Virus record (IMG/VR): IMGVR_UViG_3300024054_000362 | Location: 124,001-188,000 of that record | Length of the DNA stretch: 64,000 nt | Direction: 5' to 3' (one strand) | Shown: positions 1 to 64,000 of the stretch, one piece after another | How positions within the stretch are numbered: the first letter of the stretch is position 1 | Layout of the letters: each line of letters opens with the position of its first letter | Made by a program: the position numbers and the translations under genes | The notes under the pieces: generated by a model | The model's input: the letters and a program-made list of their open reading frames with translations, nothing else | What the model was told of the DNA's origin: nothing | Databases searched by the model: none

Positions 1-441
1 TGTGCACAGTGTCAAGGAGTGCTTCATCCAAACGATCTACGGTTCCCTGCGACGGGGCGGTTCAGTGGATCGATCTGTGATTCATGTGAACAGCGGCGCC
101 TCGCCGCGCCAAGCAGGCCGCCGCGAGGCGGCATCAGATCGGCGCTTGTGCGTGCGCGCCGAGCGCATCTTCCGGCGACGCTTACCGAGAAAGAATGGGC
201 ACGCACGGTCGAGTTTTTTGGTGATCGTTGTGCGCTTTGTGGTGGTGCTTGGTCCCTCGTCGAGCATGCGGTGCCTATCGATTTGGGGGGCGGCACGACG
301 GTAGGAAACTGTTTGCCGGCATGTGTCGGCTGCAACGTTCGCAAGGGCAAACGAGTTCTCGATGCCCTCAGCACACATGAATTTTCGTCGGAACGGCTTC
401 GCAACGCACGTGAATGGCTTCTCAGGAGTGAACATGGTTGA
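1..441 (+). CDS. HNH endonuclease (5' truncated at window edge)
   Basis: CALCGG...VEHAVPIDLGGGTTVGNCLPACVGCNVRKG HNH/Zn motif; frame is open from position 1 (CAQCQG..., extra CxxC). Confidence 0.85.
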   Translation, partial: CAQCQGVLHPNDLRFPATGRFSGSICDSCEQRRLAAPSRPPRGGIRSALVRARRAHLPATLTEKEWARTVEFFGDRCALCGGAWSLVEHAVPIDLGGGTTVGNCLPACVGCNVRKGKRVLDALSTHEFSSERLRNAREWLLRSEHG

Positions 442-700
442 TGACGATGATCGGATCGCGGCCAAGGAGGCTCTTCGAAGGGCTCAGCTCGAAGCCGCAA
501 GAAACCTGGAGCCGGACTGCGCCTACGGGGCCGTCGGCGCCGGGCGGTATCGTGCGGACAACGAGCGTAGGCGGGCGACCGCCGGCATTGACCCAGCAGC
601 GACCCCGCAGGCCGGCGACTTTATCGCTGTGTACCCCAACGAGCAGATGTACTTGTTCGAGGACGAGCGCGGGCGTCGCGCGCTTCGGATGAAGGAGTAG
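434..700 (+). CDS. hypothetical phage protein
   Basis: AGGAG RBS before ATG 434; overlaps the upstream stop. Confidence 0.6.
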   Translation: MVDDDDRIAAKEALRRAQLEAARNLEPDCAYGAVGAGRYRADNERRRATAGIDPAATPQAGDFIAVYPNEQMYLFEDERGRRALRMKE

Positions 701-703
701 TCG

Positions 704-943
704 ATGAACACACCCACGAAGCAGCGTCGTCGCCACGAGATCTACGAAGCCACCAAGCCGTGCAAGAACCACAAAGGCTGTGCTTTGTACGGTGAGTGTG
801 CCGATCCACCGTGTGAGATCACCGTCGTCGACATGATCGAGTACGTCCCCAAGGAGAACTGGGAGGATTTCGAGAAGCAACGCCTTGCGAACTACGTCAG
901 GCAGACGGGCCGCTTTGCCAATGGAAGGAGCCGACCAATATGA
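704..943 (+). CDS. hypothetical Cys-containing protein
   Basis: AAGGAG RBS; operon packing. Confidence 0.6.
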   Translation: MNTPTKQRRRHEIYEATKPCKNHKGCALYGECADPPCEITVVDMIEYVPKENWEDFEKQRLANYVRQTGRFANGRSRPI

Positions 944-1317
944 ACGTCGCCGACACTAAGAAGTGGCTTCTCGTCGCCGGGCGCGCTTACGTGCGAGCGA
1001 TGGAAGCCAAGTCGTGTTCTCTCGCCACCACGAACCTTCGGCTCGGTCAGCAAGCCGAGCAGCGTGCTCGTGAAGGTCTACGTGAACATCTTCCTCGTAA
1101 GCTGGAGCCCCGGTTTTATTCGTCAGTGCAGCGCGAGTTGAGCAAGCTTGATGCACAACTCCCCAACGCGGAGATGAACGCGCACCTGCACCGCCTCGAA
1201 CGGTGCGGCATCACGCAGATGCAACACGAACAGCGTACCGCGAAGGAACGTCAGGCTGTCGACGACAATCGGGCGCGTGATCGTCACGATCGCAAGCGCC
1301 CCAAGGTCAGGAAGTGA
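940..1317 (+). CDS. hypothetical protein
   Basis: ATGA overlap with upstream gene. Confidence 0.6.
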   Translation: MNVADTKKWLLVAGRAYVRAMEAKSCSLATTNLRLGQQAEQRAREGLREHLPRKLEPRFYSSVQRELSKLDAQLPNAEMNAHLHRLERCGITQMQHEQRTAKERQAVDDNRARDRHDRKRPKVRK

Positions 1318-1859
1318 TGAACAAACGCGACAAGGAGCGCCTGAAGGCGGCCTACGAGATGGAAGGCGACGCTACGATTGGTGCGGGCGCCGGTTTCGAC
1401 AAGTACACCAAGGAGGTCGCGATGCGTATCCGTTGGCGCGGCACCAAGTTTGATCCGCGGTGCGGTTCACAGGGCGTCGACGGCGACGGTCACTGTATGC
1501 GTTGCGGCCTGCGTGTTCACGAAGACGCCGATGAGAACTGTCCTCCAGGTTTCCTGCCGGCGCCGCCGACAGAAGCCAAGACCGAGGCCGCGCCCGTCGA
1601 ACGCATCGTCGCAGCCGCGATCAATTTCGATGACATCACCATGTCCATGCCGCCGCCTGCGCGGCACCACACGATCTTGTGGAAACTGGTCGAGCTGAAC
1701 CTACCCGAAGGCTTCATGGACATTCGCAACCAGGGCTTCGTGACAAGCACGGGCCGCTTCGTCGATCGCTACGAAGCGTGCAAGATCGCGCGTGCTGCAC
1801 GGCAGCTGGTTCGAGAGCCGACGCCGAAGGACGTGTTGACCTCGGAGGACGTCTGGTGA
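1314..1859 (+). CDS. conserved phage hypothetical protein
   Basis: C-terminal IVAAAI...ARHHTI...QGFVTSTGRFVDRYEACKIARAARQ resembles a widespread phage family (from memory). Confidence 0.7.
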   Translation: MMNKRDKERLKAAYEMEGDATIGAGAGFDKYTKEVAMRIRWRGTKFDPRCGSQGVDGDGHCMRCGLRVHEDADENCPPGFLPAPPTEAKTEAAPVERIVAAAINFDDITMSMPPPARHHTILWKLVELNLPEGFMDIRNQGFVTSTGRFVDRYEACKIARAARQLVREPTPKDVLTSEDVW

Positions 1860-2107
1860 GTCGCTTCGAAGACCGAAATCACGCCATTTCCGGTTTGCGT
1901 AACGCGAACGGCTCAGCCTTACGCGAGATGTACGACGCAGGACGTTCCCTCGACGAGATGCGTGAGTATCTGCGCCATCACATTGATCTGGCCTGGCTAC
2001 CGGACGATCTCGCCGACAAGTACGCCGTGTCTGATCGTGCCTGGAATCGATTTTTGAACGACATCATTCGGGATGTCGTGCCGTACGCATTTCGAGGGCA
2101 ATCGTGA
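1856..2107 (+). CDS. hypothetical protein
   Basis: GTGA overlap at 1856; GC3-rich codons. Confidence 0.55.
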   Translation: MSRFEDRNHAISGLRNANGSALREMYDAGRSLDEMREYLRHHIDLAWLPDDLADKYAVSDRAWNRFLNDIIRDVVPYAFRGQS

Positions 2108-2394
2108 TCCTACTTCGGGTCATCACGCCGCAGGATCCGGCGCGCGCGATCTACGACCGCCACGAACACGAAGGCATGATCATCTGTCGTGAGTGTCTCG
2201 TTCAGCTCGACACAGATCCAACGTGCGATGAGATTCCGGCCGAGCAGGTCGAGTTCTGGGGCTACACGTGCCTCATGTGCAACACCAAGCCGTCGCCGGG
2301 ACGGACGTGCGGCAACGAAGACTGCCTTCGACCGCTCCATCCACAATGGCCAGCCGTCTACTGCACCAACCGCTGCGCCATGTTGGATGTATGA
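2104..2394 (+). CDS. Cys-rich putative zinc-binding protein
   Basis: CRECL, CLMC, CGNEDC, CTNRC motifs; GTGA overlap. Confidence 0.6.
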   Translation: MILLRVITPQDPARAIYDRHEHEGMIICRECLVQLDTDPTCDEIPAEQVEFWGYTCLMCNTKPSPGRTCGNEDCLRPLHPQWPAVYCTNRCAMLDV

Positions 2395-2645
2395 ACTGTC
2401 CACACTGCGATGAGAGTTGCGATCGCGAATCGGCCGATGTCGGCATCGGCATCATGTACGGCCCATGGGGCTGTCCGCGATGCGGCTGGTCGGAGAACGA
2501 AGAGTACGACAGTCGTGAAGGCATCCGTCGCGATGGTGCCGACCGTGTCCTCGACCAGTACGGTGTCAGCCATCACGTCAGTCGTGTCGACGGCGTTGCC
2601 GTCCTCGCAGGCTTCAACGTCGAGGACCGCGGAGCGACCAAGTGA
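2391..2645 (+). CDS. zinc-ribbon protein
   Basis: MNCPHC...WGCPRCGW; ATGA overlap. Confidence 0.65.
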   Translation: MNCPHCDESCDRESADVGIGIMYGPWGCPRCGWSENEEYDSREGIRRDGADRVLDQYGVSHHVSRVDGVAVLAGFNVEDRGATK

Positions 2646-2956
2646 ACTACGGACGTGCGATCAGGACGCTCTGCGCGCTTCGCGAGATGTCGCAGCAGGA
2701 TCTCGCCAAAGCGATGGGCGTCGAAGAAAGTTTCGTGTCACGGACCTTGTCGAAGGGTGCTTCACCGACGATGAAGACCCTCGAAAAGGTCGCGACGGTG
2801 TTCGACGCGCCCGTGTTCCTGATCGTACTTCTTGCAACGGACGACTTGCCAGCGTTTGAGAAGGCGCAAGCAGAAGCCCTTGGTGCGTTGTTCTTGGAGC
2901 TACTTGTACCCAAACAGAAGATCAGCGCCAGAAACGCACCGGTGCGCCGACGGTGA
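2642..2956 (+). CDS. XRE/Cro-C1 family helix-turn-helix regulator
   Basis: IRTLCALREMSQQDLAKAMGVEESFVSRTLSKGASPTMKTLEKVATVF. Confidence 0.85.
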   Translation: MNYGRAIRTLCALREMSQQDLAKAMGVEESFVSRTLSKGASPTMKTLEKVATVFDAPVFLIVLLATDDLPAFEKAQAEALGALFLELLVPKQKISARNAPVRRR

Positions 2957-3281
2957 TGCCGTTCTTTGCTGCCCAGCCACCGTTCACTTCGAGAACGTAC
3001 GATGACGGTCGACCGACGCCGCGAAGTGTTTCCGTCAACGGGGTCGCGTTCGATACGACTCCAACCACACGCAGATCGCGTCCAATGAAGATCATGTCGA
3101 GAGGGATGAGCGTGTTCCGCATGAAGAACTTGTGGTCCGACTCATGAGGCAGCACGAACAGCATCCCCGCGTCGGGCGCGAGCTGCGTACGGAACATGAG
3201 GCCCCGTTGGATGGTTTCTGGGGTCGACACGACCTCGGCGAGGACGCCGTGGTTGCCGATCATCACCAACCAGCGTTGCAT
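2922..3281 (-). CDS. DUF192 family protein
   Basis: RGLMFR...GMLFV...FFMRNTLIPLDMIFI...YVLEVNGGWA signature; GGAGG RBS before ATG 3281. Confidence 0.9.
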   Translation of the reverse strand: MQRWLVMIGNHGVLAEVVSTPETIQRGLMFRTQLAPDAGMLFVLPHESDHKFFMRNTLIPLDMIFIGRDLRVVGVVSNATPLTETLRGVGRPSSYVLEVNGGWAAKNGITVGAPVRFWR

Positions 3282-3310
3282 CCCTCCACGATACGCGATC
3301 GAGGTGCCTC

Positions 3311-3628
3311 GTGAGTTTTTGTCTTGGCCTCTTTCACGTCGACGTGTTCCCAGATGGAGCACGTTTTGAAGACGTATGTGCGGCGATCTCGGCGGCGTGG
3401 CTGGCAGGACACCGAATTCTGGCGAAGGACATCGCACAGAGGTACGGCCTCTTTGACCAAGTTTGTTTGCGTTGCGCAAGTGAGTTCATCTCCGGGGCAC
3501 CGGTTCACGTTGAACGTCGTCAGCAGTTTTCGGAACTGCTCTATCAGCTTTGTACGGACTGTCTATTCAAAGAGACGATCGACGAACGTATGGAGGCTGT
3601 TCATAAATATTTCAGGCGGCCATCCTAA
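3311..3628 (+). CDS. hypothetical protein
   Basis: 105-aa ORF filling an AT-richer gap; CxxC pairs. Confidence 0.45.
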   Translation: MSFCLGLFHVDVFPDGARFEDVCAAISAAWLAGHRILAKDIAQRYGLFDQVCLRCASEFISGAPVHVERRQQFSELLYQLCTDCLFKETIDERMEAVHKYFRRPS

Positions 3629-3640
3629 TCATACATCACA

Positions 3641-4864
3641 TCAATATCCCACGTAGAAGATGTGCTTGACTCCCGTCCCGCCGTTGCCGCCGGCCGCGCC
3701 GGGGCCGCCGCCGCCACTCTGTGCGCCACCGGCGCCGCCCGTACCGCCCGTGACGTCTACGCGCGAGGAAGGGAAGTCCGTCGACGTGGTCGTCGTGACG
3801 ACGACGGCGATGCCGCCGGCACCACCGCCACCGCCGCCGCCGCCGCCATTCTGACCACCCACGCCGTTGCCGCCGTTGCCGCCGTTGCCGCCCTTCGACT
3901 GGATGGGCGTCGTCGATGTACCGGCGATGAGCCGCAAGGCCGCCACCGTGTAGCCGCCCGCCGAGCCGCCACCACCGCCGGCTCCCTGTGTTCCGGCTCC
4001 GCCAAGTCCGCCATTACCGCCACCGCCGCCGCCGGTTCCCGCGCCGAGCGTCGTGCCTGTGCTGCGAACCTGCGCGCCGATGTAGGCCGTCAGGATCTCG
4101 GCCGTGTCGCTGCCGAGCCTGACGCCGCCGAGCGTCACGGCGCCGCCGCTGCCGCCGGCTCCACCCGTGCCAGTGAGATGACCGCCACCGCCGCCGGCGC
4201 CGCCACCCTGACCGACGCCGCCATTGGTACCAACGGTTCCGGCTCCTGCTGCAATCCCACCAGCTCCACCGGCGACCGATCCTGCCGTCAGGCGACGCGA
4301 GCCCGTCGCCTGAGCGCCGCCATTGTTACTGCCTCCTGCTCCACCTGCGACACCATTCGCGAGGAGCTGATTCGTGCCACGTGCGGCGGCGCCTGCAGCT
4401 CCGGCGATGTTCGCCACAGCATTCCCACCGTTGTTACCGTTGCGAGAGATGTTGCCGGTGCCGTTGATCGTGCACGTGCCATTATCGAAGTAGCGATAGC
4501 CCGCCGTATCGACGGTGACGCCATTGTTGATCGTCGAGTTGACCACCATCACGTCGCGCGTGAGCGTGTACACGTTGGCCACGGGAACGAAACCGAGGAT
4601 CGTGGTGGCGCCGTCCCAGGTCACCGTGCCGTCGGATCCGTCGCCGAACCAACCGATGGCCTGCGGCGTCGTGTTCGTGGGACCAGTTGGACCTGTCGGA
4701 CCTGTCGGACCTGTAGCGCCTGCAGCTCCAGCTGGACCTGTCGGACCTGTCGGACCTGTAGCGCCTGCAGCTCCAGCTGGACCTGTCGGACCTGTCGGAC
4801 CTGTCGGACCTGTCGGACCTGTTGTTCCGTCGGACCCGCAGCAGCACGCATTCAAAATCGGCAC
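3641..4864 (-). CDS. collagen-like (GPT/GPA repeat) glycine-rich fibre/spike protein
   Basis: N-terminal CCC then about 17 G-X-Y triplets, followed by a long Gly-rich domain; preceded by tandem late palindromes. Confidence 0.75.
4681..4822. repeat. 9-bp tandem repeats (GGACCTGTC) plus a longer internal duplication encoding collagen triplets
   Basis: Repeats visible directly in the sequence. Confidence 0.9.
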
Positions 4865-4870
4865 CTACCG

Positions 4871-4915
4871 ACGCTACCACGATCGCTGCTGCGATCGACG
4901 ATCGCCATAGCGATC
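4871..4915 (-). promoter_or_regulatory. putative late promoter: two GATCGC-N4-GCGATC palindromes (4881-4896, 4900-4915) + GTGG + TAGCGT -10 box
   Basis: -10 box ends 6 nt before the GTG at 4864. Confidence 0.7.
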
Positions 4916-4972
4916 GAGGTCGGACCGTAGAGCTGTACGTTTTCAAAACGGTGCGGTACCCCTGGGGTAGCG

Positions 4973-5533
4973 ATGGCGCGATCACTAAAGCCGCTCGGAC
5001 CCGGCACGGCACGGTTCAGTGCATGTAGAACCTGGCGATACGAACTGACGCGAGATCTATCAGGCTACCCGCGTCCTGCGGATCAGTTTCCGCCGAAGGG
5101 TGTACTCGTGTCGATTGGCCTCAACCCGTCGACGGCGACCGGTGACGACGACGATCCGACCGTTCACAAGGAATCGTTCTACACGATCTGGTGGGGCTAC
5201 GAACGCTTCATCAAGCTGAACGCGTACGCTTACCGCGCGACGAAGCCCGTCCACATGTTCGAGGCGCGAGACCGCGGCATCGACATCGTCGGACCTGAGA
5301 ACGACGCTGCCATCCGGTGCGCCGTCCAACTCGTCCGCCGGAACGGCGGACGCTTACTCGTGGCCTGGGGGAAAAACATCGAGCCCGAGCGTCAACGACG
5401 GATCGCGCAGCTGATTGGGCGCGACGTGCAAGCGTACTGCGTGGCCGTTAACAAGAACGGCACGCCAAAACACACATGCTATACCCGAGGTGACGCTGTC
5501 CCGATCCGGTGGATTTGTCCATATGGCGCGTAA
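4973..5533 (+). CDS. DUF1643 domain protein
   Basis: ARFSACRTWRYEL.R...IGLNPSTAT...DDPT...LNAYAYRATKP...VAWG. Confidence 0.85.
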   Translation: MARSLKPLGPGTARFSACRTWRYELTRDLSGYPRPADQFPPKGVLVSIGLNPSTATGDDDDPTVHKESFYTIWWGYERFIKLNAYAYRATKPVHMFEARDRGIDIVGPENDAAIRCAVQLVRRNGGRLLVAWGKNIEPERQRRIAQLIGRDVQAYCVAVNKNGTPKHTCYTRGDAVPIRWICPYGA

Positions 5534-6047
5534 AAAGAAGCTCGCTGCTGATGGTACCATTAGGCTATGGCTCGCCTACAAACGGCGTCGCGGTGAGAAA
5601 CCGCTGTTCGCCTTGATCGATCCCGAAGACTGGAAGTTAGCGGCGATTCCTTGGCGTGCCCAACGATCACACACTGGAGATTTTTACGCCGTCCGCGCGG
5701 TGTCCCTTGGGAAAGATCAAAAGACGCGGATGTTGTATCTGCATCGGGAAGTATTACAGGCACCCGAGAACGTGCAGGTAGATCACAAGAATGGCAATAC
5801 GCTAGACTGTCGTCGCGCCAATCTGCGCCCAGCGACGCATAAACAGAATCTTCAGAACGCGCGAAAGCCTCGACACAACACCTCAGGGTTTAAGGGCGTC
5901 GCACGCAGTGCCAACAACCGCTGGCGGGCGTACATCAAAGGCAAGTACCTTGGCCTGTTCGATTCGCCTGAGGAGGCCGCGCGTGCGTACGATCGCGCGG
6001 CCCGCGCGCAGTTTCAAAATTTCGCGCGGTGCAACTTTTCAGTGTAG
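5523..6047 (+). CDS. HNH endonuclease with C-terminal AP2 DNA-binding domain
   Basis: LHREVL...VDHKNGNTLDCRRANLRPATHKQN; SGFKGV...WRAYI...YLGLFDSPEEAARAYD. Confidence 0.9.
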   Translation: MARKKKLAADGTIRLWLAYKRRRGEKPLFALIDPEDWKLAAIPWRAQRSHTGDFYAVRAVSLGKDQKTRMLYLHREVLQAPENVQVDHKNGNTLDCRRANLRPATHKQNLQNARKPRHNTSGFKGVARSANNRWRAYIKGKYLGLFDSPEEAARAYDRAARAQFQNFARCNFSV

Positions 6048-6048
6048 C

Positions 6049-6414
6049 TCAGCCGCACGGAGGTCCGTCGGGACCTGACGGTGCGAGCAGATCGCAAGGT
6101 GGCATCTGATTGCCGTCGAAGATGTCTTGCATCTTCGAGAACAAATCGCTGACGTCACCGAAACCCGACTTTTCTTCATCGACAGGCTTGGGTTCTGGAA
6201 CGCCGAGCTTCTCGCGAAGCGTCTTCTTGACGTCGGCAAGCTCGCTCTGAACCTTGCGATGCTCCTCAGCGAGACGTCGCTCGGCCTCTTCAAATTCGCG
6301 TCGCCGCGCTTCAGATCGCAAGCGAAACGCGAATTCGGCGCCTTGAAGCAGCTGCAGTCGCTCGACGAGCTTGTAGATCTCGGCGCCCTGCAGCTTGATG
6401 AACGGGTCGCTCAC
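6049..6414 (-). CDS. hypothetical coiled-coil protein
   Basis: Glu/Arg/Lys helical heptads; overlap with upstream gene. Confidence 0.6.
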   Translation of the reverse strand: MSDPFIKLQGAEIYKLVERLQLLQGAEFAFRLRSEARRREFEEAERRLAEEHRKVQSELADVKKTLREKLGVPEPKPVDEEKSGFGDVSDLFSKMQDIFDGNQMPPCDLLAPSGPDGPPCG

Positions 6415-6698
6415 GATGGATCCTGCCGTTGGCGAATCTCGTCGAGCTTGGCGAGAATCGCTTGGGCGAACGGTTGTAGTGCCTCCATGAAGCGATCGAC
6501 GTCGCTCTCGTCACCACCATCTGAAGGCCGCGCCGGAGGCACGTGACTGGAATCGAATTTTGTCGTCAAGGTGATCTTGATCGGCCCGGCGATCTCGATC
6601 GTCTTGACCTGCGTTGACGTGTACGGGGTCTTGGTGGCGTCGGTGTCGCCATCGGAAGCTGGCTTGGCCATAAGGCGTTTCGATAATGCTCGCGACAA
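6411..6698 (-). CDS. hypothetical protein
   Basis: 95-aa ORF coupled to the downstream gene. Confidence 0.55.
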   Translation of the reverse strand: MSRALSKRLMAKPASDGDTDATKTPYTSTQVKTIEIAGPIKITLTTKFDSSHVPPARPSDGGDESDVDRFMEALQPFAQAILAKLDEIRQRQDPS

Positions 6699-6729
6699 GC
6701 GCTGTCAAGGCGGCTTGTTAGGCCGACCC

Positions 6730-6755
6730 GATCGCTCGCGCGATCGTGGTAATCT
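6730..6755 (+). promoter_or_regulatory. putative late promoter GATCGCTCGCGCGATC-GTGG-TAATCT
   Basis: Palindrome 6730-6745; -10 at 6750-6755; ATG 9 nt later; no SD. Confidence 0.7.
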
Positions 6756-6764
6756 TACATCACC

Positions 6765-7649
6765 ATGCTCACAGTCTATCGACAGCAAGGGTTCGGCTTA
6801 CCGCTGGGCCAAGGAGCGGCGCCGTCGTCGGCGATTGATCAGGCCGCCGCGACGCTCATGGTTGCGCTCGAAGATGGGACCGTTCCCGAGGGCGTCGTTG
6901 CGATGCTTCGAAATTTCTCAGCCCTCGATCTGACCTTGATCGCCGGTCGCGCCATCGGCCTGGGGGCGAACGCGGCTCTGGTGCGGCAAGCAGTCGAGGC
7001 AGCTGCCGGAGCGGGGACGGCGAGCCCGACAGCTCAAGCCGACCCAACCACCATCCGACTACTACAGGCGCAGATCAATCGATTCTTCGTCGGTTCATTC
7101 GGCATCGCGCAACAGATGGCCGAGACTGGCGTTATCGATGCTGAGACCGTCGCGCAGCTACCCCGCGCGGCACAGATCGCATTGGACATAGCAGGCCCGT
7201 TGGATCTTAGCGCGATCGCAACGCTGGCTCCTGCCGCGGCCGCCAATCTAAACGCACAGGGAATCGCGCAGAATGCGTCCGCGCTCGTCGACGCCTTCAC
7301 GCGAATCATAATTCCGGCTGCAGAAGACGCCGCGATCGCGGAGCAAGCTACCGTCGAGCTGGTTCACGAAGACATCTCCGCCGAGCAACGTCCGAAGATC
7401 GTCGCCGCGGCGGCGCAGGCAGCAGCTCAGGTCAAAGCGCAGGGCGGCTCGCAGGCTGAGCAGCAAGCAGCCGCCCGGACGGCTGCACAGCAAGCTGTCG
7501 TCGCCACCAAGAAGAAGTTTTTCGACGTGAAGAATCCGAAGTTCTGGGTCGCCGTCGGTGGTGGCGTCGCTGCCGTGGTCGTGATCGGCGCAGCGATCAA
7601 GTTGTTCGCCCGCCGCCCCGCCGTCATGGTGACACGCGCCGCGCGCTAG
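6765..7649 (+). CDS. Ala-rich putative virion protein with C-terminal membrane anchor
   Basis: C-terminal FWVAVGGGVAAVVVIGAAIKLFARR hydrophobic helix plus basic tail; N-terminal QGFG/PLG motifs. Confidence 0.7.
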   Translation: MLTVYRQQGFGLPLGQGAAPSSAIDQAAATLMVALEDGTVPEGVVAMLRNFSALDLTLIAGRAIGLGANAALVRQAVEAAAGAGTASPTAQADPTTIRLLQAQINRFFVGSFGIAQQMAETGVIDAETVAQLPRAAQIALDIAGPLDLSAIATLAPAAAANLNAQGIAQNASALVDAFTRIIIPAAEDAAIAEQATVELVHEDISAEQRPKIVAAAAQAAAQVKAQGGSQAEQQAAARTAAQQAVVATKKKFFDVKNPKFWVAVGGGVAAVVVIGAAIKLFARRPAVMVTRAAR

Positions 7650-7945
7650 CAGGTCGGCTTGCGTCGTGCGTAGAACCGACCGCCAATCGCGCCCACAGTG
7701 ACGGCACCTGCCGCGGCGAGGCCTGCTTTGAGGCCTGGCTTTGGTGCAGGAGCGCCAGCGACTTTTTGAAGTTGACGATCGCGCGTTGTGGCGATGAAGA
7801 ACCCCGCGGTTGCGGCTACTAGGCCGATAGCACCGCCCGCGAGCATGCCGTAGATGCCGCGTTCTTTCTTTGGCGTGAACGAGCACTCGGCGTCCGCCAA
7901 GGCGTCATCGTGGTTCCGTCGGCGTCCGAGCGTGGCCTTCTTCAT
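7646..7945 (-). CDS. small two-TM membrane protein
   Basis: MKKATLGRRR N-terminus, two hydrophobic segments; ATG 7 nt after a -10 box. Confidence 0.65.
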   Translation of the reverse strand: MKKATLGRRRNHDDALADAECSFTPKKERGIYGMLAGGAIGLVAATAGFFIATTRDRQLQKVAGAPAPKPGLKAGLAAAGAVTVGAIGGRFYARRKPTC

Positions 7946-7952
7946 GTCGTTG

Positions 7953-7978
7953 AAGTTACCACGATCGCGCGAGCGATC
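7953..7978 (-). promoter_or_regulatory. putative late promoter, palindrome 7963-7978 + GTGG + TAACTT
   Basis: 24-nt inverted copy of the 6729-6752 element. Confidence 0.7.
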
Positions 7979-8033
7979 GACACACCCAGAACGGCCGTGC
8001 GCAGATGTCAAGACGATCTGTTAGGCTGCGGAT

Positions 8034-8246
8034 ATGGCGAAACGAAAGCGCGCTCTTGCCGGCCTGATGGACACGGTTCGTGCGGGATGCCGCGTCACGA
8101 TCGTCGATCGTTTCGGCGCGCAACGAACGGGTCGTGCCGTCATGAAGGGACCGCACGGCTGGGTGTTGAATCTCGGAGGACGACACGGAACCCCTGGGAT
8201 CGCGAGCGCGGATAACATCGTCAAGGTCAGCTGTTCGAAGAGGTAA
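8034..8246 (+). CDS. small beta-rich basic protein, paralog of the N-terminal half of 53831-54346
   Basis: RVTIVDRFGAQRTGRAVMKGPHGWVLNLGGRHGTPGIA vs RVTIVTPQGQQRTGTAVMRSSHGGWVLNMGGKHGTPGIA; TAGGCT lies 6 nt before the ATG. Confidence 0.7.
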   Translation: MAKRKRALAGLMDTVRAGCRVTIVDRFGAQRTGRAVMKGPHGWVLNLGGRHGTPGIASADNIVKVSCSKR

Positions 8247-8255
8247 GCTCCGCGG

Positions 8256-8680
8256 ATGGCGACCGATTCAGAGATCGCGTGGGCGGCTGGCCTGTTCGAA
8301 GGCGAAGGTAGTTGCTACGGCACCGTACGCAGCGATCGTTACAACACGAGGCGAATCCGTATGAACTTGCGGATGACGGATCAAGATGTCGTTGAACGCT
8401 TCGCGAAGGTTGTCGGTGTCGGCTCCGTATACGGCCCCATTCAACACGTGCGCGCCAGCGACGGCGTCCGGTTGAAGGACGTGTACGAATGGGGAACGGG
8501 TAGTTGGCACGTCGTCGTTGATCTGTACGCGTGTTCAAGCCGTGGTTGTGCACACGACGGCGTGGACAATTTGAACACGCGCTTCAGACAGCAAAACCGA
8601 AGTCGCCGGTTCGGCGCGCACACAAACTTGGTCCCAGACAAAATTTCAACTACAAGCAACGTACCGAAGTGACGCGATGA
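8256..8680 (+). pseudogene. free-standing LAGLIDADG endonuclease, frameshifted near 8532
   Basis: IAWAAGLFEGEG motif; the natural continuation FKPWLCTRRRGQFEHAL resumes in another frame at 8534 and ends at TGA 8680. Confidence 0.7.
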
Positions 8681-8722
8681 TCCTCAACATCACCAACGTT
8701 CGTTGCAGAAAGAAGAAGTGAC

Positions 8723-9025
8723 ATGGCGCGCAAGTTCGACGAGACGGTTCGCAAGATCGCCGATCGTATCGCCGACGGTCGGATCATCCTGACCGAACGT
8801 GTTCGACAGGGTCGCAAACGGAACATCTCCGTCGGTCCCTACCGAACCGCGACGTCGTCCAAGCGCCAGTACGCGATGTGCACGCTGCCAGCGCTTCCAG
8901 GCTCCGACGACTGCCAGGTATCCCTGAACCCCAACCGTGTCGCGAAGCAATTCGTTCGCCTCGTCGGCACGGACAACGCGCAGAACGCGCTTGTTCGCGA
9001 ATCGCAGAAGCGTCACGGTAGATAG
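8723..9025 (+). CDS. hypothetical basic protein
   Basis: 100-aa ORF coupled to the Nudix gene. Confidence 0.55.
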   Translation: MARKFDETVRKIADRIADGRIILTERVRQGRKRNISVGPYRTATSSKRQYAMCTLPALPGSDDCQVSLNPNRVAKQFVRLVGTDNAQNALVRESQKRHGR

Positions 9026-9408
9026 TGTCGACGTACGGCGCCGCCGTCATCATCGAAGACGACCGCGGACGCGTGTTGCTTCTCAAGCGCAGTCCCACGA
9101 TGTCGTGGAAGCCGGGTCGCTGGAATCTTCCTGCCGGTCACGTCGAGCCAGGTGAGTTGGCCGCGGAGGCGGCCGTCCGGGAGGCATACGAGGAGGCGGG
9201 TCTTCGTGTGGCCAAAGTGATGCCAGTCGTGCGCGTGCACTTTGCGCCGTTCGTCGTCGACGTCTACCACTCGGTCGATTGGACCGGACGTGTTCGTCTG
9301 AACGCCGAGAGCATCGCCTTCAAGTGGGTTCCCGTCGGGGATGCGTGCCGGGATGACCTTCTGCGGACGCATCGTGATGCTCTTCGATGGTTTGCTGATC
9401 GTTACTAG
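9025..9408 (+). CDS. Nudix hydrolase
   Basis: Nudix box GHVEPGELAAEAAVREAYEEAGL. Confidence 0.92.
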   Translation: MSTYGAAVIIEDDRGRVLLLKRSPTMSWKPGRWNLPAGHVEPGELAAEAAVREAYEEAGLRVAKVMPVVRVHFAPFVVDVYHSVDWTGRVRLNAESIAFKWVPVGDACRDDLLRTHRDALRWFADRY

Positions 9409-9430
9409 GTTGGGTGTCCGTTTGCGTCTT

Positions 9431-9457
9431 GGTCGCCGGAGGTCGACCCCGTTTTTT
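9431..9457 (+). terminator. possible intrinsic terminator
   Basis: GGTCG/CGACC stem followed by a T6 run, downstream of the Nudix gene; stem is weak. Confidence 0.3.
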
Positions 9458-9623
9458 CGACGGCCGCGTGTTCACGCGAGGGTCATCCACCGGCCGAACG
9501 TCTCCGTTCACGATGATCCATGACGAGCGAATTTTCACGAGAAGCAAGTAGCACAACCGCCGCGTCCACGCGCGGCTCTTCATATTGTCGGATGCATGTA
9601 GCTCCTCCGTTTGTCGTCGAGGA

Positions 9624-10175
9624 TCAGCGTGCGAGCGCGTGCGCACACCAGAACGCGTCGGCCGCTTCACGCTTCTTGCGGAGCGCGACGATCTTTCCGT
9701 AGACCTCGGGATCGAGTCGCGCGCGTTCGTTTTCGTCGGAGAGGCCCATGCCGGGATCGGGCTCGCCACGCATCGAACGTTCGCGACGCAGCTTCTCGAC
9801 AGCTTCGAGCTGCTGACGAACGTCGCCCGGCTCCTGTGGCGCCAACGGACCGCCGTACACCGTGTAGACGATGCACGCGTGCCCGTCGTGCGGACCCGCG
9901 ATCACCGTCAACGTCCGAACCTGGCGCACCGGCCACTCGACGAGCCGTGACTTCCACGTCCGCGCGCCTCGCGGCGCGGCTACCACACTGGCGTCGTCGA
10001 CGGGCGCATCGCCCATGATCGGGCCGTAGAGGCCGCACGGGACGGTGCCCAGCTCCTCGGGCAGTTCGATCGTTTCGACGAAGAACGCGTCGCGATCCGC
10101 GAAGCGCTTCATCACGTGTTCGATCTGTGCCTCAGTGAGACCATGATCGAAGTGACTTTCCTTGTGCCTCTTCAC
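9624..10175 (-). CDS. hypothetical phage protein
   Basis: GTG 10175 overlaps the upstream TGA; coding-like composition. Confidence 0.65.
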   Translation of the reverse strand: MKRHKESHFDHGLTEAQIEHVMKRFADRDAFFVETIELPEELGTVPCGLYGPIMGDAPVDDASVVAAPRGARTWKSRLVEWPVRQVRTLTVIAGPHDGHACIVYTVYGGPLAPQEPGDVRQQLEAVEKLRRERSMRGEPDPGMGLSDENERARLDPEVYGKIVALRKKREAADAFWCAHALAR

Positions 10176-10522
10176 TGCTCTTCTACTCCTTCCTCGTCGG
10201 ACGCGACGAGCCGTTGTTCGTAGGTCGCGCGCAGTAGCTCTTCCGGCGCGGCGAGAACGAGCCATCCACCGGGCTGCGCGCGATGTTGATCGAGCCACTG
10301 CTCGTAGCTCTCAGACGTCGTGCTCGACGACTTCTGACAGTTCACGATTTGAAAACGCGTCCGCTTGAACGCGCGCATCGTCGAACCACATTGGCAGCGC
10401 GGGGTCCCGTCCGAGTCGAAGCTCGCGACGATCTGACCGCGGCGCCAGTTGCGACCCTCACGGAAGCCGCACCCGCCGGCCGGGGCTTCACAGATCGCGA
10501 GCTGTTTTCCGATTTTCGACAT
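10172..10522 (-). CDS. zinc-ribbon protein
   Basis: CEAPAGGC...CQCG motifs. Confidence 0.6.
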   Translation of the reverse strand: MSKIGKQLAICEAPAGGCGFREGRNWRRGQIVASFDSDGTPRCQCGSTMRAFKRTRFQIVNCQKSSSTTSESYEQWLDQHRAQPGGWLVLAAPEELLRATYEQRLVASDEEGVEEQ

Positions 10523-10603
10523 CCGTCCCTTTCAAAGGACCAGACGCCGCGCAGCTCAGGATCTGACAGGTCGACCGCCCGTTCCCGACGAATCTCGGGT
10601 AAG

Positions 10604-10740
10604 TTATTGCAAAGCGAGAGCTTTTTTACATCGCGACGAGTCCTACCGTTTGGATCATCCCGACCAGTCGCCCCAGGGATCGCATCTTTTTTCGCTGGCC
10701 GTGCTCCTATTTGCGAAATAGCTCTCGCTTTGTCGAATAA
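10604..10740. promoter_or_regulatory. divergent pair of CTCTCGCTTTG elements (10604-10626 minus; 10711-10740 plus)
   Basis: TTGCGA-AATAGCTCTCGCTTTGT-CGAATAA on plus and AAAAGCTCTCGCTTTGC-AATAAC on minus. Confidence 0.6.
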
Positions 10741-10794
10741 GGTCGTTTAGTCTGACGTCTGTATCCACGAACCAAGCAAGCAGGGAGCAGAGAG

Positions 10795-11007
10795 ATGACC
10801 CAGGAGAACATCCGTTACCGCCGTGACGTCGCGATCCAGGCCTACCTCAAGGCGCGCAAGGGCAAGCGCCGCTCGCGTCACCTGCTGCAGCCGGTGCAGG
10901 TGTACGTCTCGATGCTGCGAGAGGCACGCTCGACGCGGGTCATGACCCGAGAGCAGTTGGTGCAGCAGGAGGTCTCGGCGTACTTCGCCGGTCAGCGCGC
11001 GGCTTGA
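10795..11007 (+). CDS. hypothetical basic protein
   Basis: First ORF after the early motif. Confidence 0.55.
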   Translation: MTQENIRYRRDVAIQAYLKARKGKRRSRHLLQPVQVYVSMLREARSTRVMTREQLVQQEVSAYFAGQRAA

Positions 11008-11041
11008 GATGGAACGCCCGCGGGTGCACAACCCGCACGAT

Positions 11042-11108
11042 GGCTCTGCCGAGCACGGTGCCGGCCGAGGTTTGAATCCCAGTGGTGGTTCGATCCCACC
11101 CAGAGCCA
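11042..11108 (+). tRNA. atypical tRNA-like RNA (perfect acceptor stem and T arm; non-canonical D and anticodon arms)
   Basis: GGCTCTG/CAGAGCC 7-bp stem + discriminator A; GGTGG-TTCGATC-CCACC T arm; only 35 nt between them; weak anticodon stem around TTTGAAT; no encoded CCA. Confidence 0.5.
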
Positions 11109-11198
11109 CGAAGTGTCCGGTCTACGGGAAGTACCCCATGGGGCAACTGGGCTGTTAGGTCCGGCCGGACGCTGCCTGATTTCGACGAGGAGCATCAC

Positions 11199-11408
11199 GT
11201 GAAGAAGACCTGGTTGTTCAACTGGATCGGCGGTGGCTACAACACCGTCTCCGCCGAGACGCGCGATGAAGCGCTGCGACTGGCGCGCAAGAAGGGCGCG
11301 CCGTCGAGCACCTTCAAGGGTCTCACCGTCGACGAGAGCACGCTCCACGTCGCGACGCCCGCCGAGATCTCCAAGTGGGATCGTTGGGGCGCGAGCATGT
11401 TCAACTGA
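11199..11408 (+). CDS. hypothetical protein
   Basis: GAGGAG RBS before GTG 11199. Confidence 0.65.
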   Translation: MKKTWLFNWIGGGYNTVSAETRDEALRLARKKGAPSSTFKGLTVDESTLHVATPAEISKWDRWGASMFN

Positions 11409-11421
11409 GGAGTCGCACATC

Positions 11422-11895
11422 ATGACGATCCACAAGCAACCCGAAGACATCGCCGACGAGGCCGCCAGGGCCAGTTGGGACGGTGATCATCGTGGCGCTG
11501 AGAGGCTGTACTTGTTGGCCGCCGCACGCGGCGCGGCGTACACGAACCAGCCGACGAGACAGAAGAAGGTCGCGCAGTGGGACAAGGCCGCTTCGCGTGA
11601 GCGTCGTCTCGCTGAGCTGACTAAGGGCTCGGGCGGCGGTAACGGTTCGACGCCGACACAGAAGCCGCTGCCCGACTGGGCGTCTGGGAGCGACGGGCTC
11701 ACTTTCGTGGATCATCCGAAGCTCGCGGACGGACACAAGCACAGCGAGCCGCACACGGTGAGCGATCGTCCGTTCACCGTCGAGAGCGCCTACGCCGACA
11801 TTGCGGCCATTCTCGGGAACGTCGAGCGTGTGTTCGGTCGCCCGGCGTCCCACGAGATCGTCAAAACACTTCACCGCGAACGCGAGGAGTCATGA
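11422..11895 (+). CDS. hypothetical protein
   Basis: GAGGAG RBS; operon packing. Confidence 0.6.
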   Translation: MTIHKQPEDIADEAARASWDGDHRGAERLYLLAAARGAAYTNQPTRQKKVAQWDKAASRERRLAELTKGSGGGNGSTPTQKPLPDWASGSDGLTFVDHPKLADGHKHSEPHTVSDRPFTVESAYADIAAILGNVERVFGRPASHEIVKTLHREREES

Positions 11896-12320
11896 CCAAG
11901 CTCAACGCCACCAAGATCGTGTTCGAACGCGCCGAAGGCCGCGTTGAGGAGTGCACGAGGCACGTCTTCGAGGGTCCGACGTGCTGGGACGATGTCGAGG
12001 CGCACATCCGCAAGGCGCGCATGACCGCACCGGCGACGGGCGGCTACGACAAGTGCGACGTCGAGATCACGTGGGAGCCGGACGCGACGGGCGACCCGCT
12101 CACGTACACGCTGCGCTACGACATGGTGCACCCGGATCGCACCGGTGTCTTCGACACGCTCGCGAAGCACGTCCGCAGCAGCTGGCTGTTCTACTCGATG
12201 CGCGAGACGCCGGTGCACCTCACGCGTGAGCGACACGCGGCGGTGCTCAAGAGCATGGGCGCCGACACGGCCGAATGGGGTCGGCTGATCGACAACTACA
12301 CGGTGCCGGGGCTGTCGTGA
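11892..12320 (+). CDS. hypothetical phage protein
   Basis: ATGA overlap; TGGYDKCDVEITW motif. Confidence 0.65.
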   Translation: MTKLNATKIVFERAEGRVEECTRHVFEGPTCWDDVEAHIRKARMTAPATGGYDKCDVEITWEPDATGDPLTYTLRYDMVHPDRTGVFDTLAKHVRSSWLFYSMRETPVHLTRERHAAVLKSMGADTAEWGRLIDNYTVPGLS

Positions 12321-12529
12321 CCAAGCGTCCTCGCAGCCTCTATCACAAGGCGATCGTAGCGGCGACGAGCTGCTCCGACGATGAAGTCCCGTACATCGAG
12401 GCTTTGATGCGAGATGCACACGGCGGCACGCTCGATCACCTGACGTCGGTTCGGTTCAACGTCGCCGCGAGGACAGCCCACAAGGCGTATCCGGCGATGA
12501 AAGCGGCAGATCCGGACTGGGTGCCGTGA
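12317..12529 (+). CDS. hypothetical protein
   Basis: GTGA overlap. Confidence 0.55.
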   Translation: MTKRPRSLYHKAIVAATSCSDDEVPYIEALMRDAHGGTLDHLTSVRFNVAARTAHKAYPAMKAADPDWVP

Positions 12530-12759
12530 CGGATTTGTTTCACGGAAAAACGCCGACGGATCGCGAGATTGCGATCGCGCTGATCAGTGAAGCGCGCAAC
12601 GCGCTCCTGCCCGCGCAGTATCGACTCAAGCAGTCAGCCGCCGCGACGCTACAGGCGAGACGCGAACCGGACAGTCGCGTCGCGTTGGCGTTGGTAGAGA
12701 TCCAACGCGTCCTCGACTTCGCCACTGAGTGCGCCGAACACCTAAACAAAGGCGGATGA
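12526..12759 (+). CDS. hypothetical protein
   Basis: GTGA overlap. Confidence 0.55.
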   Translation: MTDLFHGKTPTDREIAIALISEARNALLPAQYRLKQSAAATLQARREPDSRVALALVEIQRVLDFATECAEHLNKGG

Positions 12760-12998
12760 CCATGGCCTGCTTCTGCTTTCAGAATCCGAACGACGGTTAC
12801 CCGATGGTTCTCATCGAACGACACGGTGATAGCGAACCCGTCGTCGAGCCCGCCGATGTCGATGCGTGCGACCCACAGCCGAGCGAGAACACCCTCAAGG
12901 ACGCCAAGAACATGACCCGCGCGGTGCGCGGCTTGAAGCTTCGTGACGCCGCCAAGCTGCTCAAGCGCGAATTCGGCGCGGCCGACATCTTCGACTGA
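12756..12998 (+). CDS. hypothetical protein
   Basis: ATGA overlap. Confidence 0.55.
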   Translation: MTMACFCFQNPNDGYPMVLIERHGDSEPVVEPADVDACDPQPSENTLKDAKNMTRAVRGLKLRDAAKLLKREFGAADIFD

Positions 12999-13006
12999 GC
13001 CGTGCG

Positions 13007-13309
13007 ATGACCAGCAAGAAGATCATCTCGGACGCCGAATTTGGGGCTTGGTGCGAGCGCAACAAGCCTTGCCGCTACTGCCAGACCTGGTTCGTCGGGC
13101 CTAAATGTCCCTCGTGCGAAGGCCCCAAGGCCCCGGCGATGTTCAAGCCCCTACCGGCTCTGCCGATCCCGGGAGCGATCGACCAACCCCGTAAGTCCGC
13201 GAAACCCCAAGGGAACCCTTCAGCCTCCAAACCCGGACCGATCCCGGCAGCGATCAAATCGCAAGTTACTCTCGCTTTGTCGAATAAACGGCGCCGCCCG
13301 CGCGTCTGA
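13007..13309 (+). CDS. hypothetical Zn-ribbon/Pro-rich protein
   Basis: CRYC...CPSC; contains an early motif at 13263-13287. Confidence 0.5.
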   Translation: MTSKKIISDAEFGAWCERNKPCRYCQTWFVGPKCPSCEGPKAPAMFKPLPALPIPGAIDQPRKSAKPQGNPSASKPGPIPAAIKSQVTLALSNKRRRPRV

Positions 13310-13354
13310 CTCAACGAAGCGCGAGACACGAGACGATTCTAAACTGTCTGACGT

Positions 13355-13987
13355 ATGATTCTGAACATGAGCAACCTCAAGGGCTACCAAGTGCGCCTCG
13401 CGTCCGATCAGAAGGACGAGATCCGTGCTCTGTATCTCGGCGGAACGCCGTATCAGAAGATCATCAAGCAGTTCAAGTGCAGCCCGAGCAGCTTCTGGAA
13501 CGTGGTTCGCGGTCTCCAGTTGCAGGTGCGCGACGAGAAGTTTCAACAGGGCGTCGTACAGATGCAGGCGCTCGCCGACGCACAGAAAGGCTGGATCGCC
13601 GGGATCGTTGACGGCGAAGGCTACGTTGGGCTTGTCGAGAACGCGACGCCGAACCGCGCAACGTCGCTGACGCCTCGGATCGATGTACACAGTGCGACGA
13701 GGTGTATGCAATTAGAGCTGCGACGCCTAACAGGCATCGGCTATATCGGCCGTAAGCAGCGACCTGAAAACCAACGAGACGTCTTCGGTTGGTCGCTGTG
13801 GGCTGTCGAAACAGTTGGACCGTTCCTTGAAGTCATCACCCCGTATCTGATCGTCAAGCGACGCGTGGCGCACGTCGTTTTGGAGTTCTGTTCGCGCCGC
13901 CGCGCGTTGCGCGGCCAACCGTACGACGCTCGCGACTGGCACGCTCTCAAGCGTGTTCGTGAGCTGAACAAGCGAGGTCGATCGTGA
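13355..13987 (+). CDS. LAGLIDADG homing endonuclease with N-terminal HTH
   Basis: GWIAGIVDGEGYV...FLEVITPYLIVKR. Confidence 0.85.
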   Translation: MILNMSNLKGYQVRLASDQKDEIRALYLGGTPYQKIIKQFKCSPSSFWNVVRGLQLQVRDEKFQQGVVQMQALADAQKGWIAGIVDGEGYVGLVENATPNRATSLTPRIDVHSATRCMQLELRRLTGIGYIGRKQRPENQRDVFGWSLWAVETVGPFLEVITPYLIVKRRVAHVVLEFCSRRRALRGQPYDARDWHALKRVRELNKRGRS

Positions 13988-15291
13988 GCAAAATCGAGCT
14001 TTCCATCAAAGTGGACTACCTTCCTGAATGGGGGGCATGGCAGGGAATTCGCGAGCTGATTCAGAACGGCAAGGATGCGGAGACGGAGTTCAACGCTCCG
14101 CTCGACGTCTCGTTCCACAACGGCACGCTCCGCATCGAGAACGACGGTGCGGAGATGCCGCGCGAGTCGCTGCTCTTCGGCGCCACGACCAAGGCGGACC
14201 GCAAGGACATGATCGGCAAGTTCGGCGAGGGGCTCAAGCTCGGCACGCTGGCGCTGGTCCGCAACGGTCACGAGGTCAAGATCCGGACGGGCAACGAGGT
14301 CTGGACGGCTTTCATCGAGCGCAGCGAGAAGTACGACGCGGATGTCCTCAAGTTCGACTGCGTCGGTGGTCGCGAGCCCAAGAAGCGTGTTCGCGTCGAG
14401 ATCGGGAACGTCTCCGAGGAGGTCTGGAACGAGCTGCGCGAGCGTTTCCTGTTCCTCGCCAAGTTCAAGAAGGACGAGCGGGTCAAGACGGGTCGCGGCG
14501 ATCTCCTCATCGGCGATCGGTTCCGCGGGCGCATCTACGTCAAGGGCATTTTCGTTCAGACCGACAAGCGCCTCAACTACGGCTACAATTTCTACGACGC
14601 CACGGTCGATCGCGACCGCAAGATGGTCTCCTCGTGGGAGTTGGAGTACAAGACCAGTGCGATCTGGGGTGAGGCAGCGGAGGCGCGTCCCGATCTCCTC
14701 AAGGCGTACTTCCAGCTGATCTCCGACGGTGACGCCGACATCAGGTCGGAAGCCGTCTACGCCCCCAAGAAGGTTCGCGAGGCGGTCGCGACCAAGTTCG
14801 TGAAGCAGTTCGGCAAGGACGTCGTGCCTGTCGCGAATCTGGCCGAGTCGCACGAGGTCGAACACCTCGGCAAGCGCGGTGTTGTCGTCAACAAGAGCCT
14901 TGCCTCGATCCTCGCCGACACGCTCGGTACGAAGGACACGATCATGAAGGCGATGCGCGAGGAGGTCACGCGCAAGCTCGCCTGGGGTGATCTCGACGAG
15001 ACGCAGCGCACGAACCTGTTCGATGCGCTCACGATCACCGGCGCGGTCCGTCCCGAGTGCACGCTCGATCTCGTCGACGTCGTCGACTTCCGCTCAGAGA
15101 CGCTGCTCGGTCAGTTCAAGGACGGCCGCATCCTGCTCGCGGCGCGCATCCTGACCGACCGCGACGAAACGCTCGCCACGCTCGTGCACGAGTACTCGCA
15201 CAAGGTGGGCGGCGACGGCGAGAAGGACCACGTCATGGCGATCGAGAACCTCTGGCGCGACATCGTGAAGCACCTGCGCAAGGGTGCCTGA
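13984..15291 (+). CDS. GHKL-type ATPase with C-terminal HExxH motif
   Basis: RELIQNGKDA (N box), IENDG (G1), GKFGEGLKLG (G2); LVHEYSH near the C-terminus. Confidence 0.8.
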   Translation: MSKIELSIKVDYLPEWGAWQGIRELIQNGKDAETEFNAPLDVSFHNGTLRIENDGAEMPRESLLFGATTKADRKDMIGKFGEGLKLGTLALVRNGHEVKIRTGNEVWTAFIERSEKYDADVLKFDCVGGREPKKRVRVEIGNVSEEVWNELRERFLFLAKFKKDERVKTGRGDLLIGDRFRGRIYVKGIFVQTDKRLNYGYNFYDATVDRDRKMVSSWELEYKTSAIWGEAAEARPDLLKAYFQLISDGDADIRSEAVYAPKKVREAVATKFVKQFGKDVVPVANLAESHEVEHLGKRGVVVNKSLASILADTLGTKDTIMKAMREEVTRKLAWGDLDETQRTNLFDALTITGAVRPECTLDLVDVVDFRSETLLGQFKDGRILLAARILTDRDETLATLVHEYSHKVGGDGEKDHVMAIENLWRDIVKHLRKGA

Positions 15292-15520
15292 TGCGAACCT
15301 GGGCGGAACTACAGACGCGCCTTGCGGTCTTTGGGACGAGACGCACCCGACGAACGTCCGGTGGAAGCAGCGCGACATGGATGGCCGTGAGTGCGATCGC
15401 AAGCGGCTCGAAGAACGTGCGGCGCTCGAAGCCGAAGTGCTCGAAGAAGAGGCGCGCGAAGCCAAGTGTGATGTCGCGAAGCGCGCACAAGAGGCGCGTA
15501 GGAACGAGGTGAGGTCATGA
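15284..15520 (+). CDS. hypothetical protein
   Basis: Overlaps both neighbours; charged helical tail. Confidence 0.5.
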   Translation: MPDANLGGTTDAPCGLWDETHPTNVRWKQRDMDGRECDRKRLEERAALEAEVLEEEAREAKCDVAKRAQEARRNEVRS

Positions 15521-15819
15521 AGCCTGCAACGGTACATGCGACGTTCAAGACGCCGAACGGCGAGATTACGGCGCGTGCACACTGGATCATCGAACGTCGC
15601 GGCGACGTTCCGGTGGCACGGTCATCTGCGATCGCACACATGACCGATGTACACGTTCACGGCGACTGGACGGTGATTCTCGCGTCGACGGATGAGCGCA
15701 TCGAATGGCGCCACGAGGGCGCCATCGTCGGCGCACCGTTCGATCACCAACTGCCGTCAGAGCTGCGCACGGAGTTGCTCAGGACCGCGCGCGTGATGCT
15801 CGCATGGTGGACGTCGTGA
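15517..15819 (+). CDS. hypothetical protein (tandem paralog of 15816-16136)
   Basis: TVHATF..GEITAR / LPSELRTELLRTARVMLAWW. Confidence 0.6.
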   Translation: MKPATVHATFKTPNGEITARAHWIIERRGDVPVARSSAIAHMTDVHVHGDWTVILASTDERIEWRHEGAIVGAPFDHQLPSELRTELLRTARVMLAWWTS

Positions 15820-16136
15820 GCACGGTCATCGTCAAGGCAACGTTTTGGGTGTTGGCGGTCGGCGAAATCGACGCACGCGTGACACGCACCGACGACGGTG
15901 TTTGGATCTCTGCGTACTGTCTCGGCGACGGCAGCCCCGGAACGCACGACTATCAAGACTGGAGCCTCTTGCGGAAGGTGGGGCCGAACGATCGCGATCT
16001 TCCGCCCGACGAGCTGGCCGAATGGACGCTCGGAGGAGAAAAGTTTCAGTGGACGCCGTCCGAGGACGATCTTCCTCGCAACGTTCAGAACGCACTCATC
16101 AACGCCGCGCGCGCCATGCTCGCGTGGGTTTCCTAA
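15816..16136 (+). CDS. hypothetical protein (tandem paralog of 15517-15819)
   Basis: VKATF..GEIDAR / LPRNVQNALINAARAMLAWV. Confidence 0.6.
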   Translation: MSTVIVKATFWVLAVGEIDARVTRTDDGVWISAYCLGDGSPGTHDYQDWSLLRKVGPNDRDLPPDELAEWTLGGEKFQWTPSEDDLPRNVQNALINAARAMLAWVS

Positions 16137-16163
16137 ACGAATCGAGCAAGGGGTAGACGAGTC

Positions 16164-17219
16164 ATGGTCGATAAGAAGTCGAAGAAGAGCGACAAGCGTG
16201 GGCGCACCGAAGCGTCGCGCGGCAACCTGTGGGGCTTCGATCCGAACGCCCTCTGTATCATCGGCGGCCAGAAGATCCGCAACAAGGACGAGATCGGTCC
16301 CCTCGACACCGACGACGGTGAAGAGCACGACCACTGGGACGAGCGTCTACTGACGCCGATCACCGAGGAGGAGATCGCGCACGCCGACGCGTTTGGAATC
16401 GACGGCGTCGCGTACATCGCCAAGAAGAACGGGATCGACGTCGTCGTCGCCGGCCGCCGCAAGACGCGCGTGGGTCGCCTCGTCAACAAGCGTCGCAAGG
16501 AACGTGGCGGAGATCCGCTCGTCATCGACTGCAAGGTCGTGCGCGGCTCCGATCTCGATCTCATGGGCAAGGCTGTCAGCGAGAACGAGATGCGCGTCAA
16601 CGACGGCGTCTTGGTCAAGATCGCAAAGGCCAAGCGCCTCAAGAACAAGGGCCTCTCCGACGAGAAGATCGCGCTGCGCTTCGGCATCAAGCGTCCCGTG
16701 CTCGACGGCTGGTGGAAGTTCGACGATCAGGCGATCGACGAGACCAAGCGCGCGGCCGAGATGGATCGCTTGTCGCCGACGGCGGCAGCCCGTATCGCGT
16801 CCATCAAGGATCCCGTCGCGCAGAAGAAGGCGCTCGACGAAACGCTCGCCTTCGAGGGCAAGGCGTCGTCACGTACGGCGCGTGTCATCGCCGGCAAGCA
16901 CGGTTCGGGCGGGATCGTCGGGATCACCGACAAGAAGACGCAGCGCCGCCTGATCTCGTACATCGAGGAGACCCCGGAGCGCTCGAACACGAGCGAGGAA
17001 ACGATCGCGCGGCGTGAGGGTATGATCGCGGCCCTGAAGGCGGTCGTCGGCGACGAGATCAACGATCCGTGGCTCTCCAAGAAGATCGACGAAGTCTACG
17101 GCCTCATGAAGACCGAGGCGCGTGCGAAGCGTCTGGAGAAGGTCCAGAAGCAGGCGAAGAAGGCGAAGAAGGCGAAGGCGGAGGCGGAAGCCGCCGAAGT
17201 CGAGGTCGAGGTCGAGTAG
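16164..17219 (+). CDS. ParB/Spo0J-like protein
   Basis: VVVAGRRK (GxRR-like), SENEMR, HTH (GLSDEKIALRFGIKRPVL), Lys/Ala/Glu-rich tail. Confidence 0.65.
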   Translation: MVDKKSKKSDKRGRTEASRGNLWGFDPNALCIIGGQKIRNKDEIGPLDTDDGEEHDHWDERLLTPITEEEIAHADAFGIDGVAYIAKKNGIDVVVAGRRKTRVGRLVNKRRKERGGDPLVIDCKVVRGSDLDLMGKAVSENEMRVNDGVLVKIAKAKRLKNKGLSDEKIALRFGIKRPVLDGWWKFDDQAIDETKRAAEMDRLSPTAAARIASIKDPVAQKKALDETLAFEGKASSRTARVIAGKHGSGGIVGITDKKTQRRLISYIEETPERSNTSEETIARREGMIAALKAVVGDEINDPWLSKKIDEVYGLMKTEARAKRLEKVQKQAKKAKKAKAEAEAAEVEVEVE

Positions 17220-17222
17220 ACC

Positions 17223-17645
17223 ATGCCGTCGATTCGCAAAGACAGCGGCTGGGTGAAGGTCCCGCGCGATCCCGCGGTGTCCGTCGACCCCGACCGGCTC
17301 GGCGTCGAGAACTACGTACGCACGGTTCAGTTCGGGACCTCGTTGAACCAGGCGCAGTTCGAAGCGTTCCGACGTCAGCTGGAAGAGAACAGCTCCTGCC
17401 CTGGGCTCCGCGTCGACGGTGAGCTGATGTTCGGCACCAACTCCACACCGGCCGAGTATCGCTTCGTCACCGTCTACAGTCCTGCACGGCATCCGTCGAT
17501 GCTGCACCTCACGGCGGTAACGCCATCGGGCATGAGTCTTCTCTTCGGCTCGCCTGAAGCAGAGAAGTTGCACGACAAGTTCATCGCCAAGGGATGCCAT
17601 CCCGACGAGTTCGTCGAACAGCTTCACAAGTTCGTGGCGGCATGA
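17223..17645 (+). CDS. hypothetical protein
   Basis: Operon packing. Confidence 0.6.
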   Translation: MPSIRKDSGWVKVPRDPAVSVDPDRLGVENYVRTVQFGTSLNQAQFEAFRRQLEENSSCPGLRVDGELMFGTNSTPAEYRFVTVYSPARHPSMLHLTAVTPSGMSLLFGSPEAEKLHDKFIAKGCHPDEFVEQLHKFVAA

Positions 17646-18259
17646 AGCGTACGTCGATCTGGATCGTCGAGCCGAACCGAATCGACAACCTATCGGAACG
17701 GGTCGACTTCGACGAGAACGATGCCCACGAATGGGCGCGGTACGCGATCAAACAAAGCGCGTGGCAGGTTGCGTGCGAGATCGGACCGTCATCCCAAAAA
17801 CCCGTCTGGACCGGACTGTTTCGAACCGAGGTCGCCATGGTGATCGCGTCGCCAGACGGTCGCGCTGCTGTGTGGTACGGCGTCACGTTAGGCGGTGCCA
17901 CGCAGCCACATGCCGCGCGTGAAGTTACCTATGTTGAAGCCGCATTCGCAGCGACGCGCTCGGAAGCAGCATCGCGCTTCTTCGACAGTAAGACCACGCG
18001 AGGCGGCGATCGCGACGTCTCGCCGCTCGCACTCGCCGCGTGTCGCGTCCTCCACGCGAAGGCGTTCGCCTACGAGCCGGCACAACGCGATCTGTTGCTG
18101 GCCGAGTTCGCCGTTCTCATGGGGCCGCGCCGGCCCGACACCACCCATCTTGTTCGCGCCGACAACACGACGCTCGAAGCAGCGTCCGCGCTCGTCACCA
18201 TCAACCAGTACGCCGCCGCGCGGCGACTACTCGCTGGCAAGGGAGTCCACGCACCGTGA
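17642..18259 (+). CDS. hypothetical protein
   Basis: ATGA overlap. Confidence 0.6.
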   Translation: MKRTSIWIVEPNRIDNLSERVDFDENDAHEWARYAIKQSAWQVACEIGPSSQKPVWTGLFRTEVAMVIASPDGRAAVWYGVTLGGATQPHAAREVTYVEAAFAATRSEAASRFFDSKTTRGGDRDVSPLALAACRVLHAKAFAYEPAQRDLLLAEFAVLMGPRRPDTTHLVRADNTTLEAASALVTINQYAAARRLLAGKGVHAP

Positions 18260-18546
18260 GGATCACGATTCTGAAGTACGACCACCGTCACGGCTGTGAC
18301 CTCAGCGCGTTCGCGGACTACGAGCTGGCGAACCTTGCACGCGCCGAGATCTGTGCGAACGGCATCGACGAACGCGTCTACGTGCCGACGCCGATGATCG
18401 ACGAGGATCCCACGATCACGGTCAGCGAACGCGTGAAGCAGCTCTTCGAGGCAGGCGACTACGACGAGTGCGTCCGCGTCTACCTCCACTACAACCAAGA
18501 CGAGTCGTTCTCCCTCGAAGAGGTCGACGTGCAGGGGCTCCAGTGA
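18256..18546 (+). CDS. hypothetical acidic protein
   Basis: GTGA overlap. Confidence 0.6.
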   Translation: MRITILKYDHRHGCDLSAFADYELANLARAEICANGIDERVYVPTPMIDEDPTITVSERVKQLFEAGDYDECVRVYLHYNQDESFSLEEVDVQGLQ

Positions 18547-19100
18547 GAGATCCCAACCACATCCGTCTCGATCGCTTCGCCGTCGGCAACGGCGGCTTTA
18601 CCAGCGCCTCGACGGCACTCATCGCCGAAGAGGGCAGCCAAGCGATCAACTGGGGCAACGCGAGTCATCGAGGTGACCTGAGCCCGATCGTGACGGTCAA
18701 GATCGGCTTCTTGTCCGTCACCGTCGACGAGGACGTCGTCGGTCGCGACAAGCTCTGCGCGCTGCGAGACAGCTACCACTTCAAGGCCCGCGAACGACGC
18801 GAGAAGTTGCACGCTGCAATGCAAACATCGGCGACGAATCGTTTCGAGGCCGCCGTCGCGGCAGTACTTGCCGGTCAGTACGTCGTGGCGTGCGAGACGA
18901 ATCCATCCGTCGTGTTCAACATGGTCGTCGTGATCGTTCTGCGTGAATTCGCGCAGCAGCTCACGCCCGAACACATCGTCGACATCTTGAAGGCCGCGGA
19001 GTCGGCAGGTGCCGACTGTCGTCGTGAAGGCTACGCGAAGGCCAAGGAAGAGCTGCGACGCTGGTTGCACGACGACTTCGGCGGCGTCTGGTCCGCTTGA
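18543..19100 (+). CDS. hypothetical protein
   Basis: GTGA overlap. Confidence 0.6.
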   Translation: MRDPNHIRLDRFAVGNGGFTSASTALIAEEGSQAINWGNASHRGDLSPIVTVKIGFLSVTVDEDVVGRDKLCALRDSYHFKARERREKLHAAMQTSATNRFEAAVAAVLAGQYVVACETNPSVVFNMVVVIVLREFAQQLTPEHIVDILKAAESAGADCRREGYAKAKEELRRWLHDDFGGVWSA

Positions 19101-19125
19101 CAAGTTACTCTCGCTTTGTTACAAC
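19097..19125 (+). promoter_or_regulatory. sigma70-like promoter TTGACA-17-TACAAC whose spacer is the AGTTACTCTCGCTTTGT motif
   Basis: Exact -35 box, 17-nt spacer, ATG at 19130. Confidence 0.7.
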
Positions 19126-19129
19126 CGAT

Positions 19130-20662
19130 ATGCGAAACCAACGAGCACCCATGCAGAAGAACTGGTTCGACGTCGACCGTAAAGGTCTCGCCAAGCTGAT
19201 CGAACGGCGCGGCAAGATCGCGCTGCTCTTCGAGCTGGTCGGCAACGCACTCGATGCGGACGGCGTGACAACGGTCGAAGTTGTGTTGGAGCCCGTAGAA
19301 GGTGTTCCACACGTCGAGGTGACCGTGTCCGACGACGCCCCCGACGGCTTCACGAACATGTCCCACGCGTGGACGTTGTTTGCAGAGTCGAGCCGGAAGA
19401 GCTACGCCAACAAGCGCGGTCGCTTCAACCTCGGCGAGAAGCTGGTCCTGGCACTCTGCAATGAGGCGTCGATCATCTCAACCAAGGATGCCGTGATGTT
19501 CGATGCACGTGGGCGTACGACCATGAAAGCGCGGCGTCCGCGTGGCACCGAGTTCTACGGCATCGCGCGCATCACGCGCACCGAGCTGGCCGAGATCACG
19601 CTCGGTCTTCGACGATTGATCGTCCCGGAGGACGTGACGATCATCGTCAACACGGAGAAGATCCCGACGCGTAAGCCGATCAAGACCGTCGAGGCTACAC
19701 TCGCCACCGAGATCGCCGACGAAGACGGCAACCTGAAGCGCAGCACACGCAAGACCACGGTGAACATCTACGAGCCGCTGCCTGGCGAGACGGCCTACCT
19801 GTACGAGATGGGGATCCCGGTCGTCGAGACCGGCGACCGGTGGCACGTCGACGTCCAACAGAAGATCCCGCTCAACATGGATCGCGACAACGTCACGCCC
19901 GCGTACTTGCGTGACGTCCGTACGCTCGTCGTCAACGCGCTTCACGAACAACTCTCGCCGGACGACGCCAACGCGACGTTCCTCAACGAGGCGCTCGCGG
20001 ATGAGAACGCCACGCCGGAGACGGTCGCGAAAGCGCTCGACCTGAAGTACGGCGAGAAGCGTGCGATCTTCGACCCGAACGACGCCGAAGCGAACATGAA
20101 TCTCACGTCGCAGGGCTACACGTTGATCAAGGGCGCGCAGCTCACCAAGGAACAGTGGACGAACGTCAAGAAGCACGACAGCGAGCGCACCAAACCGGCA
20201 GGACAGATCGCGCCGACGAAGAAGGCGCGGTTCTCACCTGACGGTGTGGACCGTTGGGTGCCGCGTGAGAAGTGGACGGCGAACATGGTGCGCGTTATCA
20301 ACTACACGCGCGACGTCGCGACGGAGTTGCTCGGTGCTCCGGTCGCCGTCAACGTTCTCTCCGACGTCACCGAGAGTTACGCCGCGTGCTTCGGTGATCT
20401 CGGCTTCGTGTTCAACCTCGGTCGGCTCGGTCACAAGTTCTTCGACCGCGCGATGAACGAGTACGCGCCAAACGACGAGGCCCCGTCGGGATCGTATCGC
20501 CCGTCCGTCGAGCTGAACCAGCTCATCATCCACGAGCTGGGACATCACTTCGAACACAATCACCTCGACGAGAAGTACCACGAGGCGCTTTGCGATCTCG
20601 GCGCACGAATGGTCAAGCTCGCACTCACCAGGCCGACGCTGTTCTACCGAGGCGTGAACTGA
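19130..20662 (+). CDS. second GHKL-type ATPase with C-terminal HExxH motif
   Basis: FELVGNALDA, VSDDAPDG, GRFNLGEKL; IIHELGHHFEHNH; start is 19130 or 19151. Confidence 0.8.
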   Translation: MRNQRAPMQKNWFDVDRKGLAKLIERRGKIALLFELVGNALDADGVTTVEVVLEPVEGVPHVEVTVSDDAPDGFTNMSHAWTLFAESSRKSYANKRGRFNLGEKLVLALCNEASIISTKDAVMFDARGRTTMKARRPRGTEFYGIARITRTELAEITLGLRRLIVPEDVTIIVNTEKIPTRKPIKTVEATLATEIADEDGNLKRSTRKTTVNIYEPLPGETAYLYEMGIPVVETGDRWHVDVQQKIPLNMDRDNVTPAYLRDVRTLVVNALHEQLSPDDANATFLNEALADENATPETVAKALDLKYGEKRAIFDPNDAEANMNLTSQGYTLIKGAQLTKEQWTNVKKHDSERTKPAGQIAPTKKARFSPDGVDRWVPREKWTANMVRVINYTRDVATELLGAPVAVNVLSDVTESYAACFGDLGFVFNLGRLGHKFFDRAMNEYAPNDEAPSGSYRPSVELNQLIIHELGHHFEHNHLDEKYHEALCDLGARMVKLALTRPTLFYRGVN

Positions 20663-20783
20663 TGGACCGCATCGAAGACGGATCGATCGATCGACAGGAG
20701 CAGCGCATCTGGCGTACGTCGGAGGTCGACACAACGTCGCGTGTCGCATCAACGACCACGGACGCACTTGCGATCGCATCGGC

Positions 20784-21233
20784 ATGCCGGAAGAACGGCT
20801 CGCGCTATGGGCGCACCTCGTGTCCGAGCACGCGTCGGCGATCTCGATGGACACGCCGCTCGAAGTGCTCATCGACATGCACACGAACGAGCACAAGGGT
20901 CCCGGTACGATTCGGAATCACGACGCGACGTTCCGCGGTGCCACGCACGTCAAGCTCGTCGAGGTGCTTAGCGAGCGCGATGACGTTTTCGAAAACATGT
21001 CCGAGGGCCAGCTTCGCGCCTTCACGAAGCGTCTGCAGGCTGAGATCGCGCGTCGACTGGGTCAGGCCATCAACGAGATCAGCGCCGACACTGAGATCGA
21101 CGAGATCTACTGGAAGGCGGCACGTGACATGTGGGAGCAAGTCTCCAAGCTCGTCGACGACTGTCGTTCCAAGATGGCGTCGCTCTCGAAGACGCTCACC
21201 AAGCCCTTCTCCGAAGAGAGCCCCAACACGTGA
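20784..21233 (+). CDS. hypothetical protein
   Basis: 149-aa coding-like ORF; start uncertain. Confidence 0.55.
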   Translation: MPEERLALWAHLVSEHASAISMDTPLEVLIDMHTNEHKGPGTIRNHDATFRGATHVKLVEVLSERDDVFENMSEGQLRAFTKRLQAEIARRLGQAINEISADTEIDEIYWKAARDMWEQVSKLVDDCRSKMASLSKTLTKPFSEESPNT

Positions 21234-21430
21234 CCGCTGCACAACGTCAAGCGGCCCTCGCTCGCGTCGAGAAGCTCGCCCGACAAGCACGCAACCTCGT
21301 CGCAGAGGACCACCTGGGGCCACCCGACTGGCGGCCGTTCATCGCAGAGCTGGCCGACGAGGTCGCCCTGCTCTGGACGTTATTGCTCAATCCGCCTGTG
21401 GCACGGACACGCGCGAAGCGAGGCAAGTAA
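21230..21430 (+). CDS. hypothetical protein
   Basis: GTGA overlap. Confidence 0.55.
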   Translation: MTAAQRQAALARVEKLARQARNLVAEDHLGPPDWRPFIAELADEVALLWTLLLNPPVARTRAKRGK

Positions 21431-21431
21431 C

Positions 21432-21692
21432 TTGGCGAAGTACGAATTTGATATCCATATTCTGCCCAAAGACGTCGACAAGCGGCGGACGTTCACGAGC
21501 CGCCTCGACGTCGCCCTTGCGATCAACGGTTGCCGTATTACGGCCGGCGAGTACATGGTCACCATCGAACGCAAGAGCGCGGCGCAGGTTCGCAGCGAAG
21601 CCAGGTCTGCGCAGTGTCTCGGCTGCGGACGGTGGGACTGTGATCGTCCTGAATGCAAGACCAATCACAACGCCGACGGTTCAGATCCCTGA
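21432..21692 (+). CDS. hypothetical protein with C-terminal Cys cluster
   Basis: CLGCGRWDCDRPEC. Confidence 0.5.
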   Translation: MAKYEFDIHILPKDVDKRRTFTSRLDVALAINGCRITAGEYMVTIERKSAAQVRSEARSAQCLGCGRWDCDRPECKTNHNADGSDP

Positions 21693-21913
21693 TGCACACC
21701 GAGTACTTCATCGTCTACGACGACGGCGTTCGAGCGCGCGTCTACGGAACGCGCGAACGAACGCGTGAAGTCGCATCCGGTCGCTACGAAGATGCGCTCA
21801 GCGAACAAGGGCGGCTGCTGGGCCTTGTCGGCTGGCGCCGTCGCGAGTTCGCCGAACGTCACTACAAGCGGTTCCACTTCCCCGTGAAGATCATCGAGCT
21901 GGAGATCGCATGA
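21692..21913 (+). CDS. hypothetical protein
   Basis: TGATG overlap. Confidence 0.55.
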   Translation: MHTEYFIVYDDGVRARVYGTRERTREVASGRYEDALSEQGRLLGLVGWRRREFAERHYKRFHFPVKIIELEIA

Positions 21914-22319
21914 AACGTATGGCCAGTTCGAAGAAGACAACGCGAACGCCTCGGCGCGACCGGGTGCGAAGTACCGAACAGCGGCGATTCACTGCGACCG
22001 CTCAACGACAAGAAGAGCAACTCCGACAACTCAACGTCGTCGCCGCAACTACCATCGGCTTCAGTCGTGCAGCGGCCGAAGTTCTTCCTCCACCAACGGT
22101 GGCGTTCCACTTCGGGCTCGTAGGACACGGCTTCGAGATTCACTTCTTGGTCTTCTTCACAGCTTGGCTGTGCGGCCTTACTGCGTGCGATGAACCAGAA
22201 CAGCCCGATCCGCGACTTCCAGGCGTGGGAATTCTTCCGCGCCGGTTGGGAGGCCAAGGAGGCCGCCGACGAGCGCGGGAAGCACACGACGCGCCGTTGA
22301 TCGCAGGCAAGGGGATCCC

Positions 22320-22835
22320 GTGAGCGCTGAGATCGACACCAGCAAGGTCGCCGTCAAGCCGGCATGCCCCAAGCCGTGCAGCTCGTGCCCGTGGCGTCTC
22401 GCGAACCAAGGCTCCAAGCCCGATCCGCACAAGTTCTACACGAAGGCCAACCTCGCGCGACTATGGCGCGGCCTTCGCGACGGTGCGCGGATGTCGTGTC
22501 ACCCGACCGATCCGCGCATAAGCGAATTCGCCGGCTACGAAGCGCTCGCCGATCGCGAGGACACGCACGAGTGCGCGGGTGCGTTGACGTTACAGCAGCG
22601 CGAGCTGGTGGAATTTCAGGACATGGCAGCGGCCGATCCGAAAGGTCCGACGATGAAGACCTACCGCAAGCTCCGTTCGAAGGGCCTGACGCGGAACGGC
22701 CTCGTCGCGATCTTCGAACGCGCCATGTTCAACGGCACCGGGCTCGCCGGTACGAAGATGTCCACGCCGGATCTGAACGACCAAGAGATCGGCTACGACG
22801 TCCTCGGCGTGTGGAAAGCTCGAAAGGCGCCGTGA
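22320..22835 (+). CDS. DUF6283-like Cys-motif protein
   Basis: PCSSCPWR...MSCH...CAGA. Confidence 0.65.
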   Translation: MSAEIDTSKVAVKPACPKPCSSCPWRLANQGSKPDPHKFYTKANLARLWRGLRDGARMSCHPTDPRISEFAGYEALADREDTHECAGALTLQQRELVEFQDMAAADPKGPTMKTYRKLRSKGLTRNGLVAIFERAMFNGTGLAGTKMSTPDLNDQEIGYDVLGVWKARKAP

Positions 22836-23200
22836 TGGCTCTTGATGCGTGGCGTCCGCATCGAGAGCTTTCCCATGAAGCGGGTAGCAGTTGGTATCCC
22901 TTCGTGATGCGACTCAAGCTGAGTTGTTGGCCCGAGACCGAACGAACGATGCTCCGCGGTCAGGACGGTTGGGCCTTCAACGCCGCTGTTCGATTTCAAG
23001 AAGCGGCTTGCAAACTGGCCGAAACCGACGAGCAGGTCTTCTGGTCCAGCTACTACCTACTCGCGTGCCTCATCGAGCGTGCACGTACCGACATGACCTT
23101 CCTCGAAGCACTTGAAGCCTTGGCGATTGCTCACCTCTATGGTGGACTGACCGTATCGCAGGTGACGCAGCAATTTCGATCGTTGGAGGTGTGGCCATGA
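22835..23200 (+). CDS. hypothetical protein
   Basis: TGATG overlap. Confidence 0.55.
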   Translation: MALDAWRPHRELSHEAGSSWYPFVMRLKLSCWPETERTMLRGQDGWAFNAAVRFQEAACKLAETDEQVFWSSYYLLACLIERARTDMTFLEALEALAIAHLYGGLTVSQVTQQFRSLEVWP

Positions 23201-23400
23201 AGCTGTTCAAGGGACGACTGACCGAGTGCGAGCACGGCAACTTGATCCTGACGGATATCGAGCCAGTTCGTGACAGCGACGTCGCGTACAGCGCACCTGA
23301 CGCTGACAGGATCTTGGGTTCGTCGACGATTCACTGGAGCCGTGCGTACGTCGACAACTGGGATGCGAACTTCGGTGAGAAGACCGACGTCGTGAACTGA
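23197..23400 (+). CDS. hypothetical protein
   Basis: GGAGG RBS; ATGA overlap. Confidence 0.55.
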   Translation: MKLFKGRLTECEHGNLILTDIEPVRDSDVAYSAPDADRILGSSTIHWSRAYVDNWDANFGEKTDVVN

Positions 23401-23825
23401 TGAAATCGCTCGTCTTCCAGACCGACGCGACGACCTACGAGCTGGGCTTACAAGAACAGCACAAGCTCGTCACCGGACCGCGCGGTTTGGAAGTTCGAAC
23501 GCGTGTGGTGTTGATCGTCCCGCGTCGAACGCTGACGAGCATGCTCACCGAAGTCGACGACGGCACGCAAGAAGATGACATCCGTGAAGCGATCAAAGCG
23601 GCATCTCTCGCCGACAACTGGACACTCGCCAGTGAGATTGCACAGCGCTACGGTCTGGTTGTTTGTTTGGCGTGCGCTGCTGACGTCGGTCAGCGGCCGA
23701 CATGGCGTCTCCATCGACTGATGCGCGAGCTACGCGATCTCGACAACCAACCGGCGTTCGCCGCAGACTGGGGCGAGATCTGCGGCTCGTGTGCCGTCCA
23801 ACTCAAGGAGCAATACAGTGGGTAA
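23400..23825 (+). CDS. hypothetical protein with two CxxC motifs
   Basis: CLAC...CGSC; TGATG overlap. Confidence 0.6.
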   Translation: MKSLVFQTDATTYELGLQEQHKLVTGPRGLEVRTRVVLIVPRRTLTSMLTEVDDGTQEDDIREAIKAASLADNWTLASEIAQRYGLVVCLACAADVGQRPTWRLHRLMRELRDLDNQPAFAADWGEICGSCAVQLKEQYSG

Positions 23826-24313
23826 AGAGTGGCCGTACATTCAGTCGAGCGGCGCCGATGTCAGCGCCAAGAAGGCGCGCGAGCGTTTCACGTCGCTCGA
23901 AGCCGAACTGGCTGCGGTCGGCGCCAAGATCAACGTGCCGATCCTGATGATCCACGACGAGATTCGTTTCGATGTCGATGTTCCCGAGGGCATGGAGGCG
24001 CAGGTCGCCGCGATCATGGACAAGTACTTCCCGAATCCGACGCTGGGGCTACGCGAGCGCGTCGGTCAGATCATGTCGCAGGTCGGCCCTACTCCGTTGA
24101 CCCTCGATGTCACCCCCAGGCACGGTCAAACGTGGGAGCGTCTTCACCGGTCTGCTCGACACGCTTCGTGGCGGGTTTCCGAAACTGCATCTGTACGTCG
24201 AGAACGTCTTCGAAGACCGTTTCCAGAGCTTCCTCAAGGGCTACGGATTCGTGTTGGTCGACGAGACCTCGTGGCCGCCGTCGTTCATTCTGCCGGCAGG
24301 AGTTCCGTCATGA
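23818..24313 (+). pseudogene. hypothetical gene with apparent one-base frameshift at C5 run 24113-24117
   Basis: Removing one C joins ...LTLDVTP to GTVKRGSVFTGLLDTLRGGFPKLHLYVENVFEDRF..., which ends in an ATGA overlap with the next gene. Confidence 0.5.
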
Positions 24314-24723
24314 GCCTAGAGCACGACGATCGTCACAACCCGCGCGGCTTCGAGAACCCAAACGACGTCGCGCGCATGCACGGCGAACAGTTCTGCGGTG
24401 CCGTCCCCGAAGGCGAGGGTAGTTACCCGCGCCACTGTTTCCACGGCACAGGCGAGAACCTTGCGTGCTGCTGGTGCGGTGACTGCTTCGTCGGCGACAA
24501 CGCACACAGCGTCCACGGCGACAACTTCCACCCATTGACGCCTCGCGAGGTCGAGGTCGTCACGTTGATGGCCGAGGGTCTTTCGAACAAGCTGATCGCC
24601 GAGCGCCTCGACATCAGCGACCACACAGCCAAGTTCCACGTGCGCGCGGTAACCAAGAGGCTCGGGCAACAGACGCGTACGGGTGCAGCTGTCGCTGCGA
24701 TTCGTCGAGGGATCGTTCCATGA
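24310..24723 (+). CDS. LuxR-type HTH regulator with Cys/His-rich N-terminus
   Basis: LTPREVEVVTLMAEGLSNKLIAERLDISDHTAKFHVRAVTKRLG. Confidence 0.88.
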   Translation: MSLEHDDRHNPRGFENPNDVARMHGEQFCGAVPEGEGSYPRHCFHGTGENLACCWCGDCFVGDNAHSVHGDNFHPLTPREVEVVTLMAEGLSNKLIAERLDISDHTAKFHVRAVTKRLGQQTRTGAAVAAIRRGIVP

Positions 24724-24989
24724 CCGCCGAGAACAAACCGAACCGCGCGGCCAGCAAGTCGATCCAGGCACTGGTCACGCCTGAAGAAGCGGACGCCATC
24801 GAAGTGATCCGCCGCGATCGCAAGATGAGCTTGCGAGACCTCGTCGTCAGCACGATTCTTGGTTCAAAACCGAGCGACGAGATCAAGCGCATCTGCGAGC
24901 TGGAAGCGGCTGTCGTCAACCTCAAAGCCGAGATCGCCGAGCTGCGTCAGACGGTGCTCTATTCATCCTATGGATCGAGGAACCCATGA
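24720..24989 (+). CDS. possible ribbon-helix-helix/coiled-coil protein
   Basis: SIQALVTPEEADAIEVIRRDRKMSLRDLV. Confidence 0.55.
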   Translation: MTAENKPNRAASKSIQALVTPEEADAIEVIRRDRKMSLRDLVVSTILGSKPSDEIKRICELEAAVVNLKAEIAELRQTVLYSSYGSRNP

Positions 24990-25447
24990 TCACCGATGAA
25001 GCGCGCATGACCGTGGAGGCGTTGAACGCGCTCTGCGAAGACGCTCTCGCCGATGATGTTCGAGCTACGCCCGGCCCGTGGGAGTGGTGGACGAGCAACT
25101 CGGTTCGACGTCTGAGTGCGCGGGGCGACGGTGATGTTCTTCATGGATCGAAGCATCCGCTCGACGGTGTCGTCGACATCGTCGGCAACGACCATGACAA
25201 GAACTTCATCGCAGCAGTGCGTACGCGTGAACCGCAAATCGCACAGGCACTTCGCGGCATCTTGCAGATCTTCGAGCACTGCTTCGAGCGCAACCAACTG
25301 TCAGCCGACGGGTTCATTGAGATTCTCGAAGCGAACCGTCGGCTACGTCTCAAGCTCCTCGAAGCTTGCGACCTCGCCGAGAAACTCATCGGGGACCGCG
25401 ATGACCCTCGCATCATCGCACTTCGCCAGGAGGCAGCAAAACGATGA
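24986..25447 (+). CDS. Ead/Ea22-like phage protein
   Basis: ATPGPWEW...DKNFIAA motif. Confidence 0.65.
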   Translation: MITDEARMTVEALNALCEDALADDVRATPGPWEWWTSNSVRRLSARGDGDVLHGSKHPLDGVVDIVGNDHDKNFIAAVRTREPQIAQALRGILQIFEHCFERNQLSADGFIEILEANRRLRLKLLEACDLAEKLIGDRDDPRIIALRQEAAKR

Positions 25448-26232
25448 CGAGCCCACTTCGACTTGGTGTAGCGCTGCCAGCATATGGTTTTCAACTCGAC
25501 GTCGGTCACGCTGCCATGTGGGTGGGCGTGGGCGCCGCCCTCTTCCAGGCTGCGGACAAGGTCGAGTTGGTATCGTTCGTCGAGTACCACGTCAACGGTG
25601 TCGATCTTTGTCGTAACACGGCGCTGTACGACGCGATCGAGGCGGGTTGCGACTGGGTATTCATGATCGACGCGGACACGTTTCATCGTTCGCGTGTTGA
25701 AGGCATCGCTGATGCAGGTGTCGACATCGTTCAAATGATTCGCGACGCTGATCGCAACGCGACGGCCAAGGTCAACGACAAGGGCGACGTCGTGTTGACG
25801 CCGATCCAAGAGCTTTCGAATCGAAACGGTGTCGCGCTCGTGGGGGCACCCGTTCGAGGACGCGGCGGGGACGCGGGCGGTGTTTGCGTCAAATCGGTTC
25901 GCAGCGCGCCGAGCCCGGACGAACCTGGTAGGGACTACTGGGCGACGGGCGAATCGATGGACCTCCAAGATCTCGTCGGCAAGGTCCAGCCTGTTGGCCG
26001 AATCGGCGGGGCCTGCATCGCCGTCAACTGTGGCTGGTTTCGTCGGTTCTGGCCCAAGGCTCCGTGGTTCGTGATGGAGCACGAGTATGCCGAGGGTCGA
26101 CCCTTCAACAAGCGCGGCGAGGACTACTCGATCTGCGACGGCATCTGGTCGCGCGGCGGCGTCGTACTCTGCGATGGTCGCTTCGTGCCGTCGCACGTTG
26201 CGCGTCGCAAGCTCGTCGGAGAGGACTCGTGA
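25444..26232 (+). CDS. GT-A fold glycosyltransferase-like protein
   Basis: CRNTALYDA...WVFMIDAD (DxD)...GEDYSIC. Confidence 0.75.
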   Translation: MTSPLRLGVALPAYGFQLDVGHAAMWVGVGAALFQAADKVELVSFVEYHVNGVDLCRNTALYDAIEAGCDWVFMIDADTFHRSRVEGIADAGVDIVQMIRDADRNATAKVNDKGDVVLTPIQELSNRNGVALVGAPVRGRGGDAGGVCVKSVRSAPSPDEPGRDYWATGESMDLQDLVGKVQPVGRIGGACIAVNCGWFRRFWPKAPWFVMEHEYAEGRPFNKRGEDYSICDGIWSRGGVVLCDGRFVPSHVARRKLVGEDS

Positions 26233-26528
26233 AGCTCGTCCGGCTTTGGCTGATCGGCTGCCTAGCCGCAGGCGGCTGCAACCTCCTGTTCGAGGCGACG
26301 GCAGCCATCGACGCAACACCTGACGGCGACGGTGCTGCAACGCTGATCGATGCTTCACCGGATGGTCCTGTCGACGCCGGCCCGGACGCTCCACCGGACG
26401 CTTTTGCGTGCACGGTGCACTCTCAGTGCAGCTCGCAGACGCCCGGTACGTGTTGTGTCAGCCCGGGACCCGGCGGCATCTGTGCTGAGGGCATCGTCAT
26501 CGGTGGTGTTTGCGTTCCGCCCACCTGA
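26229..26528 (+). CDS. putative lipoprotein, myxobacterial style
   Basis: Signal peptide with lipobox LAAGGC, DAxxDA linker, Cys-rich C-terminal domain. Confidence 0.7.
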   Translation: MKLVRLWLIGCLAAGGCNLLFEATAAIDATPDGDGAATLIDASPDGPVDAGPDAPPDAFACTVHSQCSSQTPGTCCVSPGPGGICAEGIVIGGVCVPPT

Positions 26529-26639
26529 TCGCGCACACGATCGGCCATCGCAACACGCTCTTGACTTGTTTAGCTATACCCGGCATCCTTCTTGTCAAGA
26601 GCAGAAAGGGCCGCCTTCCAGCATCGCGGCGTTGCGCGC

Positions 26640-27167
26640 ATGAGTAGTACCGTTCGAGTTTTGAATTCCGTTGAGACCTTACGTACGACCGCTCACGACG
26701 TCGCGAACGTCTTGTGCACCAGCGACATCGTAGGAGAGTGCTACCTCGGCGGTAAGCACACCTGCTTCGCAAGGCAGGGACGGAAGCCGTTGCCCTTGTA
26801 CAAGGTCGCCGAGTTGTGCGAGCGCTGCGCGGCGACATGGCATGCCGTCATGGCCGCATCACTACTCGACTCGGTCGTGATCGGTCAGCAGTTCCTCGTC
26901 GGAGACAGCGTGACCGTTATGGCGTCGACCGGCGTTGCCGTCCACGGAAAGTCCGTGCCAGGACGTCACAAGCCCGGATCTGAAAACAGTGATCTAGTTC
27001 TGCCTGTCGAGATTCGCGCGATCGCGCCGAATCCTGCGGGCGCATACACGTCTGAAGAGCGCCGCCTGCTCGCAAAGTTCTACCAATCTGCACCACGCGC
27101 TGCGAAGTCAGCGTTCAACGCACGCTTCCACGTCAAGGCCTGGCAGATGCGGGACTGGGCGAAATAG
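26640..27167 (+). CDS. hypothetical Cys-containing protein
   Basis: Long ORF after an AT-richer intergenic region. Confidence 0.55.
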   Translation: MSSTVRVLNSVETLRTTAHDVANVLCTSDIVGECYLGGKHTCFARQGRKPLPLYKVAELCERCAATWHAVMAASLLDSVVIGQQFLVGDSVTVMASTGVAVHGKSVPGRHKPGSENSDLVLPVEIRAIAPNPAGAYTSEERRLLAKFYQSAPRAAKSAFNARFHVKAWQMRDWAK

Positions 27168-27176
27168 GGAGAGACC

Positions 27177-27584
27177 ATGCCGAACCTCAAGCACCTCGCG
27201 ACGAATTCTCGCGTCCGAAACATTTTTCAGAAGCACCTCAGCGCGCTGACGCGCGATCTCGTCGCACTTTCGCAGATGCAGACGCAAGAGCTAACCGAAG
27301 AGCTGACAACTGCGATGCTCGCGAACTGGGGGCTCACGAACGAAGATCTGCAGCTCCAATCTGTCGGTCCGGTGGTGGAGTTGCATGCGCTCGTGCCATC
27401 GGCGTTGATCTACGACACCGAAACGCGACGATGGACGTGCCCGCGCTGTCACGTGTTCTCGGATCACCGACGAAGATCCGTGACAGCGCACCTGCGTTTC
27501 TGCAAGGCTGAGCCTCCTGTGGCATCGATCCCGCTGCGAAATGTGCCGCGGAAGAAGCCCCGCCCCGTCAAGAAGACCACATGA
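27177..27584 (+). CDS. hypothetical protein with zinc-finger-like tail
   Basis: WTCPRC...HLRFC; GGAG RBS. Confidence 0.6.
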   Translation: MPNLKHLATNSRVRNIFQKHLSALTRDLVALSQMQTQELTEELTTAMLANWGLTNEDLQLQSVGPVVELHALVPSALIYDTETRRWTCPRCHVFSDHRRRSVTAHLRFCKAEPPVASIPLRNVPRKKPRPVKKTT

Positions 27585-28516
27585 CCACACTCGAAACGGC
27601 TGTCACGCGAAGCAGAAACCTCCGGCCTCGGACGAAGCAGTTGTACTTGCAACACGTCCGTGCGTTCCTGACCTTCGTTCGCGAAACGAAGGCGGGTACG
27701 GATACTCAGAAGGACATCGCCGAGGTTGCGATCACGGATGCTGACTTCACGCAGGAAGTTGTTGTCGCGTGGTGCGACGACATGCGCAGCCGGAAGATCA
27801 AGCCACAGAGCGTCAACGTCGCGCTCAACGCACTTCGTTACGCGGCAGATCGCGCCGACTGCAAGAAGTTCGTCGACGGTGTCGACCGTCTTCCTGTGCG
27901 ACAACATCGAACGCCTTCACAAGCGAAGGCTGCTCGTGCTCTCACGTGGAGCGAAGGCAAGCGTTTGGTCGCCGCGTGTGACGGGTTGCGAGGCCGGGAT
28001 CTTCGCGACAACGCCATCATCACTCTCGGTTTGCGCACAGGAATGTTGCGTTTTTCGATGTGTCAACTCACGTTCGAGGATATCGAGGACAACTCGTTGA
28101 CCTTCACCAAGAAAGGCGGCGGACGGCACTCGATCGTTCTCGACGCCGTAACCTATGCTGCCTTGCGTGCGTGGATGGACTGGCTGACCGCGCGTGATGA
28201 GGAACAAGGACCCGTGTTTCGTTCTCTCGGACGGCAACGCATCAGCCTCGACGACGACGTGTCGATCGGAGCGCAGCTGACGCCCGACGGGCTATACCGC
28301 GCACTTCAACTACGCGCCAAGGAAGCAGGTCTCGGGGATCTTCGACCACACGTTTTTCGAAAGACGTTTTTGGCATGGGTCAAGCGTGCAGGCGCGAGGC
28401 CACAACAGATCGAGGCAGTGACGGGTCACAAGTCTGACGGTATCGGCGATAGCGACGACGCGGGTGAAGAGGCAGCAAACCTGCTGCTGCCCGATTGGGA
28501 CGGAAACCTCAAGTGA
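27581..28516 (+). CDS. tyrosine recombinase-fold protein, probably catalytically inactive
   Basis: RDNAII...TGMLR, PHVFRKTF, TGHKS; no Tyr after GH. Confidence 0.8.
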   Translation: MTTLETAVTRSRNLRPRTKQLYLQHVRAFLTFVRETKAGTDTQKDIAEVAITDADFTQEVVVAWCDDMRSRKIKPQSVNVALNALRYAADRADCKKFVDGVDRLPVRQHRTPSQAKAARALTWSEGKRLVAACDGLRGRDLRDNAIITLGLRTGMLRFSMCQLTFEDIEDNSLTFTKKGGGRHSIVLDAVTYAALRAWMDWLTARDEEQGPVFRSLGRQRISLDDDVSIGAQLTPDGLYRALQLRAKEAGLGDLRPHVFRKTFLAWVKRAGARPQQIEAVTGHKSDGIGDSDDAGEEAANLLLPDWDGNLK

Positions 28517-28944
28517 GACCACAAGGTGGTGGCAAAGAGGCCGAGACGACTCCCTACCGTAAGGTGAAGTTGATCGGCCACCCGTTAGCACACGCCGATG
28601 GCGTGGTTTACCTCCATCGGCTCAACCTGTGGAACAAGATCGGCGCCGGTATCCACCCTTGTCATTGGTGTGGAACCGCCGTCGTGTGGAACGGTGACTA
28701 CAAGGAGCGCTTGGTCACGGACCATCTCGATGGAGATGGTTGGAACAACGTTCCGAGCAACTTAGTTCCGTCATGCATCGGTTGCAATGTTGCACGATTG
28801 ATGCGTGCGTCGTCTGCGTGCGAGAACGGCCATCCTTGGACTGAGAAGAGCACGTACATTCGTACCGATGGGGGTCGTATGTGCCGTCTTTGTGCACGCG
28901 TTCGAGACGCGCGTCGTCGAGCGCGCAGAAAGCTGGCAACGTGA
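28513..28944 (+). CDS. HNH endonuclease with C-terminal zinc domain
   Basis: CHWCG...DHLDGDGWNNVPSNLVPSCIGCN; CENGH...MCRLC. Confidence 0.85.
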   Translation: MRPQGGGKEAETTPYRKVKLIGHPLAHADGVVYLHRLNLWNKIGAGIHPCHWCGTAVVWNGDYKERLVTDHLDGDGWNNVPSNLVPSCIGCNVARLMRASSACENGHPWTEKSTYIRTDGGRMCRLCARVRDARRRARRKLAT

Positions 28945-29690
28945 AGTTGCGCAAGCCATGTGAGTCGTGTCCTTGGCGCGTCGACGCACCGAGAGCGCAC
29001 TGGGATCCGACGCACTTCGAGGAGATCTGGCGCAACTGTCAAGACGACGGCATGAACATGATGCTGTGCCACAAGGCGAACAAGATGCCGGAGGGGGCAC
29101 CATCGACAGAGAAGCCAATCTGCCAAGGCTGGATTCGTGTGATGGGGTTCGATGCGATCGGCGTTCGTCTTGCTGCCATGGGTGGTCGCGTGACGCTCGC
29201 CGAGGTCGAAGACAAGACGTCCGTCGAACTGTTCCCGACGTTCGCGGCGATGCTCGAAGCGAATCGCATCGCCCCGCCGCGTCGCAATCGTTGGGGCAAC
29301 GACATCGTCGATGCACTCCAGAACCGTTGGGTGCATCGACGACAGTACACCCGCGAAGAAACCCCCGAGGAAGATCTTCCCGTGAAGAACAAGACGAAGA
29401 ACAGCCAGCCGATCGACATCCAGACCGGATCGCGTTGGAAGCATCGGAAGAACAAGCGCGTGGCGACGGTCGTCTCCGGCTTCCGACCGGAACCGTCGAT
29501 GTTGCTCTACGAACTGGACAGCCGTCGAGCGTCTCGTGACGACGGCGACGACGCGTACGAGGAGCTGGCGAAGACGGCGCGCGAGCTTCGTCAGCAGATC
29601 CTCTACAAGTGCATCAAGAAAACCGGCCGACATGTAGCAACGTGCTCGATCACCGTCGAGAAGTTCCTTCAAACGTTTACGCCGGCCTGA
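28941..29690 (+). CDS. DUF6283-like Cys-motif protein with C-terminal extension
   Basis: PCESCPWR...MLCH...ICQGW. Confidence 0.65.
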   Translation: MKLRKPCESCPWRVDAPRAHWDPTHFEEIWRNCQDDGMNMMLCHKANKMPEGAPSTEKPICQGWIRVMGFDAIGVRLAAMGGRVTLAEVEDKTSVELFPTFAAMLEANRIAPPRRNRWGNDIVDALQNRWVHRRQYTREETPEEDLPVKNKTKNSQPIDIQTGSRWKHRKNKRVATVVSGFRPEPSMLLYELDSRRASRDDGDDAYEELAKTARELRQQILYKCIKKTGRHVATCSITVEKFLQTFTPA

Positions 29691-29692
29691 CC

Positions 29693-29887
29693 ATGCATCG
29701 CATCGGTCAAGTTGCACATCTTGCCTTCATCGACATCGACCGCGAGTCGCTTCGGCGCGGCGGTACGACTCGGTTCGCGACTTGTTGTTGCGGCTGGCGA
29801 GGTCCGTCGCGCGCGACGTTGGAGCTTGCCACCGACGATGCTTTGCAGCATGAAGGCTCCGACATGTGGATCACTTCCAAGCCGTAG
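29693..29887 (+). CDS. hypothetical protein
   Basis: ATCCCGWRG motif typical of small phage Zn proteins. Confidence 0.45.
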   Translation: MHRIGQVAHLAFIDIDRESLRRGGTTRFATCCCGWRGPSRATLELATDDALQHEGSDMWITSKP

Positions 29888-29897
29888 AAAGGGAACC

Positions 29898-30425
29898 ATG
29901 GGCGCGCACATCGTTGGTGGACAGTTTCAGAGTGACAAGTACCCGACCTGCCCGCCGGGCAAGGTCCCGCTGAGCGTCAAGGACAAGACGGCGCAAGATC
30001 TTCTTTGGGAGTACTCACACCGTCGTCGGTCCGTCGATCCGGAATTCTCCGACGATCTCCAGACGGCGCTTCTCGCGGCGGGCTACAAACCACCGACGAA
30101 CGAGAGCGTACTTGCGACGGCGGTTCGCGCCGTCCTCAAGGAGTGGGACGAGGGGACGTTGAGCAAGGGTGCTTTCGAGCACCGCATGCGCGAGACGATC
30201 AGTCACTTCGCGCGCGTGTACTTCCACAAGGACGGCGATCTGGATAAGCTCGTCCTCGTCGCTAAGCTCGCCTACAAGTTCAAGCGCGGCATGCAGGCGT
30301 TCTTCATCGGCGGCAAAGGTGTCACGCCGTTCTGGGAGGCGATCGAGAACCTCCCCAGCAGCCTTCTCAACGAGGCGTTCCGCGAGATTCAGGAAGCCGA
30401 AGCATCGAAAGAGAACGTGCCGTGA
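29898..30425 (+). CDS. conserved phage hypothetical protein
   Basis: MGAHIVGGQFQSDKYPTCPPGKVPLSVKD...AQDLLWEY. Confidence 0.65.
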   Translation: MGAHIVGGQFQSDKYPTCPPGKVPLSVKDKTAQDLLWEYSHRRRSVDPEFSDDLQTALLAAGYKPPTNESVLATAVRAVLKEWDEGTLSKGAFEHRMRETISHFARVYFHKDGDLDKLVLVAKLAYKFKRGMQAFFIGGKGVTPFWEAIENLPSSLLNEAFREIQEAEASKENVP

Positions 30426-30619
30426 AGCGTCGACGCACCAGCTGGGCGAACGAACTGCCGTACTACGTCATCACCAAGGGCGGCAAGATCATGCGAATCC
30501 CGTACGAAGAATTCAAGCCGATCGACCCGACGCGGCCGTTCCACACGTACGACTACGCGACTGTGGAGAAGCTCATGCTGGAGAGACTTCGAGGAGGAAA
30601 GATCAATGGCGGTACGTGA
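30422..30619 (+). CDS. hypothetical protein
   Basis: GTGA overlap. Confidence 0.55.
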   Translation: MKRRRTSWANELPYYVITKGGKIMRIPYEEFKPIDPTRPFHTYDYATVEKLMLERLRGGKINGGT

Positions 30620-30986
30620 AGACCAGGCGGTTACCATGACCGCGAAGGCGCCGATGCGTCTCGACGACAAGTTCCACGCTCTCACACGGTTCGTGACGCG
30701 CTGGTGGCCGTTGACGGCGACCGAACGCCGGCACGGGCACGCGCGGGACAAGGCCATGAAGCTTCGCGCCGACGAGCTAATGGCGGCCGTCTGCAGTCGC
30801 GCGGTCTTCGTCGAGACCGTTCCCGACGAGTGCCAGAGCATCTGGTCGTTCGTCGTCTGTGCTGGCCCCAACAAGGGTCGCACCGCGCTCATGGTCGTGT
30901 CGTTCGACGGGACCGTTCGAACGGTGCTACCGCCGGACACGCGTCGGCCGACGCGCTACCGACCGAAGAAAGCCAAGTCGAAGTGA
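30606..30986 (+). CDS. hypothetical protein
   Basis: GAGGAGG RBS. Confidence 0.55.
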   Translation: MAVREDQAVTMTAKAPMRLDDKFHALTRFVTRWWPLTATERRHGHARDKAMKLRADELMAAVCSRAVFVETVPDECQSIWSFVVCAGPNKGRTALMVVSFDGTVRTVLPPDTRRPTRYRPKKAKSK

Positions 30987-31171
30987 TGACCCTGGCGATC
31001 GGATGGGTCGTGCTGCACAGCGCGATCTGGACTTCGCGACGTCTTCGTCGCCGGCATGGCCACGAGCCGCGACTCTGGCCGGTTCGCGTTCGCGACGTTC
31101 CGACTGGGGTCGTCCGCCACGAACTGTGGAAGTACGACGACAAGCTTCAAAGAGAGGTTCCGCGATGCTGA
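30986..31171 (+). CDS. small hypothetical protein
   Basis: TGATG overlap. Confidence 0.4.
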   Translation: MTLAIGWVVLHSAIWTSRRLRRRHGHEPRLWPVRVRDVPTGVVRHELWKYDDKLQREVPRC

Positions 31172-31635
31172 TCGAGCGCAAGTACACGTTGGAGCGCGAC
31201 GACGAGAACGGCTACTGGATGCTGCTCCACGACGGCGTCGGGATGGCCAAAAGCAAGTCGCGGAACGTGCTCAAGCGAATACGCGATGCACTCGAAGCCG
31301 TTGAGGGCGGTGGCGTCTACGGCCTTACCGTGGAGGCGGCATACGATCACAGACGCGGCGTCGTGCTCGCGTTGCAAGGCGCCCACCTCATCGTTCGTAC
31401 GTCGACCGGCCAGCTCGAAGACTGGAACGCGACCGGTTGTCACGTCGTCGAGCCTGCACGTCCCGACAAAGCCACGCCGTGGAACGATCCCGCGATCGGG
31501 GTGCTGTCTGCTGTTGCCCTGCTCAAACGTTGCCTCGCGTATGGCATCAGCACGCAACACGCCGAGGGCCAGGAAATCGTCGATGACGTGCGAGCGTTTC
31601 TGAAGGCCCGCGAGGACGCGCAACCCGTACCATGA
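31165..31635 (+). CDS. hypothetical protein
   Basis: GAGG RBS; coding-like composition. Confidence 0.55.
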   Translation: MLIERKYTLERDDENGYWMLLHDGVGMAKSKSRNVLKRIRDALEAVEGGGVYGLTVEAAYDHRRGVVLALQGAHLIVRTSTGQLEDWNATGCHVVEPARPDKATPWNDPAIGVLSAVALLKRCLAYGISTQHAEGQEIVDDVRAFLKAREDAQPVP

Positions 31636-32039
31636 AAGACCCGATGTCCGAAGCTGCCACGAGAGTCACGCAGAAGATCAAGCCGGCGAAGTCTCGCGAC
31701 TCCGCTGCGAACCTGTCGACGGCGCAACACCCGCCGCAGCTCACGTTCGAACAGCTGACCGATGTCGTCAGTGAGGCGGCGGGTTACAGCAACGGCGCCG
31801 ACATCACGTTCGTGGCGTCGAGATCGTTGCCTCGCACGGTTCGTGCGACGGTGACGATCCACGGCACCACGACTGTTCTGGCGGCGGGAGGAACCGATCA
31901 TCGACAAGCGCTCATCGCGCTGTTGACGGTCATCGAGAAACACCATCGGGACTCGCTCCAGTGGCACAAGGAGCGCTGCACAGGGGCGCGTGCGCTGCTC
32001 GACAGGTACGGGCTCTTCTACCAGAAGAGCAACCTGTGA
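31632..32039 (+). CDS. hypothetical protein
   Basis: ATGA overlap. Confidence 0.55.
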   Translation: MKDPMSEAATRVTQKIKPAKSRDSAANLSTAQHPPQLTFEQLTDVVSEAAGYSNGADITFVASRSLPRTVRATVTIHGTTTVLAAGGTDHRQALIALLTVIEKHHRDSLQWHKERCTGARALLDRYGLFYQKSNL

Positions 32040-32239
32040 GCACCGAAGAGACTCCAGACGGATGGGTGTTCTACACGCAGGCGAGCCGACTGATCCATCA
32101 GTATGGCCGCGACGGCGCGCTCAAGGCCGTCAAGAAGAACGTCAAGAAGGCCGTTAGCGAAGCTCAGGAAGATTTCTGGATCGCCGTCGGTGATCTGATC
32201 GAAGAGACCTGTACCCGAACCAGCGAGGAGCTTGCATGA
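32036..32239 (+). CDS. hypothetical protein
   Basis: GTGA overlap. Confidence 0.55.
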   Translation: MSTEETPDGWVFYTQASRLIHQYGRDGALKAVKKNVKKAVSEAQEDFWIAVGDLIEETCTRTSEELA

Positions 32240-32940
32240 CCGAACCGAAGAAGACCGAACTGATCGTCGCACTCGACGTTTCCTCCTACAACGAAGCCGT
32301 CGACCTCGTCACCGATCTCGCCAGGATGCAGGAACCTCGCGTCACATGGTTCAAGGTCGGCTTGGAGCTGTTCATCGCTGACGGCGATCGCATCGTTCGG
32401 ACGCTCAAGAACATCGACCACAAGATCATGCTGGATCTCAAGCTGCACGACATCCCGGAGACGGTCGCGCGGGCGACCAAGAAAGCCGTGGAGCGCGGCG
32501 TGGACATGCTGACCGTTCACGCAGCGGGCGGTCCCGAGATGATGGAAGCAGCCGTCAAAGGTGCCAACAACAAGGCTACGATCCTCGCCGTGACGGTTCT
32601 GACGTCGCTCGACGAGGAGCGCCTCCGACAGCTCGGCATCAACATGACTCCGCGCGAGTGGGCGTTCCGCCTCGCGAACTTTGCGAGCCTGTCGGGCGTT
32701 CCTGGCCTCGTCTGTTCGGCGCATGAAGCTGCCGAACTTCACGACTTCTTCCCGAGCATGTTGCTCGTAACGCCAGGGATTCGACCGACCGGTAGTGTTG
32801 TCGGCGACCAGAAGCGCGTCGCGACGCCAGCTGATGCGCGTGCGGCGGGCGCCGACTTCATCGTTGTCGGTCGGCCAATCCGCGACGCTCCTGATCGTGC
32901 TGCTGCTGCCAAGGCAATCATGGCAGAGTTGACAGGATGA
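32236..32940 (+). CDS. pyrF: orotidine-5'-phosphate decarboxylase
   Basis: LIVALD, FKVGLELF, LDLKLHDIPETV (DxKxxD), LAVTVLTS, VTPGIRP, GDQKRV, IVVGRPI. Confidence 0.97.
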   Translation: MTEPKKTELIVALDVSSYNEAVDLVTDLARMQEPRVTWFKVGLELFIADGDRIVRTLKNIDHKIMLDLKLHDIPETVARATKKAVERGVDMLTVHAAGGPEMMEAAVKGANNKATILAVTVLTSLDEERLRQLGINMTPREWAFRLANFASLSGVPGLVCSAHEAAELHDFFPSMLLVTPGIRPTGSVVGDQKRVATPADARAAGADFIVVGRPIRDAPDRAAAAKAIMAELTG

Positions 32941-33149
32941 ACTGGCACGTCATCAACGTATTTGGAGCCTTTGGACTGTGCCTACTCGCCTGGCTTCACT
33001 GTCGCCGTAACTACCGTGACCAGATCCGCGACCTGAAGGGCTGGCTCGAAACCGAGCGCGATCGTCGCATCGAGGCTGAAGAACGCGTCGATCGTCTCAC
33101 CGAAGCGCTCTACAAGCGTCAGCACAAACATATCAGCAAGTGGAACTGA
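32937..33149 (+). CDS. small TM + coiled-coil protein
   Basis: N-terminal hydrophobic helix, then a charged helix. Confidence 0.55.
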   Translation: MNWHVINVFGAFGLCLLAWLHCRRNYRDQIRDLKGWLETERDRRIEAEERVDRLTEALYKRQHKHISKWN

Positions 33150-33152
33150 ACT

Positions 33153-33410
33153 ATGACCGACGAAGACAATCAGACCGGCAACCGACCTGCACGCGAAGGC
33201 TTCCTGTTCGTGTGCGGCGCATGCGGCAAGACCAGCACATGGCGTTACGGTTTCGCGAGCATCGGACAGTTCAATCTTCTCAACCCGGAAACACCGGTCG
33301 TGACTTCGCCCGGCTGGGATGAGTCGTGCATGCTCAACGCGTCCGAAGTCGAGATCGAGCGGATCGTCTACGAGAACGGTCGTCTCATCGAGGTTCTACC
33401 CATCCAATGA
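33153..33410 (+). CDS. hypothetical zinc-ribbon protein
   Basis: FVCGACGKTS...WDESCMLN. Confidence 0.6.
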   Translation: MTDEDNQTGNRPAREGFLFVCGACGKTSTWRYGFASIGQFNLLNPETPVVTSPGWDESCMLNASEVEIERIVYENGRLIEVLPIQ

Positions 33411-33619
33411 GGGGAGGCATCGGTCGGCTAGGCGAGTCCTGCGGACGACGGCGCTGCAGCTGTCCACAGTGTTTCATCGCGGCTCGATGGCGCGGCTGCA
33501 TCCACACCGCCGAGAACATGCGCAACGACGGTGGTGACGCGGATCGACCGGGACACCCGCTACCGCTCGGACGCGAGAACCCGGGCTATGTCGCGCTTCT
33601 CAAAGCACTTGGTCGATGA
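33407..33619 (+). CDS. small Cys-rich hypothetical protein
   Basis: ATGA overlap; CSCPQC. Confidence 0.45.
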   Translation: MRGGIGRLGESCGRRRCSCPQCFIAARWRGCIHTAENMRNDGGDADRPGHPLPLGRENPGYVALLKALGR

Positions 33620-33629
33620 GGAGGATCTG

Positions 33630-34112
33630 ATGAGCAGCAAGTCGTACGAAGGCAAGATGTTGATCGTCACGCCGGACATGGACAAGGGTTGGATCGTCTT
33701 CGCAAACAAGCACGTGATGGACGATATCGACCAGCTGGGATCGCACGCGATCGACGACATCCTCGGGAAAGAGCAGCCGCCTGAGCCCGGCGTCTGGATC
33801 TGGGAGGGCAAGGTCGTTTGGTCGTCACACCAGAGCTTCGAAGGCGACTACGATTGTGACGTCGACTACCGCAACGGCACGTGGCGTCGGCCGACCGACG
33901 AAGAGACTGCCATGCTCGTACGTGGCGAGTCGCCATGGCCGATCCCGCCGGAGAAAGAACCTTGGATCGATCCGAACCACAAACCGGAGGCACGGAACAT
34001 GTGCATCTGCTGCAACTGCAACGGTCATCAAGTCCCTATCGGTGACCTGAACAACACCTGTCCGTTTTGCGGACAGACGCAAGCAGAGATCAACAAGCTG
34101 GAGGGACCATGA
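33630..34112 (+). CDS. hypothetical protein with C-terminal zinc ribbon
   Basis: GAGGAGG RBS; CICCNC...CPFCG. Confidence 0.6.
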   Translation: MSSKSYEGKMLIVTPDMDKGWIVFANKHVMDDIDQLGSHAIDDILGKEQPPEPGVWIWEGKVVWSSHQSFEGDYDCDVDYRNGTWRRPTDEETAMLVRGESPWPIPPEKEPWIDPNHKPEARNMCICCNCNGHQVPIGDLNNTCPFCGQTQAEINKLEGP

Positions 34113-34273
34113 TCTCCGGGTTCCATGCGACGGTCGCAGCGTTCGTCGCGTTCGCGATCGCCTTGTCGCTTTACGCCGTCGGAGAGCCGTTGCTGCTTGC
34201 GGGCGTGTGTTGGTTCACGCTCAGCTGGTTCATCAACGATCTCCTCGACGATCGACTGAAACAGTCGAAGTGA
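34109..34273 (+). CDS. small two-TM membrane protein
   Basis: Hydrophobic; ATGA overlap. Confidence 0.5.
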   Translation: MISGFHATVAAFVAFAIALSLYAVGEPLLLAGVCWFTLSWFINDLLDDRLKQSK

Positions 34274-34608
34274 TGCCTCCGACCCTGGCCTGCTATCTCT
34301 TGCGCGAAGACGGTGAGTGGTACGACCTCGGCAACGTCTACCTATGGCGATCAGCCTTCACGACGTTTCCTGGACCGGTAGACGGTTCTGTAGTGCTTCG
34401 CGGGGCCGAGGACACTCGCGTGCTCGGTCTTCGCCTCGACGGTTACGGTCACGACCAGGTCACATTGAACCGCATTGCGGCTGATATCGTTCGATGGGGT
34501 GATGGCAAGCGGATGCTCTTCGTGACTGAGTTGGACCCTGAAGTAGACCCCGACGTACGACCGTCGCCGATCATGGGCAGCGTGCGCGAAGCGCTCATGT
34601 CGTGCTAG
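34273..34608 (+). CDS. hypothetical protein
   Basis: TGATG overlap. Confidence 0.55.
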   Translation: MPPTLACYLLREDGEWYDLGNVYLWRSAFTTFPGPVDGSVVLRGAEDTRVLGLRLDGYGHDQVTLNRIAADIVRWGDGKRMLFVTELDPEVDPDVRPSPIMGSVREALMSC

Positions 34609-34745
34609 GTTCCGCAGCTTCATGCGGGAACTAGTTACTCCAGCGATCGCCACCGAAGCCGACCAGAACGAACTGGAGCTGCTCGTGCTCGAAATCGTCG
34701 AAGGTCAGCTCAACCGCGCACGGCTTGTGTATAGTCGAGAACAAG

Positions 34746-34997
34746 ATGATTGCCGCGATCGAGCTACCAGACAAGCTGTGCGTGATCCGTTGGGTAGGTC
34801 GTGAACGTCTTCACGTAGCCGTAGTAACCGTCTGTGGCACCAAAATGAACGTCGACAGAGGCGTAGTGCAAGTACCGGACTTCGTTCTCGATGGTCGGCC
34901 CGTCATGAGCTTCTCCGACTTCGACGGCCAGGGCCGTCGTCCGCTCAAGATCTGCGAAACCTGCAAGAACGCGATCGCGGCTGCGATCAAGGGCTGA
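34746..34997 (+). CDS. hypothetical protein
   Basis: VCGT...ICETC motifs. Confidence 0.5.
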   Translation: MIAAIELPDKLCVIRWVGRERLHVAVVTVCGTKMNVDRGVVQVPDFVLDGRPVMSFSDFDGQGRRPLKICETCKNAIAAAIKG

Positions 34998-35742
34998 CGC
35001 GCGGGTTCAGTAGTCGATCGCGCAGCGCCAGTTGCTTGGCGGCGCGAAGCGCTAGGGCGCTGATGCCGATGACGGCGACGAGGCCGAGTGTGCCGATGGC
35101 CAACTTGGTGTTGGGCGACATGCCTGCGATCGGTGTCGGGGTTGCGGTCGTCAGGACTGCGTTGGCGAGCTGAGGGCCTGCATTCGCGGCACCGGCCACG
35201 GTGAAATGAACGCCGTCGGAGGTGTGCTCAGCGTCGCGTGTCAGGTTGCGTGCATCGATCGTGTGATCGACACCGAAGACGTTTTGCATCACCTGCAACA
35301 GGGTCGGTGCCCCTTGCGTGTAATGGTCGTTTGTGTACGACGGTGGCCCGATCGCGAAGACCTCTGCTCCCATCGCGCGATACGCATCGCGGATCTTCGT
35401 CATCGCGTTCGTAGTTTGTGCAAGCGCGGCAGCCGTCAGGCCTTGATCGATATCGTTCGTACCGAGCATGACGATGACCTTGCTCGGACGAAACGTACGG
35501 TCGCTTGCGAGAAGGCCCGCGCTGTCTTCGTTTGAGAAGAAGCTCTGTGCCGAGCGACCGACGCGCGCATCGATGCGGACAGCTTGCGCGCCACCGTTGA
35601 GCAACTGCTGACCTACGATCTCGCCGGGCGCCGACGACGCCGTAACACGTTTGGCGAGATCGACGATCGTCGGGCCGCTATCGCTGCCTGGATGCGACAA
35701 GCTGTCGCCGAAGATGATGATGCGTTCACCGACGACGTTCAC
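34987..35742 (-). CDS. SGNH/GDSL hydrolase with C-terminal TM anchor
   Basis: FGDSL, LGTND, DGVHF blocks; LAIGTLGLVAVIGISALALRAAK tail; GGAGG RBS. Confidence 0.85.
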   Translation of the reverse strand: MNVVGERIIIFGDSLSHPGSDSGPTIVDLAKRVTASSAPGEIVGQQLLNGGAQAVRIDARVGRSAQSFFSNEDSAGLLASDRTFRPSKVIVMLGTNDIDQGLTAAALAQTTNAMTKIRDAYRAMGAEVFAIGPPSYTNDHYTQGAPTLLQVMQNVFGVDHTIDARNLTRDAEHTSDGVHFTVAGAANAGPQLANAVLTTATPTPIAGMSPNTKLAIGTLGLVAVIGISALALRAAKQLALRDRLLNPRVSP

Positions 35743-36694
35743 GGCGCCTCCCACGCAACACCGCCGTGGTGGCGAACTTTTTTGCGAGACGGATAGCACC
35801 GTAACCAAGGCCGACGAAGCCGCCTACGAGAAGGAGGCCCGCAAGAAACTGTCGACCGCTCGTTTGTGCGGGCTGCCCAGGTACGTTTGTGCAGATCGGC
35901 AGACTGGCGGACCAAACTGGACGCAGGCTTTGCGCAATGATGCCGTTGGCGTCGTAGACCGGATTGCCGAAGACCTTGCGAGCGCGTTCGATCAGTTGCT
36001 GACCTTCGAACGAATTTGCGTCCAAACCAAGCTTTCGAAACTGCGCCGTCTTCCAGTGATCGACACCGGGAATTGGCCCAACCCAGTAACTGCCGCCCGA
36101 CTGCGTGCAACCTGTCCGTTTTTTGCCGAATGCCTCACACAAAACTCGTTCCATCGGAACCGGGAAGAACGCGCGAAACTCAAGGCCGTCCTGATCGTCG
36201 GCGCCGAGGTTGATGTTCTCGCTCTTGCCGCTCATGACGAGATCGGCGAGTAGAGTTGTCAGAACGCTTGGATCGCGACTTGTTGCTGCGAAGCGGTTGC
36301 CGATGTTGCCGTGACCGGGAACGTTGATCTCGCCGTAGAGTTTGGACGGCTGTGTAAACAGGAGCAGGCCGTTGACGTCCGTCTTGCGGCGCGCGGCCTG
36401 GTTGACGGCGACCTCGCCGACGGCGACACGTTCTTCGACGGTGCCGTCACCGACCTCGCTGTGCATATAGCGCGCGAGCGTATACGTCAACAGTGTGAGC
36501 GGCTTGTCAGCAGGCCAGAAGCCAGATGCTTGGAGCTGTTTCTCCGCGCTCGCACGCATGGCTTCCGGGTCGCAGCGAATCTCTCCTAGCTCGTCGGTAC
36601 GACAGCCCGAATTCAGGATTCGAAGATCGGCGGGACCACCGCGCATCGGCGCGAACTTCGGGTGCCACGTCGGGTAGCAATCAAGCACGGCCAT
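35726..36694 (-). CDS. SleB/Hydrolase_2-like cell wall hydrolase with C-terminal TM and poly-Arg tail
   Basis: LARYMHSEVG...ERVAVGEVAVN; FLAGLLLVGGFVGLGYGAIRLAKK...RGRRRERRR. Confidence 0.65.
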   Translation of the reverse strand: MAVLDCYPTWHPKFAPMRGGPADLRILNSGCRTDELGEIRCDPEAMRASAEKQLQASGFWPADKPLTLLTYTLARYMHSEVGDGTVEERVAVGEVAVNQAARRKTDVNGLLLFTQPSKLYGEINVPGHGNIGNRFAATSRDPSVLTTLLADLVMSGKSENINLGADDQDGLEFRAFFPVPMERVLCEAFGKKRTGCTQSGGSYWVGPIPGVDHWKTAQFRKLGLDANSFEGQQLIERARKVFGNPVYDANGIIAQSLRPVWSASLPICTNVPGQPAQTSGRQFLAGLLLVGGFVGLGYGAIRLAKKFATTAVLRGRRRERRR

Positions 36695-37379
36695 AGCGCC
36701 TCCGTCGACCAAGCGTCATCGCGGCGCCTTTGGCGAAGCGCAGTGCGAGCCAGCTGAGTCCAACGAGTGTACCGAGCGCAGCGACGCCGACGAAGAAATC
36801 GCGTGTCGCGTGGCTTGTCTCTTGAACGGTGACCGCCGTCTGAGGACGATCGCGGAACAGCGGAATGCCGAGTGTCTTCGCGTTCGCGACCACCGATGCC
36901 GAATAACCGTCGACAGGGAGCCACGGCTCGGCGGGGATTCCAACGCCGAAACCGAAATCAGAGAAGAAGCCCGTCGACGGCTTGCCAACGGCCTGTACGA
37001 CAGCTGCGGTCAACGATTGCGGCACGAACAGATCGAAGTGGAGATGCGGTCCACCAGAGAGACCCGTCGAGCCTGAAAGGCCAATCTGTTGGCCCTTGGT
37101 GACCGCTTGACCTTGAGAGATCTGTGCTTGCGAAAGGTGCAGGTAGCGCGAGACGACGCCATCGGCGTGTGTGAGCGCGATGAAGATGCCAGCATCACTA
37201 GAGTCGGTTGGGACGACGCGCGTTGCAACGCCGTCAGCTGCAGCAAGGATCGGTGTCCCGACGGCCAACGGAATGTCAAGCGCGGGATGAAGTCCGGTCG
37301 CGCGCTGCGACCAACCGTCCAGCACTGTCAACGTGACGTTGCTGGGGGCGACGCGACCGAGATCGGGATCGAAAGCCAT
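36681..37379 (-). CDS. M23 family peptidase with C-terminal TM and LG-RRRR tail
   Basis: HPALD, YLHL, GSTGLSGGPHLHF; FFVGVAALGTLVGLSWLALRFAK...TLGRRRR. Confidence 0.9.
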   Translation of the reverse strand: MAFDPDLGRVAPSNVTLTVLDGWSQRATGLHPALDIPLAVGTPILAAADGVATRVVPTDSSDAGIFIALTHADGVVSRYLHLSQAQISQGQAVTKGQQIGLSGSTGLSGGPHLHFDLFVPQSLTAAVVQAVGKPSTGFFSDFGFGVGIPAEPWLPVDGYSASVVANAKTLGIPLFRDRPQTAVTVQETSHATRDFFVGVAALGTLVGLSWLALRFAKGAAMTLGRRRRYGRA

Positions 37380-37380
37380 T

Positions 37381-38019
37381 TCATGCTCGACGACGGAAGT
37401 ACTTGGGCGTGCGGTGGTTGCGACTGAAGCGACGGCGGCCGAATCCTGCCCGATGCTTGGGTTTGCCGAAACCTTGAGCAATCGCAATCGTCGGCGTGAT
37501 GATGGGGAACAAGGCTCCGAAGATACCCCAGACGATCGCCCAGCCCACGCTGTCGTTGCGTTTGTAGCCGTGATAGACGCTCGCCGCGAACGACGCCGTT
37601 GCGAGGACGCTCCAGATTATACGAACGGGCGTTGGTAGTCGCTTGAAGATCGTCGTGATACCGTTCGCCTTGGCAAGTGCCGCGTTGATCTGATTCGCCT
37701 GCGCGCCAAGCTTCACGGCACGCAGAGCGACATCAGAGCGATCACTGGCGTCGGGGATTGTCTGAAGAACCGCAACGGCTTGATCGAAGTTTTCAGTAGT
37801 CCCGAACTGTGTAATCAGGTCCAAAAGTCGTTTCGCGAGCGTATTCTTGTCGTCTTCGGTAAGCGCTCCTAAACCATTGAAGTGAACATCACCGTCGGGC
37901 GGCAGATCCCACGGGACTTTCTGAATGCTTCCGCCCCCGCCGGTGACGAAGACCGTCTCGTGCGGATGGACGGGGTAGAGGGTCTCGATACCAAGGGGCG
38001 TCGACACGGCGGCGAGCAT
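37381..38019 (-). CDS. putative virion membrane protein (two TM, Arg-rich tail)
   Basis: Internal NGLG; YHGYKRNDSVGWAIVW...AQGFG; AGFGRRRF tail. Confidence 0.7.
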   Translation of the reverse strand: MLAAVSTPLGIETLYPVHPHETVFVTGGGGSIQKVPWDLPPDGDVHFNGLGALTEDDKNTLAKRLLDLITQFGTTENFDQAVAVLQTIPDASDRSDVALRAVKLGAQANQINAALAKANGITTIFKRLPTPVRIIWSVLATASFAASVYHGYKRNDSVGWAIVWGIFGALFPIITPTIAIAQGFGKPKHRAGFGRRRFSRNHRTPKYFRRRA

Positions 38020-38086
38020 GTTGCCTCAATCCTACACCGGAAACAGCACCTTGATCGCGCGAACGATCGCGCAGTAAGGTCCCGCG

Positions 38087-38341
38087 ATGCCACGAGGTAA
38101 GAAGCCGGACACCGACGAAGCGTGGGGATTCTACGGCGGTCCGCCGCACGAAGAGGGACGTTCGGCGCGAGCGCTCGCCGAGCTGGTTCGCAACACGAAG
38201 CTACGCACGCTGCACGACATGTCCGAACGTGAGATCCGTGCGCTGGAACGCTTCTACGGCTGTCCTGTGATCAGACCGGCTAGACTGCCGAAATCGTCGC
38301 GTCAACGCAACCGCGCTGTCCTCGCGGCTCTCGTAGCTTGA
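38087..38341 (+). CDS. hypothetical basic protein
   Basis: TAAGGT lies 6 nt before the ATG; near-palindrome at 38053-38068. Confidence 0.5.
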   Translation: MPRGKKPDTDEAWGFYGGPPHEEGRSARALAELVRNTKLRTLHDMSEREIRALERFYGCPVIRPARLPKSSRQRNRAVLAALVA

Positions 38342-38520
38342 ACTAGACGCGGGCTGTCGCGTCGTAGCTCGCGGGCCATTGCGTGATCACCGCGTCGCTC
38401 GGCACCACGCGCGAGTGCTTCGATGACTCGTGCGTGGAGTCGATCGGCCGAGGGGCTCGGCAAACGCAGCTGCAAAAAGATCGTCGATCGTGGGGTCGGA
38501 CGGGACTGTTTGGGAGGCAT
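38302..38520 (-). CDS. possible small DNA-binding protein
   Basis: IFLQLRLP...helix pattern, RHH-like; weak. Confidence 0.35.
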   Translation of the reverse strand: MPPKQSRPTPRSTIFLQLRLPSPSADRLHARVIEALARGAERRGDHAMARELRRDSPRLVQATRAARTARLR

Positions 38521-38628
38521 ACCTGACGTATCGAGCGTCTCAGGGATGGGTCAGGATCTACTTGATCTAGGCCCCAGAACCGGCTAGATCCTCGAAAATA
38601 CGCTCAAATTCGCCCTAGGAAATCGCAT

Positions 38629-38721
38629 ACTTACAAGTTACTCTCGACAAGTCTGAATAAACTGGTGATCTGAGGCGTCGTTCCTGGCAGAGTTGCCAAG
38701 TAGCTCTCGCTATTTTAATCC
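38629..38721 (+). promoter_or_regulatory. two tandem CTCTCG early motifs; the second is TTGCCA-17-TAATCC
   Basis: AGTTACTCTCGACAAGT (38635-38651) and AGTAGCTCTCGCTATTT (38699-38715). Confidence 0.6.
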
Positions 38722-38749
38722 ACGGCGATTCGCCGCTTCGGAGGATACC

Positions 38750-39196
38750 ATGTCGGCAGGGCAGATTACGGACGGCGCGCAGGCACGCAAGTTCATCTTG
38801 GGCGGTAACGCGCGGGTGACCCTCGTCTCCCAAAGGACGGGCACACGGTTCACGTTCCGTGTCAAGGCGAAGGACATCCCCAAGGCGGGCGCGCCCGAGG
38901 CCCCGTGGTTTGTCTCGCTGCTGCGCGGCCCGGAGAACACCACGGACTACACGTTTCTGGGGACGATCTTCGAGGACCAGACCACATACCGTCACGGGCG
39001 TAAGTCGACCGTCTCGGACGGGGCGCCGAGCGCCAAGGGCTGGGCGTGGGCCTGGTCCTTCCTGGCGAAGGGCGAACTGCCGCCGGGCTGCGAAGTCTGG
39101 CACGAGGGCCGGTGCGGCCGGTGCGGTCGGGCACTCACGGTGCCCGAGTCGATCGAGGCGGGTCTGGGTCCCGAGTGCGCCACGGCGGGGTTCTAG
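38750..39196 (+). CDS. DUF6011 family phage protein
   Basis: FILGGNARVTLVS..TGTRFTFRV...GPENTTDYTFLG...HEGRCGRCGRALTVPESIEAGLGPEC. Confidence 0.85.
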   Translation: MSAGQITDGAQARKFILGGNARVTLVSQRTGTRFTFRVKAKDIPKAGAPEAPWFVSLLRGPENTTDYTFLGTIFEDQTTYRHGRKSTVSDGAPSAKGWAWAWSFLAKGELPPGCEVWHEGRCGRCGRALTVPESIEAGLGPECATAGF

Positions 39197-39198
39197 TC

Positions 39199-39357
39199 AT
39201 GTCCAAGCCCAAGTCCAACAAGAAGTGCACGTGCGAGGGCAAGCTGCTCCCTGCACGGCTCAGTCTAGCACCGCCCTCGATGATCACTGCCTTCTTCAAG
39301 AAGCGCGCGAAGCAGAACAAGCGTCGCGCCGAGCTTCGTCGTCAGAAGGGACGCTAA
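39199..39357 (+). CDS. small basic protein
   Basis: Operon packing. Confidence 0.45.
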   Translation: MSKPKSNKKCTCEGKLLPARLSLAPPSMITAFFKKRAKQNKRRAELRRQKGR

Positions 39358-39360
39358 GCC

Positions 39361-39726
39361 GTGAAGTACTCAGTCCGCTACGTTCACAAGGTCACGCAGA
39401 CGTGCAGCTGCAAGCACGTCGAGGGAAGCCACTACAGCTACGTCGCCGATGCGAAGGCGCCGAACGGTCTGCAATGGACCCGCGGCAAGTGCACCGTGCG
39501 TGACTGTCGTTGTGAGGGCTACGAGCCCGACGTCGAGCACCACGATCTGCCAGACGGCGTGCCGGGCGATCGCAACGCGGTTACCAAGATCCTGTGCGAG
39601 CACCGGCTGCTCAGCGGTGGCCAGAAGCTGCAGGAAGTCCGTCGCAACAACGCCGGCCAGGTCGTGTGCTTCCTCAAGAACAGCACGTTTCACTCGATCA
39701 TCCTCACCCGCTCGAAGGGAGCCTGA
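39361..39726 (+). CDS. hypothetical Cys/His-rich protein
   Basis: CSCKHVEGSH...CTVRDCRCEGY. Confidence 0.6.
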   Translation: MKYSVRYVHKVTQTCSCKHVEGSHYSYVADAKAPNGLQWTRGKCTVRDCRCEGYEPDVEHHDLPDGVPGDRNAVTKILCEHRLLSGGQKLQEVRRNNAGQVVCFLKNSTFHSIILTRSKGA

Positions 39727-39728
39727 AC

Positions 39729-40922
39729 ATGAAGATCACGTCTTTCACGCTCGGCGGCGCGTTCGGCATCGACGCGATTCCGGTCTACATCACGTGCACT
39801 GTCGACGCCGATCGGCTCGATGCGTTCAAGATCACCGGTGTATCGCCGGTGCGCGCCAAGGAAATCGAGGTGCGTGTTCGTTCTGCGATCACGTCAGTCG
39901 GGCTGTGCGCGTGGCCAGTCGGTCAGGTGACGGTCGATGTCGATACCCGAGGCGCCAAGTTCCCTTCGGCAGCGCTCGATCTGCCGGTTGCTTGTGCGAT
40001 CGCGGGCGTGAACGTCGACGGACTGCTCGTCGCGGGCGAGCTTGGACTCGACGGGCGCACGCGTCCCGTGCGCGGCATCGTGCAGGCGACGCTCCTCGCC
40101 AAGAGCCTCGGGCTGCGCGGCGTGCTGATTCCTGCCGACAACGAACGTGACGCGAAGGAAACGATCGGCGATGCGATCGACGTCTATGTGCTCTCGCATC
40201 TCGTCGACTTGAACGGCGACATCGACGTTCTGAAGCTCGAATACACGGTGCGAACGTCGCGCACGAGGGCGACGTGTGACTTCTCCGAAGTCCGTGGACA
40301 GTCGGATGCGGTCTTGGCAATTGCAAACGCAGTCCGCACGCGCAGCAACGTGCTCCTGTCAGGACCGCCGGGCGTCGGAAAGACCATGATCGCGCGCCGG
40401 ATCCCAACGGTGCTCTCCGCGATGACCAAGGACGAACAGATCGACGTGACGGAAGCCTACAGCGCGGTCGGCATGTCCGACGGGCTCGTGACCGAGCGTC
40501 CGTTTCGCGCTCCGCACCATACGGTCTCGGTTTCTGCCTTGACGGGCGGCGGGATCGCGCCGCGTCCGGGCGAGGTTCAACTCGCAACCCACGGCGTGCT
40601 GTTCCTCGACGAAGTCGACCAGTTCTCGCGCGGCGCGATCGATGGTCTGGTCTCGACGCTGAATGCGATGCCGGTGGCGTCGCGGCCCCTCGTGGTCGCA
40701 GCTGCGAACCCCTGCCCGTGCGGCTGGCACGGTTCGACGGTGCGTCCCTGTGCGTGTTCCCCGGGGTCGATCAAGCGGCACGAGACGCGGGTCAACGAAG
40801 TGGCCGGGAAGTTGCGCCTGACGGTTCGTGTGGAGCTGCAGCATGTGGATCTCGCCCAGCTTCGTACGGCGCCGGTCGGCGAGTCGAGCGCGACGATTGC
40901 CGCCCGAATCGCCGGCTGCTAG
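39729..40922 (+). CDS. ComM/YifB-like AAA+ ATPase, shortened
   Basis: GELGLDG, DFSEVRGQ, GPPGVGKTM, RPFRAPHHT, GVLFLDE, ANPCPCG. Confidence 0.88.
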   Translation: MKITSFTLGGAFGIDAIPVYITCTVDADRLDAFKITGVSPVRAKEIEVRVRSAITSVGLCAWPVGQVTVDVDTRGAKFPSAALDLPVACAIAGVNVDGLLVAGELGLDGRTRPVRGIVQATLLAKSLGLRGVLIPADNERDAKETIGDAIDVYVLSHLVDLNGDIDVLKLEYTVRTSRTRATCDFSEVRGQSDAVLAIANAVRTRSNVLLSGPPGVGKTMIARRIPTVLSAMTKDEQIDVTEAYSAVGMSDGLVTERPFRAPHHTVSVSALTGGGIAPRPGEVQLATHGVLFLDEVDQFSRGAIDGLVSTLNAMPVASRPLVVAAANPCPCGWHGSTVRPCACSPGSIKRHETRVNEVAGKLRLTVRVELQHVDLAQLRTAPVGESSATIAARIAGC

Positions 40923-40972
40923 ATTTACTCTCGCTTTGTTGAATAAGATGCCTTCCTCAGGCGTCTACTGTC

Positions 40973-41155
40973 ATGAAAGACAGAAGAATGAGCGACGAGA
41001 ACAACGACAAAGCTCCCTGGGCAGACGACGTGTGGCGTGCCATCTGGGCCCGAATCACGACGCGGCGTGAATGGCGTCGAAAGCGTAACGAGCGTCGCGT
41101 ACAGCGTCGCCTTTGCGCGTTTGCTGAACCCTTCAAAGCTGAAGGGAAAGGATAG
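40973..41155 (+). CDS. small Arg-rich protein
   Basis: Follows the early motif at 40923-40946. Confidence 0.45.
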   Translation: MKDRRMSDENNDKAPWADDVWRAIWARITTRREWRRKRNERRVQRRLCAFAEPFKAEGKG

Positions 41156-41161
41156 AAATCG

Positions 41162-41716
41162 ATGCGCGAGCGAGCAGTCGGTGGGTACGAGCCGGATGAC
41201 GTCGAACAGCGTGAGCTGGTCGAGCTGTGGCACCTCTCGCGGGGGATGGCGCCGTTCAGTGTCGAGCTGCTTTCGAAGCACGGCACGCCGCGCGGCGTCC
41301 GAATCGCGTGGGTGGTCGATGAGTACATGAAGCAGCACGAGGGCAAGCCGAACGTCAAGCGCAAGTGGATCTACGTCTGGTGTGAGGCTGCACTCGGTCA
41401 CTTGGTCGATCGCACGGTCACCGAGGTCGACTCACGCGGGCGCGGCGGCGTGGTCGCCGCTCAGCAGTGGATGTCGTGCTGCACGCATCACGCGACCGGT
41501 GGACCGACAACGGTCGCGTGCTCCGACGAAGTCTGGCACCGCCGCGCGCGAGTTCGCGTCCACGGTGGTGAAGTCACCGTCGGCGTGACTCGTATCTCGG
41601 ACGTCGTGCCGCGCGATGATCTCAAGGTCTGCAAGGAGTGCAAGCTGCCGCGCCTCATGCACGGCACGCCGATGACCAACTGTACTGCGATGACGTCGTC
41701 ACCGAGGAGCAAGTGA
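41162..41716 (+). CDS. hypothetical protein
   Basis: 184-aa coding-like ORF. Confidence 0.55.
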   Translation: MRERAVGGYEPDDVEQRELVELWHLSRGMAPFSVELLSKHGTPRGVRIAWVVDEYMKQHEGKPNVKRKWIYVWCEAALGHLVDRTVTEVDSRGRGGVVAAQQWMSCCTHHATGGPTTVACSDEVWHRRARVRVHGGEVTVGVTRISDVVPRDDLKVCKECKLPRLMHGTPMTNCTAMTSSPRSK

Positions 41717-41918
41717 TGCGAGGCCGACGGAAGCAGTCACCACCGCCTCCCCAGTCACCGCCTTTCCAAAAGGGTATTACGGCGTGGCTTGCAGCGAAGA
41801 CGCAGATGGATACGGACGGACTTACCGTTAATCTATTTCGTCAAGTCGCGAAATGTATGTACGCGGAGTTGGCGGAGGAAGTTTCACCTACGCTCGGTGG
41901 CCGTCAACGTTGGCGGCA

Positions 41919-42506
41919 TCACCCGACGCTTCGAACAGCGGCGCTTCGTGCGAGGCGCAACGCGAGCCAACTGAGTCCGACGACGCTCCCGACTACAACT
42001 AGACCGGCGGCGACCTTTGCACCCGTCGATGACGTCGGCGGCGCGGCTGGCTTCACGAGCGCGAGTTGATCTTTCAACCACTGGTTTGGATCGATCGTGT
42101 TCGGTGGGATGACCCCAAGACGTTGCTTGCGGACCTCCCAGTGCGTGTGCCCAGTGGCCGCGTCGAATTTCGCGAGGAGCGTGCCCTCAAGCACCGTCTG
42201 ACCAGGACGCACCGTGATCGAATTGAAATCGAGATGCGAGAGCAGGTGGAAGAAGCCACTCTTGCCCTGCATTAGTACAACGCCGGGACCGTAGCCGACA
42301 AACGGCGCTGAGTTGCCGTCGGCAACATCGATGACGGTACCGTCCTCGGGTGCGAACACCTGCGGCGCGGTCGCGAACATGTCGACCCCGAAGTGCTGAC
42401 ACGGGAACGTCCCGATGCCGCACGAGCCGTCGGCAGGCGTTTGTCGAACGCACCCGAAGCAACCCGTCCGGTGCGTGTCGAACGGTCCGGTCGGGAAGCG
42501 CGCCAC
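41919..42506 (-). CDS. second M23 family peptidase with C-terminal TM anchor
   Basis: HFGVD, LSHL, GHTHWE, IDPNQWL; KVAAGLVVVGSVVGLSWLALRLAR tail. Confidence 0.85.
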   Translation of the reverse strand: MARFPTGPFDTHRTGCFGCVRQTPADGSCGIGTFPCQHFGVDMFATAPQVFAPEDGTVIDVADGNSAPFVGYGPGVVLMQGKSGFFHLLSHLDFNSITVRPGQTVLEGTLLAKFDAATGHTHWEVRKQRLGVIPPNTIDPNQWLKDQLALVKPAAPPTSSTGAKVAAGLVVVGSVVGLSWLALRLARSAAVRSVG

Positions 42507-42507
42507 G

Positions 42508-43122
42508 TTACGCCGCCCTGCGACGACGCGCCATCACGACGCCGACGGTGATCGAAGCCGCAACGATCGCGCCTGTGATCACGAGTGCGAAGAAGCGCTT
42601 GGGAGGCGATGGCGTCGCATCGGCGAGCATCATCTTCTTGCGCCGGGGGATTACAACCACGCCGACGCGGTCACGGAACTGCCAGCGCTGATCGAATTCG
42701 CGGCGTGAGATCGTGCGACGATTGCCGCGAACGTTCGGGTCCATAACGACCACGTTGGTCGGCTTCACCTTGGTGGCGACGACGAAGTGGCCTTGGCCTG
42801 GACGTGTGAAGCTGCGGATCGCTACGATCACTGGAACATCGCTGTTGGTGTACGACCCCAACTCGTCGATGTTGCTGAAGCGCCGTGTCTGTGCGAAGTA
42901 GTTGCGTCGACGGGCGGCCATCGTGACCTGCCATGCCGTGGAGCCCGCCTTGGGATCGATGCCGATTTCGCGGATCAGAGTCGACTCGTCGACGTGATCG
43001 CCCCAGTGTCCCATCACCGCCTTGAGTGCGGCGGCACCGCACGAGTATGGCTGGATCTGTTGGTAGGGCGCTACCTCACCCAACCCAGCATCACCAAGAC
43101 CTTGGGATTGTAGTGCCAACAT
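42508..43122 (-). CDS. C39 family cysteine peptidase with GLG-containing leader and C-terminal TM anchor
   Basis: QIQPYSCGAAAL (Cys), GHFVV (His), VMDPN (Asp); N-terminal QGLGDAGLG; FALVITGAIVAASITVGVVMARRRR tail. Confidence 0.88.
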   Translation of the reverse strand: MLALQSQGLGDAGLGEVAPYQQIQPYSCGAAALKAVMGHWGDHVDESTLIREIGIDPKAGSTAWQVTMAARRRNYFAQTRRFSNIDELGSYTNSDVPVIVAIRSFTRPGQGHFVVATKVKPTNVVVMDPNVRGNRRTISRREFDQRWQFRDRVGVVVIPRRKKMMLADATPSPPKRFFALVITGAIVAASITVGVVMARRRRAA

Positions 43123-43166
43123 TGTCCGCGTACTTCGAATGGTATCATGCTGCGGTGCCGCGCCAC

Positions 43167-43730
43167 GTGATCACCGCGCCGGACGATCCTCCGACGATGA
43201 CCTGTCCTTCGGGACCGATGGTCTATCTCGCAGGCCCGATCCAGGGCTCGGCGAACTGGCAGATGGAGGCGATCCAAATTCTTGATGATCTGGCGCCTGA
43301 GCTTCACGTCGCGTCGCCGCGGGCGAAGGACTTCAAGGGTGGCGCCGAGAGGTTTCTTGCGTGGGAGCAGCAGGCACTTGTTCGTGCGGCGGCGGACGGC
43401 GTCGTGTTGTTCTGGTTGGCGAAGGAGACCAAGCATCACTGCAGTCGACCGTATGCTGCGAACGCACGCTTCGAACTGGGCGAGCTGGCCGTGAAGGCGG
43501 CCACAGGTCTTTTGTGCGTCGTCGTTGGAATCGAACAAGGTTTCCCGGGCGGGAAGTACTTGCAGCGTCGGTTGACACTCTCGTACCCACAGATTCCGAT
43601 CTGTCGAACACTTCGTCAGACGTGTGCGGTTGCGGCCGAGCGTGCTTGCGTCGACACGCTCTCAGCGGCGCTTCCACGATCGTTGGCCGAGCTGTTCGTG
43701 GTGCCGTCGTTCGGCCGGAACAACGGTTAG
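43167..43730 (+). CDS. nucleoside 2-deoxyribosyltransferase-like / N-glycosidase protein
   Basis: VYLAGPIQG..NWQ...SPR...WEQQAL...VLFW...RFELG. Confidence 0.8.
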   Translation: MITAPDDPPTMTCPSGPMVYLAGPIQGSANWQMEAIQILDDLAPELHVASPRAKDFKGGAERFLAWEQQALVRAAADGVVLFWLAKETKHHCSRPYAANARFELGELAVKAATGLLCVVVGIEQGFPGGKYLQRRLTLSYPQIPICRTLRQTCAVAAERACVDTLSAALPRSLAELFVVPSFGRNNG

Positions 43731-44116
43731 AAGCCAGCGCGCTTGAGTGCTTCGTCGATCTCTTCTTCGACGGCTCTGGCGAGGTTGTGCTTCTGATCGA
43801 TGGTGAGGCGCTTCCACGCCTGTACAGTCATCCTTTCGGGCGACTGCCACTCGAACACGCCGACCATCTGCGTGAGCGCCGCGACCTTGCTCCTGCTTCG
43901 ACTGAATACAACGCGTTCCGCGAGCCACTTCGGGCCGAAGCCGTAGTTGCCTCCGAGCAACCAGCCAACTCGCTCCCCAACAATTTGGGGCGTATCGCGC
44001 ATGGCCTCGAAGAAGTCGTCGCGCGCTGCTTGTCGATCGACGAGCGGAGCTGCGTTGACTTCCTGGGCCTGCCTGCGCGCGATCGCGATCTCGCGCTTCT
44101 CGTAGTCACCGGACAT
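43727..44116 (-). CDS. hypothetical protein
   Basis: 129-aa coding-like ORF. Confidence 0.6.
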   Translation of the reverse strand: MSGDYEKREIAIARRQAQEVNAAPLVDRQAARDDFFEAMRDTPQIVGERVGWLLGGNYGFGPKWLAERVVFSRSRSKVAALTQMVGVFEWQSPERMTVQAWKRLTIDQKHNLARAVEEEIDEALKRAGF

Positions 44117-44119
44117 GAG

Positions 44120-44380
44120 TTACCGATGGCGACGGCGACGGGCGATCTTCTTGAGGGCCATCATCTTGCCGCCGCTTCCGACGACCTTGTACGACGTCTT
44201 GCGCCCGCGCTTCAGCGGACAGACGCGGATTTTGCCGACGGGGCAGTAGCGACCTTTGCCCTTGTAGCGGCGGCCACCGATCTTGATGCTGCAGTCGCTG
44301 GCCGTGAACGTTCGGCAGTAGGCCGACTTGCCGTGCCGAGCAGCCGTGAACCGACGACGACGCTTTCTGCGCTTTGCCAT
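44120..44380 (-). CDS. Arg/Lys-rich small protein with Cys (putative core protein)
   Basis: MAKRRKRRRR...RRRRHR. Confidence 0.65.
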   Translation of the reverse strand: MAKRRKRRRRFTAARHGKSAYCRTFTASDCSIKIGGRRYKGKGRYCPVGKIRVCPLKRGRKTSYKVVGSGGKMMALKKIARRRRHR

Positions 44381-44419
44381 ACCCTATCCATACCATCGAT
44401 CGCGCACGGGAAGCGAGTT

Positions 44420-44446
44420 GATCGCGCGAGCGATCGGGGGTACCGT
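44420..44446 (+). promoter_or_regulatory. putative late promoter, palindrome 44420-44435 + GGGGG + TACCGT
   Basis: Upstream of the 44498 operon. Confidence 0.6.
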
Positions 44447-44497
44447 TCAGGCACCTCGCTCGACTTCGTCGAGCCCGGCTACGGCTAGGAGGCGATC

Positions 44498-44848
44498 ATG
44501 GCTCTGGTTCTGAAACGCGAAGGCGCGTCGCCCAATCTTCTGAAGTACAGCGTCGTGGCCGACGCCGAGGGCGGTGAAGTCGTGTTGAGCCGTGATGCCT
44601 TGATTCGAGACACCGTACGCGGACCCTTGCAGACGTACGTCGAACGCGGTGTTCGCGTCGACGATCCCTGCCGCTACCTCCTGTGCAACCCGTCGATGCG
44701 GACTTTCGTGACGCCACGGACGTTCGCGCGAGTTGCTGTCGACGCGGTCACCGAAGGTCCGTCGTCGGCAGTCGCCTTCAAGATCATGGCAGAGCCCAAC
44801 GCGACTGCGATCGTTGCGCTCGAATTTCGACACACACTCGCAGCGTAA
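44498..44848 (+). CDS. beta-rich hypothetical protein (putative structural)
   Basis: AGGAGG RBS; alternating hydrophobic pattern. Confidence 0.65.
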   Translation: MALVLKREGASPNLLKYSVVADAEGGEVVLSRDALIRDTVRGPLQTYVERGVRVDDPCRYLLCNPSMRTFVTPRTFARVAVDAVTEGPSSAVAFKIMAEPNATAIVALEFRHTLAA

Positions 44849-44857
44849 AGGGACCCC

Positions 44858-45250
44858 ATGAGCAAGAACGCAGGACAACTTCTTTGGAACCGCCAACGGA
44901 TCAATCTCCCGGCGGGAACGACGCAAGTCAACACCGGTCTCACCCAGATCAACCGGTCGTTCGAAAGCGAGTCGATCGGCGAACCACCACTCGGTGTGAC
45001 TGCGGCGCCTCCAGGGCCGGCGCCTGGCACGTTGCCGGCATCACGTGTCCAGGTCATCCCGCTCGCTCAGACGGACAAGTGGGCCAACGTCACCCACGGC
45101 GAGCCGTACCTCAACCCGGCGACGAACACGATTTTCGTCGCGTTTCAGAACGCCTCTGAGATTGGCATCACCGATCTCAACGTCCTGTTCTGGTTGCCGC
45201 ACTCGATGATCGGTCCGGGCGACGCCGATACGTACAACCTCGCGGACTAG
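44858..45250 (+). CDS. putative virion protein, paralog of 49175-49570
   Basis: Near-identical blocks GQLLWNRQR, TGLTQ(I/V)NRSFESESIGEPPLGVT, THGEP, GPGDADTYN. Confidence 0.75.
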   Translation: MSKNAGQLLWNRQRINLPAGTTQVNTGLTQINRSFESESIGEPPLGVTAAPPGPAPGTLPASRVQVIPLAQTDKWANVTHGEPYLNPATNTIFVAFQNASEIGITDLNVLFWLPHSMIGPGDADTYNLAD

Positions 45251-45257
45251 TCGGAAC

Positions 45258-45749
45258 ATGCTCCGGCGGTATTGCTGGAACGATCCATCGACGTTCCTCG
45301 ACGCGCTTCGAGGGGAGGTTCTTCGTCGCGCATCACTCACGCCGTCGTTCTTCTCGCACAACGTCGGCGGTTGGCGCTCCGAAGACGATTTTTTCGAATG
45401 GCCGTTGGAGCAGGCGACACAGCTCCGTGTGCGCTTCGCCGAGATCGTCGGTGAGTTACCGTCGACCAAGGACCCTCATACGTACCGGTATCGTGCATGG
45501 GCGATCGTGAACCGCGCAGGTAGTTTCCACCGCAGACACGTCCACGGAGGATCTATCTGGTCGGGCGTCTTCTATGTCGACGCGGGCGGTCATCCGAGTG
45601 CGCGAACACTTTTCGAAATCGAAGGACGAGTCTTTCACATCGATCCAGAATCGGGCCTGATGACGGTGTTTCCGTCGTGCACACCTCACAGCGTAGAACC
45701 TCACCTCGGCGGCGGCGAACGCGTTACGATCGCCTTTGACGCATATTAG
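45258..45749 (+). CDS. putative 2OG-Fe(II) oxygenase
   Basis: WAIVN...HRRHVH...WSGVFYV...FPS.TPHSV...RVTIAF. Confidence 0.85.
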   Translation: MLRRYCWNDPSTFLDALRGEVLRRASLTPSFFSHNVGGWRSEDDFFEWPLEQATQLRVRFAEIVGELPSTKDPHTYRYRAWAIVNRAGSFHRRHVHGGSIWSGVFYVDAGGHPSARTLFEIEGRVFHIDPESGLMTVFPSCTPHSVEPHLGGGERVTIAFDAY

Positions 45750-45758
45750 GAGGCACAC

Positions 45759-45941
45759 ATGTTAGCGATGACGTTTAGTGGTCCGCGTGGCGGACACGGT
45801 GGAGGGCACGGTGGTGGCGGACATGGCGGTGGACACGGCGGTGGCGGTTTCCGTCGCGGCGGCGGTTTTCGTCGCGGCGGTGGATGGTGGCCCAACTACT
45901 ACGGCTACGGTCCTGAGGTTGTAGTCCTCCCGCCCGTATAG
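45759..45941 (+). CDS. small Gly/His/Arg-rich protein (possible readthrough to 46052)
   Basis: AGGAGG RBS; GGGH and GGGFRR repeats. Confidence 0.6.
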   Translation: MLAMTFSGPRGGHGGGHGGGGHGGGHGGGGFRRGGGFRRGGGWWPNYYGYGPEVVVLPPV

Positions 45942-46038
45942 ACGGACTGTCAGTTCACGATCCGAATGCCGACCGGTGAGCAGATCATCGTGGTTGGTCC
46001 GTGTCCGACGGCGCTGACCCAACCCGTCAACGCGTTGA

Positions 46039-46728
46039 TCACGCCGCGCTGAGCGTTGTCAGCCGGCGTGCCGCGATCAACCAATCGGTGGCTTCATCCG
46101 GGATGGCTGTGTGTTCGGCGTGCGAGAGCGTGCGCCACGACGGTGGTACGTATCGTCGAGGGCTGGTGTTGTTGACGTGCGTCGATGCGATCAGGAAGGT
46201 CCGTGCAGGCATCGCTGGGCGTTCACGGTGTGCGTTGCACCAGAGGACGTCTTCGCCCGAGTCGACGTCATCGAAGGGATGCTTGTGCCAGAGGTCACGT
46301 AGGTATAGGAGCGACGCACCAACAGCTCCGGGAAGCTCGGCCGAATATGTGTACTGCCAGTAGTCGCCGGTTCGCAGGTCGAAGAACGGAAGTGTCCGTA
46401 GTCCTGAAACTGCGACACCGCCCGCACGAAGGACGCCAACCTGCTCTTGAAGTCGCCACGGTGCGTACCAATCGTCGTCATCCCAGTGCGCCACGATGGT
46501 GCCGCGAGCGTGCGTGAGCCCGAGGTTGCGTTTGGCGCCGAGTCTGAGGCCGTCTGTTTCGATGAACCGGATGCGTTCGTCGTTTGGCAGCAGTGACGCG
46601 ATTGGTCGTGGTCCGACGACGATCAGCTCACGATTGTCGTAGGTCTGTGCCTGCCAGCAGCGGAGCGTGAGAGGAATCCAGAGGGCGCGCCGAACGGTCG
46701 TCGGCATGATCGCACTTACGAGTGTCAT
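46039..46728 (-). CDS. family 2 glycosyltransferase
   Basis: VSAIMPT...QTYDNRELIVV...GAKRN...AHWDDDDWY. Confidence 0.88.
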   Translation of the reverse strand: MTLVSAIMPTTVRRALWIPLTLRCWQAQTYDNRELIVVGPRPIASLLPNDERIRFIETDGLRLGAKRNLGLTHARGTIVAHWDDDDWYAPWRLQEQVGVLRAGGVAVSGLRTLPFFDLRTGDYWQYTYSAELPGAVGASLLYLRDLWHKHPFDDVDSGEDVLWCNAHRERPAMPARTFLIASTHVNNTSPRRYVPPSWRTLSHAEHTAIPDEATDWLIAARRLTTLSAA

Positions 46729-46767
46729 CGTTGAAATCGGCGGTGAGGATCTTCATCATACCGTTCG

Positions 46768-47418
46768 ATGCAGGTGATCGTCAGCATGACGTCGATTCCG
46801 GCGCGCAACGGCCGACTCGCGTCGACGCTCGCCTCGTTGCAATCACAGACACGGCTGCCAGACGAGATTCGGCTCTACCTCGGGCCTGGATGTGCGCTCG
46901 TCGCAGACGTGACGTGCGTCGATGTTGAAGATCGCGGGCCGATCACCAAGTTGTCAGCGGTCGTGGATCCAGAAATTCCTGACGACGCGTTGATTGTTAC
47001 CGTCGACGACGACATCCTCTACGAACCGACTTGGCTGGAGACGTTGGTGGCTGCCGCTGAAGCGTCGCCGGGAGCGGTAGTTGGACGTTCGGGCTGGTTG
47101 GTTGCAGACTTCCTGCGTAGCGAGCATCACGGCTACTTCATCTGGGCGCAGGAAGACACGTGCGACGTCCTAGAAGGCTGGGCGGGCGTTGCCTATCGCA
47201 AGAGCTTCTTCGACGGATCCGTACTCGAACCGCCGCCGGAGTTTCGACTTGTCGATGACGTTTGGATCTCTGGTTACCTCTATCGGCGTGGTATCGAACG
47301 TCGCATCGTTCGTCCACCGATGGCCATCCCCGATCCGAAGGGTCTGCCGGGTCTTCACAACAGGTCTGACTTCGTCAAACTCAACCGCAAAGCCGCACGG
47401 ATCGCCTTCGCACCATGA
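46768..47418 (+). CDS. GT-A glycosyltransferase-like protein
   Basis: IVSMTSIPAR...DRGPITKL...VTVDDDILY. Confidence 0.8.
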   Translation: MQVIVSMTSIPARNGRLASTLASLQSQTRLPDEIRLYLGPGCALVADVTCVDVEDRGPITKLSAVVDPEIPDDALIVTVDDDILYEPTWLETLVAAAEASPGAVVGRSGWLVADFLRSEHHGYFIWAQEDTCDVLEGWAGVAYRKSFFDGSVLEPPPEFRLVDDVWISGYLYRRGIERRIVRPPMAIPDPKGLPGLHNRSDFVKLNRKAARIAFAP

Positions 47419-48626
47419 ACCCTATCAAGCTGTCCATCTGCATCAGTTCGCTCAACAGTCGGCACGCAACGTTGCACCGTCTCGTACGGCAGCTCCAGAC
47501 ACAACCACGTAGCGACGAGATCGAGATCCTGATCGCTGCCGACGAGCGACGACATCCCACCGGTGCCAAGCGCAATCGGTTGGTGGCTTCTGCCGTTGGT
47601 GCCTACGTCGTTCACATCGACGACGATGACATGGTTGCGGTCGACTACGTCCCCAAGGTACTTGCTGCGATCGATGCGAATCGTGGCGTCGACGTCATCC
47701 TGCTTCGCGGTCGCCGTACGCATGTGGGTGGAGCTGCAGTCGTGTTCGACTATCGGCTCGGCGGTGAAGAAGGCGAAGTCGACAAGAACGGCGTCCTCTG
47801 GCGCAACCCGGCCCATTTGTGTCCCATCCGTGCGGACATCGCCAAGTCGGTTCCGTTTGAGGAGATCTGGTTCGCTGAAGATGTTCGTTGGCTCGAACAG
47901 GTCAAGCCTCTTCTCAAGACCGCTGCGCGCGCAGGCACACCTAACGAAGTGCTCTACAACTACCTATGGGAACCTAACAAGGACGTCTATATCTCCATGG
48001 TCACCGATCCGAAAGCCCCCAAGCCCGTCATGAAGATCGGCGGCGTCGTCATCGCAAACCCGGCAGCGACCGTCGACGTTTCCGATCACGAGTGCATCTT
48101 CGCGCCACAGTACGTCGAGCGATCAGGACCCGGCTCGACGGTCGAATTCAGTGCGCCGTACCGCGAGTTTCTGCGCAACTTCATCCGCGATCTGAAGATC
48201 CGTTCGATCGTCGATCTCGGCTGCGGTGACATGACCATCATGTCGAACGTCGACATGAACGACGCGCAATACCTAGGACTCGACGTCATTCCCGAACGCA
48301 TCAAGCGCAACCGCGTGAAGTGTCCGCAGCTGGCTTTCGAGCATCGCGACATTCACAAGGGGCCGTTCCCGGCTGCGGACCTCTTCATTTGCAAGGATGT
48401 CGTCCAACACTGGTCGAACGAGGACATCCAAGGCTGGCTCGTCGATCTGCGAAGGGCACACTTTCGCTTCGCGCTCGTTACAAACTGCAACTACGGGCCG
48501 ACGGTCAACACCAAGATCGCGACCGGCGGCTGGCGTGCAATCGACTTGACCAAATCGCCGTTCTCCGTCGGCGAAGTCGTCTTCACCTGGGGCAACAAGG
48601 ATGTCGTCCTACTGCGAGGCATGTGA
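47415..48626 (+). CDS. GT2 glycosyltransferase fused to a class I SAM methyltransferase
   Basis: GAKRNRL...VHIDDDD; SGPGS...IVDLGCGD...KDVVQHW. Confidence 0.85.
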   Translation: MNPIKLSICISSLNSRHATLHRLVRQLQTQPRSDEIEILIAADERRHPTGAKRNRLVASAVGAYVVHIDDDDMVAVDYVPKVLAAIDANRGVDVILLRGRRTHVGGAAVVFDYRLGGEEGEVDKNGVLWRNPAHLCPIRADIAKSVPFEEIWFAEDVRWLEQVKPLLKTAARAGTPNEVLYNYLWEPNKDVYISMVTDPKAPKPVMKIGGVVIANPAATVDVSDHECIFAPQYVERSGPGSTVEFSAPYREFLRNFIRDLKIRSIVDLGCGDMTIMSNVDMNDAQYLGLDVIPERIKRNRVKCPQLAFEHRDIHKGPFPAADLFICKDVVQHWSNEDIQGWLVDLRRAHFRFALVTNCNYGPTVNTKIATGGWRAIDLTKSPFSVGEVVFTWGNKDVVLLRGM

Positions 48627-49174
48627 TGCATCTCCACGAAATTCTCACTGCCGAGTTCAACCGTTTCGGCAACGCACCGCTCAACATCATCGAGACCGGT
48701 ACGATTCGCGGCGACAGTGAGGCGTCTCGCCTCGGTGACGGCTGGTCGACGCTCTGGTTCGCAGAGCGTCGTGCGCGATGCGGCGGTGAGCTGCTCTCGA
48801 TCGACCTGGACGTGTCGACGGCGGCAACGGTGCTCGCCGAGCACGGCGTCGCGGATGGCGTCGAACTGGAACAAGGCCACAGCATCGATCGTCTGGCGTT
48901 CCGTTGCCGTCGAGGTCGACGATGGGACGTCATCCTTCTCGACAGCGACAACGACGCACAGCTCATCCTGCACGAGTTTCTGATCGCGCAGCACCTCGTC
49001 ACCGATGGCGGTCTCGTCATGATCGATGACGTCCGTATGCCGAACCAACCGATCGGCGCCCTCAAGGGCGATCAGGTATGGCCCTACATCAAGAAGCGCG
49101 GTCTCGCGCATCACATCGTAGAGCGTGAAGGCTGGAACGGTTATCGCACGGGCGTACTCACCGTCCAGCTGTGA
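48626..49174 (+). CDS. class I SAM-dependent methyltransferase (Methyltransf_24-like)
   Basis: IIETGT...WST...SIDLD...ILLDS...GGLVMIDD. Confidence 0.8.
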   Translation: MHLHEILTAEFNRFGNAPLNIIETGTIRGDSEASRLGDGWSTLWFAERRARCGGELLSIDLDVSTAATVLAEHGVADGVELEQGHSIDRLAFRCRRGRRWDVILLDSDNDAQLILHEFLIAQHLVTDGGLVMIDDVRMPNQPIGALKGDQVWPYIKKRGLAHHIVEREGWNGYRTGVLTVQL

Positions 49175-49570
49175 CTACTGGCCGGGGTTGTACGTGTCCG
49201 CGTCGCCGGGTCCCACGATCGAGTGTGGATCCCAGAAGAGCACGTTCGGTGTCACTGTCACCGGTGGCGAGCTGGTGTTGGTGAACGTGACCTTTACGGT
49301 GTTGGTCGCTGGGTCGACGAACGGCTCGCCGTGGGTGATGCCTGTCCAGTCCGATAGCGGCGCCATCGGGATCACCTGGATACGCGACGCCGGAAGGGTA
49401 CCGTCGGCAGGTCCCGGTGGTGCCACTGTCACACCGAGAGGCGGTTCGCCGATCGACTCGCTCTCGAACGACCTGTTGACCTGGGTGAGACCGGTGTCGA
49501 TGGTCGTCACGCCGCCCGCCAGCGTCATGCGCTGACGATTCCAGAGAAGCTGTCCTGCCTTCTTGCTCAT
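49175..49570 (-). CDS. putative virion protein, paralog of 44858-45250
   Basis: Direct alignment with the paralog; AGGAG RBS. Confidence 0.75.
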   Translation of the reverse strand: MSKKAGQLLWNRQRMTLAGGVTTIDTGLTQVNRSFESESIGEPPLGVTVAPPGPADGTLPASRIQVIPMAPLSDWTGITHGEPFVDPATNTVKVTFTNTSSPPVTVTPNVLFWDPHSIVGPGDADTYNPGQ

Positions 49571-49623
49571 GGTTTCTCCTGTGCCGTAGCCGGATCCCGC
49601 AAAATGCGGGACGAGGTTCCATG

Positions 49624-49650
49624 AAGCTACACCCGATCGCGCGAGCGATC
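49624..49650 (-). promoter_or_regulatory. putative late promoter, palindrome 49635-49650 + GGGTG + TAGCTT; 5' UTR hairpin at 49595-49611
   Basis: Seen directly in the sequence. Confidence 0.65.
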
Positions 49651-50332
49651 AACGCCGCCTACGATAACGTCGACCTACGCCCGCGCTGCCGTGCCGCTTG
49701 GCGCGCCAACGGGACACGCCATACACGATTCCGGCACCGAGCCCAGCAAGCACAACGGCCGCGCCGGCTCCGACGAGGATCGGATGGTCGAGGGCGAACT
49801 GGGCCGCCGGATGCTTGTTGAGGAAGATCGCTGTGTCGAGGACAGGAATCAGCTTATCGACGCCGGAGCCCGTCGAAGTAGCTGGCGCAGAACCGTCAGC
49901 GGGTACGGGTGCCTTGGCAGCTTCTTGCGCCTTCAAGGTCTGAAGGCGTTCGATCACCTGTGGAAGTGCAGGGTCCTGTGCGATCTGAAGAATCGTGTCG
50001 AGGTGCGGTCCGGCTTGCGTGAGGATCTGTTGGAGCTTCGCAAGCAGCTCGGGAGCCTGCTGCACGATGGCGGCGATGTCGCTGGTGATGTCGCCAAGGC
50101 CGTTCGACATGAAAGGCAGCCGCGCAAGGCGGGACTGCAAATCGAAATCGTCATCGGTCGACCACACCGTCGGCCAGTTCTTGGGCTGACCTGGGATCGC
50201 GCCGACGCCGGCAAGGCCGGGGGGTTGCGGGATGAAATGGAAGACGCGACCAGCGCGTGCGATCGCGTCTTCTTGCGCATCGGTCGAGAGCACTCGCACG
50301 GAGCCGCCAAGCTGATGTTGAAGTGCGAGCAC
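49649..50332 (-). CDS. putative virion membrane protein (internal NGLG, C-terminal TM, GVG-RRYRRRR tail)
   Basis: LVGAGAAVVLAGLGAGIVYGV hydrophobic helix. Confidence 0.7.
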   Translation of the reverse strand: MLALQHQLGGSVRVLSTDAQEDAIARAGRVFHFIPQPPGLAGVGAIPGQPKNWPTVWSTDDDFDLQSRLARLPFMSNGLGDITSDIAAIVQQAPELLAKLQQILTQAGPHLDTILQIAQDPALPQVIERLQTLKAQEAAKAPVPADGSAPATSTGSGVDKLIPVLDTAIFLNKHPAAQFALDHPILVGAGAAVVLAGLGAGIVYGVSRWRAKRHGSAGVGRRYRRRR

Positions 50333-50338
50333 GGTCCA

Positions 50339-50365
50339 AGCCTATCATCGATCGCGCGAGCGATC
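50339..50365 (-). promoter_or_regulatory. putative late promoter, palindrome 50350-50365 + GATGA + TAGGCT
   Basis: GTG start 6 nt after the -10 box. Confidence 0.7.
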
Positions 50366-50418
50366 ACGACTCAGCCTTTGTGCTTCCCCATCGCGGATCC
50401 CGTAGTAGGGTCGCCGAC

Positions 50419-51000
50419 ATGACGATCGAATCTCTCATCGTTGCGATCCTTGCCATCACGGGCACAGCAGCGCCGCACACGTCCAAGAATGCGCGCGTGC
50501 ACGCAGAGAGCGCACAGGCAGTCGCCACCGTCGATTTCCCGGTCGAAGTTCTCCTCGGTACGGCCTACGTCGAATCGCGCTTCTATCAGACGGCGCTGAG
50601 TCGGTTGGAGGATTGTACGGATCCGAAGGATCCTAAAACCTGCATTCGAAAGACCGGCGTGTGGGCCAGCCATGTACCGCCGCCGACGGCGCGACCGGAC
50701 TGGTACTGTGGGCCGCTACAGACGGGCGGCTGGGTCACGTGGGCCGAGTGTCAGCGGATGCGGACGGACGTGCTGTACGGTTACCAGCAGGGCGTGCGCG
50801 AGCTGACGAAGTGGTGGAACGATCCGAGCTGTTCGCGACTACCGGATGACGATCGGCTGCGTTGTACGCTTGCCGGACACAACGCCGGGTATGCAGGTGC
50901 GGCGAACTACAAGGTCTCGCCGTACGTTCGTGACGTGTTCAAGGCGCGCGATCGGATCGTGAAGATCACCGAGCACGAAGAGTTGAAGCCGGGTAGCTAG
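50419..51000 (+). CDS. lytic transglycosylase (SLT-like) with N-terminal hydrophobic signal
   Basis: AYVESRF (catalytic Glu), GPLQ, AGHNAG, YVRDV. Confidence 0.7.
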   Translation: MTIESLIVAILAITGTAAPHTSKNARVHAESAQAVATVDFPVEVLLGTAYVESRFYQTALSRLEDCTDPKDPKTCIRKTGVWASHVPPPTARPDWYCGPLQTGGWVTWAECQRMRTDVLYGYQQGVRELTKWWNDPSCSRLPDDDRLRCTLAGHNAGYAGAANYKVSPYVRDVFKARDRIVKITEHEELKPGS

Positions 51001-51326
51001 CGGCGCTTCTTGCGGCGGCTCTTGCGCTTGCGCGAGCGGCCGAGATTCGTGGGACAGAGACTGCCGTGGTAGAGCAGCGTGCCGGCAGGGTATCCACGGT
51101 TTTGCCGAGTCTGATTCCGCTCGGTGTACCAGTCGACGACCTTACGGTTCGTCGAGGACGAACACGGCACGTAGCATTGGATGTCGCCGCGCTGGCTCGG
51201 CTTCCCCGACGCCATCGCGACGTCGACGCACTCGCGCGTACTGAGGCCGTGGCGCTGCGCGGCGCGGCGCGCGCTTTTCATTGGGCCCTTGACGATCAAC
51301 GAGACGCTGTTCGCACGTGTCGCCAC
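50997..51326 (-). CDS. Cys-containing basic protein with LG-Arg tail, paralog of the C-terminal half of 53831-54346
   Basis: VSLIVKGPMKS...CV...DIQCYVPC...W...GTLLYHG. Confidence 0.7.
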   Translation of the reverse strand: MATRANSVSLIVKGPMKSARRAAQRHGLSTRECVDVAMASGKPSQRGDIQCYVPCSSSTNRKVVDWYTERNQTRQNRGYPAGTLLYHGSLCPTNLGRSRKRKSRRKKRR

Positions 51327-51328
51327 GG

Positions 51329-51766
51329 TTAGCGTCCTGCGGTGCGGTTCTTGGTGCGGCCCGCGTAGCGGTAGAGCGCGACGCCGAACACTGCGAGCGC
51401 ACCACCGACGGCGAGCGCGCCACCGGCGACGAGCATGTTCGAAACCGTCGGGCTCTGGTTCGCGAGGAACGAGTCGATGCCGCCGAACTGACGTCGGTAG
51501 GGGATCACGGTCTGGCCTCCGTTGATGGACGTGAAGTAGCTGGGGTCGCAGTAGTCGCAGACAGGTCCGCGTGCGGGGTAGCGGCGGCGGTACATCTGCG
51601 GCGTGCCGCCGGGGCCGTAGACCGGTGTCGCGACGCGGGTCGGTCCGACGATGGCCTGATGTGGCGCGAGCGGCTGACCAGCCGATGGAAAAGACACCGT
51701 GGGCTCGTCGCGCAGCCCTGCGAGCTGCGCGTCACTGAGACCTTCCAAGGTGAATACGTGGGGCAC
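51329..51766 (-). CDS. Pro/Tyr-rich protein with C-terminal TM anchor
   Basis: MLVAGGALAVGGALAVFGVALYRY + basic tail; AAGGAG RBS. Confidence 0.65.
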   Translation of the reverse strand: MPHVFTLEGLSDAQLAGLRDEPTVSFPSAGQPLAPHQAIVGPTRVATPVYGPGGTPQMYRRRYPARGPVCDYCDPSYFTSINGGQTVIPYRRQFGGIDSFLANQSPTVSNMLVAGGALAVGGALAVFGVALYRYAGRTKNRTAGR

Positions 51767-51787
51767 TGGGTCAGCTCCTTGCTCTAC

Positions 51788-51813
51788 AACCTACCACGAT
51801 CGCGTGCGCGATC
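51788..51813 (-). promoter_or_regulatory. putative late promoter, palindrome 51798-51813 + GTGG + TAGGTT
   Basis: Seen directly in the sequence. Confidence 0.7.
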
Positions 51814-51814
51814 G

Positions 51815-52348
51815 TTACTTACGTCGCCGCCCCCGTAGTGGCATGTCGGGCGGGAAATCGAACTTGCCGGTCGCGGCCCACGTGCCACAGGCGGCGTTTG
51901 CCTTGGCGACCGCATCCATGGGCGAGTCGACGTCGACGCGCACACCGGGCTGCTTGTCCGTGGTGCAGAAGCGCAAGAACGGTTGGCCCTTGTCGAATGC
52001 AAGTTGAACTGGGCAACCCTTGCGCTTGAGCGCACCTGCGCACGGCTTGGGACAGGGGCGTGGCTTTATCTTGCCCTTGTGCTTGCCCTTCTTGACTTCG
52101 TACTGGCCACACGACTTCCCGTCGACGGAATCGACGCTCTTGCTCGTCGAACGGAAGCTGCGGTTGAGGTCGAACTGCGTGACGGCAACGCGGCTCTCGC
52201 CAACGATCGTACACGCATTGGCGTCGACCTGTCCCGTTCGACCTGACTTGGCGCCGACAACGACACGAAGACAAGGCACGCTTGACGTGTCTGGCTTTGG
52301 CTTCTTGATCTTCTTGGGCTTGGTCGTGGTCGTTTGGGATTTCGCCAT
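51815..52348 (-). CDS. Lys/Cys-rich basic protein with RG-RRRK tail
   Basis: Composition; operon packing. Confidence 0.65.
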   Translation of the reverse strand: MAKSQTTTTKPKKIKKPKPDTSSVPCLRVVVGAKSGRTGQVDANACTIVGESRVAVTQFDLNRSFRSTSKSVDSVDGKSCGQYEVKKGKHKGKIKPRPCPKPCAGALKRKGCPVQLAFDKGQPFLRFCTTDKQPGVRVDVDSPMDAVAKANAACGTWAATGKFDFPPDMPLRGRRRK

Positions 52349-52356
52349 GGCGATCC

Positions 52357-53730
52357 TCAGTGAAGAGAGTAGTTGACGATCTCACCGGGAGCGATCCAAC
52401 AAGCGCGACAGCCCTTGCCGTCCGGTCCGCCGAGACCTGGCGGTGCTACGGCTTTGCGACACGTGTGCTTCGCGTCTTCGGTCGCATACGCTTGGCAGTT
52501 CCACGTGTAGCGAGGATCGGGACCCGTCATCTTCGGCTCGAAGCGTTGGGCATGTTGATAGACGTACTGCTCGCGCTCCGGCGTCATGCCGCGGTTCTGT
52601 TCGACTTGCAGTACGACCGTCGCGCCCGCCCAGCCAGGACCGAGATGCTGTCCGACGGGGTCGTAGCCTTCGATGCGACGATTCCAGCCGGGACCGGGTT
52701 CGTTCACTTCGTACGCGCTCGGTCGGATGATGAAGTTGCGCGGATCGCGGTTGATGTCATTGACCGCGTCGGTACCCCATTCGGTCGCCCAGATGCGCGA
52801 CGGCGCCCAGAACGTGATGTCAGGAAGGCGATCTGCGATCATCTTCCACTGCTGCAGGTATTCAGGTTCGAAGAAGTCGCCCGAGTCGTGGATCCGAAAG
52901 AAGCGCCGACCGGTCGGTTCAGATGGCAGCGCTTGCGTCTTCTCGACGACCTTCTCTTCACCGGTCTCGGTGTTGACGATCTTCACCTCTTCCTTCACCG
53001 TGCCGCCGTTCAGCTTGTAGTCCGCGTTGTTGATCGCGTAGACCATTGTCTCGACGAACGCGGTCGACGGTCCGTACGGGCCTTGAACATTGAACTTGAT
53101 CGCTTGCCGCGCCCACAGGAACCGAAGGATCTGCGCGAACTGCACTTGGCCCGTCGAGTACTGTCCACCCTGCGCGTAACAGAACTGGCAGATGGCCTGC
53201 GCCAGGTTGACAGGCGCGTTGTACGGTCGACCGAGACCGTAGTTGACGTACTTCGCTGCTTTGCGCAGTGCATCTGCGGGAACGAGGCTTTGTCCAGCGA
53301 CCGCACCAGGGCACGCGCCACCGACTTGCGGCGGTCCTGCAGGGATGCTCCACGACGGCGTGTTCATCTTCGACGTCCATGACAGAAGTTGGTACTGCTG
53401 GACGTTGGGGTTGGTTGCAGGATTCCACGCCGGGCCAGGCCCGATCGGCTGATCGAGCACGACGTAGACGTTGCTCGGATCCTTGCCGTGCACGTTGCCG
53501 GGACGGACGACAAACTGCTTGGTCTCCAGACTACGGATGACGGCGTCACGTACGAACATCATGCCGAGCAGCCCAGCATGCGCATCCGCGAGAACAGCAC
53601 TGGGCGCAGGACAGGCCGGATGATCCTCACCGAGGTACGCGCCGTTCATCGACCCGACGCACATATCGTACGCACGTTCGATGGCGGTGACGTCTTCGGT
53701 GACTTCGAGGTGCGGAATGATGGCTGCCAT
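52357..53730 (-). CDS. GP88-like (radical-SAM-related) phage protein
   Basis: SWSIPAG...ACPG...ICQFCYA...FFRIHDSGDFF...FWAPSR...CRKAVA...CRACW. Confidence 0.7.
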   Translation of the reverse strand: MAAIIPHLEVTEDVTAIERAYDMCVGSMNGAYLGEDHPACPAPSAVLADAHAGLLGMMFVRDAVIRSLETKQFVVRPGNVHGKDPSNVYVVLDQPIGPGPAWNPATNPNVQQYQLLSWTSKMNTPSWSIPAGPPQVGGACPGAVAGQSLVPADALRKAAKYVNYGLGRPYNAPVNLAQAICQFCYAQGGQYSTGQVQFAQILRFLWARQAIKFNVQGPYGPSTAFVETMVYAINNADYKLNGGTVKEEVKIVNTETGEEKVVEKTQALPSEPTGRRFFRIHDSGDFFEPEYLQQWKMIADRLPDITFWAPSRIWATEWGTDAVNDINRDPRNFIIRPSAYEVNEPGPGWNRRIEGYDPVGQHLGPGWAGATVVLQVEQNRGMTPEREQYVYQHAQRFEPKMTGPDPRYTWNCQAYATEDAKHTCRKAVAPPGLGGPDGKGCRACWIAPGEIVNYSLH

Positions 53731-53735
53731 GGTGT

Positions 53736-53828
53736 TTACTCGGTGATGCGGTAGCGGTCGCGACCCCGACGATCGAACAAGTTCCCCGAGTTGGGGCGTA
53801 CGCCTTCGCGAAGATTTGGTGCACGCAT
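53736..53828 (-). CDS. 30-aa micro-ORF
   Basis: MRAPNLREGVRPNSGNLFDRRGRDRYRITE fills the gap between two genes almost exactly. Confidence 0.4.
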   Translation of the reverse strand: MRAPNLREGVRPNSGNLFDRRGRDRYRITE

Positions 53829-53830
53829 CT

Positions 53831-54346
53831 TCAGCGCCTCCGCTTGCGACGACGACGTGTGCCGTCGAGCGCGCTCAGGCACGAACCTCCGACGTACAGC
53901 AGCGAGCCGGGCGAACTCCAGGTCCGCTGCGTCGAACGGTTGGGACGGCTCGCCCTGAACCACTTGTCGAGGCGATCACGCGTCGATGGTGTGCAGGCGG
54001 TGAAGCACTGCACGTCCTTGCCGTGGGTCACGCACGACGACATCGGGATGCCGTAGCGCGCCGCCTCACGCTGGACGCTCTTCTTGGGGCCCTTCGCGAT
54101 CAGCGAGACGTGCTCGCGGCGCTTCGCGGTGCCGAGGCCGCGCGAGCCGCGCCCACCCTTGACTTTGACGGACACGACGTTGCGATCGTCGGCAATGCCG
54201 GGCGTACCGTGCTTGCCACCCATGTTGAGCACCCAGCCACCATGCGATGAACGCATGACGGCGGTGCCCGTGCGCTGTTGGCCTTGTGGCGTGACGATCG
54301 TAACGCGATCACCGGGCTTGATGACCTTGATCAGTGGATTCGCCAT
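53831..54346 (-). CDS. two-domain putative polyprotein joined at RGLG, with poly-Arg tail
   Basis: Halves match 8034-8246 and 50997-51326. Confidence 0.75.
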   Translation of the reverse strand: MANPLIKVIKPGDRVTIVTPQGQQRTGTAVMRSSHGGWVLNMGGKHGTPGIADDRNVVSVKVKGGRGSRGLGTAKRREHVSLIAKGPKKSVQREAARYGIPMSSCVTHGKDVQCFTACTPSTRDRLDKWFRASRPNRSTQRTWSSPGSLLYVGGSCLSALDGTRRRRKRRR

Positions 54347-54348
54347 GG

Positions 54349-54753
54349 CTAGCGCCTCGCTTTCCGACGGCGTCGACGGCCGAGACCGTTGTTGCGATTG
54401 ACGAGACAGTTCTCCGCGAACTCGCCCGCCGCTTTGCGGATCAGGCCTGCGTGCGACGGCGCGCTCGCACGACCGCCCGCGCTCTGGTGTGCGAGGTACT
54501 GACCGTAGTGCGTCATCATCTCGGCGTAGTCAGCCCACGCCGCACCGCACTTGCCGTTGCGCGACTTGTTGGTGACCATCGCGATCGAGTATCCGATGTC
54601 GTCGGACGCCTCGGTCATCTTCTTGGTGTGGATCGCCTCGGAGCTGCCAAGCCCGCGACGTGAACGCTTACGGCGTTGTGCATGGCCCTTCATACGACGC
54701 TCGTGCGCTTTGCGTTTGTGGAACGCGCGAGAACGCGTCTTCTTGTTCGCCAT
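54349..54753 (-). CDS. basic protein: Arg-rich leader-GLG-core-GLG-poly-Arg
   Basis: RRGLGSSE and NNGLGRRRRRKARR. Confidence 0.7.
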   Translation of the reverse strand: MANKKTRSRAFHKRKAHERRMKGHAQRRKRSRRGLGSSEAIHTKKMTEASDDIGYSIAMVTNKSRNGKCGAAWADYAEMMTHYGQYLAHQSAGGRASAPSHAGLIRKAAGEFAENCLVNRNNGLGRRRRRKARR

Positions 54754-54755
54754 GA

Positions 54756-55034
54756 CTAGCGCTTCGCCTTCCGGCGACGACGGCGACGACCGACGCCGCC
54801 GCCGACGTTGTAGCACTCGTTGCGGTTGCACTCGGCGATCGTCCGTTGCATGCCAGGCAGCCCTTCCTCGACGCGACAGACCGCGTTCGGGAACTGGCGC
54901 GAGCACGCGTGGCCGGCATCCATCGCTGCGCTGTATGACTTGTGGAGGCTGCGTCGATAGCCCGAAGGGCCGCTGACGACAAATCGTCCCGACGACGAGC
55001 CGAGTGACTTCCTACGACGACGTTTCTTCGCCAT
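54756..55034 (-). CDS. basic protein: Arg leader-LG-core-GVG-poly-Arg
   Basis: MAKKRRRRKSLG...GGVGRRRRRRKAKR. Confidence 0.7.
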   Translation of the reverse strand: MAKKRRRRKSLGSSSGRFVVSGPSGYRRSLHKSYSAAMDAGHACSRQFPNAVCRVEEGLPGMQRTIAECNRNECYNVGGGVGRRRRRRKAKR

Positions 55035-55036
55035 GG

Positions 55037-55276
55037 CTAGCGGCTCCTCTTCTTCTTCTTGCTCTTGCCCTTCTTGCGACGACGGCGCCCGAAGTTGACG
55101 GGGCACGCGCGCTCGTGGATGCGTGTGTCGACGTCGCCGACGTTGAGTCGGCGACGGCCGCCCGGGAGGATGACCGTGTGACGAGCGTCGACCTTGCGAC
55201 GCGTCGCCGTGATCGTCTCGGCGTCGAACGCGAAGCAGGCGCCGATCGGAAGCTGTCGGAACGTACGCGCTGGCAT
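55037..55276 (-). CDS. small protein with FG-poly-basic tail
   Basis: TGATG overlap; VNFGRRRRKKGKSKKKKRSR. Confidence 0.7.
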   Translation of the reverse strand: MPARTFRQLPIGACFAFDAETITATRRKVDARHTVILPGGRRRLNVGDVDTRIHERACPVNFGRRRRKKGKSKKKKRSR

Positions 55277-55539
55277 CAACGTCTCCTCTTTCGCGTGCGT
55301 CGACTGCGTCCGGCGATTTGGAGTAAACACACCGGACGAAGGCCGAAGGTCCGCTGGTACTTCTGCCGTAACTTGTCCTCCATCTTGATGCGTGCGTCGG
55401 TGCAGTCGGTCGCGGCCACGTCGACATAGACGTGTTCGGTCCCGACCGTCTTGACCTTGAGGCCTGCGCGACGAATCTTGCGACTCATCTCGACCACGGT
55501 GACGGGACCCGTGTGGACCTTCATTCGGAAGATCGGCAT
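55276..55539 (-). CDS. small protein with AG-poly-Arg tail
   Basis: MPIFRMKVH...QIAGRSRRTRKRRR. Confidence 0.7.
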   Translation of the reverse strand: MPIFRMKVHTGPVTVVEMSRKIRRAGLKVKTVGTEHVYVDVAATDCTDARIKMEDKLRQKYQRTFGLRPVCLLQIAGRSRRTRKRRR

Positions 55540-55598
55540 CAGCGACGCCTCCTGCGCGCACGCTTGCGTTTGCCGAGTCTGTAGGTAACGCCTACGGA

Positions 55599-55796
55599 CT
55601 AGCGACGGCGGCGCTTGCGCCAACGCGTGCCGCAGACCTTCGTGCCCCGCGCGGTGCGGATGCAGATCTTGCGACCCTTGCGGCGACCCTTGCGACCGCG
55701 GCGACGGCGACCGACGAGGGTGGGGAGAGCGCCCATGTGGCGACGACGACGGCGGCGACGCTTGCCGAGACCGTCGCCCTGATTCGAGGTGTCCAT
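55599..55796 (-). CDS. protamine-like Arg-rich protein (start may be 55919; possible readthrough to 55539)
   Basis: MDTSNQGDGLGKRRRRRRR... Confidence 0.65.
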   Translation of the reverse strand: MDTSNQGDGLGKRRRRRRRHMGALPTLVGRRRRGRKGRRKGRKICIRTARGTKVCGTRWRKRRRR

Positions 55797-55972
55797 CTTC
55801 TTGGTCCTTGTTGAAGTTGCCCCACAAGTCGGCGACGCCGTCTCGATGGGTGTTTCTTTCAAGAAGATCCCACGAGCGATCGAGGTCGTCAAGATGATCG
55901 CTGCTGCGATCGGTGTCATGGAAGCAGACGCCCAACGGTCACGATTGAAGGTACAGTTACGGCTCCAAACCG

Positions 55973-56680
55973 ATGAAACCGTTCAAACCTGGTAGCGATC
56001 CGCGTAAAGTCTTCAAAGGAGAACACCGCGAACGAAAGCCAACTCGACTGTTCACGTTTGATGACCTTGCTACAGCGGCTGTCGAGGCGCCAGCAACGAC
56101 ACGCAAGAAGCTGCGAACGACGACGAACGCGAGGACCGTAGCGCTCTACATCGTTGACGCACTGGCCCGTGGCTCTGTCCGACTTTCGGACGAAGAAGCT
56201 GTGCAAGCGCTCGCAGGAGCCGCGACGTTGAAGGAATGGCGAGGTCGTTGGCCACGCTTCGATCTATATCGATGCGGCTACCCCGACTGCGTGAACACGC
56301 TCCTCGATGCTGGCCTGTGTGTTAGCCATGGTGGGTCGGCTCGGCCGACCGTGAAGATTGAGGGTGACCACTTCGTGATGTGGACGGGCCGAGCGTACAC
56401 ACCGATCTGTCGGGTGATTTTTGGCGTGATCGATTCGGGTGCGGTCGAGCACATTGATCAGAACAGCTGGAACAACCACCCCGACAACCTCATCGCGCCC
56501 GCCGACGTTCACGTCCGTTCGACGAGACGCAACCGTTGGTCGTATGGCTACGCCGAGCTGGGTGACCTGTTCGGCTTATCGGTCGACGGCACACGACAAG
56601 CTGCGTCGCGTGGACTCTTCGATCCGGCGTCGCTCGACAGCGTGACGAGCTTCTGGTTCCTTCGACAGACCCCGCGTTAG
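55973..56680 (+). CDS. HNH-like/HTH DNA-binding protein
   Basis: VEHIDQNSWNNHPDNL HNH-like motif; CGYPDC...CVSH. Confidence 0.55.
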   Translation: MKPFKPGSDPRKVFKGEHRERKPTRLFTFDDLATAAVEAPATTRKKLRTTTNARTVALYIVDALARGSVRLSDEEAVQALAGAATLKEWRGRWPRFDLYRCGYPDCVNTLLDAGLCVSHGGSARPTVKIEGDHFVMWTGRAYTPICRVIFGVIDSGAVEHIDQNSWNNHPDNLIAPADVHVRSTRRNRWSYGYAELGDLFGLSVDGTRQAASRGLFDPASLDSVTSFWFLRQTPR

Positions 56681-56946
56681 CGCAGGGTCGTATCGTTGCC
56701 CTTGCACTTGCGGCAAATTCGAATCGAAAGACCGCGGTACGCGAAGTAGGTAATCTCCTGCTCGTTCAGGTTGGTCTTGGCGCACTTCAGGCAGAGCTTC
56801 TTCTGCATACCGTGGCGCTCTGCCATCTCGTACGCGGTATGCCACATGCCGATCTTGGTGGCAGCGACAACCGCGTCTCGAACGTTCCTGAGGGTCATCC
56901 CATCGGGGAAGACGTGATCGTCGGGCAGGGACGGTCGTTGCGCCAT
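56677..56946 (-). CDS. zinc-ribbon protein
   Basis: CLKC...CRKC; GGAGG RBS. Confidence 0.6.
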   Translation of the reverse strand: MAQRPSLPDDHVFPDGMTLRNVRDAVVAATKIGMWHTAYEMAERHGMQKKLCLKCAKTNLNEQEITYFAYRGLSIRICRKCKGNDTTLR

Positions 56947-56947
56947 G

Positions 56948-57838
56948 TCACTCTCCTCCCAAGAACGTATCATCGGAAACGATCAGGACCGCCGGTCGAA
57001 GTCCTCGACGTTCAGCGGTAGCACCGACAGCGTGACGTTCGTGGACAGGCGCGATGGTCGCCCAGCTGTAGAGGTCGCGAACGTACTCATGGTCGCTGTT
57101 GGACGCGACGATTGTGGCACCGCGATCGTGTGCGGCACGAAGGGCCGTGGCGAGCGTGACGTGATCGTCGTCGGAGAAGCCTCCCGCCGTGTACTTGTCG
57201 AACGTCTCGTAGTAAGGCGAGTCGGCGTAGACGACGTCACCTGCTTGCGCGGCAGCGATCGTATCTCGGAAATCGGCGTGGCGAACGTCGGCGCCGCGAA
57301 GGGCGTGCGCGACGATCGCCAGGCTTTCGGCGGTGGGAACGCTCGCGCGACTGCGATCACCGCCGTGCGGGACGTTGAACTTGCCCTTGCTGTTTTCACG
57401 GTAGAGACCGTTGAAGCCGAACCGGTTCAGGTACAGGAACCGAGCCGCCGCGAGGACCGGGCTACGCGACTCCTCGGCGCGGATGCGGATGTAGCTCTCT
57501 TTGTCGGTGCCACGATCCACGAGCGTCTTCAGCGCCCACGCGACCGATGCGGAGGTCTTCCGGATCGTCTGATACATCGAGATCAGCGGCTTGCAGTTGT
57601 CGCCGAGCACCATGTCAGGAAGCCCGAGATCGAGCGCGACCGCACCGCCACCGAGGAACGGTTCGACGTAACGTCCTCGGGTGACGGCGAGTCGTGCATG
57701 AATCGCGGGCGCCAAGAGCGGGACCAGCCATCGTTTGCTTCCGACCCACTTGAGTGGCGGGGTGCAGCCGACGCGCGGTGGAAACACGTTCGCTGTGGGA
57801 ACGGTCGATAGCGGGTTGGGCGTTGCGGTCGTCATCAT
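56948..57838 (-). CDS. dam: Dam-like DNA adenine methyltransferase (D12 class)
   Basis: LKWVGSKR, EPFLGGGAV, GFNGLYRENSKGKFNVPHG; motif IV is DSPY rather than DPPY. Confidence 0.9.
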   Translation of the reverse strand: MMTTATPNPLSTVPTANVFPPRVGCTPPLKWVGSKRWLVPLLAPAIHARLAVTRGRYVEPFLGGGAVALDLGLPDMVLGDNCKPLISMYQTIRKTSASVAWALKTLVDRGTDKESYIRIRAEESRSPVLAAARFLYLNRFGFNGLYRENSKGKFNVPHGGDRSRASVPTAESLAIVAHALRGADVRHADFRDTIAAAQAGDVVYADSPYYETFDKYTAGGFSDDDHVTLATALRAAHDRGATIVASNSDHEYVRDLYSWATIAPVHERHAVGATAERRGLRPAVLIVSDDTFLGGE

Positions 57839-57846
57839 AGAGCCCC

Positions 57847-58008
57847 CTAGAGCTGTGCGAACAGGTACAGCGCGAGCACGATCAAGGTCAGCGTGACAGC
57901 GTAGCGTAGAAGCTGTTCGAGTAGACCTGGACTTTGTAGATACGGATCGCTGCTGCGAACGAGCAAGTCGCGCCACAGGTGGTTACGGGTCTCGCGGCTG
58001 AGTTTCAC
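57847..58008 (-). CDS. 53-aa membrane protein (not in the ORF track)
   Basis: GTG overlaps the upstream TGA; C-terminal AVTLTLIVLALYLFAQL. Confidence 0.5.
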   Translation of the reverse strand: MKLSRETRNHLWRDLLVRSSDPYLQSPGLLEQLLRYAVTLTLIVLALYLFAQL

Positions 58009-58307
58009 GTTGCCGAGCCTTCGTAGTCCATGCCGAGCTTTAGCTGGTCACGAAGATCCAGGTAGAAGCTGACCGCGGCACGAACGTCGTCGAAAAATTC
58101 TTCGTCGACAGCCACGCCGTCGGCCCTGTATTGACGCGAGACGCGGAAACGACCGTCTTCGACGCGGTCGATCCAAAAATCTGCGAACAGCTCGATGCCG
58201 AAGCCTGCTGGATGCGTCAAGACAACCGCGAACGCGGCCATGAGCTGCTCGGCTTGGGCACGTTCGCGTTCTGGATCGATGTCAGCCATAGGGCGCCGAA
58301 GGTTCAC
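58005..58307 (-). CDS. hypothetical protein
   Basis: GTGA overlap with tmk. Confidence 0.6.
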   Translation of the reverse strand: MNLRRPMADIDPERERAQAEQLMAAFAVVLTHPAGFGIELFADFWIDRVEDGRFRVSRQYRADGVAVDEEFFDDVRAAVSFYLDLRDQLKLGMDYEGSAT

Positions 58308-58984
58308 CCTCGGAGGACGTCCGTCAACACCTGATCGAGGAGCTTGTCGGTCGGCAAGGTTCCGTCGAGCAGCACCGTGTTGTCGAAGTGCTGGTAGGCG
58401 TACGCCAGGTAGCGAGCGCGCAGTCGCTGTTGGTAGGCGCGGTCTTTCTTCTCATACAGCTCGTTGCGCGTTTCGGCGCGTTTGGCGAAACGTTCCTCCA
58501 TGACTTCGGGCGGGATGTCGATGATGTACACGCGATCCGGACGAAGGAACTGGACGCGCTGCTGGAAGGCGTAGATCGCTTCGACGGGGTACTCCTCGGC
58601 CTGATACACGAGGCCGCTGACCTCGACGAGACGATCGGCGATGATGTAGCAGCCGCGATCGTAGGCGGCTTGGAGGTCCGGATCGCGTTCGACGCGATCG
58701 GCGACTAGTAGATACGCCATCCCGCGCGCGGACACGTGTTCGTGCTTGCTGAACACGCGACGGATCATCTGGCCCGGCGCTGACATCGAACTGGGGAAGT
58801 TGCAGGTGTAGATCCTGTCGGTCGTGACACCTTGCTTGTGCAGCGTCTCGGCGACAGCGCGCGAGAGGGTACTCTTGCCGCTACCGTCAGGGCCCTCGAA
58901 GGCGAGGAAGCGTGCACCGCCAGGGCGTGCCGCGAGGCGCTGTTGATCTTCGTAGTCCATGTGTGCGGTCTTGGTCTCGGTCAT
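58304..58984 (-). CDS. tmk: thymidylate (dTMP) kinase
   Basis: FLAFEGPDGSGKST P-loop; LLVADR; IIADR; PDRVYIID. Confidence 0.9.
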   Translation of the reverse strand: MTETKTAHMDYEDQQRLAARPGGARFLAFEGPDGSGKSTLSRAVAETLHKQGVTTDRIYTCNFPSSMSAPGQMIRRVFSKHEHVSARGMAYLLVADRVERDPDLQAAYDRGCYIIADRLVEVSGLVYQAEEYPVEAIYAFQQRVQFLRPDRVYIIDIPPEVMEERFAKRAETRNELYEKKDRAYQQRLRARYLAYAYQHFDNTVLLDGTLPTDKLLDQVLTDVLRG

Positions 58985-58998
58985 GTTCTTCTCCGAAT

Positions 58999-61065
58999 CT
59001 ATCGTGAGGCTGATGCGAGGAACTTGCCTGCGTCGGCGAGGACTTTCGAAAAGCCGACGAACGGAAGCGAACGGCGCATCATGCCGCCGTACGACTTTGC
59101 GAGGATGCGCGTGTCGAGAAGCACGAACACACCGCGATCCGTCGTACTGCGAATCAGTCGACCGGCACCTTGCGCCAACTCGATGGCGGCGCGCGGGAAG
59201 TAGAAGTCGTCCCAGAAGGTGTCTGGGTGCTTCTGTTTCATCATGTCGACGAGCGGATCGTTGAACGATTCGAGGGGCAGCTTGTCGATCACGAGGCACG
59301 ATAGTGCTTCGCCTTGAATGTCCAGCCCGACCCAAAAGCTCTTAGTCGCGAGGAGGACCGAGTCGGTCTGTTCGCGGAACATGTGCGCGAGGGTCTTGTT
59401 GGGCGCGTCGCCCTGAACCAGCAACGGGTAGTCGATGTTGCCTTGCAACTGCTCCGCGACGTACTTCAGGCGCCGCCACGACGTGAACAGGACGAGCGTG
59501 CGCCCTTTGCAATCACGGATGAGCGTCTTGATCGCTTCAGCGGCCTTCTGGTTGTAGATCGCGTCGTTTTCTGGAATCGGCCACGGGATGCCGAGCGGTA
59601 CGATGAACTTGGCTTGTGTCGCGAAGTTGAAGGGGCTCGGTACACGCACACCGATGACGTTGGCGCCGGGGACGTTGGTGCCGCGTTGGGCGAACTGCCA
59701 GCTGTGCAGCCGGACGTCTTCGTTGCCGGCGTTGACTTTGTCGGTGCCGGGTAAAACCGCTTGGCGGACGAGGCCCAGCTCGTCGCGGATGAAGTCGAAC
59801 GTTCCGCCGCTCGTCATCGTCGCAGACACGCAGATCACCGACGGGTACCGTTCGAAGACGCGCTCGGAAAGATGCTGTCCGACGCGGTATGGGACGGCGC
59901 GAAGCCGGACGGTAGCAGCCGTGACGCGCTGATCGTCGTTTGGCTTGTCGATCCAGTACGCCGTCGTGTCGTTGAGCTGCCCTGCAAATTCCTTGATTTG
60001 GACGACGAACGTCTCAGCACGGTCGCGACAGGACTTTCGCATCGCACACGTTCCACAGAGCGCGGGCGTGTCACATCCACAGCCGCCCTGCGCAGCCCGC
60101 ATCGCATCGTCAAGCACGTCGACGATTTCGATCGTCGCCACGCAATCGACTTCAGCGACGCGGGGTGATTCCATGTTGAGCGCGTAGCGCGCGACGTCTT
60201 CGAAGAAGGGGCTCGCGGTGTCGCGCAACGCCTTGGCGAGTCCGCGATCGCCGAGATACTTCGAGATGTCGGATGCGAGCTGGTTGATGTGGGTCAGGCC
60301 CAGTTCGCGACCGAAACATCGCCGCGCGATGTTGGCAGCCTCGTGAGCCTCATCGAAGATGACGGTCTGGAAGTTCGTCCACGTCGGATCAGTTGTGTGG
60401 AGCAACTTGGAGAAGAACAGGTCGTAGTTGGCGACCACCACGGTGGCGTTCTCTGCGTTGTCGGCGGCGCGTTCGGCGAAGCACGACTCGTAGTAGGCAC
60501 ACGCGCGACGCCCGCAGCGTTCACCAGACACCGAGAAGACGTTCCACGTCCGTTGTGAGACAGCCGGTGGCGCCTCGGACTGATCGCCGGTAGGGGTGGC
60601 TGTTCCCCATGCGCTGAGCGCTTGCGCTTCGATGTTTCCGTCGAGATCGAGTCCCGGAATCGGTGCACCACTGTCGAACATCGCCATCTCGCGCTGGCAG
60701 AGGTAGTTCGCACGGCCCTTGAGGAGCGCGAAACTGAAGTCAATCTCTTCGTCGGCGGCGGCGAAGGCTTTCTCGACGACCGGAAGATCCTTGTCGATCA
60801 GCTGCTCCTGCAGCGCCTTGTTCGCCGTGACGACGAGGACGCGTCGACCCTTGTGGACGGCGTGCCGGATGGCCGGAATCAAGTACGCCATCGTTTTGCC
60901 GGTTCCAGTCGGTGCTTCTCCAAGGAGAACGAGGCGACCTTCGATCGCCTCGTCGACGGCCTGTGCAAGCTGCACTTGACCTTCACGCTTGGAGTACCCC
61001 GGGATCACGGTCGCAAGCGCACCCGTGAAGTCGTCGAACATGTTGTCGATGTAGTTCGTGCTCAT
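58999..61065 (-). CDS. DinG/YoaA family ATP-dependent helicase
   Basis: EAPTGTGKT, LKGRANYLC, DEAH, SAT, LFTS, QGAGRLIRS. Confidence 0.93.
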   Translation of the reverse strand: MSTNYIDNMFDDFTGALATVIPGYSKREGQVQLAQAVDEAIEGRLVLLGEAPTGTGKTMAYLIPAIRHAVHKGRRVLVVTANKALQEQLIDKDLPVVEKAFAAADEEIDFSFALLKGRANYLCQREMAMFDSGAPIPGLDLDGNIEAQALSAWGTATPTGDQSEAPPAVSQRTWNVFSVSGERCGRRACAYYESCFAERAADNAENATVVVANYDLFFSKLLHTTDPTWTNFQTVIFDEAHEAANIARRCFGRELGLTHINQLASDISKYLGDRGLAKALRDTASPFFEDVARYALNMESPRVAEVDCVATIEIVDVLDDAMRAAQGGCGCDTPALCGTCAMRKSCRDRAETFVVQIKEFAGQLNDTTAYWIDKPNDDQRVTAATVRLRAVPYRVGQHLSERVFERYPSVICVSATMTSGGTFDFIRDELGLVRQAVLPGTDKVNAGNEDVRLHSWQFAQRGTNVPGANVIGVRVPSPFNFATQAKFIVPLGIPWPIPENDAIYNQKAAEAIKTLIRDCKGRTLVLFTSWRRLKYVAEQLQGNIDYPLLVQGDAPNKTLAHMFREQTDSVLLATKSFWVGLDIQGEALSCLVIDKLPLESFNDPLVDMMKQKHPDTFWDDFYFPRAAIELAQGAGRLIRSTTDRGVFVLLDTRILAKSYGGMMRRSLPFVGFSKVLADAGKFLASASR

Positions 61066-61079
61066 GCTGCTCCCCTAGT

Positions 61080-64000
61080 TCAGTTGACTTCCGCCCAAGT
61101 TTTTCCGGCCTTGGCGTCGACGGGAAAATTCATCTTGTTGCCGTTGTACTCGACCTCGCGCGTGAAGCACTTCACGACGAGGGCCTTGAGCAGATCCTGA
61201 TCGTCTTCGTCGCACTCGAAGACTACGGCATCGTGGATCTGAAGGATCGGCCACGCGCCCTCGGGCAGGAGCGGCATGATATCCGCGAGCCCCAGGTTGA
61301 TAAGGTCAGCGCCCGACGCCTGAATCGGGAAGTTGACGACTTCGGTCAGGTCGAACTGCTTGATCGGAAAACATCGACGACGTCCGAGGATCATGCTTCG
61401 GATCTCGCCTTGCTGATCCGCCATCCGTTGCATGTCCTGGTGCCACTTGGTGACGCCCGGCATGCGGGTCTTCATCACCTGCACCATCTTGCCGATCATG
61501 CCGATGGTGACCTGCGGGTAGTCGCGGACGACGGCCTTCCACAACGTCTCGATCGAGCCGGCGTAGAACGCGCCGTACTCCGGGCGCTTGATCAGGTCGC
61601 GGCGGACCTTGCGTTCGTCGACAGGAACCGTGTCGAAGTCCGGCCAGACGATGCGCGCGAACTCGCTATGGATGTCCTTGTCCTTGTGGAAGATGTCGAG
61701 GAGGAACGGGTCACCTGACATGAGCGCGATCAGGCGTGCTTCGAGTTGCTTCGCATCGAAAGCGACGAACGCACGCCCGTACGGTGCGACCACCTGGCTA
61801 CGGAGGTTGGGGCGTCCCTTCTTTTTGTCGGCCTTGGGCCAGTTCTGTGCTTGTGGTCCTTCGGAGCGCCATCGTCCAGTGATGGCGTGGACGCTCCATC
61901 GTGGGTGAACACGCAGCCACGGATCGGCGAAGCCGTAACGGATCTTGCCGGGGATCGGTCGGCCTTCCTTGTCGAGGACCGGGCGATCGAGCATGCGTTC
62001 ACAGAACGTCGACAGGAGCTTTGCGTTCTCGCGGTAGTTGAGGAGCGCTTGGATTTCCGGGTACTGCGAGAACGCTTCGAGGACGTCTTTCTTTGTCGAG
62101 ATTCGACCACTGGCCGTCTGAAGACTGAGCGGCACACCGCAGGCCTTGAGGAAGGCCACGATGTGATCGCCCGAGTCGATCATGAAGTTGAACTTGCTAG
62201 CCTCGATCTCGCCGAGGCGTTTCGAAATACGTTCGTCAAGATCGATCGGATCGTGCTTTCGCGTACGCCGCGCCTGTTCGAAGGCGAGCCGTTCCTTGAA
62301 GCGCGCCAGGATCGTCGGATCCTGAATTTTGTCGTCCAGCTCTTTTTTGGCCGCATCGATGTTGGCGCGGAAGCCTTTGCGGAGTTGCCCGTTGATTTCT
62401 GGATCGATCGGGACGCCCTTCATGTGCATCACGCTGGCGGCGTGCGCCATCGCGAGATCCACCTTGTAGGTCTTCTCGGCGTTCGACTCCTTGATGATGA
62501 GCGCGATCGGACCTTCGATACGTGCCGTCGCAAGCGTGTCGCGTGCGTTGTAGGGCAGCAGCTCGTCGAGCGTTCCTTGACCATGGCGGTATTCGGCCTT
62601 CCACGGCGGAGCGGCGTAGAACTGCGTCAGGACACGCTGAAGGTTGTGTGCGAGGCCTGGGAACGCACTGTGATGCATGAGCATCGTGCAGTGGATTTCG
62701 CCGTTGATCTGAAAACCGTGACGTTCCAAGACAGGTACGTCGTAGATCCGGTTGTGGAAGATCTTGACGACGGACTCGTCGGCGAACAGTTTGTCGAGCG
62801 GTTCGAGAACCTCCGGGATGCACAGCTCCCACGCGATGCTGATCGCGCGCTCGAACGTGGCGAGCCCGAGCGCCGACATGTTGGCGTTGTAAGGTGAGAG
62901 CGCGGTGTGTTGCTTCGTGTTTTCGACGAAGGTCTCGGTGTCACACGCGAACCGACCTGAACGGTATGCGTCGACGACGAAGTCGGCGACGAGCTTCTTC
63001 GCCCGCTGCCAATCTTCTAGTTCGACCTGAATGTCGTCGGTGAACTTGATGTCGGCGCCCTGCGAGATCAGGTTCACCTTGGCCGTGTCGTAGAGCAGGT
63101 TCCAGAAGGCGAGGTCGACCGTGTGTGACCCACCACCGCCACTCGCACCGCCGCCACGAAGGATCGCAGCGGGGTGAATGCTCGGGATCACCGCACGCGT
63201 CCGTCCGCTGTTGTCGCAGTCGACCTCGTGGTACGAGCCCGCCATCTGCGTGATCGAGAACTTCTCGTTGCCAGTGAGTTGTTGGGCGGCGTGAGCCCCG
63301 AGGGCGAGGACGGGCACGCCGGGGAACTGTGCGATCTCTTGTTTGAGTCGGTCGCCACAAGCTTGACGTGCTTGCTTCTTGATGGCGTCGGAGGCGCCGT
63401 GCGGCGGTTGGCAGTTGTGAACGACGGCTCCGGGCGTGAGGAAGTTGTGCGTGCCTTCCACTTCGAGGCAGTACACGGTCGCGCCTTCGCCTTTTCGTCG
63501 GGGGCTCGTACAGACGCTCTCGGCCTGATCGTAAAAGGCCGCTGCTGGAATGGGCTCGTATGTTTGCGGGTCGTACTTGCCGCGATCTTCAGGTCGAAGT
63601 TTGTACGCCATCACAGGTGGAACGTAAGTCGCGATCGCAGCACTGAATCGCGCAGTCCCTTCGACCGTGAATCGGATACGGCCGCGCCGAACGCGGTTTT
63701 CGAAACCGCGTGCACGTAGTACTGCAGAGGCGTGAAGAAGATCTGGTTCGGGAAAGGCGACGCCACAAATCTCGGCGAGCGGACGGTGCCCGTTGCGGAT
63801 CTGCATGTACCCATCGTCTAGGTACCAGACGGCAAACAACAGCTCGTCCGCCGAAGCGAGAACAGTCGATGGGATTCGTTTCTTGCCTTCGGGGTAGAAG
63901 AGGTCGCGTGTTGCATGTCCCCATGCACCGGCAGCTGTACGGAACCCGTACTTAGCTTGCTCATTTTGTCGGGGTGGCTGTTGGAACAGTGACACGCCGA
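61080..64000 (-). CDS. polA: family A DNA polymerase with N-terminal UDG-like domain, intein-containing, 5' truncated
   Basis: CQPP...LALG...IHPAAILR (UDG-like); DTET exonuclease; DAKQLEAR, RDLIKRPEYG, QIHDAV polymerase motifs; frame open at the window edge. Confidence 0.93.
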   Translation of the reverse strand, partial: GVSLFQQPPRQNEQAKYGFRTAAGAWGHATRDLFYPEGKKRIPSTVLASADELLFAVWYLDDGYMQIRNGHRPLAEICGVAFPEPDLLHASAVLRARGFENRVRRGRIRFTVEGTARFSAAIATYVPPVMAYKLRPEDRGKYDPQTYEPIPAAAFYDQAESVCTSPRRKGEGATVYCLEVEGTHNFLTPGAVVHNCQPPHGASDAIKKQARQACGDRLKQEIAQFPGVPVLALGAHAAQQLTGNEKFSITQMAGSYHEVDCDNSGRTRAVIPSIHPAAILRGGGASGGGGSHTVDLAFWNLLYDTAKVNLISQGADIKFTDDIQVELEDWQRAKKLVADFVVDAYRSGRFACDTETFVENTKQHTALSPYNANMSALGLATFERAISIAWELCIPEVLEPLDKLFADESVVKIFHNRIYDVPVLERHGFQINGEIHCTMLMHHSAFPGLAHNLQRVLTQFYAAPPWKAEYRHGQGTLDELLPYNARDTLATARIEGPIALIIKESNAEKTYKVDLAMAHAASVMHMKGVPIDPEINGQLRKGFRANIDAAKKELDDKIQDPTILARFKERLAFEQARRTRKHDPIDLDERISKRLGEIEASKFNFMIDSGDHIVAFLKACGVPLSLQTASGRISTKKDVLEAFSQYPEIQALLNYRENAKLLSTFCERMLDRPVLDKEGRPIPGKIRYGFADPWLRVHPRWSVHAITGRWRSEGPQAQNWPKADKKKGRPNLRSQVVAPYGRAFVAFDAKQLEARLIALMSGDPFLLDIFHKDKDIHSEFARIVWPDFDTVPVDERKVRRDLIKRPEYGAFYAGSIETLWKAVVRDYPQVTIGMIGKMVQVMKTRMPGVTKWHQDMQRMADQQGEIRSMILGRRRCFPIKQFDLTEVVNFPIQASGADLINLGLADIMPLLPEGAWPILQIHDAVVFECDEDDQDLLKALVVKCFTREVEYNGNKMNFPVDAKAGKTWAEVN
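63414..64000 (-). mobile_element. intein with LAGLIDADG endonuclease domain (C-terminal part)
   Basis: AVWYLDDG block; VYCLEVEGTHNFLTPGAVVHN|C splice junction, Cys+1 at 63411-63413. Confidence 0.92.

What the first reader, a model, noticed from the sequence alone, without database searches (positions are those of the whole stretch)
4871..51813. New late-promoter architecture: 16-bp palindrome GATCGC-N4-GCGATC adjacent to a TAnnnT -10 box
Seen: seven intergenic or gene-boundary copies are followed after 4-5 nt by a -10 hexamer: 4881 (-, TAGCGT; second palindrome at 4900), 6730 (+, TAATCT), 7963 (-, TAACTT), 44420 (+, TACCGT), 49635 (-, TAGCTT), 50350 (-, TAGGCT), 51798 (-, TAGGTT). Five have an extended -10 TGn. 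All precede structural-looking genes (collagen fibre, TM-anchored proteins, the 130-aa paralog operons). Inferred: a dimeric phage activator binds in place of the -35 element, reminiscent of Mu Mor/C. Candidate binders in the window are the ParB-like protein, the inactive recombinase, and the XRE and LuxR HTH proteins.
Basis: partly seen in the sequence, partly recalled or inferred. Interest (0 to 1): 0.8.

Follow-up and report, generated by a model that had tools for sequence, protein, structure and literature searches.

The report
Palindromic operator at jumbo-phage promoters
A 16-base palindrome that recurs 36 times in an uncultured 221-kb lake phage is a real, conserved protein-binding site at host-type promoters, but its varied positions suggest a shared repressor's operator, not a new activator-dependent late promoter.

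Summary
GATCGC-N4-GCGATC occurs 10 times in the window, against 0.05 expected. Only the N4 spacing is enriched, and 8 of the 10 copies are non-coding. Seven copies have a TAnnnT hexamer 4-5 nt away, and the start codons fit that reading: three are leaderless, 6-7 nt after the hexamer.

The window is part of a 221-kb lake-water phage genome. Related genomes at about 70% nucleotide identity keep the palindrome and the -10 at orthologous promoters.

I tiled 99% of the genome and found 36 copies. The palindrome sits 3 to 20 nt upstream of the -10, so its centre ranges from -23.5 to -40.5 across all helical phases. It also sits at +5/+6 or +28 downstream of consensus TTGACA-N17/18-TAnnnT promoters, just upstream of -35 boxes, and as a pair inside the replication operon.

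The core promoters look self-sufficient. They carry either an extended -10 (TGn) or a TTGATC -35, never both.

That pattern fits an operator for one dimeric repressor that controls a genome-wide regulon, as in P1 C1, L5 stoperators or phiC31 CIRs. It fits an activator replacing the -35 less well. The binder, the timing and the host are all unknown. For the activator reading, the closest precedent is the P1 Lpa late promoters.

The parts
4881..4896 (-). Palindrome GATCGCTGCTGCGATC. On the - strand it is followed by gtgg, then TAGCGT (4876-4871), then 6 nt, then GTG at 4864, the leaderless start of the collagen-like gene 3641-4864.
4900..4915 (.). Second palindrome, 3 nt from the first (centres 19 bp apart). 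It has no -10 at 4-5 nt. It is a tandem operator in the divergent region between 4864(-) and the DUF1643 gene at 4973(+).
   Evidence: the same 3-nt tandem occurs in relative L002 at 3261/3280
6730..6755 (+). Palindrome, gtgg, then TAATCT (6750-6755). ATG 6765 lies 9 nt further on and starts a 294-aa tail-anchored membrane protein.
7953..7978 (-). Palindrome (7963-7978), gtgg, then TAACTT (7958-7953). The leaderless ATG at 7945 lies 7 nt further on and starts a 99-aa membrane protein.
34973..34988 (.). Palindrome at the 3' end of ORF 34725-34997, with no promoter features. It is either a coding coincidence (it reads ...IAAAI...) or a site of unknown role.
38051..38089 (+). One-mismatch palindrome GATCGCGCGAACGATC (38053-38068). 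The preceding tt makes a TTGATC -35-like box. A 6-nt gap, TAAGGT (38075-38080) and 6 nt lead to the leaderless ATG at 38087.
44418..44446 (+). TTGATC -35-like box (44418-44423) made of tt plus the palindrome's first four bases. Palindrome at 44420-44435, a 5-nt gap with no TGn, then TACCGT (44441-44446). A 51-nt leader with a hairpin and Shine-Dalgarno sequence runs to ATG 44498 (116-aa gene, then a 130-aa paralog).
49624..49652 (-). Same design on the - strand: TTGATC (49652-49647), palindrome 49650-49635, a 5-nt gap, then TAGCTT (49629-49624). A 53-nt structured leader runs to ATG 49570 (131-aa paralog).
50339..50365 (-). Palindrome (50365-50350), gatga (TGn), then TAGGCT (50344-50339). The leaderless GTG at 50332 lies 6 nt further on and starts a 227-aa tail-anchored protein. 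The site is conserved in L014 at 6532 and L015 at 2667.
51788..51813 (-). Palindrome (51813-51798), gtgg, then TAGGTT (51793-51788). A 21-nt leader with aaggag runs to GTG 51766. The site is conserved in four related genomes.
55866..55911 (-). Composite site on the - strand: perfect palindrome (55911-55896), atc, TTGACG (55892-55887), 5 nt, then the imperfect palindrome GATCGCTCGTGGGATC (55881-55866). The right half of the imperfect copy supplies GATCTT 17 nt after the -35. The arrangement is conserved in L014, L030 and L066.
56948..57976 (-). Context: Dam-family (GATC-type) N6-adenine DNA methyltransferase. Each operator half-site contains a GATC.
2642..2956 (+). Candidate binder, untested: a 104-aa XRE/Cro-type HTH protein. 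A homologue at 68% identity with the same neighbours exists in a related genome. No palindrome lies near the gene.
23791..24723 (+). Candidate binder, untested: a 310-aa protein with a C-terminal LuxR/GerE HTH domain.

Best explanation
GATCGC-N4-GCGATC is the operator of one dimeric, sequence-specific DNA-binding protein. It has two 6-bp half-sites one helical turn apart. The operator is embedded in, or placed next to, promoters read by the host's primary-sigma RNA polymerase. Those promoters are TAnnnT -10 boxes with either an extended -10 TGn or a -35, and many give leaderless mRNAs. Most likely the protein is a repressor. In most copies the operator covers the DNA where sigma region 4 and the spacer contacts of the polymerase must sit. 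In other copies it lies just after the start site, in the 5' leader, or inside an operon as a roadblock, often in tandem pairs that would bind cooperatively. One protein would thus hold about 30 dispersed transcription units under common negative control. These units include tail-anchored membrane proteins, a collagen-like fibre, a lysis cassette, the 130-aa paralog operons and probably the replication operon.

Shown: the motif, its enrichment, its conservation, its association with -10 elements and start codons, and its variable position.

Inferred: that a protein binds it, that binding represses, and that the polymerase is the host's. Whether this is an immunity-type master repressor or a timing device of a lytic cycle is unknown.
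For: Enrichment and spacing: there are 10 copies in the window against 0.05 expected. There are 36 in 218.9 kb against 0.75 expected from half-site counts, and 28 of them are non-coding. Only N4 is enriched.

Conservation: palindromes recur in relatives at about 70% identity, at orthologous promoters where these are covered by the fetched loci, while the flanks drift. The same motif also recurs, often before a -10, in contigs whose relatedness to this phage I did not establish (57-59% GC, 61 and 150 kb).

Real -10 elements: 11 of 34 gap-4/5 sites have ATG or GTG exactly 6 nt after the hexamer (p = 3e-9).

Variable position: gaps are 3, 4 (8 sites), 5 (5 sites), 7, 8 (2), 9 (2), 10 (3), 14, 16, 17 and 20 nt, which puts the centres between -23.5 and -40.5. 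Copies start at +5, +6 and +28 after TTGACA-N17/18-TAnnnT promoters, and these positions are conserved in relatives. Other copies lie 0-6 nt upstream of -35 boxes. Two of these gaps (14 and 20) are the second, opposite-strand reading of a copy already counted, and one gap-9 reading is a secondary one that falls inside a gene model.

Self-sufficient core promoters: of 29 clade sites, 18 have TGn without TT, 8 have TTGATC at 17 nt without TGn, and none has both. Extended -10 leaderless promoters without the palindrome exist.

Coherent targets: adjacent paralogous tail-anchored membrane-protein genes sit behind the upstream-type and the downstream-type arrangements alike, which is simplest if both are regulated the same way.

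Tandem pairs have centre spacings of 19, 23 and 30 bp.
Against: No binding protein has been identified, and no candidate gene has the operator at its own promoter.

There are no transcript data: no RNA run holds the sequence.

Thirteen of 36 copies share one tight position, centre -24.5 or -25.5. That position resembles the P1 late promoters, where an inverted repeat next to a -10 is an activator site.

Two targets, the lysis cassette and the fibre gene, are classically late functions, and late genes in well-studied phages are under positive control (PMC10695390).

The TGn versus TTGATC contrast rests largely on orthologues and paralogs, so the number of independent cases is small.

Loci from relatives were fetched with patterns that required a -10 at 4-5 nt, so only the source genome gives an unbiased sample of positions.
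Confidence: 0.6

Rival explanations
1. A dimeric phage activator binds the palindrome next to the -10 and recruits host RNA polymerase to promoters that lack a -35, as Lpa does at the P1 late promoters.
For: Thirteen of 36 copies have the palindrome 4-5 nt from a TAnnnT. Most of those lack a -35. Targets include a holin-like gene plus GH25 endolysin cassette and a collagen-like fibre. P1 has 11 late promoters with a 9-bp inverted repeat bound by Lpa. From my own recollection, not checked here, that repeat is centred near -22.
Against: The centres occupy every helical phase from -23.5 to -40.5. Several conserved copies lie downstream of consensus promoters or inside an operon, where a protein cannot activate. 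The promoters carry TGn or a -35 and so should not need a helper. No Lpa-like gene was recognised.
Confidence: 0.12
2. A dual-function switch protein. It represses where the site lies over or after the start site of consensus promoters, and it activates where the site is centred at -24.5 or -25.5. This would flip the programme from one gene set to another, as phi29 p4 or lambda CI do.
For: There are two clearly different arrangements: strong TTGACA-N17/18 promoters with a downstream site, and -35-less promoters with an upstream site.
Against: Neighbouring paralogous membrane-protein genes sit behind both arrangements, so opposite regulation is not parsimonious. Intermediate gaps of 7-17 nt fill the space between the two classes.
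Confidence: 0.15
3. The site is read by a host protein, or through its methylation state. Each half-site holds a GATC, and the phage and its relatives encode a Dam-family methylase. Occupancy could therefore depend on unmethylated, hemimethylated or fully methylated DNA and be coupled to replication.
For: The Dam-like gene is closest to DpnM, E. coli Dam and T4 Dam. It is conserved at 66-71% identity in relatives. GATC is kept in all copies, including those in contigs of unconfirmed relatedness.
Against: GATC is common throughout the genome (689 in the window, close to the Markov expectation). The flanking CGC/GCG bases are just as invariant as the GATC. A scan of 185,579 species genomes found only single, scattered matches to the motif plus -10 pattern, and none in a sequence related to the phage.
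Confidence: 0.08
4. The palindrome is not a protein operator. It acts instead as an RNA or DNA hairpin (a terminator or processing site) or as a recombination site.
For: A 6-bp stem with a 4-nt loop can fold. A pair at genome position 202384-202422 forms a 39-bp perfect hairpin.
Against: Most copies lie upstream of the inferred start sites and so would not be transcribed. No T-run follows them. The loop sequence is free and unoriented. The arms are too short and the spacer too small for tyrosine or serine recombinase core sites (established knowledge).
Confidence: 0.03

Closest known systems
Phage P1 C1 repressor and its dispersed operators
   Same: One repressor site recurs many times around a large phage genome. 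It overlaps or adjoins the promoters of separate lytic operons, including replication and late-control genes (own knowledge; P1 has at least 45 transcription units). The element here also carries plasmid-like features: a HigB toxin, ParB-like domains and tyrosine recombinases.
   Different: C1 operators are 17-bp asymmetric sites, whereas this one is a perfect 6-4-6 palindrome. No C1 homologue was seen, and a lysogenic or plasmid state is not shown.
Mycobacteriophage L5/Bxb1 gp71-type repressor with about 30 stoperators
   Same: Dozens of copies of one short site lie in short intergenic gaps on both genome arms. Some overlap promoters, and others lie inside transcription units, where they block elongation (PMC9283540 abstract). 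The promoter style is also the same: TAnnnT, extended -10 and leaderless starts.
   Different: Stoperators are 13-bp, asymmetric and orientation-dependent, and they are bound by a monomer. The site here is symmetric and suggests a dimer.
Streptomyces phage phiC31 repressor c and its conserved inverted repeats (CIRs)
   Same: A palindromic 17-bp operator is repeated at many promoters of one phage of a high-GC host (own knowledge, not checked here).
   Different: The sequence differs. phiC31 is 41 kb and its CIRs lie in the early region, whereas here the sites span a 221-kb genome.
P1 Lpa-dependent late promoters
   Same: A -10 hexamer sits next to a short inverted repeat where a -35 would be, repeated at 11 promoters (PMC10695390).
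   Different: Here the position varies by more than a helical turn and includes sites after the start point.
RK2 KorB/KorA global repressors
   Same: Palindromic operators lie at many promoters of one replicon, at varying distances from the promoter, and act cooperatively (own knowledge).
   Different: RK2 is a plasmid system with a ParB-family binder. Its 13-bp operator has a conserved centre, whereas the 4-bp centre here is free.

Membership tests
Activator-dependent late promoters of the P1 Lpa type | Inverted repeat at one fixed position next to the -10 | tested here: not met
   Gaps of 3-20 nt, plus copies at +5, +6 and +28 and copies upstream of -35 boxes. Only 13 of 36 copies have a gap of 4-5.
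Activator-dependent late promoters of the P1 Lpa type | Core promoter unable to work alone (no -35 and no compensating element) | tested here: not met
   18 of 29 sites have TGn and 8 of 29 have TTGATC at 17 nt. This is sequence evidence only; activity was not measured.
Activator-dependent late promoters of the P1 Lpa type | Cognate activator gene, with targets restricted to late genes | tested here: inconclusive
   No Lpa-like protein was recognised. Targets include the lysis cassette and the fibre gene, but also many unknown genes and the replication operon.
Dispersed repressor-operator networks (P1 C1, L5 stoperators, phiC31 CIRs) | Many copies of one site across the genome, concentrated between genes | tested here: met
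   36 copies against 0.75 expected, and 28 of them non-coding.
Dispersed repressor-operator networks (P1 C1, L5 stoperators, phiC31 CIRs) | Sites overlap core promoters or lie between promoter and gene, at varying positions | tested here: met
Dispersed repressor-operator networks (P1 C1, L5 stoperators, phiC31 CIRs) | Identified repressor that binds the site and confers immunity | not testable with these tools
   Candidates are the XRE protein, the LuxR/GerE protein and two HTH_17 proteins. None is linked to the site.
L5-type stoperators specifically | Asymmetric site acting in one orientation | tested here: not met
   The site is a perfect palindrome and its centre shows no orientation bias.
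MerR-type activator sites | Dyad inside an over-long (19-20 bp) spacer between the -35 and the -10 | tested here: not met
   Where a -35 exists the spacer is 17-18 nt, and most sites have no -35.
Primary-sigma extended -10 / leaderless promoters | TGnTAnnnT with the start codon at the expected start site | tested here: met
   The start sites themselves are not mapped.

The most novel reading that the evidence does not exclude
The operator is a replication-coupled timer. Each half-site carries a GATC, and the phage keeps a Dam-family methylase. The repressor may therefore distinguish unmethylated, hemimethylated and fully methylated operators, or may simply be titrated by the multiplying genome copies. 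Either way, about 30 host-type promoters, including lysis and fibre genes, would be released only after replication. Late genes would then be timed by loss of repression, not by the positive control seen in all well-studied phages.
Probability: 0.12. Interest if true: 0.7.

Novelty: new member of a known kind. Interest (0 to 1): 0.4.

Why it matters
The site gives a ready-made regulatory map of about 30 promoters and one operator for an uncultured 221-kb lake phage clade whose genes are almost all unannotated. The regulon groups otherwise anonymous genes into one co-regulated set: tail-anchored membrane proteins, the poly-arginine-tailed small proteins, the 130-aa paralogs, a lysis cassette and a fibre gene. 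The 16-mer is also a simple probe for finding the regulator by DAP-seq or pull-down, and for recognising relatives in metagenomes. If repression controls late functions here, that would be an exception to the rule that late genes are under positive control.

Tried and rejected
These steps led nowhere:
- Near-identity searches of GenBank phages found no match.
- No RNA run holds the sequence.
- A scan of species genomes for the motif plus -10 gave 85 single hits in unrelated taxa. None had a second palindrome or any homology beyond low-complexity repeat matches to one unconfirmed contig (L008). So there is no prophage, no host regulon and no host clue.
- Rfam and tRNA scans of the window found nothing.
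- The literature search found no description of this motif.
- Trying to infer the host from PyrF in the ESM Atlas was uninformative.
- The AlphaFold model of the 130-aa paralog (pLDDT 69, all-beta) had no significant PDB fold match.
- The Atlas search on a 359-aa target protein returned only a low-confidence model and no lead.
- Pfam and PHROGs were blank for most regulon genes, and no capsid, portal or terminase gene was recognised in the proteins I scanned or in the Pfam hits precomputed for the tiled contigs.
- RNAalifold on the paralog leaders was defeated by misalignment of the variable hairpin.
- The XRE gene region has no palindrome in either lineage, so there is no sign of autoregulation.

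Readings considered and rejected: the cyanobacterial HIP1 repeat (GCGATCGC occurs only 20 times), a recombinase core site, and a terminator.

Full report
**1. The observation**

GATCGC-N4-GCGATC occurs 10 times in the window, against 0.05 expected from dinucleotide-preserving shuffles. The half-sites are common: GATCGC occurs 113 times and GCGATC 122 times, because GATC is frequent in this 62% GC sequence. That gives a fairer expectation of about 0.2.

Only the 4-nt spacing is enriched, with 10 copies against 0-1 for every other spacing from 0 to 20 and for the other half-site arrangements. Eight copies lie wholly outside my gene models, although only 17% of the window is non-coding (p = 2e-5).

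The chance of that is about 0.01-0.02 per site, so p is about 1e-12. All hexamers and coordinates check out. Five have TGn.

Gene starts give independent support:
- GTG 4864, ATG 7945 and GTG 50332 lie 6-7 nt after the hexamer, where a leaderless mRNA would begin.
- ATG 6765 lies 9 nt after.
- The other three genes have leaders with Shine-Dalgarno sequences.

Across the source genome, its relatives and contigs that share the motif, 11 of 34 such sites have ATG or GTG exactly 6 nt after the hexamer (p = 3e-9).

**2. Where the window comes from, and conservation**

The window is bases 124001-188000 of IMGVR_UViG_3300024054_000362, which is 221,422 bp long. The same sequence was found in many lake-water metagenomes, on contigs of about 221.5 kb with different start points. 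It has no near relative among GenBank phages.

Three contigs shown to be related, at about 66-87% nucleotide identity over aligned segments or 35-85% protein identity, carry the same palindrome: one of 196 kb, one of 91 kb and one of 65 kb. So does a 31-kb contig. Where the fetched loci cover orthologous promoters, the palindrome sits at the same place.

At the promoter of the gene at 51766, five genomes keep both half-sites, the TGG-TAnnnT and the Shine-Dalgarno sequence, while the sequence between them changes. Contigs of 61 and 150 kb (57-59% GC) also carry the motif, often before a -10 hexamer, but I did not establish that they are related to this phage.

**3. The whole-genome picture changes the interpretation**

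I tiled 218,927 of the 221,422 bp from fetched loci. This stretch holds 36 perfect copies, against 0.75 expected from half-site counts, and 28 are fully non-coding.

Positions relative to recognisable promoter elements (sequences):

| Position of the palindrome | Detail |
|---|---|
| Upstream of a TAnnnT that has TGn, a -35-like TTGA, and/or a leaderless start | Gaps of 3 (1 site), 4 (8), 5 (5), 7 (1), 8 (2), 9 (2), 10 (3), 14, 16, 17 and 20 nt (1 each). The gaps of 14 and 20 are second, opposite-strand readings of copies already counted, and one gap-9 reading is a secondary one inside a gene model. Centres run from -23.5 to -40.5. |
| Downstream of consensus TTGACA-N17/18-TAnnnT promoters | Starts at +5, +6 and +28 (three cases) |
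| After TAGACT, directly before a Shine-Dalgarno sequence | Starts 8 nt after the hexamer (one case, read by eye; the rule-based tally left it unclassified) |
| Upstream of a -35 box | 0-6 nt upstream (four cases, including window 55896) |
| Inside the replication operon | A pair about 265 bp in. That operon's own TTGACA-N17-TAGCGT promoter has no palindrome. |
| Unclear or coding | Three copies, including window 34973 |

The downstream arrangements are conserved in the 196-kb and 91-kb relatives.

A protein that must touch RNA polymerase from one face of the helix cannot work from every phase between -23.5 and -40.5, and it cannot activate from +5 or +28. A repressor that acts by occupying the polymerase's footprint, or by blocking its path, can work from all of these positions. 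What the upstream positions share is that the palindrome always covers or adjoins the -35 zone.

**4. The core promoters look self-sufficient**

Among the 29 gap-4/5 sites in the source genome and its relatives, 18 have the extended -10 TGn and no -35. Eight have tt in front of the palindrome, which makes TTGATC exactly 17 nt from the hexamer, and these lack TGn. Three have neither, and none has both. This either-or pattern is what primary-sigma promoters need in order to fire unaided (established knowledge of extended -10 promoters).

The Fisher p of 4e-5 overstates the case, because the eight TTGATC sites are orthologues and paralogs of one promoter family. Extended -10 leaderless promoters with no palindrome within 45 nt also occur, for example at genome positions 68563, 75800, 84282 and 167143.

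**5. What is controlled**

- A collagen-like fibre protein (window 3641-4864; PHROG tail-fibre hits from the collagen repeats).
- A cassette of an 89-aa membrane protein, an 84-aa protein and a GH25 + PG_binding_1 endolysin, behind the site at genome position 38677.
- The 130-aa paralogs. These are all-beta with no fold match.
- An 865-aa coiled-coil protein.
- Above all, a large set of proteins that end in a transmembrane helix followed by an arginine run. These sit behind both the upstream-type and the downstream-type arrangements.

Because neighbouring paralogs are served by both arrangements, one mode of regulation is the simplest reading.

Timing cannot be read from the sequence, and no RNA run holds this genome.

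**6. Who binds**

This remains unknown. Candidates in the window are an XRE-type HTH protein (2642-2956) and a LuxR/GerE protein (23791-24723). The HTH_7 protein at 13355-13987 looks like a LAGLIDADG homing endonuclease, and the ParB likeness of 16164-17219 is weak. Two small HTH_17 proteins lie elsewhere in the genome.

The XRE protein has a homologue at 68% identity, with the same neighbours, in a related genome. Neither copy has a palindrome nearby.

A scan of one genome per bacterial species for the motif plus -10 gave only isolated hits. None had a second palindrome, and none matched the phage beyond low-complexity repeat matches to one unconfirmed contig (L008). So there is no sign of a host regulon or a prophage.

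**7. Host and lifestyle (inference only)**

Several features are typical of Actinobacteria:
- TAnnnT -10 boxes with TGn.
- 17-18 nt spacers.
- Frequent leaderless starts.
- 62% GC.

None is proof.

A HigB toxin, ParB-like domains and tyrosine recombinases hint at a temperate or plasmid-like state, in which a master repressor with dispersed operators would make sense. No virion hallmark gene was recognised in the proteins I scanned, or in the Pfam hits precomputed for the tiled contigs. The viral label therefore rests on IMG/VR, the lysis cassette and phage-family hits.

**8. Comparison with known systems**

As a dispersed repressor-operator network, this resembles P1 C1, the L5 stoperators and the phiC31 CIRs. 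It differs in being a perfect 6-4-6 palindrome in a 221-kb genome.

The 13 sites with gap 4-5 resemble those promoters, which keeps an activator or dual-function reading alive at a combined probability of about 0.27.

**9. Verdict**

The motif is real, strongly non-random and conserved, and it is tied to promoters. It is best read as the operator of a shared repressor (confidence 0.6). The 'new late-promoter architecture with an activator in place of the -35' is not supported as a general rule. It is a new member of a known kind of system.

Noticed in passing
window 10722, 13269, 19108, 38641, 38704, 40928 (+) and 10609 (-): A second conserved block, about 23 bp long: (A)GTTACTCTCGCTTTGTCGAATAA. 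It lies 40-85 nt upstream of genes of the DNA-metabolism type (the HTH_7/LAGLIDADG-like gene, the HATPase-like genes, DUF6011/ComM). It does not look like a sigma-70 promoter. It may be a second promoter class or another regulator's site.
   Followed up: partly
window 44447-44497 (+) and 49571-49623 (-); L014 4731, L015 1221/3630/5679, L030 9405, L037 1871: The leaders of the 130-aa paralog operons share ACCTC, a 5-6 bp hairpin whose stem changes by paired substitutions between copies (for example GTCGC/GCGAC, ATCGC/GCGAT, CTCGG/CCGAG), then CCGGCTACGGC before the Shine-Dalgarno sequence. This is a conserved 5'-UTR element. It is read by eye; RNAalifold misaligned it.
   Followed up: partly
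window 6765-7649, 7646-7945, 49649-50332, 51329-51766; L090 511-6088: A large family of proteins ends in ...KKPLFWV-(Gly/Ala-rich transmembrane helix)-RRRR, so they are tail-anchored. Several have long Pro/Thr/Gln-rich regions. Their function is unknown.
   Followed up: no
window 50997-55796 (- strand): A run of small proteins (65-177 aa) each ends in a poly-Arg/Lys tail, for example ...TRRRRKRRR.
   Followed up: no
genome 202384-202422 (L223 1777-1815): Two palindromes that are reverse complements of each other, 7 nt apart, form a 39-bp perfect hairpin. They lie about 265 bp downstream of the replication operon's consensus promoter, inside or just before the SNF2 helicase gene.
   Followed up: partly
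window 61080-63998 and beyond; L223 3532-5808: The family A DNA polymerase (1229 aa in full) carries an intein with a LAGLIDADG endonuclease. A second intein-containing gene lies in the same replication operon, along with several HNH and LAGLIDADG genes.
   Followed up: no
L231 14410-14709 (genome 26207-26506) and L231 10001-11320: A HigB-family toxin (Pfam E = 2e-33) with an adjacent small gene, and a second DNA methylase (N6_N4 type). These add to the plasmid-like features.
   Followed up: partly
L224 9735-11130 (genome about 38.7-40.1 kb): A lysis cassette of an 89-aa membrane protein, an 84-aa protein and a GH25 muramidase with PG_binding_1. It lies directly behind a palindrome plus extended -10 leaderless promoter.
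   Followed up: partly
whole genome: No capsid, portal or terminase gene was recognised in the proteins I scanned, or in the Pfam hits precomputed for the tiled contigs. Contigs of 221.4-221.7 kb from different samples start at different points, which suggests a circular or circularly permuted genome.
   Followed up: partly

Follow-up and report, generated by a model that had tools for sequence, protein, structure and literature searches.

Tail-anchored proteins and enzymes in the window

Nine genes in a 64,000-nucleotide stretch of viral DNA (hereafter the window; positions 124,001 to 188,000 of IMG/VR virus record IMGVR_UViG_3300024054_000362) encode proteins whose C-termini resemble membrane anchors (Table 1). 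A sequence-only reading of the window had proposed that at least nine of its proteins, among them an SGNH esterase, a SleB-like hydrolase, two M23 peptidases and a C39 peptidase, end in one transmembrane (TM) helix followed by basic residues and lack N-terminal signal peptides. We confirmed this observation: all nine open reading frames exist, and hydropathy scans place a hydrophobic segment within roughly the last 60 residues, followed by a net-positive tail, with no N-terminal signal or other TM segment. Specifically, hydropathy upstream of the anchors is low, and the catalytic GDS of the SGNH protein already sits at residue 12. The exceptions are the protein at 37381, which has two adjacent C-terminal hydrophobic segments, and a further family member at genome position 64181, which has additional internal hydrophobic stretches. 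Better-supported starts were adopted for the genes at 34987, 35726 and 36681.

Table 1 Tail-anchored proteins of the window (window coordinates; homologs are in related viral contigs designated G2, G4, L054 and L055)
Position	Strand	Length	Predicted identity	N-terminus	Anchor or tail	Gene call and conservation
6765..7649	+	294 aa	No known domain (no Pfam hit)	MLTVYRQQGFGLPLGQ	...KNPKFWVAVGGGVAAVVVIGAAI + KLFARRPAVMVTRAAR (class A)	C-terminal 45 aa paralogous to genome 8708-9208
34987..35742	-	251 aa	SGNH/GDSL esterase		...GISALALRAAKQ (class B)	Same gene call in public assemblies; fused to the neighbouring hydrolase in relatives
35726..36694	-	322 aa	Putative cell-wall hydrolase (SleB/Hydrolase_2-like lead)		...GLGYGAIRLAKK...RRRERRR (class B)	
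36681..37379	-	232 aa	M23 metallopeptidase (M23a)		...VGLSWLALRFAK...RRRRYGRA (class B)	
37381..38019	-	212 aa	Core membrane protein		Two hydrophobic segments; long basic tail of net charge +12	Conserved in all relatives examined; homologs in G4 (38% id), L054 (42%) and L055 (39%) lie near the jelly-roll genes
41919..42506	-	195 aa	M23 metallopeptidase (M23b)		...VGLSWLALRLAR (class B)	GTG start needed to include the HxxxD motif; the public 153-aa call would remove H38xxxD
42508..43122	-	204 aa	C39 cysteine peptidase (the family that cleaves double-glycine leaders)	MLALQSQGLGDAGLGE	+ MARRRRAA	
49649..50332	-	227 aa	No known domain	MLALQHQLGG	Tail net charge +10	Conserved in relatives; homologs G4_087 and G2_117, both tail-anchored
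51329..51766	-	145 aa	No known domain	MPHVFTLEGL, resembling the small basic proteins of the jelly-roll operon		

Pfam searches support four of the five enzyme assignments. The SGNH protein matches PF13472 (E 1e-7, 33.1 bits against a cut-off of 32.9) and PF00657 (E 4e-6, 27.6 bits against 23.6), and carries block I (GDS12), block III (GTND94) and block V (DGVH176). Both M23 proteins match PF01551 above the curated cut-off (E 8e-23 for M23a and 3e-10 for M23b) with intact zinc-binding motifs, which are H31xxxD and H112xH in M23a and H38xxxD and H120xH in M23b. The C39 protein matches PF03412 (E 2e-16, 60.6 bits against a cut-off of 22) and aligns to the ComA peptidase domain (3k8u/5xe8) with the catalytic Gln, Cys, His and Asp conserved.

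In contrast, the protein at 35726 has no Pfam hit at E<=0.01, and a 42-sequence profile found no match among PDB sequences. However, 82 of its 100 nearest ESM-Atlas clusters belong to a set that carries PF07486 (Hydrolase_2, the SleB family; 15% of the members of the listed cluster), and its structural neighbours are Hydrolase_2 domains, with a TM-score of 0.66 over a 138-aa Hydrolase_2 model. The SleB-like assignment is a supported lead only. This protein belongs to a family of 155 metagenomic proteins, in which about 70 of 120 members have a C-terminal TM segment and positive tail, whereas versions fused to the SGNH domain carry an N-terminal TM segment instead.

The sequence GLSWLALR is shared by the two M23 anchors, as the sequence-only reading had noted. 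A looser motif, [AL][LI]R[LFA]A[KR], occurs five times in the proteome, and four of these occurrences are the anchors of the SGNH, SleB-like, M23a and M23b proteins. A second recurrent sub-motif is K-x-P-x-[FM]-W. In addition, many tail-anchored proteins start with a short shared peptide ending in G[FL]G or GG.

The anchors are more frequent than expected by chance. Of 270 proteins of at least 90 aa in the whole genome, 22 pass the tail-anchor test, whereas the mirror-image test (basic residues followed by a TM segment at the N-terminus) yields only 4. The tailed jumbo phage Rctr197k yields 0 of 196, and two relatives of the virus yield 5 of 103 each. The family extends far outside the range that had first been noticed, with clusters at genome 8.7-16.6 kb, 60.8-67 kb and 92.7-96.3 kb.

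A genome without detectable tailed-phage genes

The window is part of a complete, circular or circularly permuted 221.5-kb genome of an uncultivated lake-water virus of bacteria. A megablast search with 10 kb of the window against 50,697 phage records found no match, and literature searches found no description of a clade of this kind. Related contigs of 85 to 232 kb indicate a widespread clade, which includes a complete 85-kb relative (IMGVR_UViG_3300025936_000002, called G004).

The sequence-only reading had named a standard HK97 capsid and tail, with these proteins localizing only to the host membrane for lysis, as what would overturn its proposal. We searched the whole genome for the capsid and tail genes. 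A six-frame search with PF05065 found no candidate HK97-fold major capsid protein (MCP), and no MCP PHROG was found among all proteins of at least 330 aa or in the small, partial PHROG tallies. The same holds for relatives, although a very divergent HK97 protein cannot be excluded on this evidence. Searches with PF03237, PF03354 and PF04860 gave no candidates for the large terminase or portal, and G004 has only three Walker-A proteins, none of them terminase-like. Likewise, PF04984 gave no candidates, the only tail PHROG hits are collagen-repeat matches, and a Pfam walk along the genome found no tail-related family.

Several apparent exceptions did not withstand closer inspection. The 'terminase large subunit' PHROG hit is a HerA/DUF87 ATPase, and the 'portal' PHROG hits fall on NUDIX domains. 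A phiKZ-like affiliation was suggested by a 797-aa protein that hit phrog_2426, but this is a vWA protein shared with Ackermannviridae. A strongly codon-biased block at window 10.8-31 kb was considered as a virion module, but its large proteins are GHKL-ATPase paralogs. An intein-bearing 758-aa protein was considered as a packaging ATPase, but its intein-free homolog is exonuclease-like, and the ComM/YifB-like ATPase at window 39666-40922 is not a packaging enzyme. Virus Rctr197k, whose MCP and terminase cluster with PaBG (PMC7412058), looked like a relative but shares only an accessory cluster (genome 41-54 kb) and none of its structural genes, and was used as the tailed control instead. Finally, Gemmatimonadota was considered as the host because of a 'chromosomal' copy. 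That stretch is a 61-kb contig between 100-N scaffold gaps, its tRNA-Arg is a false positive with no att repeats, and two other MAG hits are from other phyla.

Two predicted jelly-roll proteins

Two capsid-like proteins of about 165 and 235-250 aa are encoded side by side. Both, the only two proteins folded, are predicted to be single jelly rolls rather than the double-jelly-roll MCP that the sequence-only reading had proposed to look for. The pair is strictly linked and extremely conserved in relatives, and the small jelly-roll gene carries a putative group I intron (genome 86763-87084). Capsid proteins of sphaerolipovirus-like viruses are among the best fold matches, but jelly-roll cement proteins of the tailed phages KHP40 and Pam1 also appear among the hits. 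AFDB and Atlas structure searches returned only uncharacterised viral clusters, and an NCBI cluster look-up gave no names.

A HerA/DUF87 ATPase sits next to a paralog of the small jelly-roll gene, but it has no homolog in G004, and its best solved relatives are defence-system HerA proteins at E of about 1e-4. No packaging ATPase is conserved across the clade. A very basic, protamine-like small protein is conserved.

A model for a possible large membrane-containing phage

These findings lead us to favour, with a probability of roughly 0.5, a model in which the shell is built from the two single-jelly-roll proteins, as in sphaerolipoviruses and SPV1, and encloses a lipid membrane whose protein complement would be the roughly 22 tail-anchored proteins. 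In this view, the C-terminal helix sits in the viral bilayer, the Arg-rich tail faces the DNA and helps to neutralize it together with the protamine-like protein, and the N-terminal domain lies on the other face. The four predicted wall enzymes, which share one anchor subtype (..LALRxAK..), would be delivered with the membrane at entry to open the peptidoglycan locally, as the tail-anchored transglycosylase P7 does in PRD1, whereas lysis at the end of infection would be left to a separate soluble GH25 endolysin. More speculatively, the C39 peptidase would trim the shared ML...G[FL]G N-termini as a maturation step.

Our analysis demonstrates the excess of tail anchors, the identities of the enzymes (the SleB-like one as a lead only), the absence of detectable tailed-phage genes, the predicted jelly-roll folds with their conservation, and the gene linkage in relatives. 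In contrast, the lipid, the location of these proteins in a virion, their topology, the host, the substrate of the SGNH esterase (possibly O-acetyl groups) and cleavage by the C39 peptidase are matters of inference. The earlier interpretation, a virion membrane displaying an esterase, endopeptidases and a glycan hydrolase for entry, is partly supported.

The strongest rival, although unlikely, is a tailed jumbo phage whose capsid, portal, terminase and tail genes are too divergent for Pfam and PHROG models. The jelly-roll proteins would then be decoration, cement or fibre parts, and the tail-anchored proteins would act in the host membrane (in lysis control, wall remodelling or superinfection exclusion) and not in a virion membrane. 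Consistent with this possibility, the replication and nucleotide-metabolism genes are typical of jumbo Caudoviricetes (DNA pol A, RNR, ThyX, 13 tRNAs, homing endonucleases and CRISPR-Cas), Atlas clusters of neighbours are auto-labelled Uroviricota, and the cement-protein fold hits and collagen-like 'tail fibre' PHROG hits noted above would fit. However, TerL is normally detectable even in very divergent phages, yet none was found in six-frame searches or in any protein of at least 330 aa, either here or in the complete 85-kb relative. Furthermore, there are too few large orphan open reading frames for a myovirus-type tail module, a decoration protein would not be the most conserved gene of a clade, and the tailed jumbo control has no tail-anchored proteins.

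Less likely still is an element that makes no icosahedral capsid, either a pleomorphic enveloped virus or a vesicle- or plasmid-like element whose envelope carries the tail-anchored proteins with ectodomains outward and basic tails on the DNA, and whose jelly-roll proteins are spikes, matrix or non-structural. The lack of a clade-wide packaging ATPase, the many membrane proteins with basic tails, a conserved basic protein that could condense DNA, and the presence of three tyrosine integrases and ParB-like genes are compatible with this view, and an ectodomain followed by a TM segment and short basic tail is the topology of viral envelope proteins. However, known pleomorphic phages and archaeal viruses have genomes of about 7-16 kb, the ectodomains here lack signal peptides, and two strictly paired, extremely conserved jelly-roll proteins fit a shell better. 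SPV1 also lacks a packaging ATPase yet has a jelly-roll shell.

The alternative raised by the sequence-only reading, that the C-termini are CTERM/LPXTG-type sorting signals, is very unlikely despite their tripartite look (short motif, TM, Arg cluster) and two recurrent sub-motifs, because proteins sorted in this way need an N-terminal Sec signal that is absent here, the Pfam walk found no sortase, exosortase, archaeosortase or rhombosortase domain, and the replacement of the anchor by an N-terminal TM segment in SGNH-fused homologs indicates that membrane tethering rather than a cleavage motif is conserved.

If the model is taken to its full extent, which remains tentative, the genome represents a previously unrecognized, globally distributed lineage of large to jumbo (85-232 kb) non-tailed bacterial viruses. 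Their DNA would be condensed by the protamine-like protein and by the Arg-rich tails of about 20 membrane proteins without a conserved packaging motor, and their membrane would carry a set of peptidoglycan-degrading entry enzymes and a C39-type maturation protease. All known membrane-containing phages are small, with genomes under about 30 kb and virions of 50-130 nm (PMC6356626), and every phage genome above about 100 kb described so far is tailed with an HK97 capsid. Such a lineage would break this rule, would extend jelly-roll, membrane-containing prokaryotic viruses roughly ten-fold in genome size, and would give a bacterial counterpart to the size expansion seen in eukaryotic giant viruses. 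It would also mean that metagenomic pipelines file a whole virion architecture under Caudoviricetes by default. The tail-anchor signature with its two sub-motifs is a simple sequence marker that could flag such viruses elsewhere, and the anchored SGNH, SleB-like and M23 set is a candidate entry toolkit whose enzymes can be expressed and assayed directly.

Comparison with known systems

The C39 domain resembles those of the ComA/LagD type, which process double-glycine leaders, in retaining all catalytic residues. However, it is tail-anchored rather than fused to an ABC transporter, and the putative leaders lack the canonical LSxxELxxIxGG pattern. Sulfolobus polyhedral virus 1 (SPV1; Portogloboviridae) is an archaeal virus with a 20-kb genome, with no sequence similarity to this virus and no comparable enzyme set.

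The Helvetiavirae (sphaerolipovirus-like viruses, including Thermus phage P23-77, SH1, HHIV-2 and HCIV-1) have two separate single-jelly-roll capsid proteins encoded side by side, and those of P23-77 (VP16, 173 aa; VP17, 291 aa) are similar in size to the two candidates encoded side by side here. They have an internal membrane rich in small C-terminally anchored proteins, and a virion-associated lysozyme. For the present virus, the evidence for a membrane is indirect and consists of the excess of tail-anchored proteins.

Among the Tectiviridae (PRD1, Bam35), which are internal-membrane phages with virion lytic enzymes, PRD1 differs in having a 15-kb linear genome, a double-jelly-roll MCP (P3) and a conserved packaging ATPase (P9), compared with a 221-kb genome, two single-jelly-roll candidates, 22 tail-anchored proteins with Arg-rich tails, four predicted wall enzymes instead of one and no clade-wide ATPase here. 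Nevertheless, the PRD1 virion transglycosylase P7 (265 aa) is a lytic enzyme with a C-terminal TM anchor and no signal peptide, and several PRD1 membrane proteins (P14, P18 and P34) are anchored in the same way. PRD1 also has a separate soluble endolysin (P15), as does the virus described here in the form of its GH25 enzyme.

Genome context

The window occupies bases 124,001-188,000 of a single IMG/VR virus contig of 221,422 bp with 61% G+C. The same genome was assembled as contigs of 221.5-221.7 kb in several JGI and ENA samples, each with a different start point, and a type I-C cas3-cas5d-cas8c-cas7 operon runs across the ends of the contig examined here. The genome is therefore complete and circular or circularly permuted. 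Eleven lake-water metagenome runs hold at least 90% of its k-mers, whereas a search with 10 kb of the window against 50,697 phage records found no match at the DNA level. The CRISPR-Cas system comprises Cas3-HD, Cas5d, Cas8c (670 aa, spanning the contig ends) and Cas7, and is followed by a degenerate array of about 45 repeats of about 36 nt ending in GGATAGAAAC; no cas1, cas2 or cas4 was seen. Coordinates of the features discussed are collected in the table.

Coordinates of features in the window, the whole genome and one MAG record (L numbers are locus labels)
Feature	Coordinates	Details
Class A anchors	window 6765; genome 8708, 11402, 62201, 63040, 64181, 66169	SPVFWG in 11402
Shared N-terminal peptide	window 6765, 37381, 42508, 49649; genome 8708, 63040, 64181, 66169, 94828, 91206	ML[AT]x...G[FL]G[QD]
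TAnnnT upstream element	window 6765, 37381, 42508, 49649; genome 8708, 16031, 64181, 94828	7-10 nt before the start codon
Clusters of tail-anchored proteins outside the window	genome 8.7-16.6, 60.8-67 and 92.7-96.3 kb	
GHKL-type ATPase paralogs	window 13984-15291 and 19130-20662	HATPase_c_3 / MPN635_N-like
Tyrosine integrase genes and a HigB toxin gene	window 27581-28516; genome 122799-123689	three integrase genes in the genome
ComM/YifB-type Mg-chelatase-like AAA+ ATPase	window 39666-40922	ChlI + Mg_chelatase domains
DNA polymerase A	window 61080-64000 and beyond (genome 185080-188835)	1229-1251 aa
Accessory cluster shared with Virus Rctr197k	genome 41469-54008	
Beta-rich conserved protein	genome 72831-73580	249 aa
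Two beta-rich paralogs	genome 79845-80603 and 80607-81965	252 and 452 aa
LAGLIDADG endonuclease gene	genome 85543-86532	minus strand
Small predicted jelly-roll gene, exons	genome about 86671-86790 and 87120-87536	
Group I intron	genome 86763-87084 (L005:6763-7084)	RF00028
Small, extremely basic protein	genome 90050-90370	RRRKRSRKSRR...KRRRRRRK
Paralog of the small predicted jelly-roll gene	genome 191665-192195	directly upstream of the HerA-type ATPase
Exonuclease-like protein with intein	genome 198391-200667	758 aa
Type I-C CRISPR-Cas system	genome 217853-221422 and 61-6230 (L010, L001)	
Jelly-roll module in a Gemmatimonadota MAG	CP070815.1 3,658,440-3,719,593 (L054)	61 kb

Tail-anchored proteins and their shared ends

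The sequence-only reading held that at least nine proteins in the window end in a single membrane anchor, and all nine ORFs that it listed translate as it described. Pfam confirms a GDSL/SGNH esterase, two M23 peptidases and a C39 peptidase. The zinc-binding motifs of both M23 proteins and blocks I, III and V of the SGNH enzyme are intact, and the C39 domain aligns to the solved ComA double-glycine peptidase domain with Gln, Cys, His and Asp conserved. The protein labelled ‘SleB-like’ has no Pfam or PDB sequence match and belongs to a family of 155 metagenomic proteins. However, 82 of its 100 nearest ESM-Atlas clusters belong to a set that carries PF07486 (Hydrolase_2, the SleB family), and its structural neighbours are Hydrolase_2 domains, making the label a reasonable lead rather than a demonstration. 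In some relatives this protein is fused to the SGNH esterase, so the two adjacent genes are functionally coupled.

To assess how widespread such anchors are, we scanned our own gene calls for hydropathy and charge, which yielded 22 convincing tail-anchored proteins among 270 proteins of at least 90 aa. These lie in the window and in three further clusters. With the same script, a mirror-image test on this genome (N-terminal basic residues, then TM) gives 4 proteins, the tailed jumbo phage Rctr197k gives 0 of 196, and the relatives G004 and G002 (IMG/VR contigs described below) each give 5 of 103. None of the tail-anchored proteins has an N-terminal hydrophobic signal, and the SGNH enzyme has its catalytic GDS at residue 12.

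Two anchor subtypes are apparent. Class A, K-x-P-x-[FM]-W...GG...RRRR, is shared by seven proteins listed in the table. Class B, ..G[LI][SG][WYA][LG]A[LI]R[LFA]A[KR].., is shared by exactly the four predicted cell-wall enzymes (the SGNH, SleB-like and two M23 proteins), which account for 4 of the 5 occurrences of the core motif in the whole proteome. The same anchor recurs on SleB-like homologs in other genomes.

A feature that the sequence-only reading did not mention is that 11 of 23 tail-anchored proteins begin with ML, compared with 17 of 247 others (Fisher p = 1.2e-6), and the ML is often followed within 8-22 residues by G[FL]G or GG. This shared N-terminal peptide, enriched in tail-anchored proteins (Fisher p = 1e-6), may be a double-glycine-type leader for the phage’s own C39 peptidase. 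Furthermore, eight genes, most of which encode proteins with this peptide, lack a Shine-Dalgarno sequence but carry a TAnnnT (often TGnTAnnnT) element just before the start codon, suggesting leaderless transcripts. A GCGATCGA motif recurs upstream of several of these genes and inside the CRISPR repeat.

Search for capsid, terminase, portal and tail genes

The test that the sequence-only reading had set for its proposal was whether the rest of the genome encodes a double-jelly-roll capsid protein and packaging ATPase or an HK97 capsid, terminase and portal. We scanned all 40 proteins of at least 330 aa individually against PHROGs, and tallied 193 smaller proteins in two further scans, in lists that extended to only 25 families. 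Precomputed Pfam annotations were collected for nearly every gene by walking the genome through public assemblies, and six-frame searches were conducted with PF05065, PF03237, PF03354, PF04860 and PF04984. No capsid, terminase, portal or tail gene appeared in these searches, although this absence rests on profile sensitivity, with structure predictions for two proteins only. The one ‘terminase’ PHROG hit is a HerA/FtsK-type DUF87 ATPase, and the ‘portal’ hits are NUDIX domains.

Instead, the genome carries DNA polymerase A, two Prim-Pol primases and helicases, ribonucleotide reductase, ThyX and a dCTP deaminase, 13 tRNAs, MoxR/vWA proteins, GHKL ATPases, CRISPR-Cas, and a conventional soluble GH25 + PG_binding_1 endolysin. 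It is crowded with HNH and LAGLIDADG homing endonucleases. The DNA polymerase has an inserted LAGLIDADG_2 element and a weak UDG match, the RNR small subunit (660 aa) also carries a large insertion, and the exonuclease-like protein carries an intein. The two GHKL-type ATPases have very strong codon bias and belong to a family of unknown function that is common in phage genomes. The ComM/YifB-type ATPase gene lies between the two clusters of anchored enzymes. The three tyrosine integrase genes and a HigB toxin gene hint at a temperate or plasmid-like phase. An accessory cluster (a vWA protein of 624 aa at 58% identity, a ThiF-like protein and others) is shared with Virus Rctr197k from a DAMO/anammox enrichment, although the rest of the two genomes is unrelated.

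Related genomes and a conserved core

A profile of the SleB-like family retrieved 13 related IMG/VR contigs of 48-196 kb, five of which lack TerL_6N and HK97 Pfam matches. One relative, G004, is complete, with 85,269 bp and 127-bp terminal repeats. Almost its whole proteome was scanned against PHROGs without any head, packaging, connector or tail hit, and it has only three Walker-A proteins: an AAA_24 protein and two helicases.

Comparison of G004 and G002 with this genome defines a shared core. By far its most conserved member is the 249-aa beta-rich protein, which is 59% identical to its G004 homolog, whereas the DNA polymerase is 37% identical. The G004 and G002 copies are 75% identical to each other. 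The gene also has top-ranking codon bias, and its product belongs to an unannotated family of 437 proteins on contigs up to 232 kb.

In G004, G002 and two MAG contigs, one block of about 25 kb holds the SleB-like enzyme, homologs of the tail-anchored proteins at window 37381 and 49649, a small, very basic protein (64% identical between G004 and this genome), a thioredoxin-like protein, a Gly-rich membrane-like protein and the two predicted jelly-roll genes described below. In the 221-kb genome this block is dispersed. The basic protein is a candidate DNA-condensing (protamine-like) core protein. A ‘chromosome-level’ Gemmatimonadota MAG also contains a stretch carrying the jelly-roll module, but this stretch is bounded by 100-N scaffold gaps and is thus probably a viral contig scaffolded into the MAG; other MAG hits come from other phyla.

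Two predicted jelly-roll proteins

The 249-aa protein models as a beta sandwich (pLDDT 66, pTM 0.61). Foldseek finds nothing significant for this model, but nearly all its weak hits are jelly-roll capsid proteins. Next to this gene lies a conserved 165-aa family of 276 proteins, which models at pLDDT 92 and for which Foldseek gives probability 1.00 to bromovirus coat proteins (E 4e-4) and also hits HHIV-2. In every record checked, the two genes are either both present, and adjacent or nearly so, or both absent. The SleB-like family, however, also occurs in two contigs without the pair.

In this genome the small gene is interrupted by a group I intron (71.8 bits against a gathering score of 50, E 1e-17), with a LAGLIDADG endonuclease gene just upstream, and a paralog of the small gene adjoins that of the HerA-type ATPase. 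Two further beta-rich paralogs share a 205-aa C-terminal domain (41% identity); these are not conserved in the small relatives and may be spike or vertex proteins.

Model for particle architecture

The most likely model is a tailless particle with a jelly-roll shell over a lipid bilayer that carries the tail-anchored proteins. The proposal in the sequence-only reading of a virion membrane displaying wall-degrading enzymes is partly supported. In this model, the Arg-rich tails would lie on the DNA side, and the enzyme domains would lie on the other side and be brought to the peptidoglycan at entry. In SGNH-fused homologs the C-terminal anchor is replaced by an N-terminal signal anchor, and under the positive-inside rule both arrangements put the catalytic domain on the face opposite the basic residues. 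This agrees with tethering, and not a cleavage motif, being the conserved feature. The excess of anchors, the assignments of the SGNH, M23 and C39 enzymes, the failure to detect tailed-phage genes and the gene linkage in relatives are direct results of our analysis, whereas the bilayer, the virion location and topology of the proteins and the action of the enzymes at entry are inferred.

The model leaves two problems. First, it does not explain how large N-terminal domains without signal peptides reach the face opposite the DNA. They could do so if the viral membrane forms around the DNA in the cytoplasm, but this is inference. Second, no packaging ATPase is conserved across the clade, which, together with the protamine-like protein, suggests assembly around condensed DNA, again by inference. 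The C39 peptidase may remove the shared N-terminal peptides, a possibility on which docking gave no answer.

Among alternatives, a very divergent tailed phage is unlikely but survives best, and a pleomorphic or vesicle-borne element is less likely still. The CTERM-type sorting signal that the sequence-only reading had offered as its own alternative is very improbable.

Comparison with known systems

Literature searches found no description of jelly-roll phages of this size, and a review of membrane-containing phages lists only small ones (PMC6356626). The sizes and pairing of the two predicted jelly-roll proteins recall the small and large capsid proteins of P23-77 (173 and 291 aa), although there is no sequence similarity to them. 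The lack of a clade-wide packaging ATPase is reminiscent of SPV1. As positive controls, the tail-anchor script was run on two known internal-membrane phages. In PRD1, the virion transglycosylase P7 and proteins P14, P18 and P34 are C-terminally anchored, and in P23-77 the same is true of 7 of 29 proteins, including structural proteins VP6 and VP19. Therefore, C-terminal anchoring, including that of a lytic enzyme, is a known trait of internal-membrane phages.

What the first reader, a model, noticed from the sequence alone, without database searches (positions are those of the whole stretch)
44420..49650. Glycosylation/methylation cassette bracketed by convergent paralogous structural genes, each behind a late promoter
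Seen: two highly similar 130-aa genes (44858 + and 49175 -) point inward, each downstream of a palindrome promoter. Between them lie a 2OG-Fe(II) oxygenase, three GT-A glycosyltransferases (one fused to a methyltransferase) and a methyltransferase. Inferred: a virion-surface glycan modification island, as in chloroviruses and mimiviruses, with the duplicated protein as a possible substrate. The inverted homology could also allow inversion or exchange of the cassette.
Basis: partly seen in the sequence, partly recalled or inferred. Interest (0 to 1): 0.6.

Follow-up and report, generated by a model that had tools for sequence, protein, structure and literature searches.

The report
Jumbo-phage protein glycosylation island
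An uncultured 221-kb lake phage has gathered a hydroxylase, three sugar transferases and two methyltransferases between two copies of a small, previously undescribed protein. These small proteins are the likeliest targets of the enzymes, which would make this a new variant of the rare phage habit of sugar-coating its own proteins.

Summary
The sequence observation holds. Two 130/131-aa paralogs (70% identical) face each other across a 2OG-Fe(II) oxygenase, three GT-A glycosyltransferases (one fused to a SAM methyltransferase), a second methyltransferase and a 60-aa Gly-rich ORF. The host genome is a 221-kb uncultured lake jumbo phage.

The palindrome GATCGC-N4-GCGATC, with a -10-like TAnnnT and a hairpin leader, is real, genome-wide and conserved upstream of this family in related phages. 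On the left it drives a 116-aa gene, with paralog A second in the operon. "Late" and "structural" are unproven.

The small proteins form a small, unnamed, phage-only family of 116 representative clusters, with 1-4 copies per genome. In 19 of 47 related loci a family member lies next to a modifying enzyme, in varied arrangements. The enzyme is an oxygenase homolog in 7 loci, a GT2 in 10, a methyltransferase in 1 and a mannosyltransferase in 1. The domain also occurs fused N-terminally to Ice-binding-like, Kelch/TIG, PKD and ConA-like domains.

The fused GT is homologous to mycobacteriophage GTs, including Omega gp16, which lies beside the major head gene.

Best reading: a protein hydroxylation/glycosylation/methylation island with the paralogs as acceptors. 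Inversion is not supported: the arms share only 77% DNA identity, and every assembly has the same orientation.

The parts
44417..44497 (+). Left regulatory leader. It holds the palindrome GATCGC-GCGA-GCGATC (44420-44435), a -10-like TAnnnT 5 nt downstream, a short hairpin, the conserved CCGGCTACGGC box and an AGGAG ribosome-binding site.
   Evidence: The motif matches exactly. The leader aligns with those upstream of family members in four related phages, and its hairpin keeps pairing through a few two-sided changes.
44498..44848 (+). p116: a 116-aa protein of unknown function, first gene of the left operon. It is a conserved backbone gene in relatives (67-73% identity).
   Evidence: No Pfam or PHROG family matches.
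44858..45250 (+). Paralog A: a 130-aa small beta-sandwich protein of an unnamed phage family, and the proposed acceptor protein.
   Evidence: It is 70% identical to paralog B. The family has 94 clusters by word search and 116 representatives by profile search. AF2 model: pLDDT 79, all-beta.
45258..45749 (+). 2OG-Fe(II) oxygenase (PF13759), 163 aa. The invariant residues H94, H96, H144 and R155 are retained.
   Evidence: Its near relatives are few, and several lie on the same contigs as family members.
45759..45941 (+). A 60-aa His/Gly/Arg-rich ORF, last gene of the left operon. Function unknown.
   Evidence: Called as a gene in all assemblies. No family matches.
46039..46728 (-). GT229: a GT2 (GT-A) glycosyltransferase transcribed leftwards from the 39-nt divergent gap at 46729-46767.
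   Evidence: PF00535 at 45.7 bits. Homologs (27-46% identity) lie next to family members in 10 related loci.
46768..47418 (+). GT216: a GT-A fold glycosyltransferase, first gene of a three-gene enzyme operon.
   Evidence: AF2 pLDDT 96; Foldseek to KfiA E 5e-11. There are 69 homolog clusters, some carrying PF00535.
47415..48626 (+). GTMT403: an N-terminal GT2 domain (about residues 3-190) fused to a class I SAM methyltransferase domain (about residues 236-385).
   Evidence: The GT domain is 32-35% identical to Che9d gp109 and Omega gp16.
48626..49174 (+). MT182: a Methyltransf_24 SAM methyltransferase with a weak match to the rhamnosyl O-methyltransferase/CmcI family.
   Evidence: The GT216-GTMT-MT24 block is conserved as a unit in L083 and L084.
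49175..49570 (-). Paralog B: 131 aa. It converges on MT182 with no intergenic base.
   Evidence: It sits downstream of p227, where relatives carry their third family copy.
49571..49653 (-). Right regulatory leader. It has the palindrome (49635-49650) and the same -10-like, hairpin, CCGGCTACGGC and AGGAG architecture as the left one.
   Evidence: (repeat I4).
49649..50332 (-). p227: a tail-anchored membrane protein and backbone gene upstream of paralog B. It has its own palindrome at 50350-50365, shared with the divergent transglycosylase-like gene at 50419-51000.

Best explanation
The island is a phage-encoded protein-modification pathway, and its most likely acceptors are the two small beta-sandwich paralogs that flank it.

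Shown:
- Four transcription units. Unit 1 is palindrome leader > p116 > paralog A > oxygenase > Gly-rich ORF. Unit 2 is GT229. Unit 3 is GT216 > GT-MT fusion > MT182. Unit 4 is palindrome leader > paralog B.
- All enzymes keep their family hallmarks.
- The island combines three modules that occur separately in relatives: paralog + oxygenase, paralog + GT229-like GT, and the GT216-GTMT-MT24 block.

Inferred:
- The oxygenase hydroxylates a residue of the small protein. Candidates are the X-Pro-Gly sites in the proline-rich loop or the invariant C-terminal G-P-G.
- The three GT-A enzymes build a short glycan on it, and the two methyltransferases O-methylate sugars.
- The modified proteins are displayed on the virion surface, where the small domain acts as an anchoring module.
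- The palindrome with its -10-like element gives the paralogs a shared, probably non-early, high-expression control. Two of the three enzyme operons lack this control.
For: Association. In 19 of 47 dereplicated related loci, a family member is directly next to a modifying enzyme. The enzyme is an oxygenase homolog in 7 loci, placed before, after or between copies. It is a GT229-like GT2 in 10 loci, convergent or co-directional. It is a Methyltransf_11 overlapping the stop codon in L048, and a Mannosyl_trans3 GT one gene away in L069. Four unrelated enzyme classes in varied arrangements argue for selection rather than inherited synteny.

The oxygenase subfamily is tiny (9 clusters), and several members lie on contigs that also carry family members.

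Homology. The fused GT domain is homologous to mycobacteriophage GTs. Omega gp16 lies directly after the major head protein and is followed by a methyltransferase. Che9d gp109-111 is a three-GT operon. Glycans on the capsid and tail tube of mycobacteriophages are reported in Freeman et al. 2023, as cited in PMC12619734.

Surface role. The domain is N-terminal in fusions with Ice-binding-like, Kelch +/- TIG, DUF2935 and PKD/LVIVD domains; a partial match also lies inside a protein with a ConA-like lectin domain. The family is multi-copy with variable loops and conserved termini. Weak fold resemblance, Z 4-5, is to tail-fibre and tailspike distal domains.

Substrate type. The methyltransferases are small-molecule/sugar types, not DNA methyltransferases. 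No thymidylate-synthase-like or TET/JBP gene was found in the genome.
Against: No direct evidence of modification exists. The enzyme-substrate complex prediction gave no verdict.

In L083 and L084 the GT216-GTMT-MT24 block lies elsewhere, beside a homolog of an 866-aa protein and away from any family member. At least that block may therefore serve another target.

About half of the related loci show no adjacent enzyme. These include phages with three tandem copies, such as L016 and L010.

The fold of the small protein matches nothing convincingly. No structural gene of this phage could be identified to anchor the 'virion' claim. The neighbourhood holds lysis-type and membrane proteins, not recognised head or tail genes.
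Confidence: 0.45

Rival explanations
1. The enzymes glycosylate other virion proteins (capsid, tail or the 866-aa protein family), as in mycobacteriophages. They lie next to the small paralogs only because this stretch is a plasticity zone where accessory genes accumulate.
For: The GT216-GTMT-MT24 block sits beside the 806-812-aa homolog of the 866-aa gene in L083 and L084, not near family members. Omega gp16 and gp17 follow the major head gene. The region differs in content between close relatives: the GT is present in L015 and absent in L010.
Against: This does not explain why four different enzyme classes recur immediately beside family members in many rearranged contexts. It also does not explain why the small oxygenase subfamily is largely confined to contigs carrying the family.
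Confidence: 0.25
2. The island modifies host envelope glycans (LPS, capsule, wall polymers) during infection, for exclusion or lysis control. The small proteins are then glycan-binding or envelope-acting factors rather than acceptors.
For: The surroundings encode a transglycosylase-like protein, two M23 peptidases, a GDSL lipase, a C39-like peptidase and several tail-anchored membrane proteins. GH25 lysozymes lie next to family members in L009 and L045. The best structural matches of GT216 are polysaccharide synthases.
Against: The GTs and the paralogs have no signal peptide or membrane segment. No flippase or lipid-carrier enzyme is present in the island. A 2OG oxygenase tightly coupled to the small protein is not expected for envelope glycan synthesis.
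Confidence: 0.12
3. The island hypermodifies phage DNA: base oxidation, then glycosylation and methylation, to evade restriction.
For: Phage GTs that glycosylate DNA are known (Pyle et al. 2024, as cited in PMC12619734). The oxygenase gives a weak PHROG hit to a nucleic-acid enzyme family. A nucleoside deoxyribosyltransferase-like gene lies 1 kb upstream.
Against: The oxygenase belongs to PF13759, not TET/JBP. The methyltransferases are not DNA methyltransferase families. No thymidylate-synthase/dCMP-hydroxymethylase-like gene is present. No TET/JBP match was found, although that control did not ring anywhere.
Confidence: 0.05
4. The inverted paralogs act as recombination arms, so the cassette flips or is exchanged as a switch.
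For: The arms form an inverted repeat of about 390 nt plus 42 nt of leader. A tyrosine-recombinase-like gene lies 17 kb away.
Against: The arms are only 76-78% identical with short exact runs. The paralogs belong to different subclades, so the duplication is old and not homogenised. Three full-length assemblies, three further contigs and contigs from four lake metagenomes all share one orientation. Flipping would not change which genes are expressed.
Confidence: 0.03

Closest known systems
Mycobacteriophage virion glycosylation operons (Che8-type cluster F GT operons such as Che9d gp109-111; Omega gp16 GT + gp17 methyltransferase after the major head gene)
   Same: The GT domain is homologous to that of the GT-MT fusion: 32-35% identity, E 1e-15 to 1e-22. 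Both have several GT genes in one operon. Omega has a methyltransferase next to the GT, and its operon sits beside the gene of a virion protein. Both involve cytoplasmic glycosylation of phage proteins.
   Different: No oxygenase is annotated in the stretches of those operons examined here. The acceptors reported there are the capsid and tail-tube C-termini (Freeman et al. 2023, as cited in PMC12619734), not a dedicated small protein family. The hosts are actinobacteria and the genomes are 55-110 kb. Here the host is unknown and the genome is 221 kb. Homology covers only one GT domain; MT182 and the fusion's methyltransferase domain gave no hit to the Omega or Che9d loci.
Chlorovirus PBCV-1 A064R (GT-GT-methyltransferase) and the Vp54 capsid glycan machinery
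   Same: A virus-encoded GT is fused to a sugar O-methyltransferase, and several virus-encoded GT-A enzymes act without host glycosylation machinery (PMC7826918).
   Different: That is a eukaryotic giant virus making N-linked glycans on the major capsid protein. No sequence homology was tested or claimed here. A064R has two GT domains; the fusion here has one.
Hydroxylation-primed O-glycosylation (Skp1 prolyl hydroxylase + GTs in Dictyostelium/Toxoplasma; plant hydroxyproline-rich glycoproteins). From my own knowledge, not tested.
   Same: A 2OG-Fe(II) oxygenase gene is coupled to GT genes and to a small acceptor protein. The long-loop paralogs carry X-Pro-Gly motifs.
   Different: The oxygenase here belongs to PF13759, not the P4H family; PF13640 scores only 19.5 bits against a cut-off of 27. 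The hydroxylated residue, if there is one, is unknown.
Bacterial flagellin and pilin glycosylation islands (Campylobacter, Pseudomonas). From my own knowledge.
   Same: Genes for glycan synthesis, transfer and methylation are clustered directly beside duplicated genes of the surface protein they modify.
   Different: Those are cellular systems with unrelated acceptor proteins, and they include nucleotide-sugar biosynthesis genes that are absent here.

Membership tests
GT-A fold / GT2 glycosyltransferases | Profile match to PF00535 above the curated cut-off | tested here: met
   GT229 scores 45.7 bits and the GT-MT fusion 26.6 bits, against a cut-off of 23.3. GT216 scores only 20.2 bits, below the cut-off.
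GT-A fold / GT2 glycosyltransferases | GT-A Rossmann-like fold (tested for GT216, the sub-threshold member) | tested here: met
   AF2 pLDDT 96.2. Foldseek hits KfiA at E 5e-11 (TM 0.68-0.70), and also heparosan synthase, SpsA and ppGalNAc-T2.
GT-A fold / GT2 glycosyltransferases | DxD-type metal and nucleotide-sugar binding motif | tested here: met
   Runs of three or four Asp lie at the expected position in all three proteins. D80, D81 and D82 are invariant in the GT216 family.
2OG-Fe(II) oxygenase (PF13759) | Full-length profile match plus conserved metal and 2OG ligands | tested here: met
   61.7 bits against a cut-off of 27, covering profile positions 2-101 of 101. H94, H96, H144 and R155 are invariant in 10 homologs. 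Their assignment as ligands is by analogy only.
Class I SAM methyltransferases | Profile match above the cut-off and a Gly-rich SAM motif | tested here: met
   The fusion hits Methyltransf_25 at 31.1 bits (cut-off 27). MT182 hits Methyltransf_24 at 39.6 bits (cut-off 26.3). Both sequences show a DLGCG-type or ETGT-type motif.
Phage virion glycosylation system (mycobacteriophage type) | Homology of a GT to those phages' GTs | tested here: met
   tblastn E 2e-22 to Omega gp16 and 5e-21 to Che9d gp109, for the GT domain only.
Phage virion glycosylation system (mycobacteriophage type) | Glycan demonstrably attached to a virion protein | not testable with these tools
   This needs mass spectrometry or glycostaining of virions. 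No isolate exists; there is no relative in the phage collection.
Phage virion glycosylation system (mycobacteriophage type) | The acceptor is a virion structural protein | tested here: inconclusive
   The paralogs have no family and no convincing fold match. Fusions to adhesin-type domains suggest surface display. Capsid, portal and sheath genes were not found.
Late promoter class | The motif lies upstream of late (structural or lysis) genes and not of early genes | tested here: inconclusive
   Exact copies lie mostly in intergenic DNA, typically 14-110 nt before start codons, and most are followed by TAnnnT. The motif precedes a transglycosylase-like gene and is rare in the 180-221 kb replication arm. 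Most target genes are ORFans. No expression data are available: no RNA run holds the phage.
Invertible DNA segment | Both orientations are present in populations, with near-identical inverted repeats or recombinase sites | tested here: not met
   Only one orientation is seen in all assemblies and contigs. The arms are 77% identical. Contigs cannot exclude rare variants.

The most novel reading that the evidence does not exclude
A hydroxylation-primed O-glycosylation system in a bacterial virus. A PF13759 oxygenase hydroxylates a proline or other residue of a new family of small virion-anchor proteins. Phage GT-A enzymes then glycosylate that residue, and methyltransferases cap the sugars. This would give jumbo phages of lakes a tunable, methylated glycan coat carried on dedicated decoration proteins. 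It would also assign a first substrate class to the large phage and cyanophage PF13759 oxygenase family.
Probability: 0.15. Interest if true: 0.8.

Novelty: new variant of a known kind. Interest (0 to 1): 0.5.

Why it matters
Phage-encoded glycosylation of phage proteins is known from only a few actinophages and from giant algal viruses. This locus would extend it to uncultured freshwater jumbo phages. It would add an oxygenase step and tie the pathway to a dedicated, multi-copy acceptor family that also serves as the N-terminal module of adhesin-like fusion proteins. It gives a directly testable substrate hypothesis for the PF13759 2OG oxygenases, which to my knowledge have no assigned substrate. 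It also provides a compact six-gene set that can be tested by co-expression and mass spectrometry without culturing the phage. The conserved palindrome, -10-like element and hairpin leader also define a regulon of about 30 transcription units in an otherwise unannotatable genome.

Tried and rejected
- Complex prediction of oxygenase with paralog A gave no verdict (score 0.00, controls not run). It counts neither for nor against binding.
- Fold of the small protein: Foldseek against PDB and BFVD found nothing at E <= 0.001. VIA-align wide gave a best Z of 4.8, to generic beta-sandwich tips of tail fibres and tailspikes. The ESM Atlas gave only unnamed clusters.
- Pfam and PHROG scans of both paralogs, p116 and p227 found no family.
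- Isolated-phage relatives: none by DNA, by paralog B or by the GP88-like neighbour.
- Locating the structural module failed. PHROG and Pfam scans of 40 large or motif-driven proteins found replication, RNR, primase, vWA-partner ATPase and HNH proteins and a terminase-like nuclease, but no capsid, portal or tail gene. Genome scans with PF05065, PF04984 and PF04860 were negative. GP88 (PF17338) has no known function.
- Rosetta-stone search for fusions of the paralog domain to an oxygenase, GT or methyltransferase found none among 20 long family members.
- Canonical sigma-70 promoters and intrinsic terminators in 43.6-50.5 kb are not above chance.
- Inversion: no alternative joint appears in contigs of four runs. 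The single reported 'joint' is a 21-nt match to an unrelated high-depth contig.
- RNA evidence: no RNA run holds the stretch.
- An HxE...H metal site in the paralog was considered and dropped, because H80 is not conserved across the wider family.
- Read laying was given 5,501 letters.

Full report
**Setting.** The window is bases 124,001-188,000 of a 221,422-bp IMG/VR virus record that CheckV rates as complete. GC content is 61%. Nearly identical genomes of about 221.5 kb were assembled independently from several lake-water metagenomes. No isolated phage is related at the DNA level. None is related through paralog B or the GP88-like neighbour either. The right arm of the genome (180-221 kb) encodes DNA polymerase A, helicases, primases, ribonucleotide reductase and a terminase-like nuclease. 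Capsid, portal and sheath genes could not be recognised by any profile.

**The observation.** Three sources agree on the gene models: ORF listing, my codon-usage gene caller and the database gene calls.
- On the + strand, a 116-aa gene (44498-44848) is followed at gaps of 7-9 nt by three genes. These are paralog A (44858-45250), a PF13759 2OG-Fe(II) oxygenase (45258-45749) and a 60-aa His/Gly/Arg-rich ORF (45759-45941).
- GT229 (46039-46728, - strand) and GT216 (46768-47418, + strand) diverge from a 39-nt gap.
- GT216 overlaps the GT-methyltransferase fusion (47415-48626). The fusion in turn overlaps MT182 (48626-49174).
- Paralog B (49175-49570, - strand) abuts MT182 tail to tail.

The paralogs are 70% identical (E 1e-66) and are the only two copies in the genome. 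Pfam supports every enzyme assignment except GT216, which scores 20.2 bits against a cut-off of 23.3. I therefore modelled GT216 from 33 homologs (pLDDT 96). The model is an unambiguous GT-A fold, with KfiA as best match at E 5e-11. The additions are p116 and the Gly-rich ORF.

**The palindrome.** GATCGC-N4-GCGATC occurs 43 times in the genome at up to two mismatches to the commonest form. Of 65 copies with perfect or one-off arms, the exact ones lie mostly in intergenic DNA, typically 14-110 nt upstream of a start codon. They often sit in divergent gaps. When oriented toward the downstream gene, most copies are followed after 4-14 nt by a TG-n-TAnnnT-like element, that is, an extended -10.

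Upstream of the small-protein genes this is part of a longer conserved leader: palindrome, TAnnnT, a hairpin, a CCGGCTACGGC box and AGGAG. The leader aligns across four related phages and both window copies. A few two-sided changes keep the hairpin paired.

The element is therefore real and promoter- or operator-like. The palindrome probably binds a dimeric regulator beside a -10-only promoter, and a sigma-like protein is encoded at 23818-24723.

"Late" is not shown. The motif is rare in the replication arm and precedes a transglycosylase-like gene and membrane proteins. However, most of its target genes are ORFans, and no RNA data exist. In the window the left leader drives p116, with paralog A second in the operon. 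GT229 and the GT216 operon have no palindrome.

**The small proteins.**
- The family has no Pfam or PHROG model.
- A word search found 94 clusters. A full profile search of 1.84 billion representatives found only 116.
- Every contig I examined looks phage-like.
- AF2 gives an all-beta sandwich (pLDDT 79) with flexible termini and a proline-rich loop. Fold searches return only weak matches (Z <= 4.8) to distal domains of tail fibres and tailspikes.
- The termini are conserved. The loops vary, and a 13-residue proline-rich insertion is present in one major clade and absent in another.
- Genomes carry one to four copies, usually in tandem. They sit in a conserved backbone: GP88 > p177 > p145 > copies > transglycosylase on the other strand > p227 > copy > p116.
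- In other phage-like contigs the domain is the N-terminal module of longer proteins. Their C-terminal parts are Ice-binding-like beta-solenoids, Kelch propellers with or without TIG, DUF2935, or PKD/LVIVD; a partial match also lies inside a protein with a ConA-like lectin domain.
- A conserved small N-terminal module plus interchangeable adhesin-type domains is the layout of phage fibres and decoration proteins. This is the best, though indirect, support for surface display.

**Association with modifying enzymes.** Among 47 dereplicated related loci, many of them short, 19 have a modifying enzyme directly beside a family member.
- In 7 loci it is a homolog of the window's oxygenase, placed after, before or between copies.
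- In 10 loci it is a GT229-like GT2, either convergent or upstream and co-directional.
- In L048 it is a Methyltransf_11 gene overlapping the stop codon.
- In L069 a Mannosyl_trans3 GT lies one gene beyond four tandem copies.

The oxygenase subfamily has only nine clusters, and several share contigs with family members. Near-identical relatives differ by presence (L015) or absence (L010) of the GT. Four unrelated enzyme classes recurring beside one small protein family, in varied arrangements, is the signature of an enzyme-substrate relationship.

The window's island unites three modules that are separate elsewhere. These are paralog + oxygenase (as in L009), paralog + GT229-type GT (as in L033 and L036) and the GT216 > GT-MT > MT24 block. 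In L083 and L084 that block is intact but sits beside a homolog of the 866-aa protein, far from any family member. This last point is the main caveat: the block may act on another protein.

**Comparison with known systems.**
- The GT domain of the fusion is 32-35% identical to mycobacteriophage and Gordonia phage glycosyltransferases.
- In Omega the homolog gp16 follows the major head protein gene and precedes a methyltransferase gene. In Che9d the homolog gp109 heads a three-GT operon.
- Glycans on mycobacteriophage capsid and tail-tube subunits are documented in Freeman et al. 2023, as cited in PMC12619734.
- The GT-methyltransferase fusion parallels PBCV-1 A064R, which has two rhamnosyltransferase domains plus a 2-O-methyltransferase (PMC7826918).
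- The oxygenase has no counterpart in the Che9d and Omega stretches examined here. From my own knowledge, the nearest functional analogue is hydroxylation-primed glycosylation of Skp1 or of plant hydroxyproline-rich proteins. The oxygenase here is PF13759, not a P4H-family enzyme.

**Rivals.**
- DNA hypermodification is unlikely. The methyltransferases are not DNA methyltransferases, the oxygenase is not TET/JBP, and no thymidylate-synthase-like gene exists. The TET/JBP search was also negative, but its control did not ring anywhere.
- Host-envelope modification is possible, given the lysis-type and membrane genes nearby. It lacks the expected membrane or lipid-carrier components.
- The invertible-cassette idea fails. 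The arms are 76-78% identical. The paralogs fall in different subclades whose members sit in tandem elsewhere. Three complete assemblies, three further contigs and contigs of four lake runs from 2018 and 2025 all share the window's orientation, without a single base difference across 44.3-49.8 kb. Contigs cannot exclude rare variants.

**Verdict.** The interpretation as a glycan-modification island with the paralogs as likely substrate is supported by comparative context but remains unproven. "Structural" and "late" are plausible but untested labels. The inversion idea is not supported. This is a new variant of a known kind: phage self-glycosylation, here with an added oxygenase and a dedicated, previously undescribed acceptor family.

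Noticed in passing
window 45759-45941 (+): A 60-aa ORF made of GGHGGG and RGG repeats with an aromatic C-terminus. It is the last gene of the p116-paralog A-oxygenase operon and is called in all assemblies. The extra contig depth here comes from unrelated GC-rich repeats.
   Followed up: partly
window 41919-43122 (-), 49649-50332 (-), 51329-51766 (-): Four proteins around the island end in a single C-terminal membrane helix (tail-anchored): an M23 peptidase, a C39-like peptidase, p227 and p145. This is an unusual concentration for a phage.
   Followed up: no
window 44120-44380 (-), 50997-51326 (-), 51815-52348 (-): Extremely basic small proteins rich in Arg/Lys, some also rich in Cys (p86, p109, p177). 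They could be DNA-condensing or internal virion proteins.
   Followed up: no
window 61080-63995 (-), continuing beyond the window: The DNA polymerase A gene (1,229 aa) carries LAGLIDADG/intein and UDG-like segments at its N-terminal end.
   Followed up: no
window 23818-24723 (+) and 27641-28516 (+): A sigma-factor-like protein, which could read the TAnnnT promoters, and a tyrosine-recombinase-like protein.
   Followed up: no
window 44300-49800: Contigs from lake metagenomes dated 2018 and 2025 are letter-identical to the window across the whole island. This indicates a very stable phage population.
   Followed up: partly
L010 12006-12719 versus L015 10407-11834: Two near-identical relatives differ by the presence (L015) or absence (L010) of a GT229-like gene between the third family copy and p116. 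The GT is an accessory gene that varies between close relatives.
   Followed up: partly
L083 7001-9612 and L084 7001-9912: The GT216 > GT-MT > Methyltransf_24 block is conserved as a unit (53-67% identity) at a different genome position. It lies next to a homolog of the 866-aa ORFan (genome 34314-36914), which is itself preceded by the palindrome.
   Followed up: partly
genome G000 19779-20105 (-), outside the window: A fourth, sub-threshold GT2-like segment lies inside a 672-aa gene.
   Followed up: no
genome G000 76608-78917 (+), outside the window: A 769-aa protein is 33-34% identical over its full length to the vWA-domain protein of Ackermannviridae and Aeromonas phages. This is one of the few links to cultured phages.
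   Followed up: no
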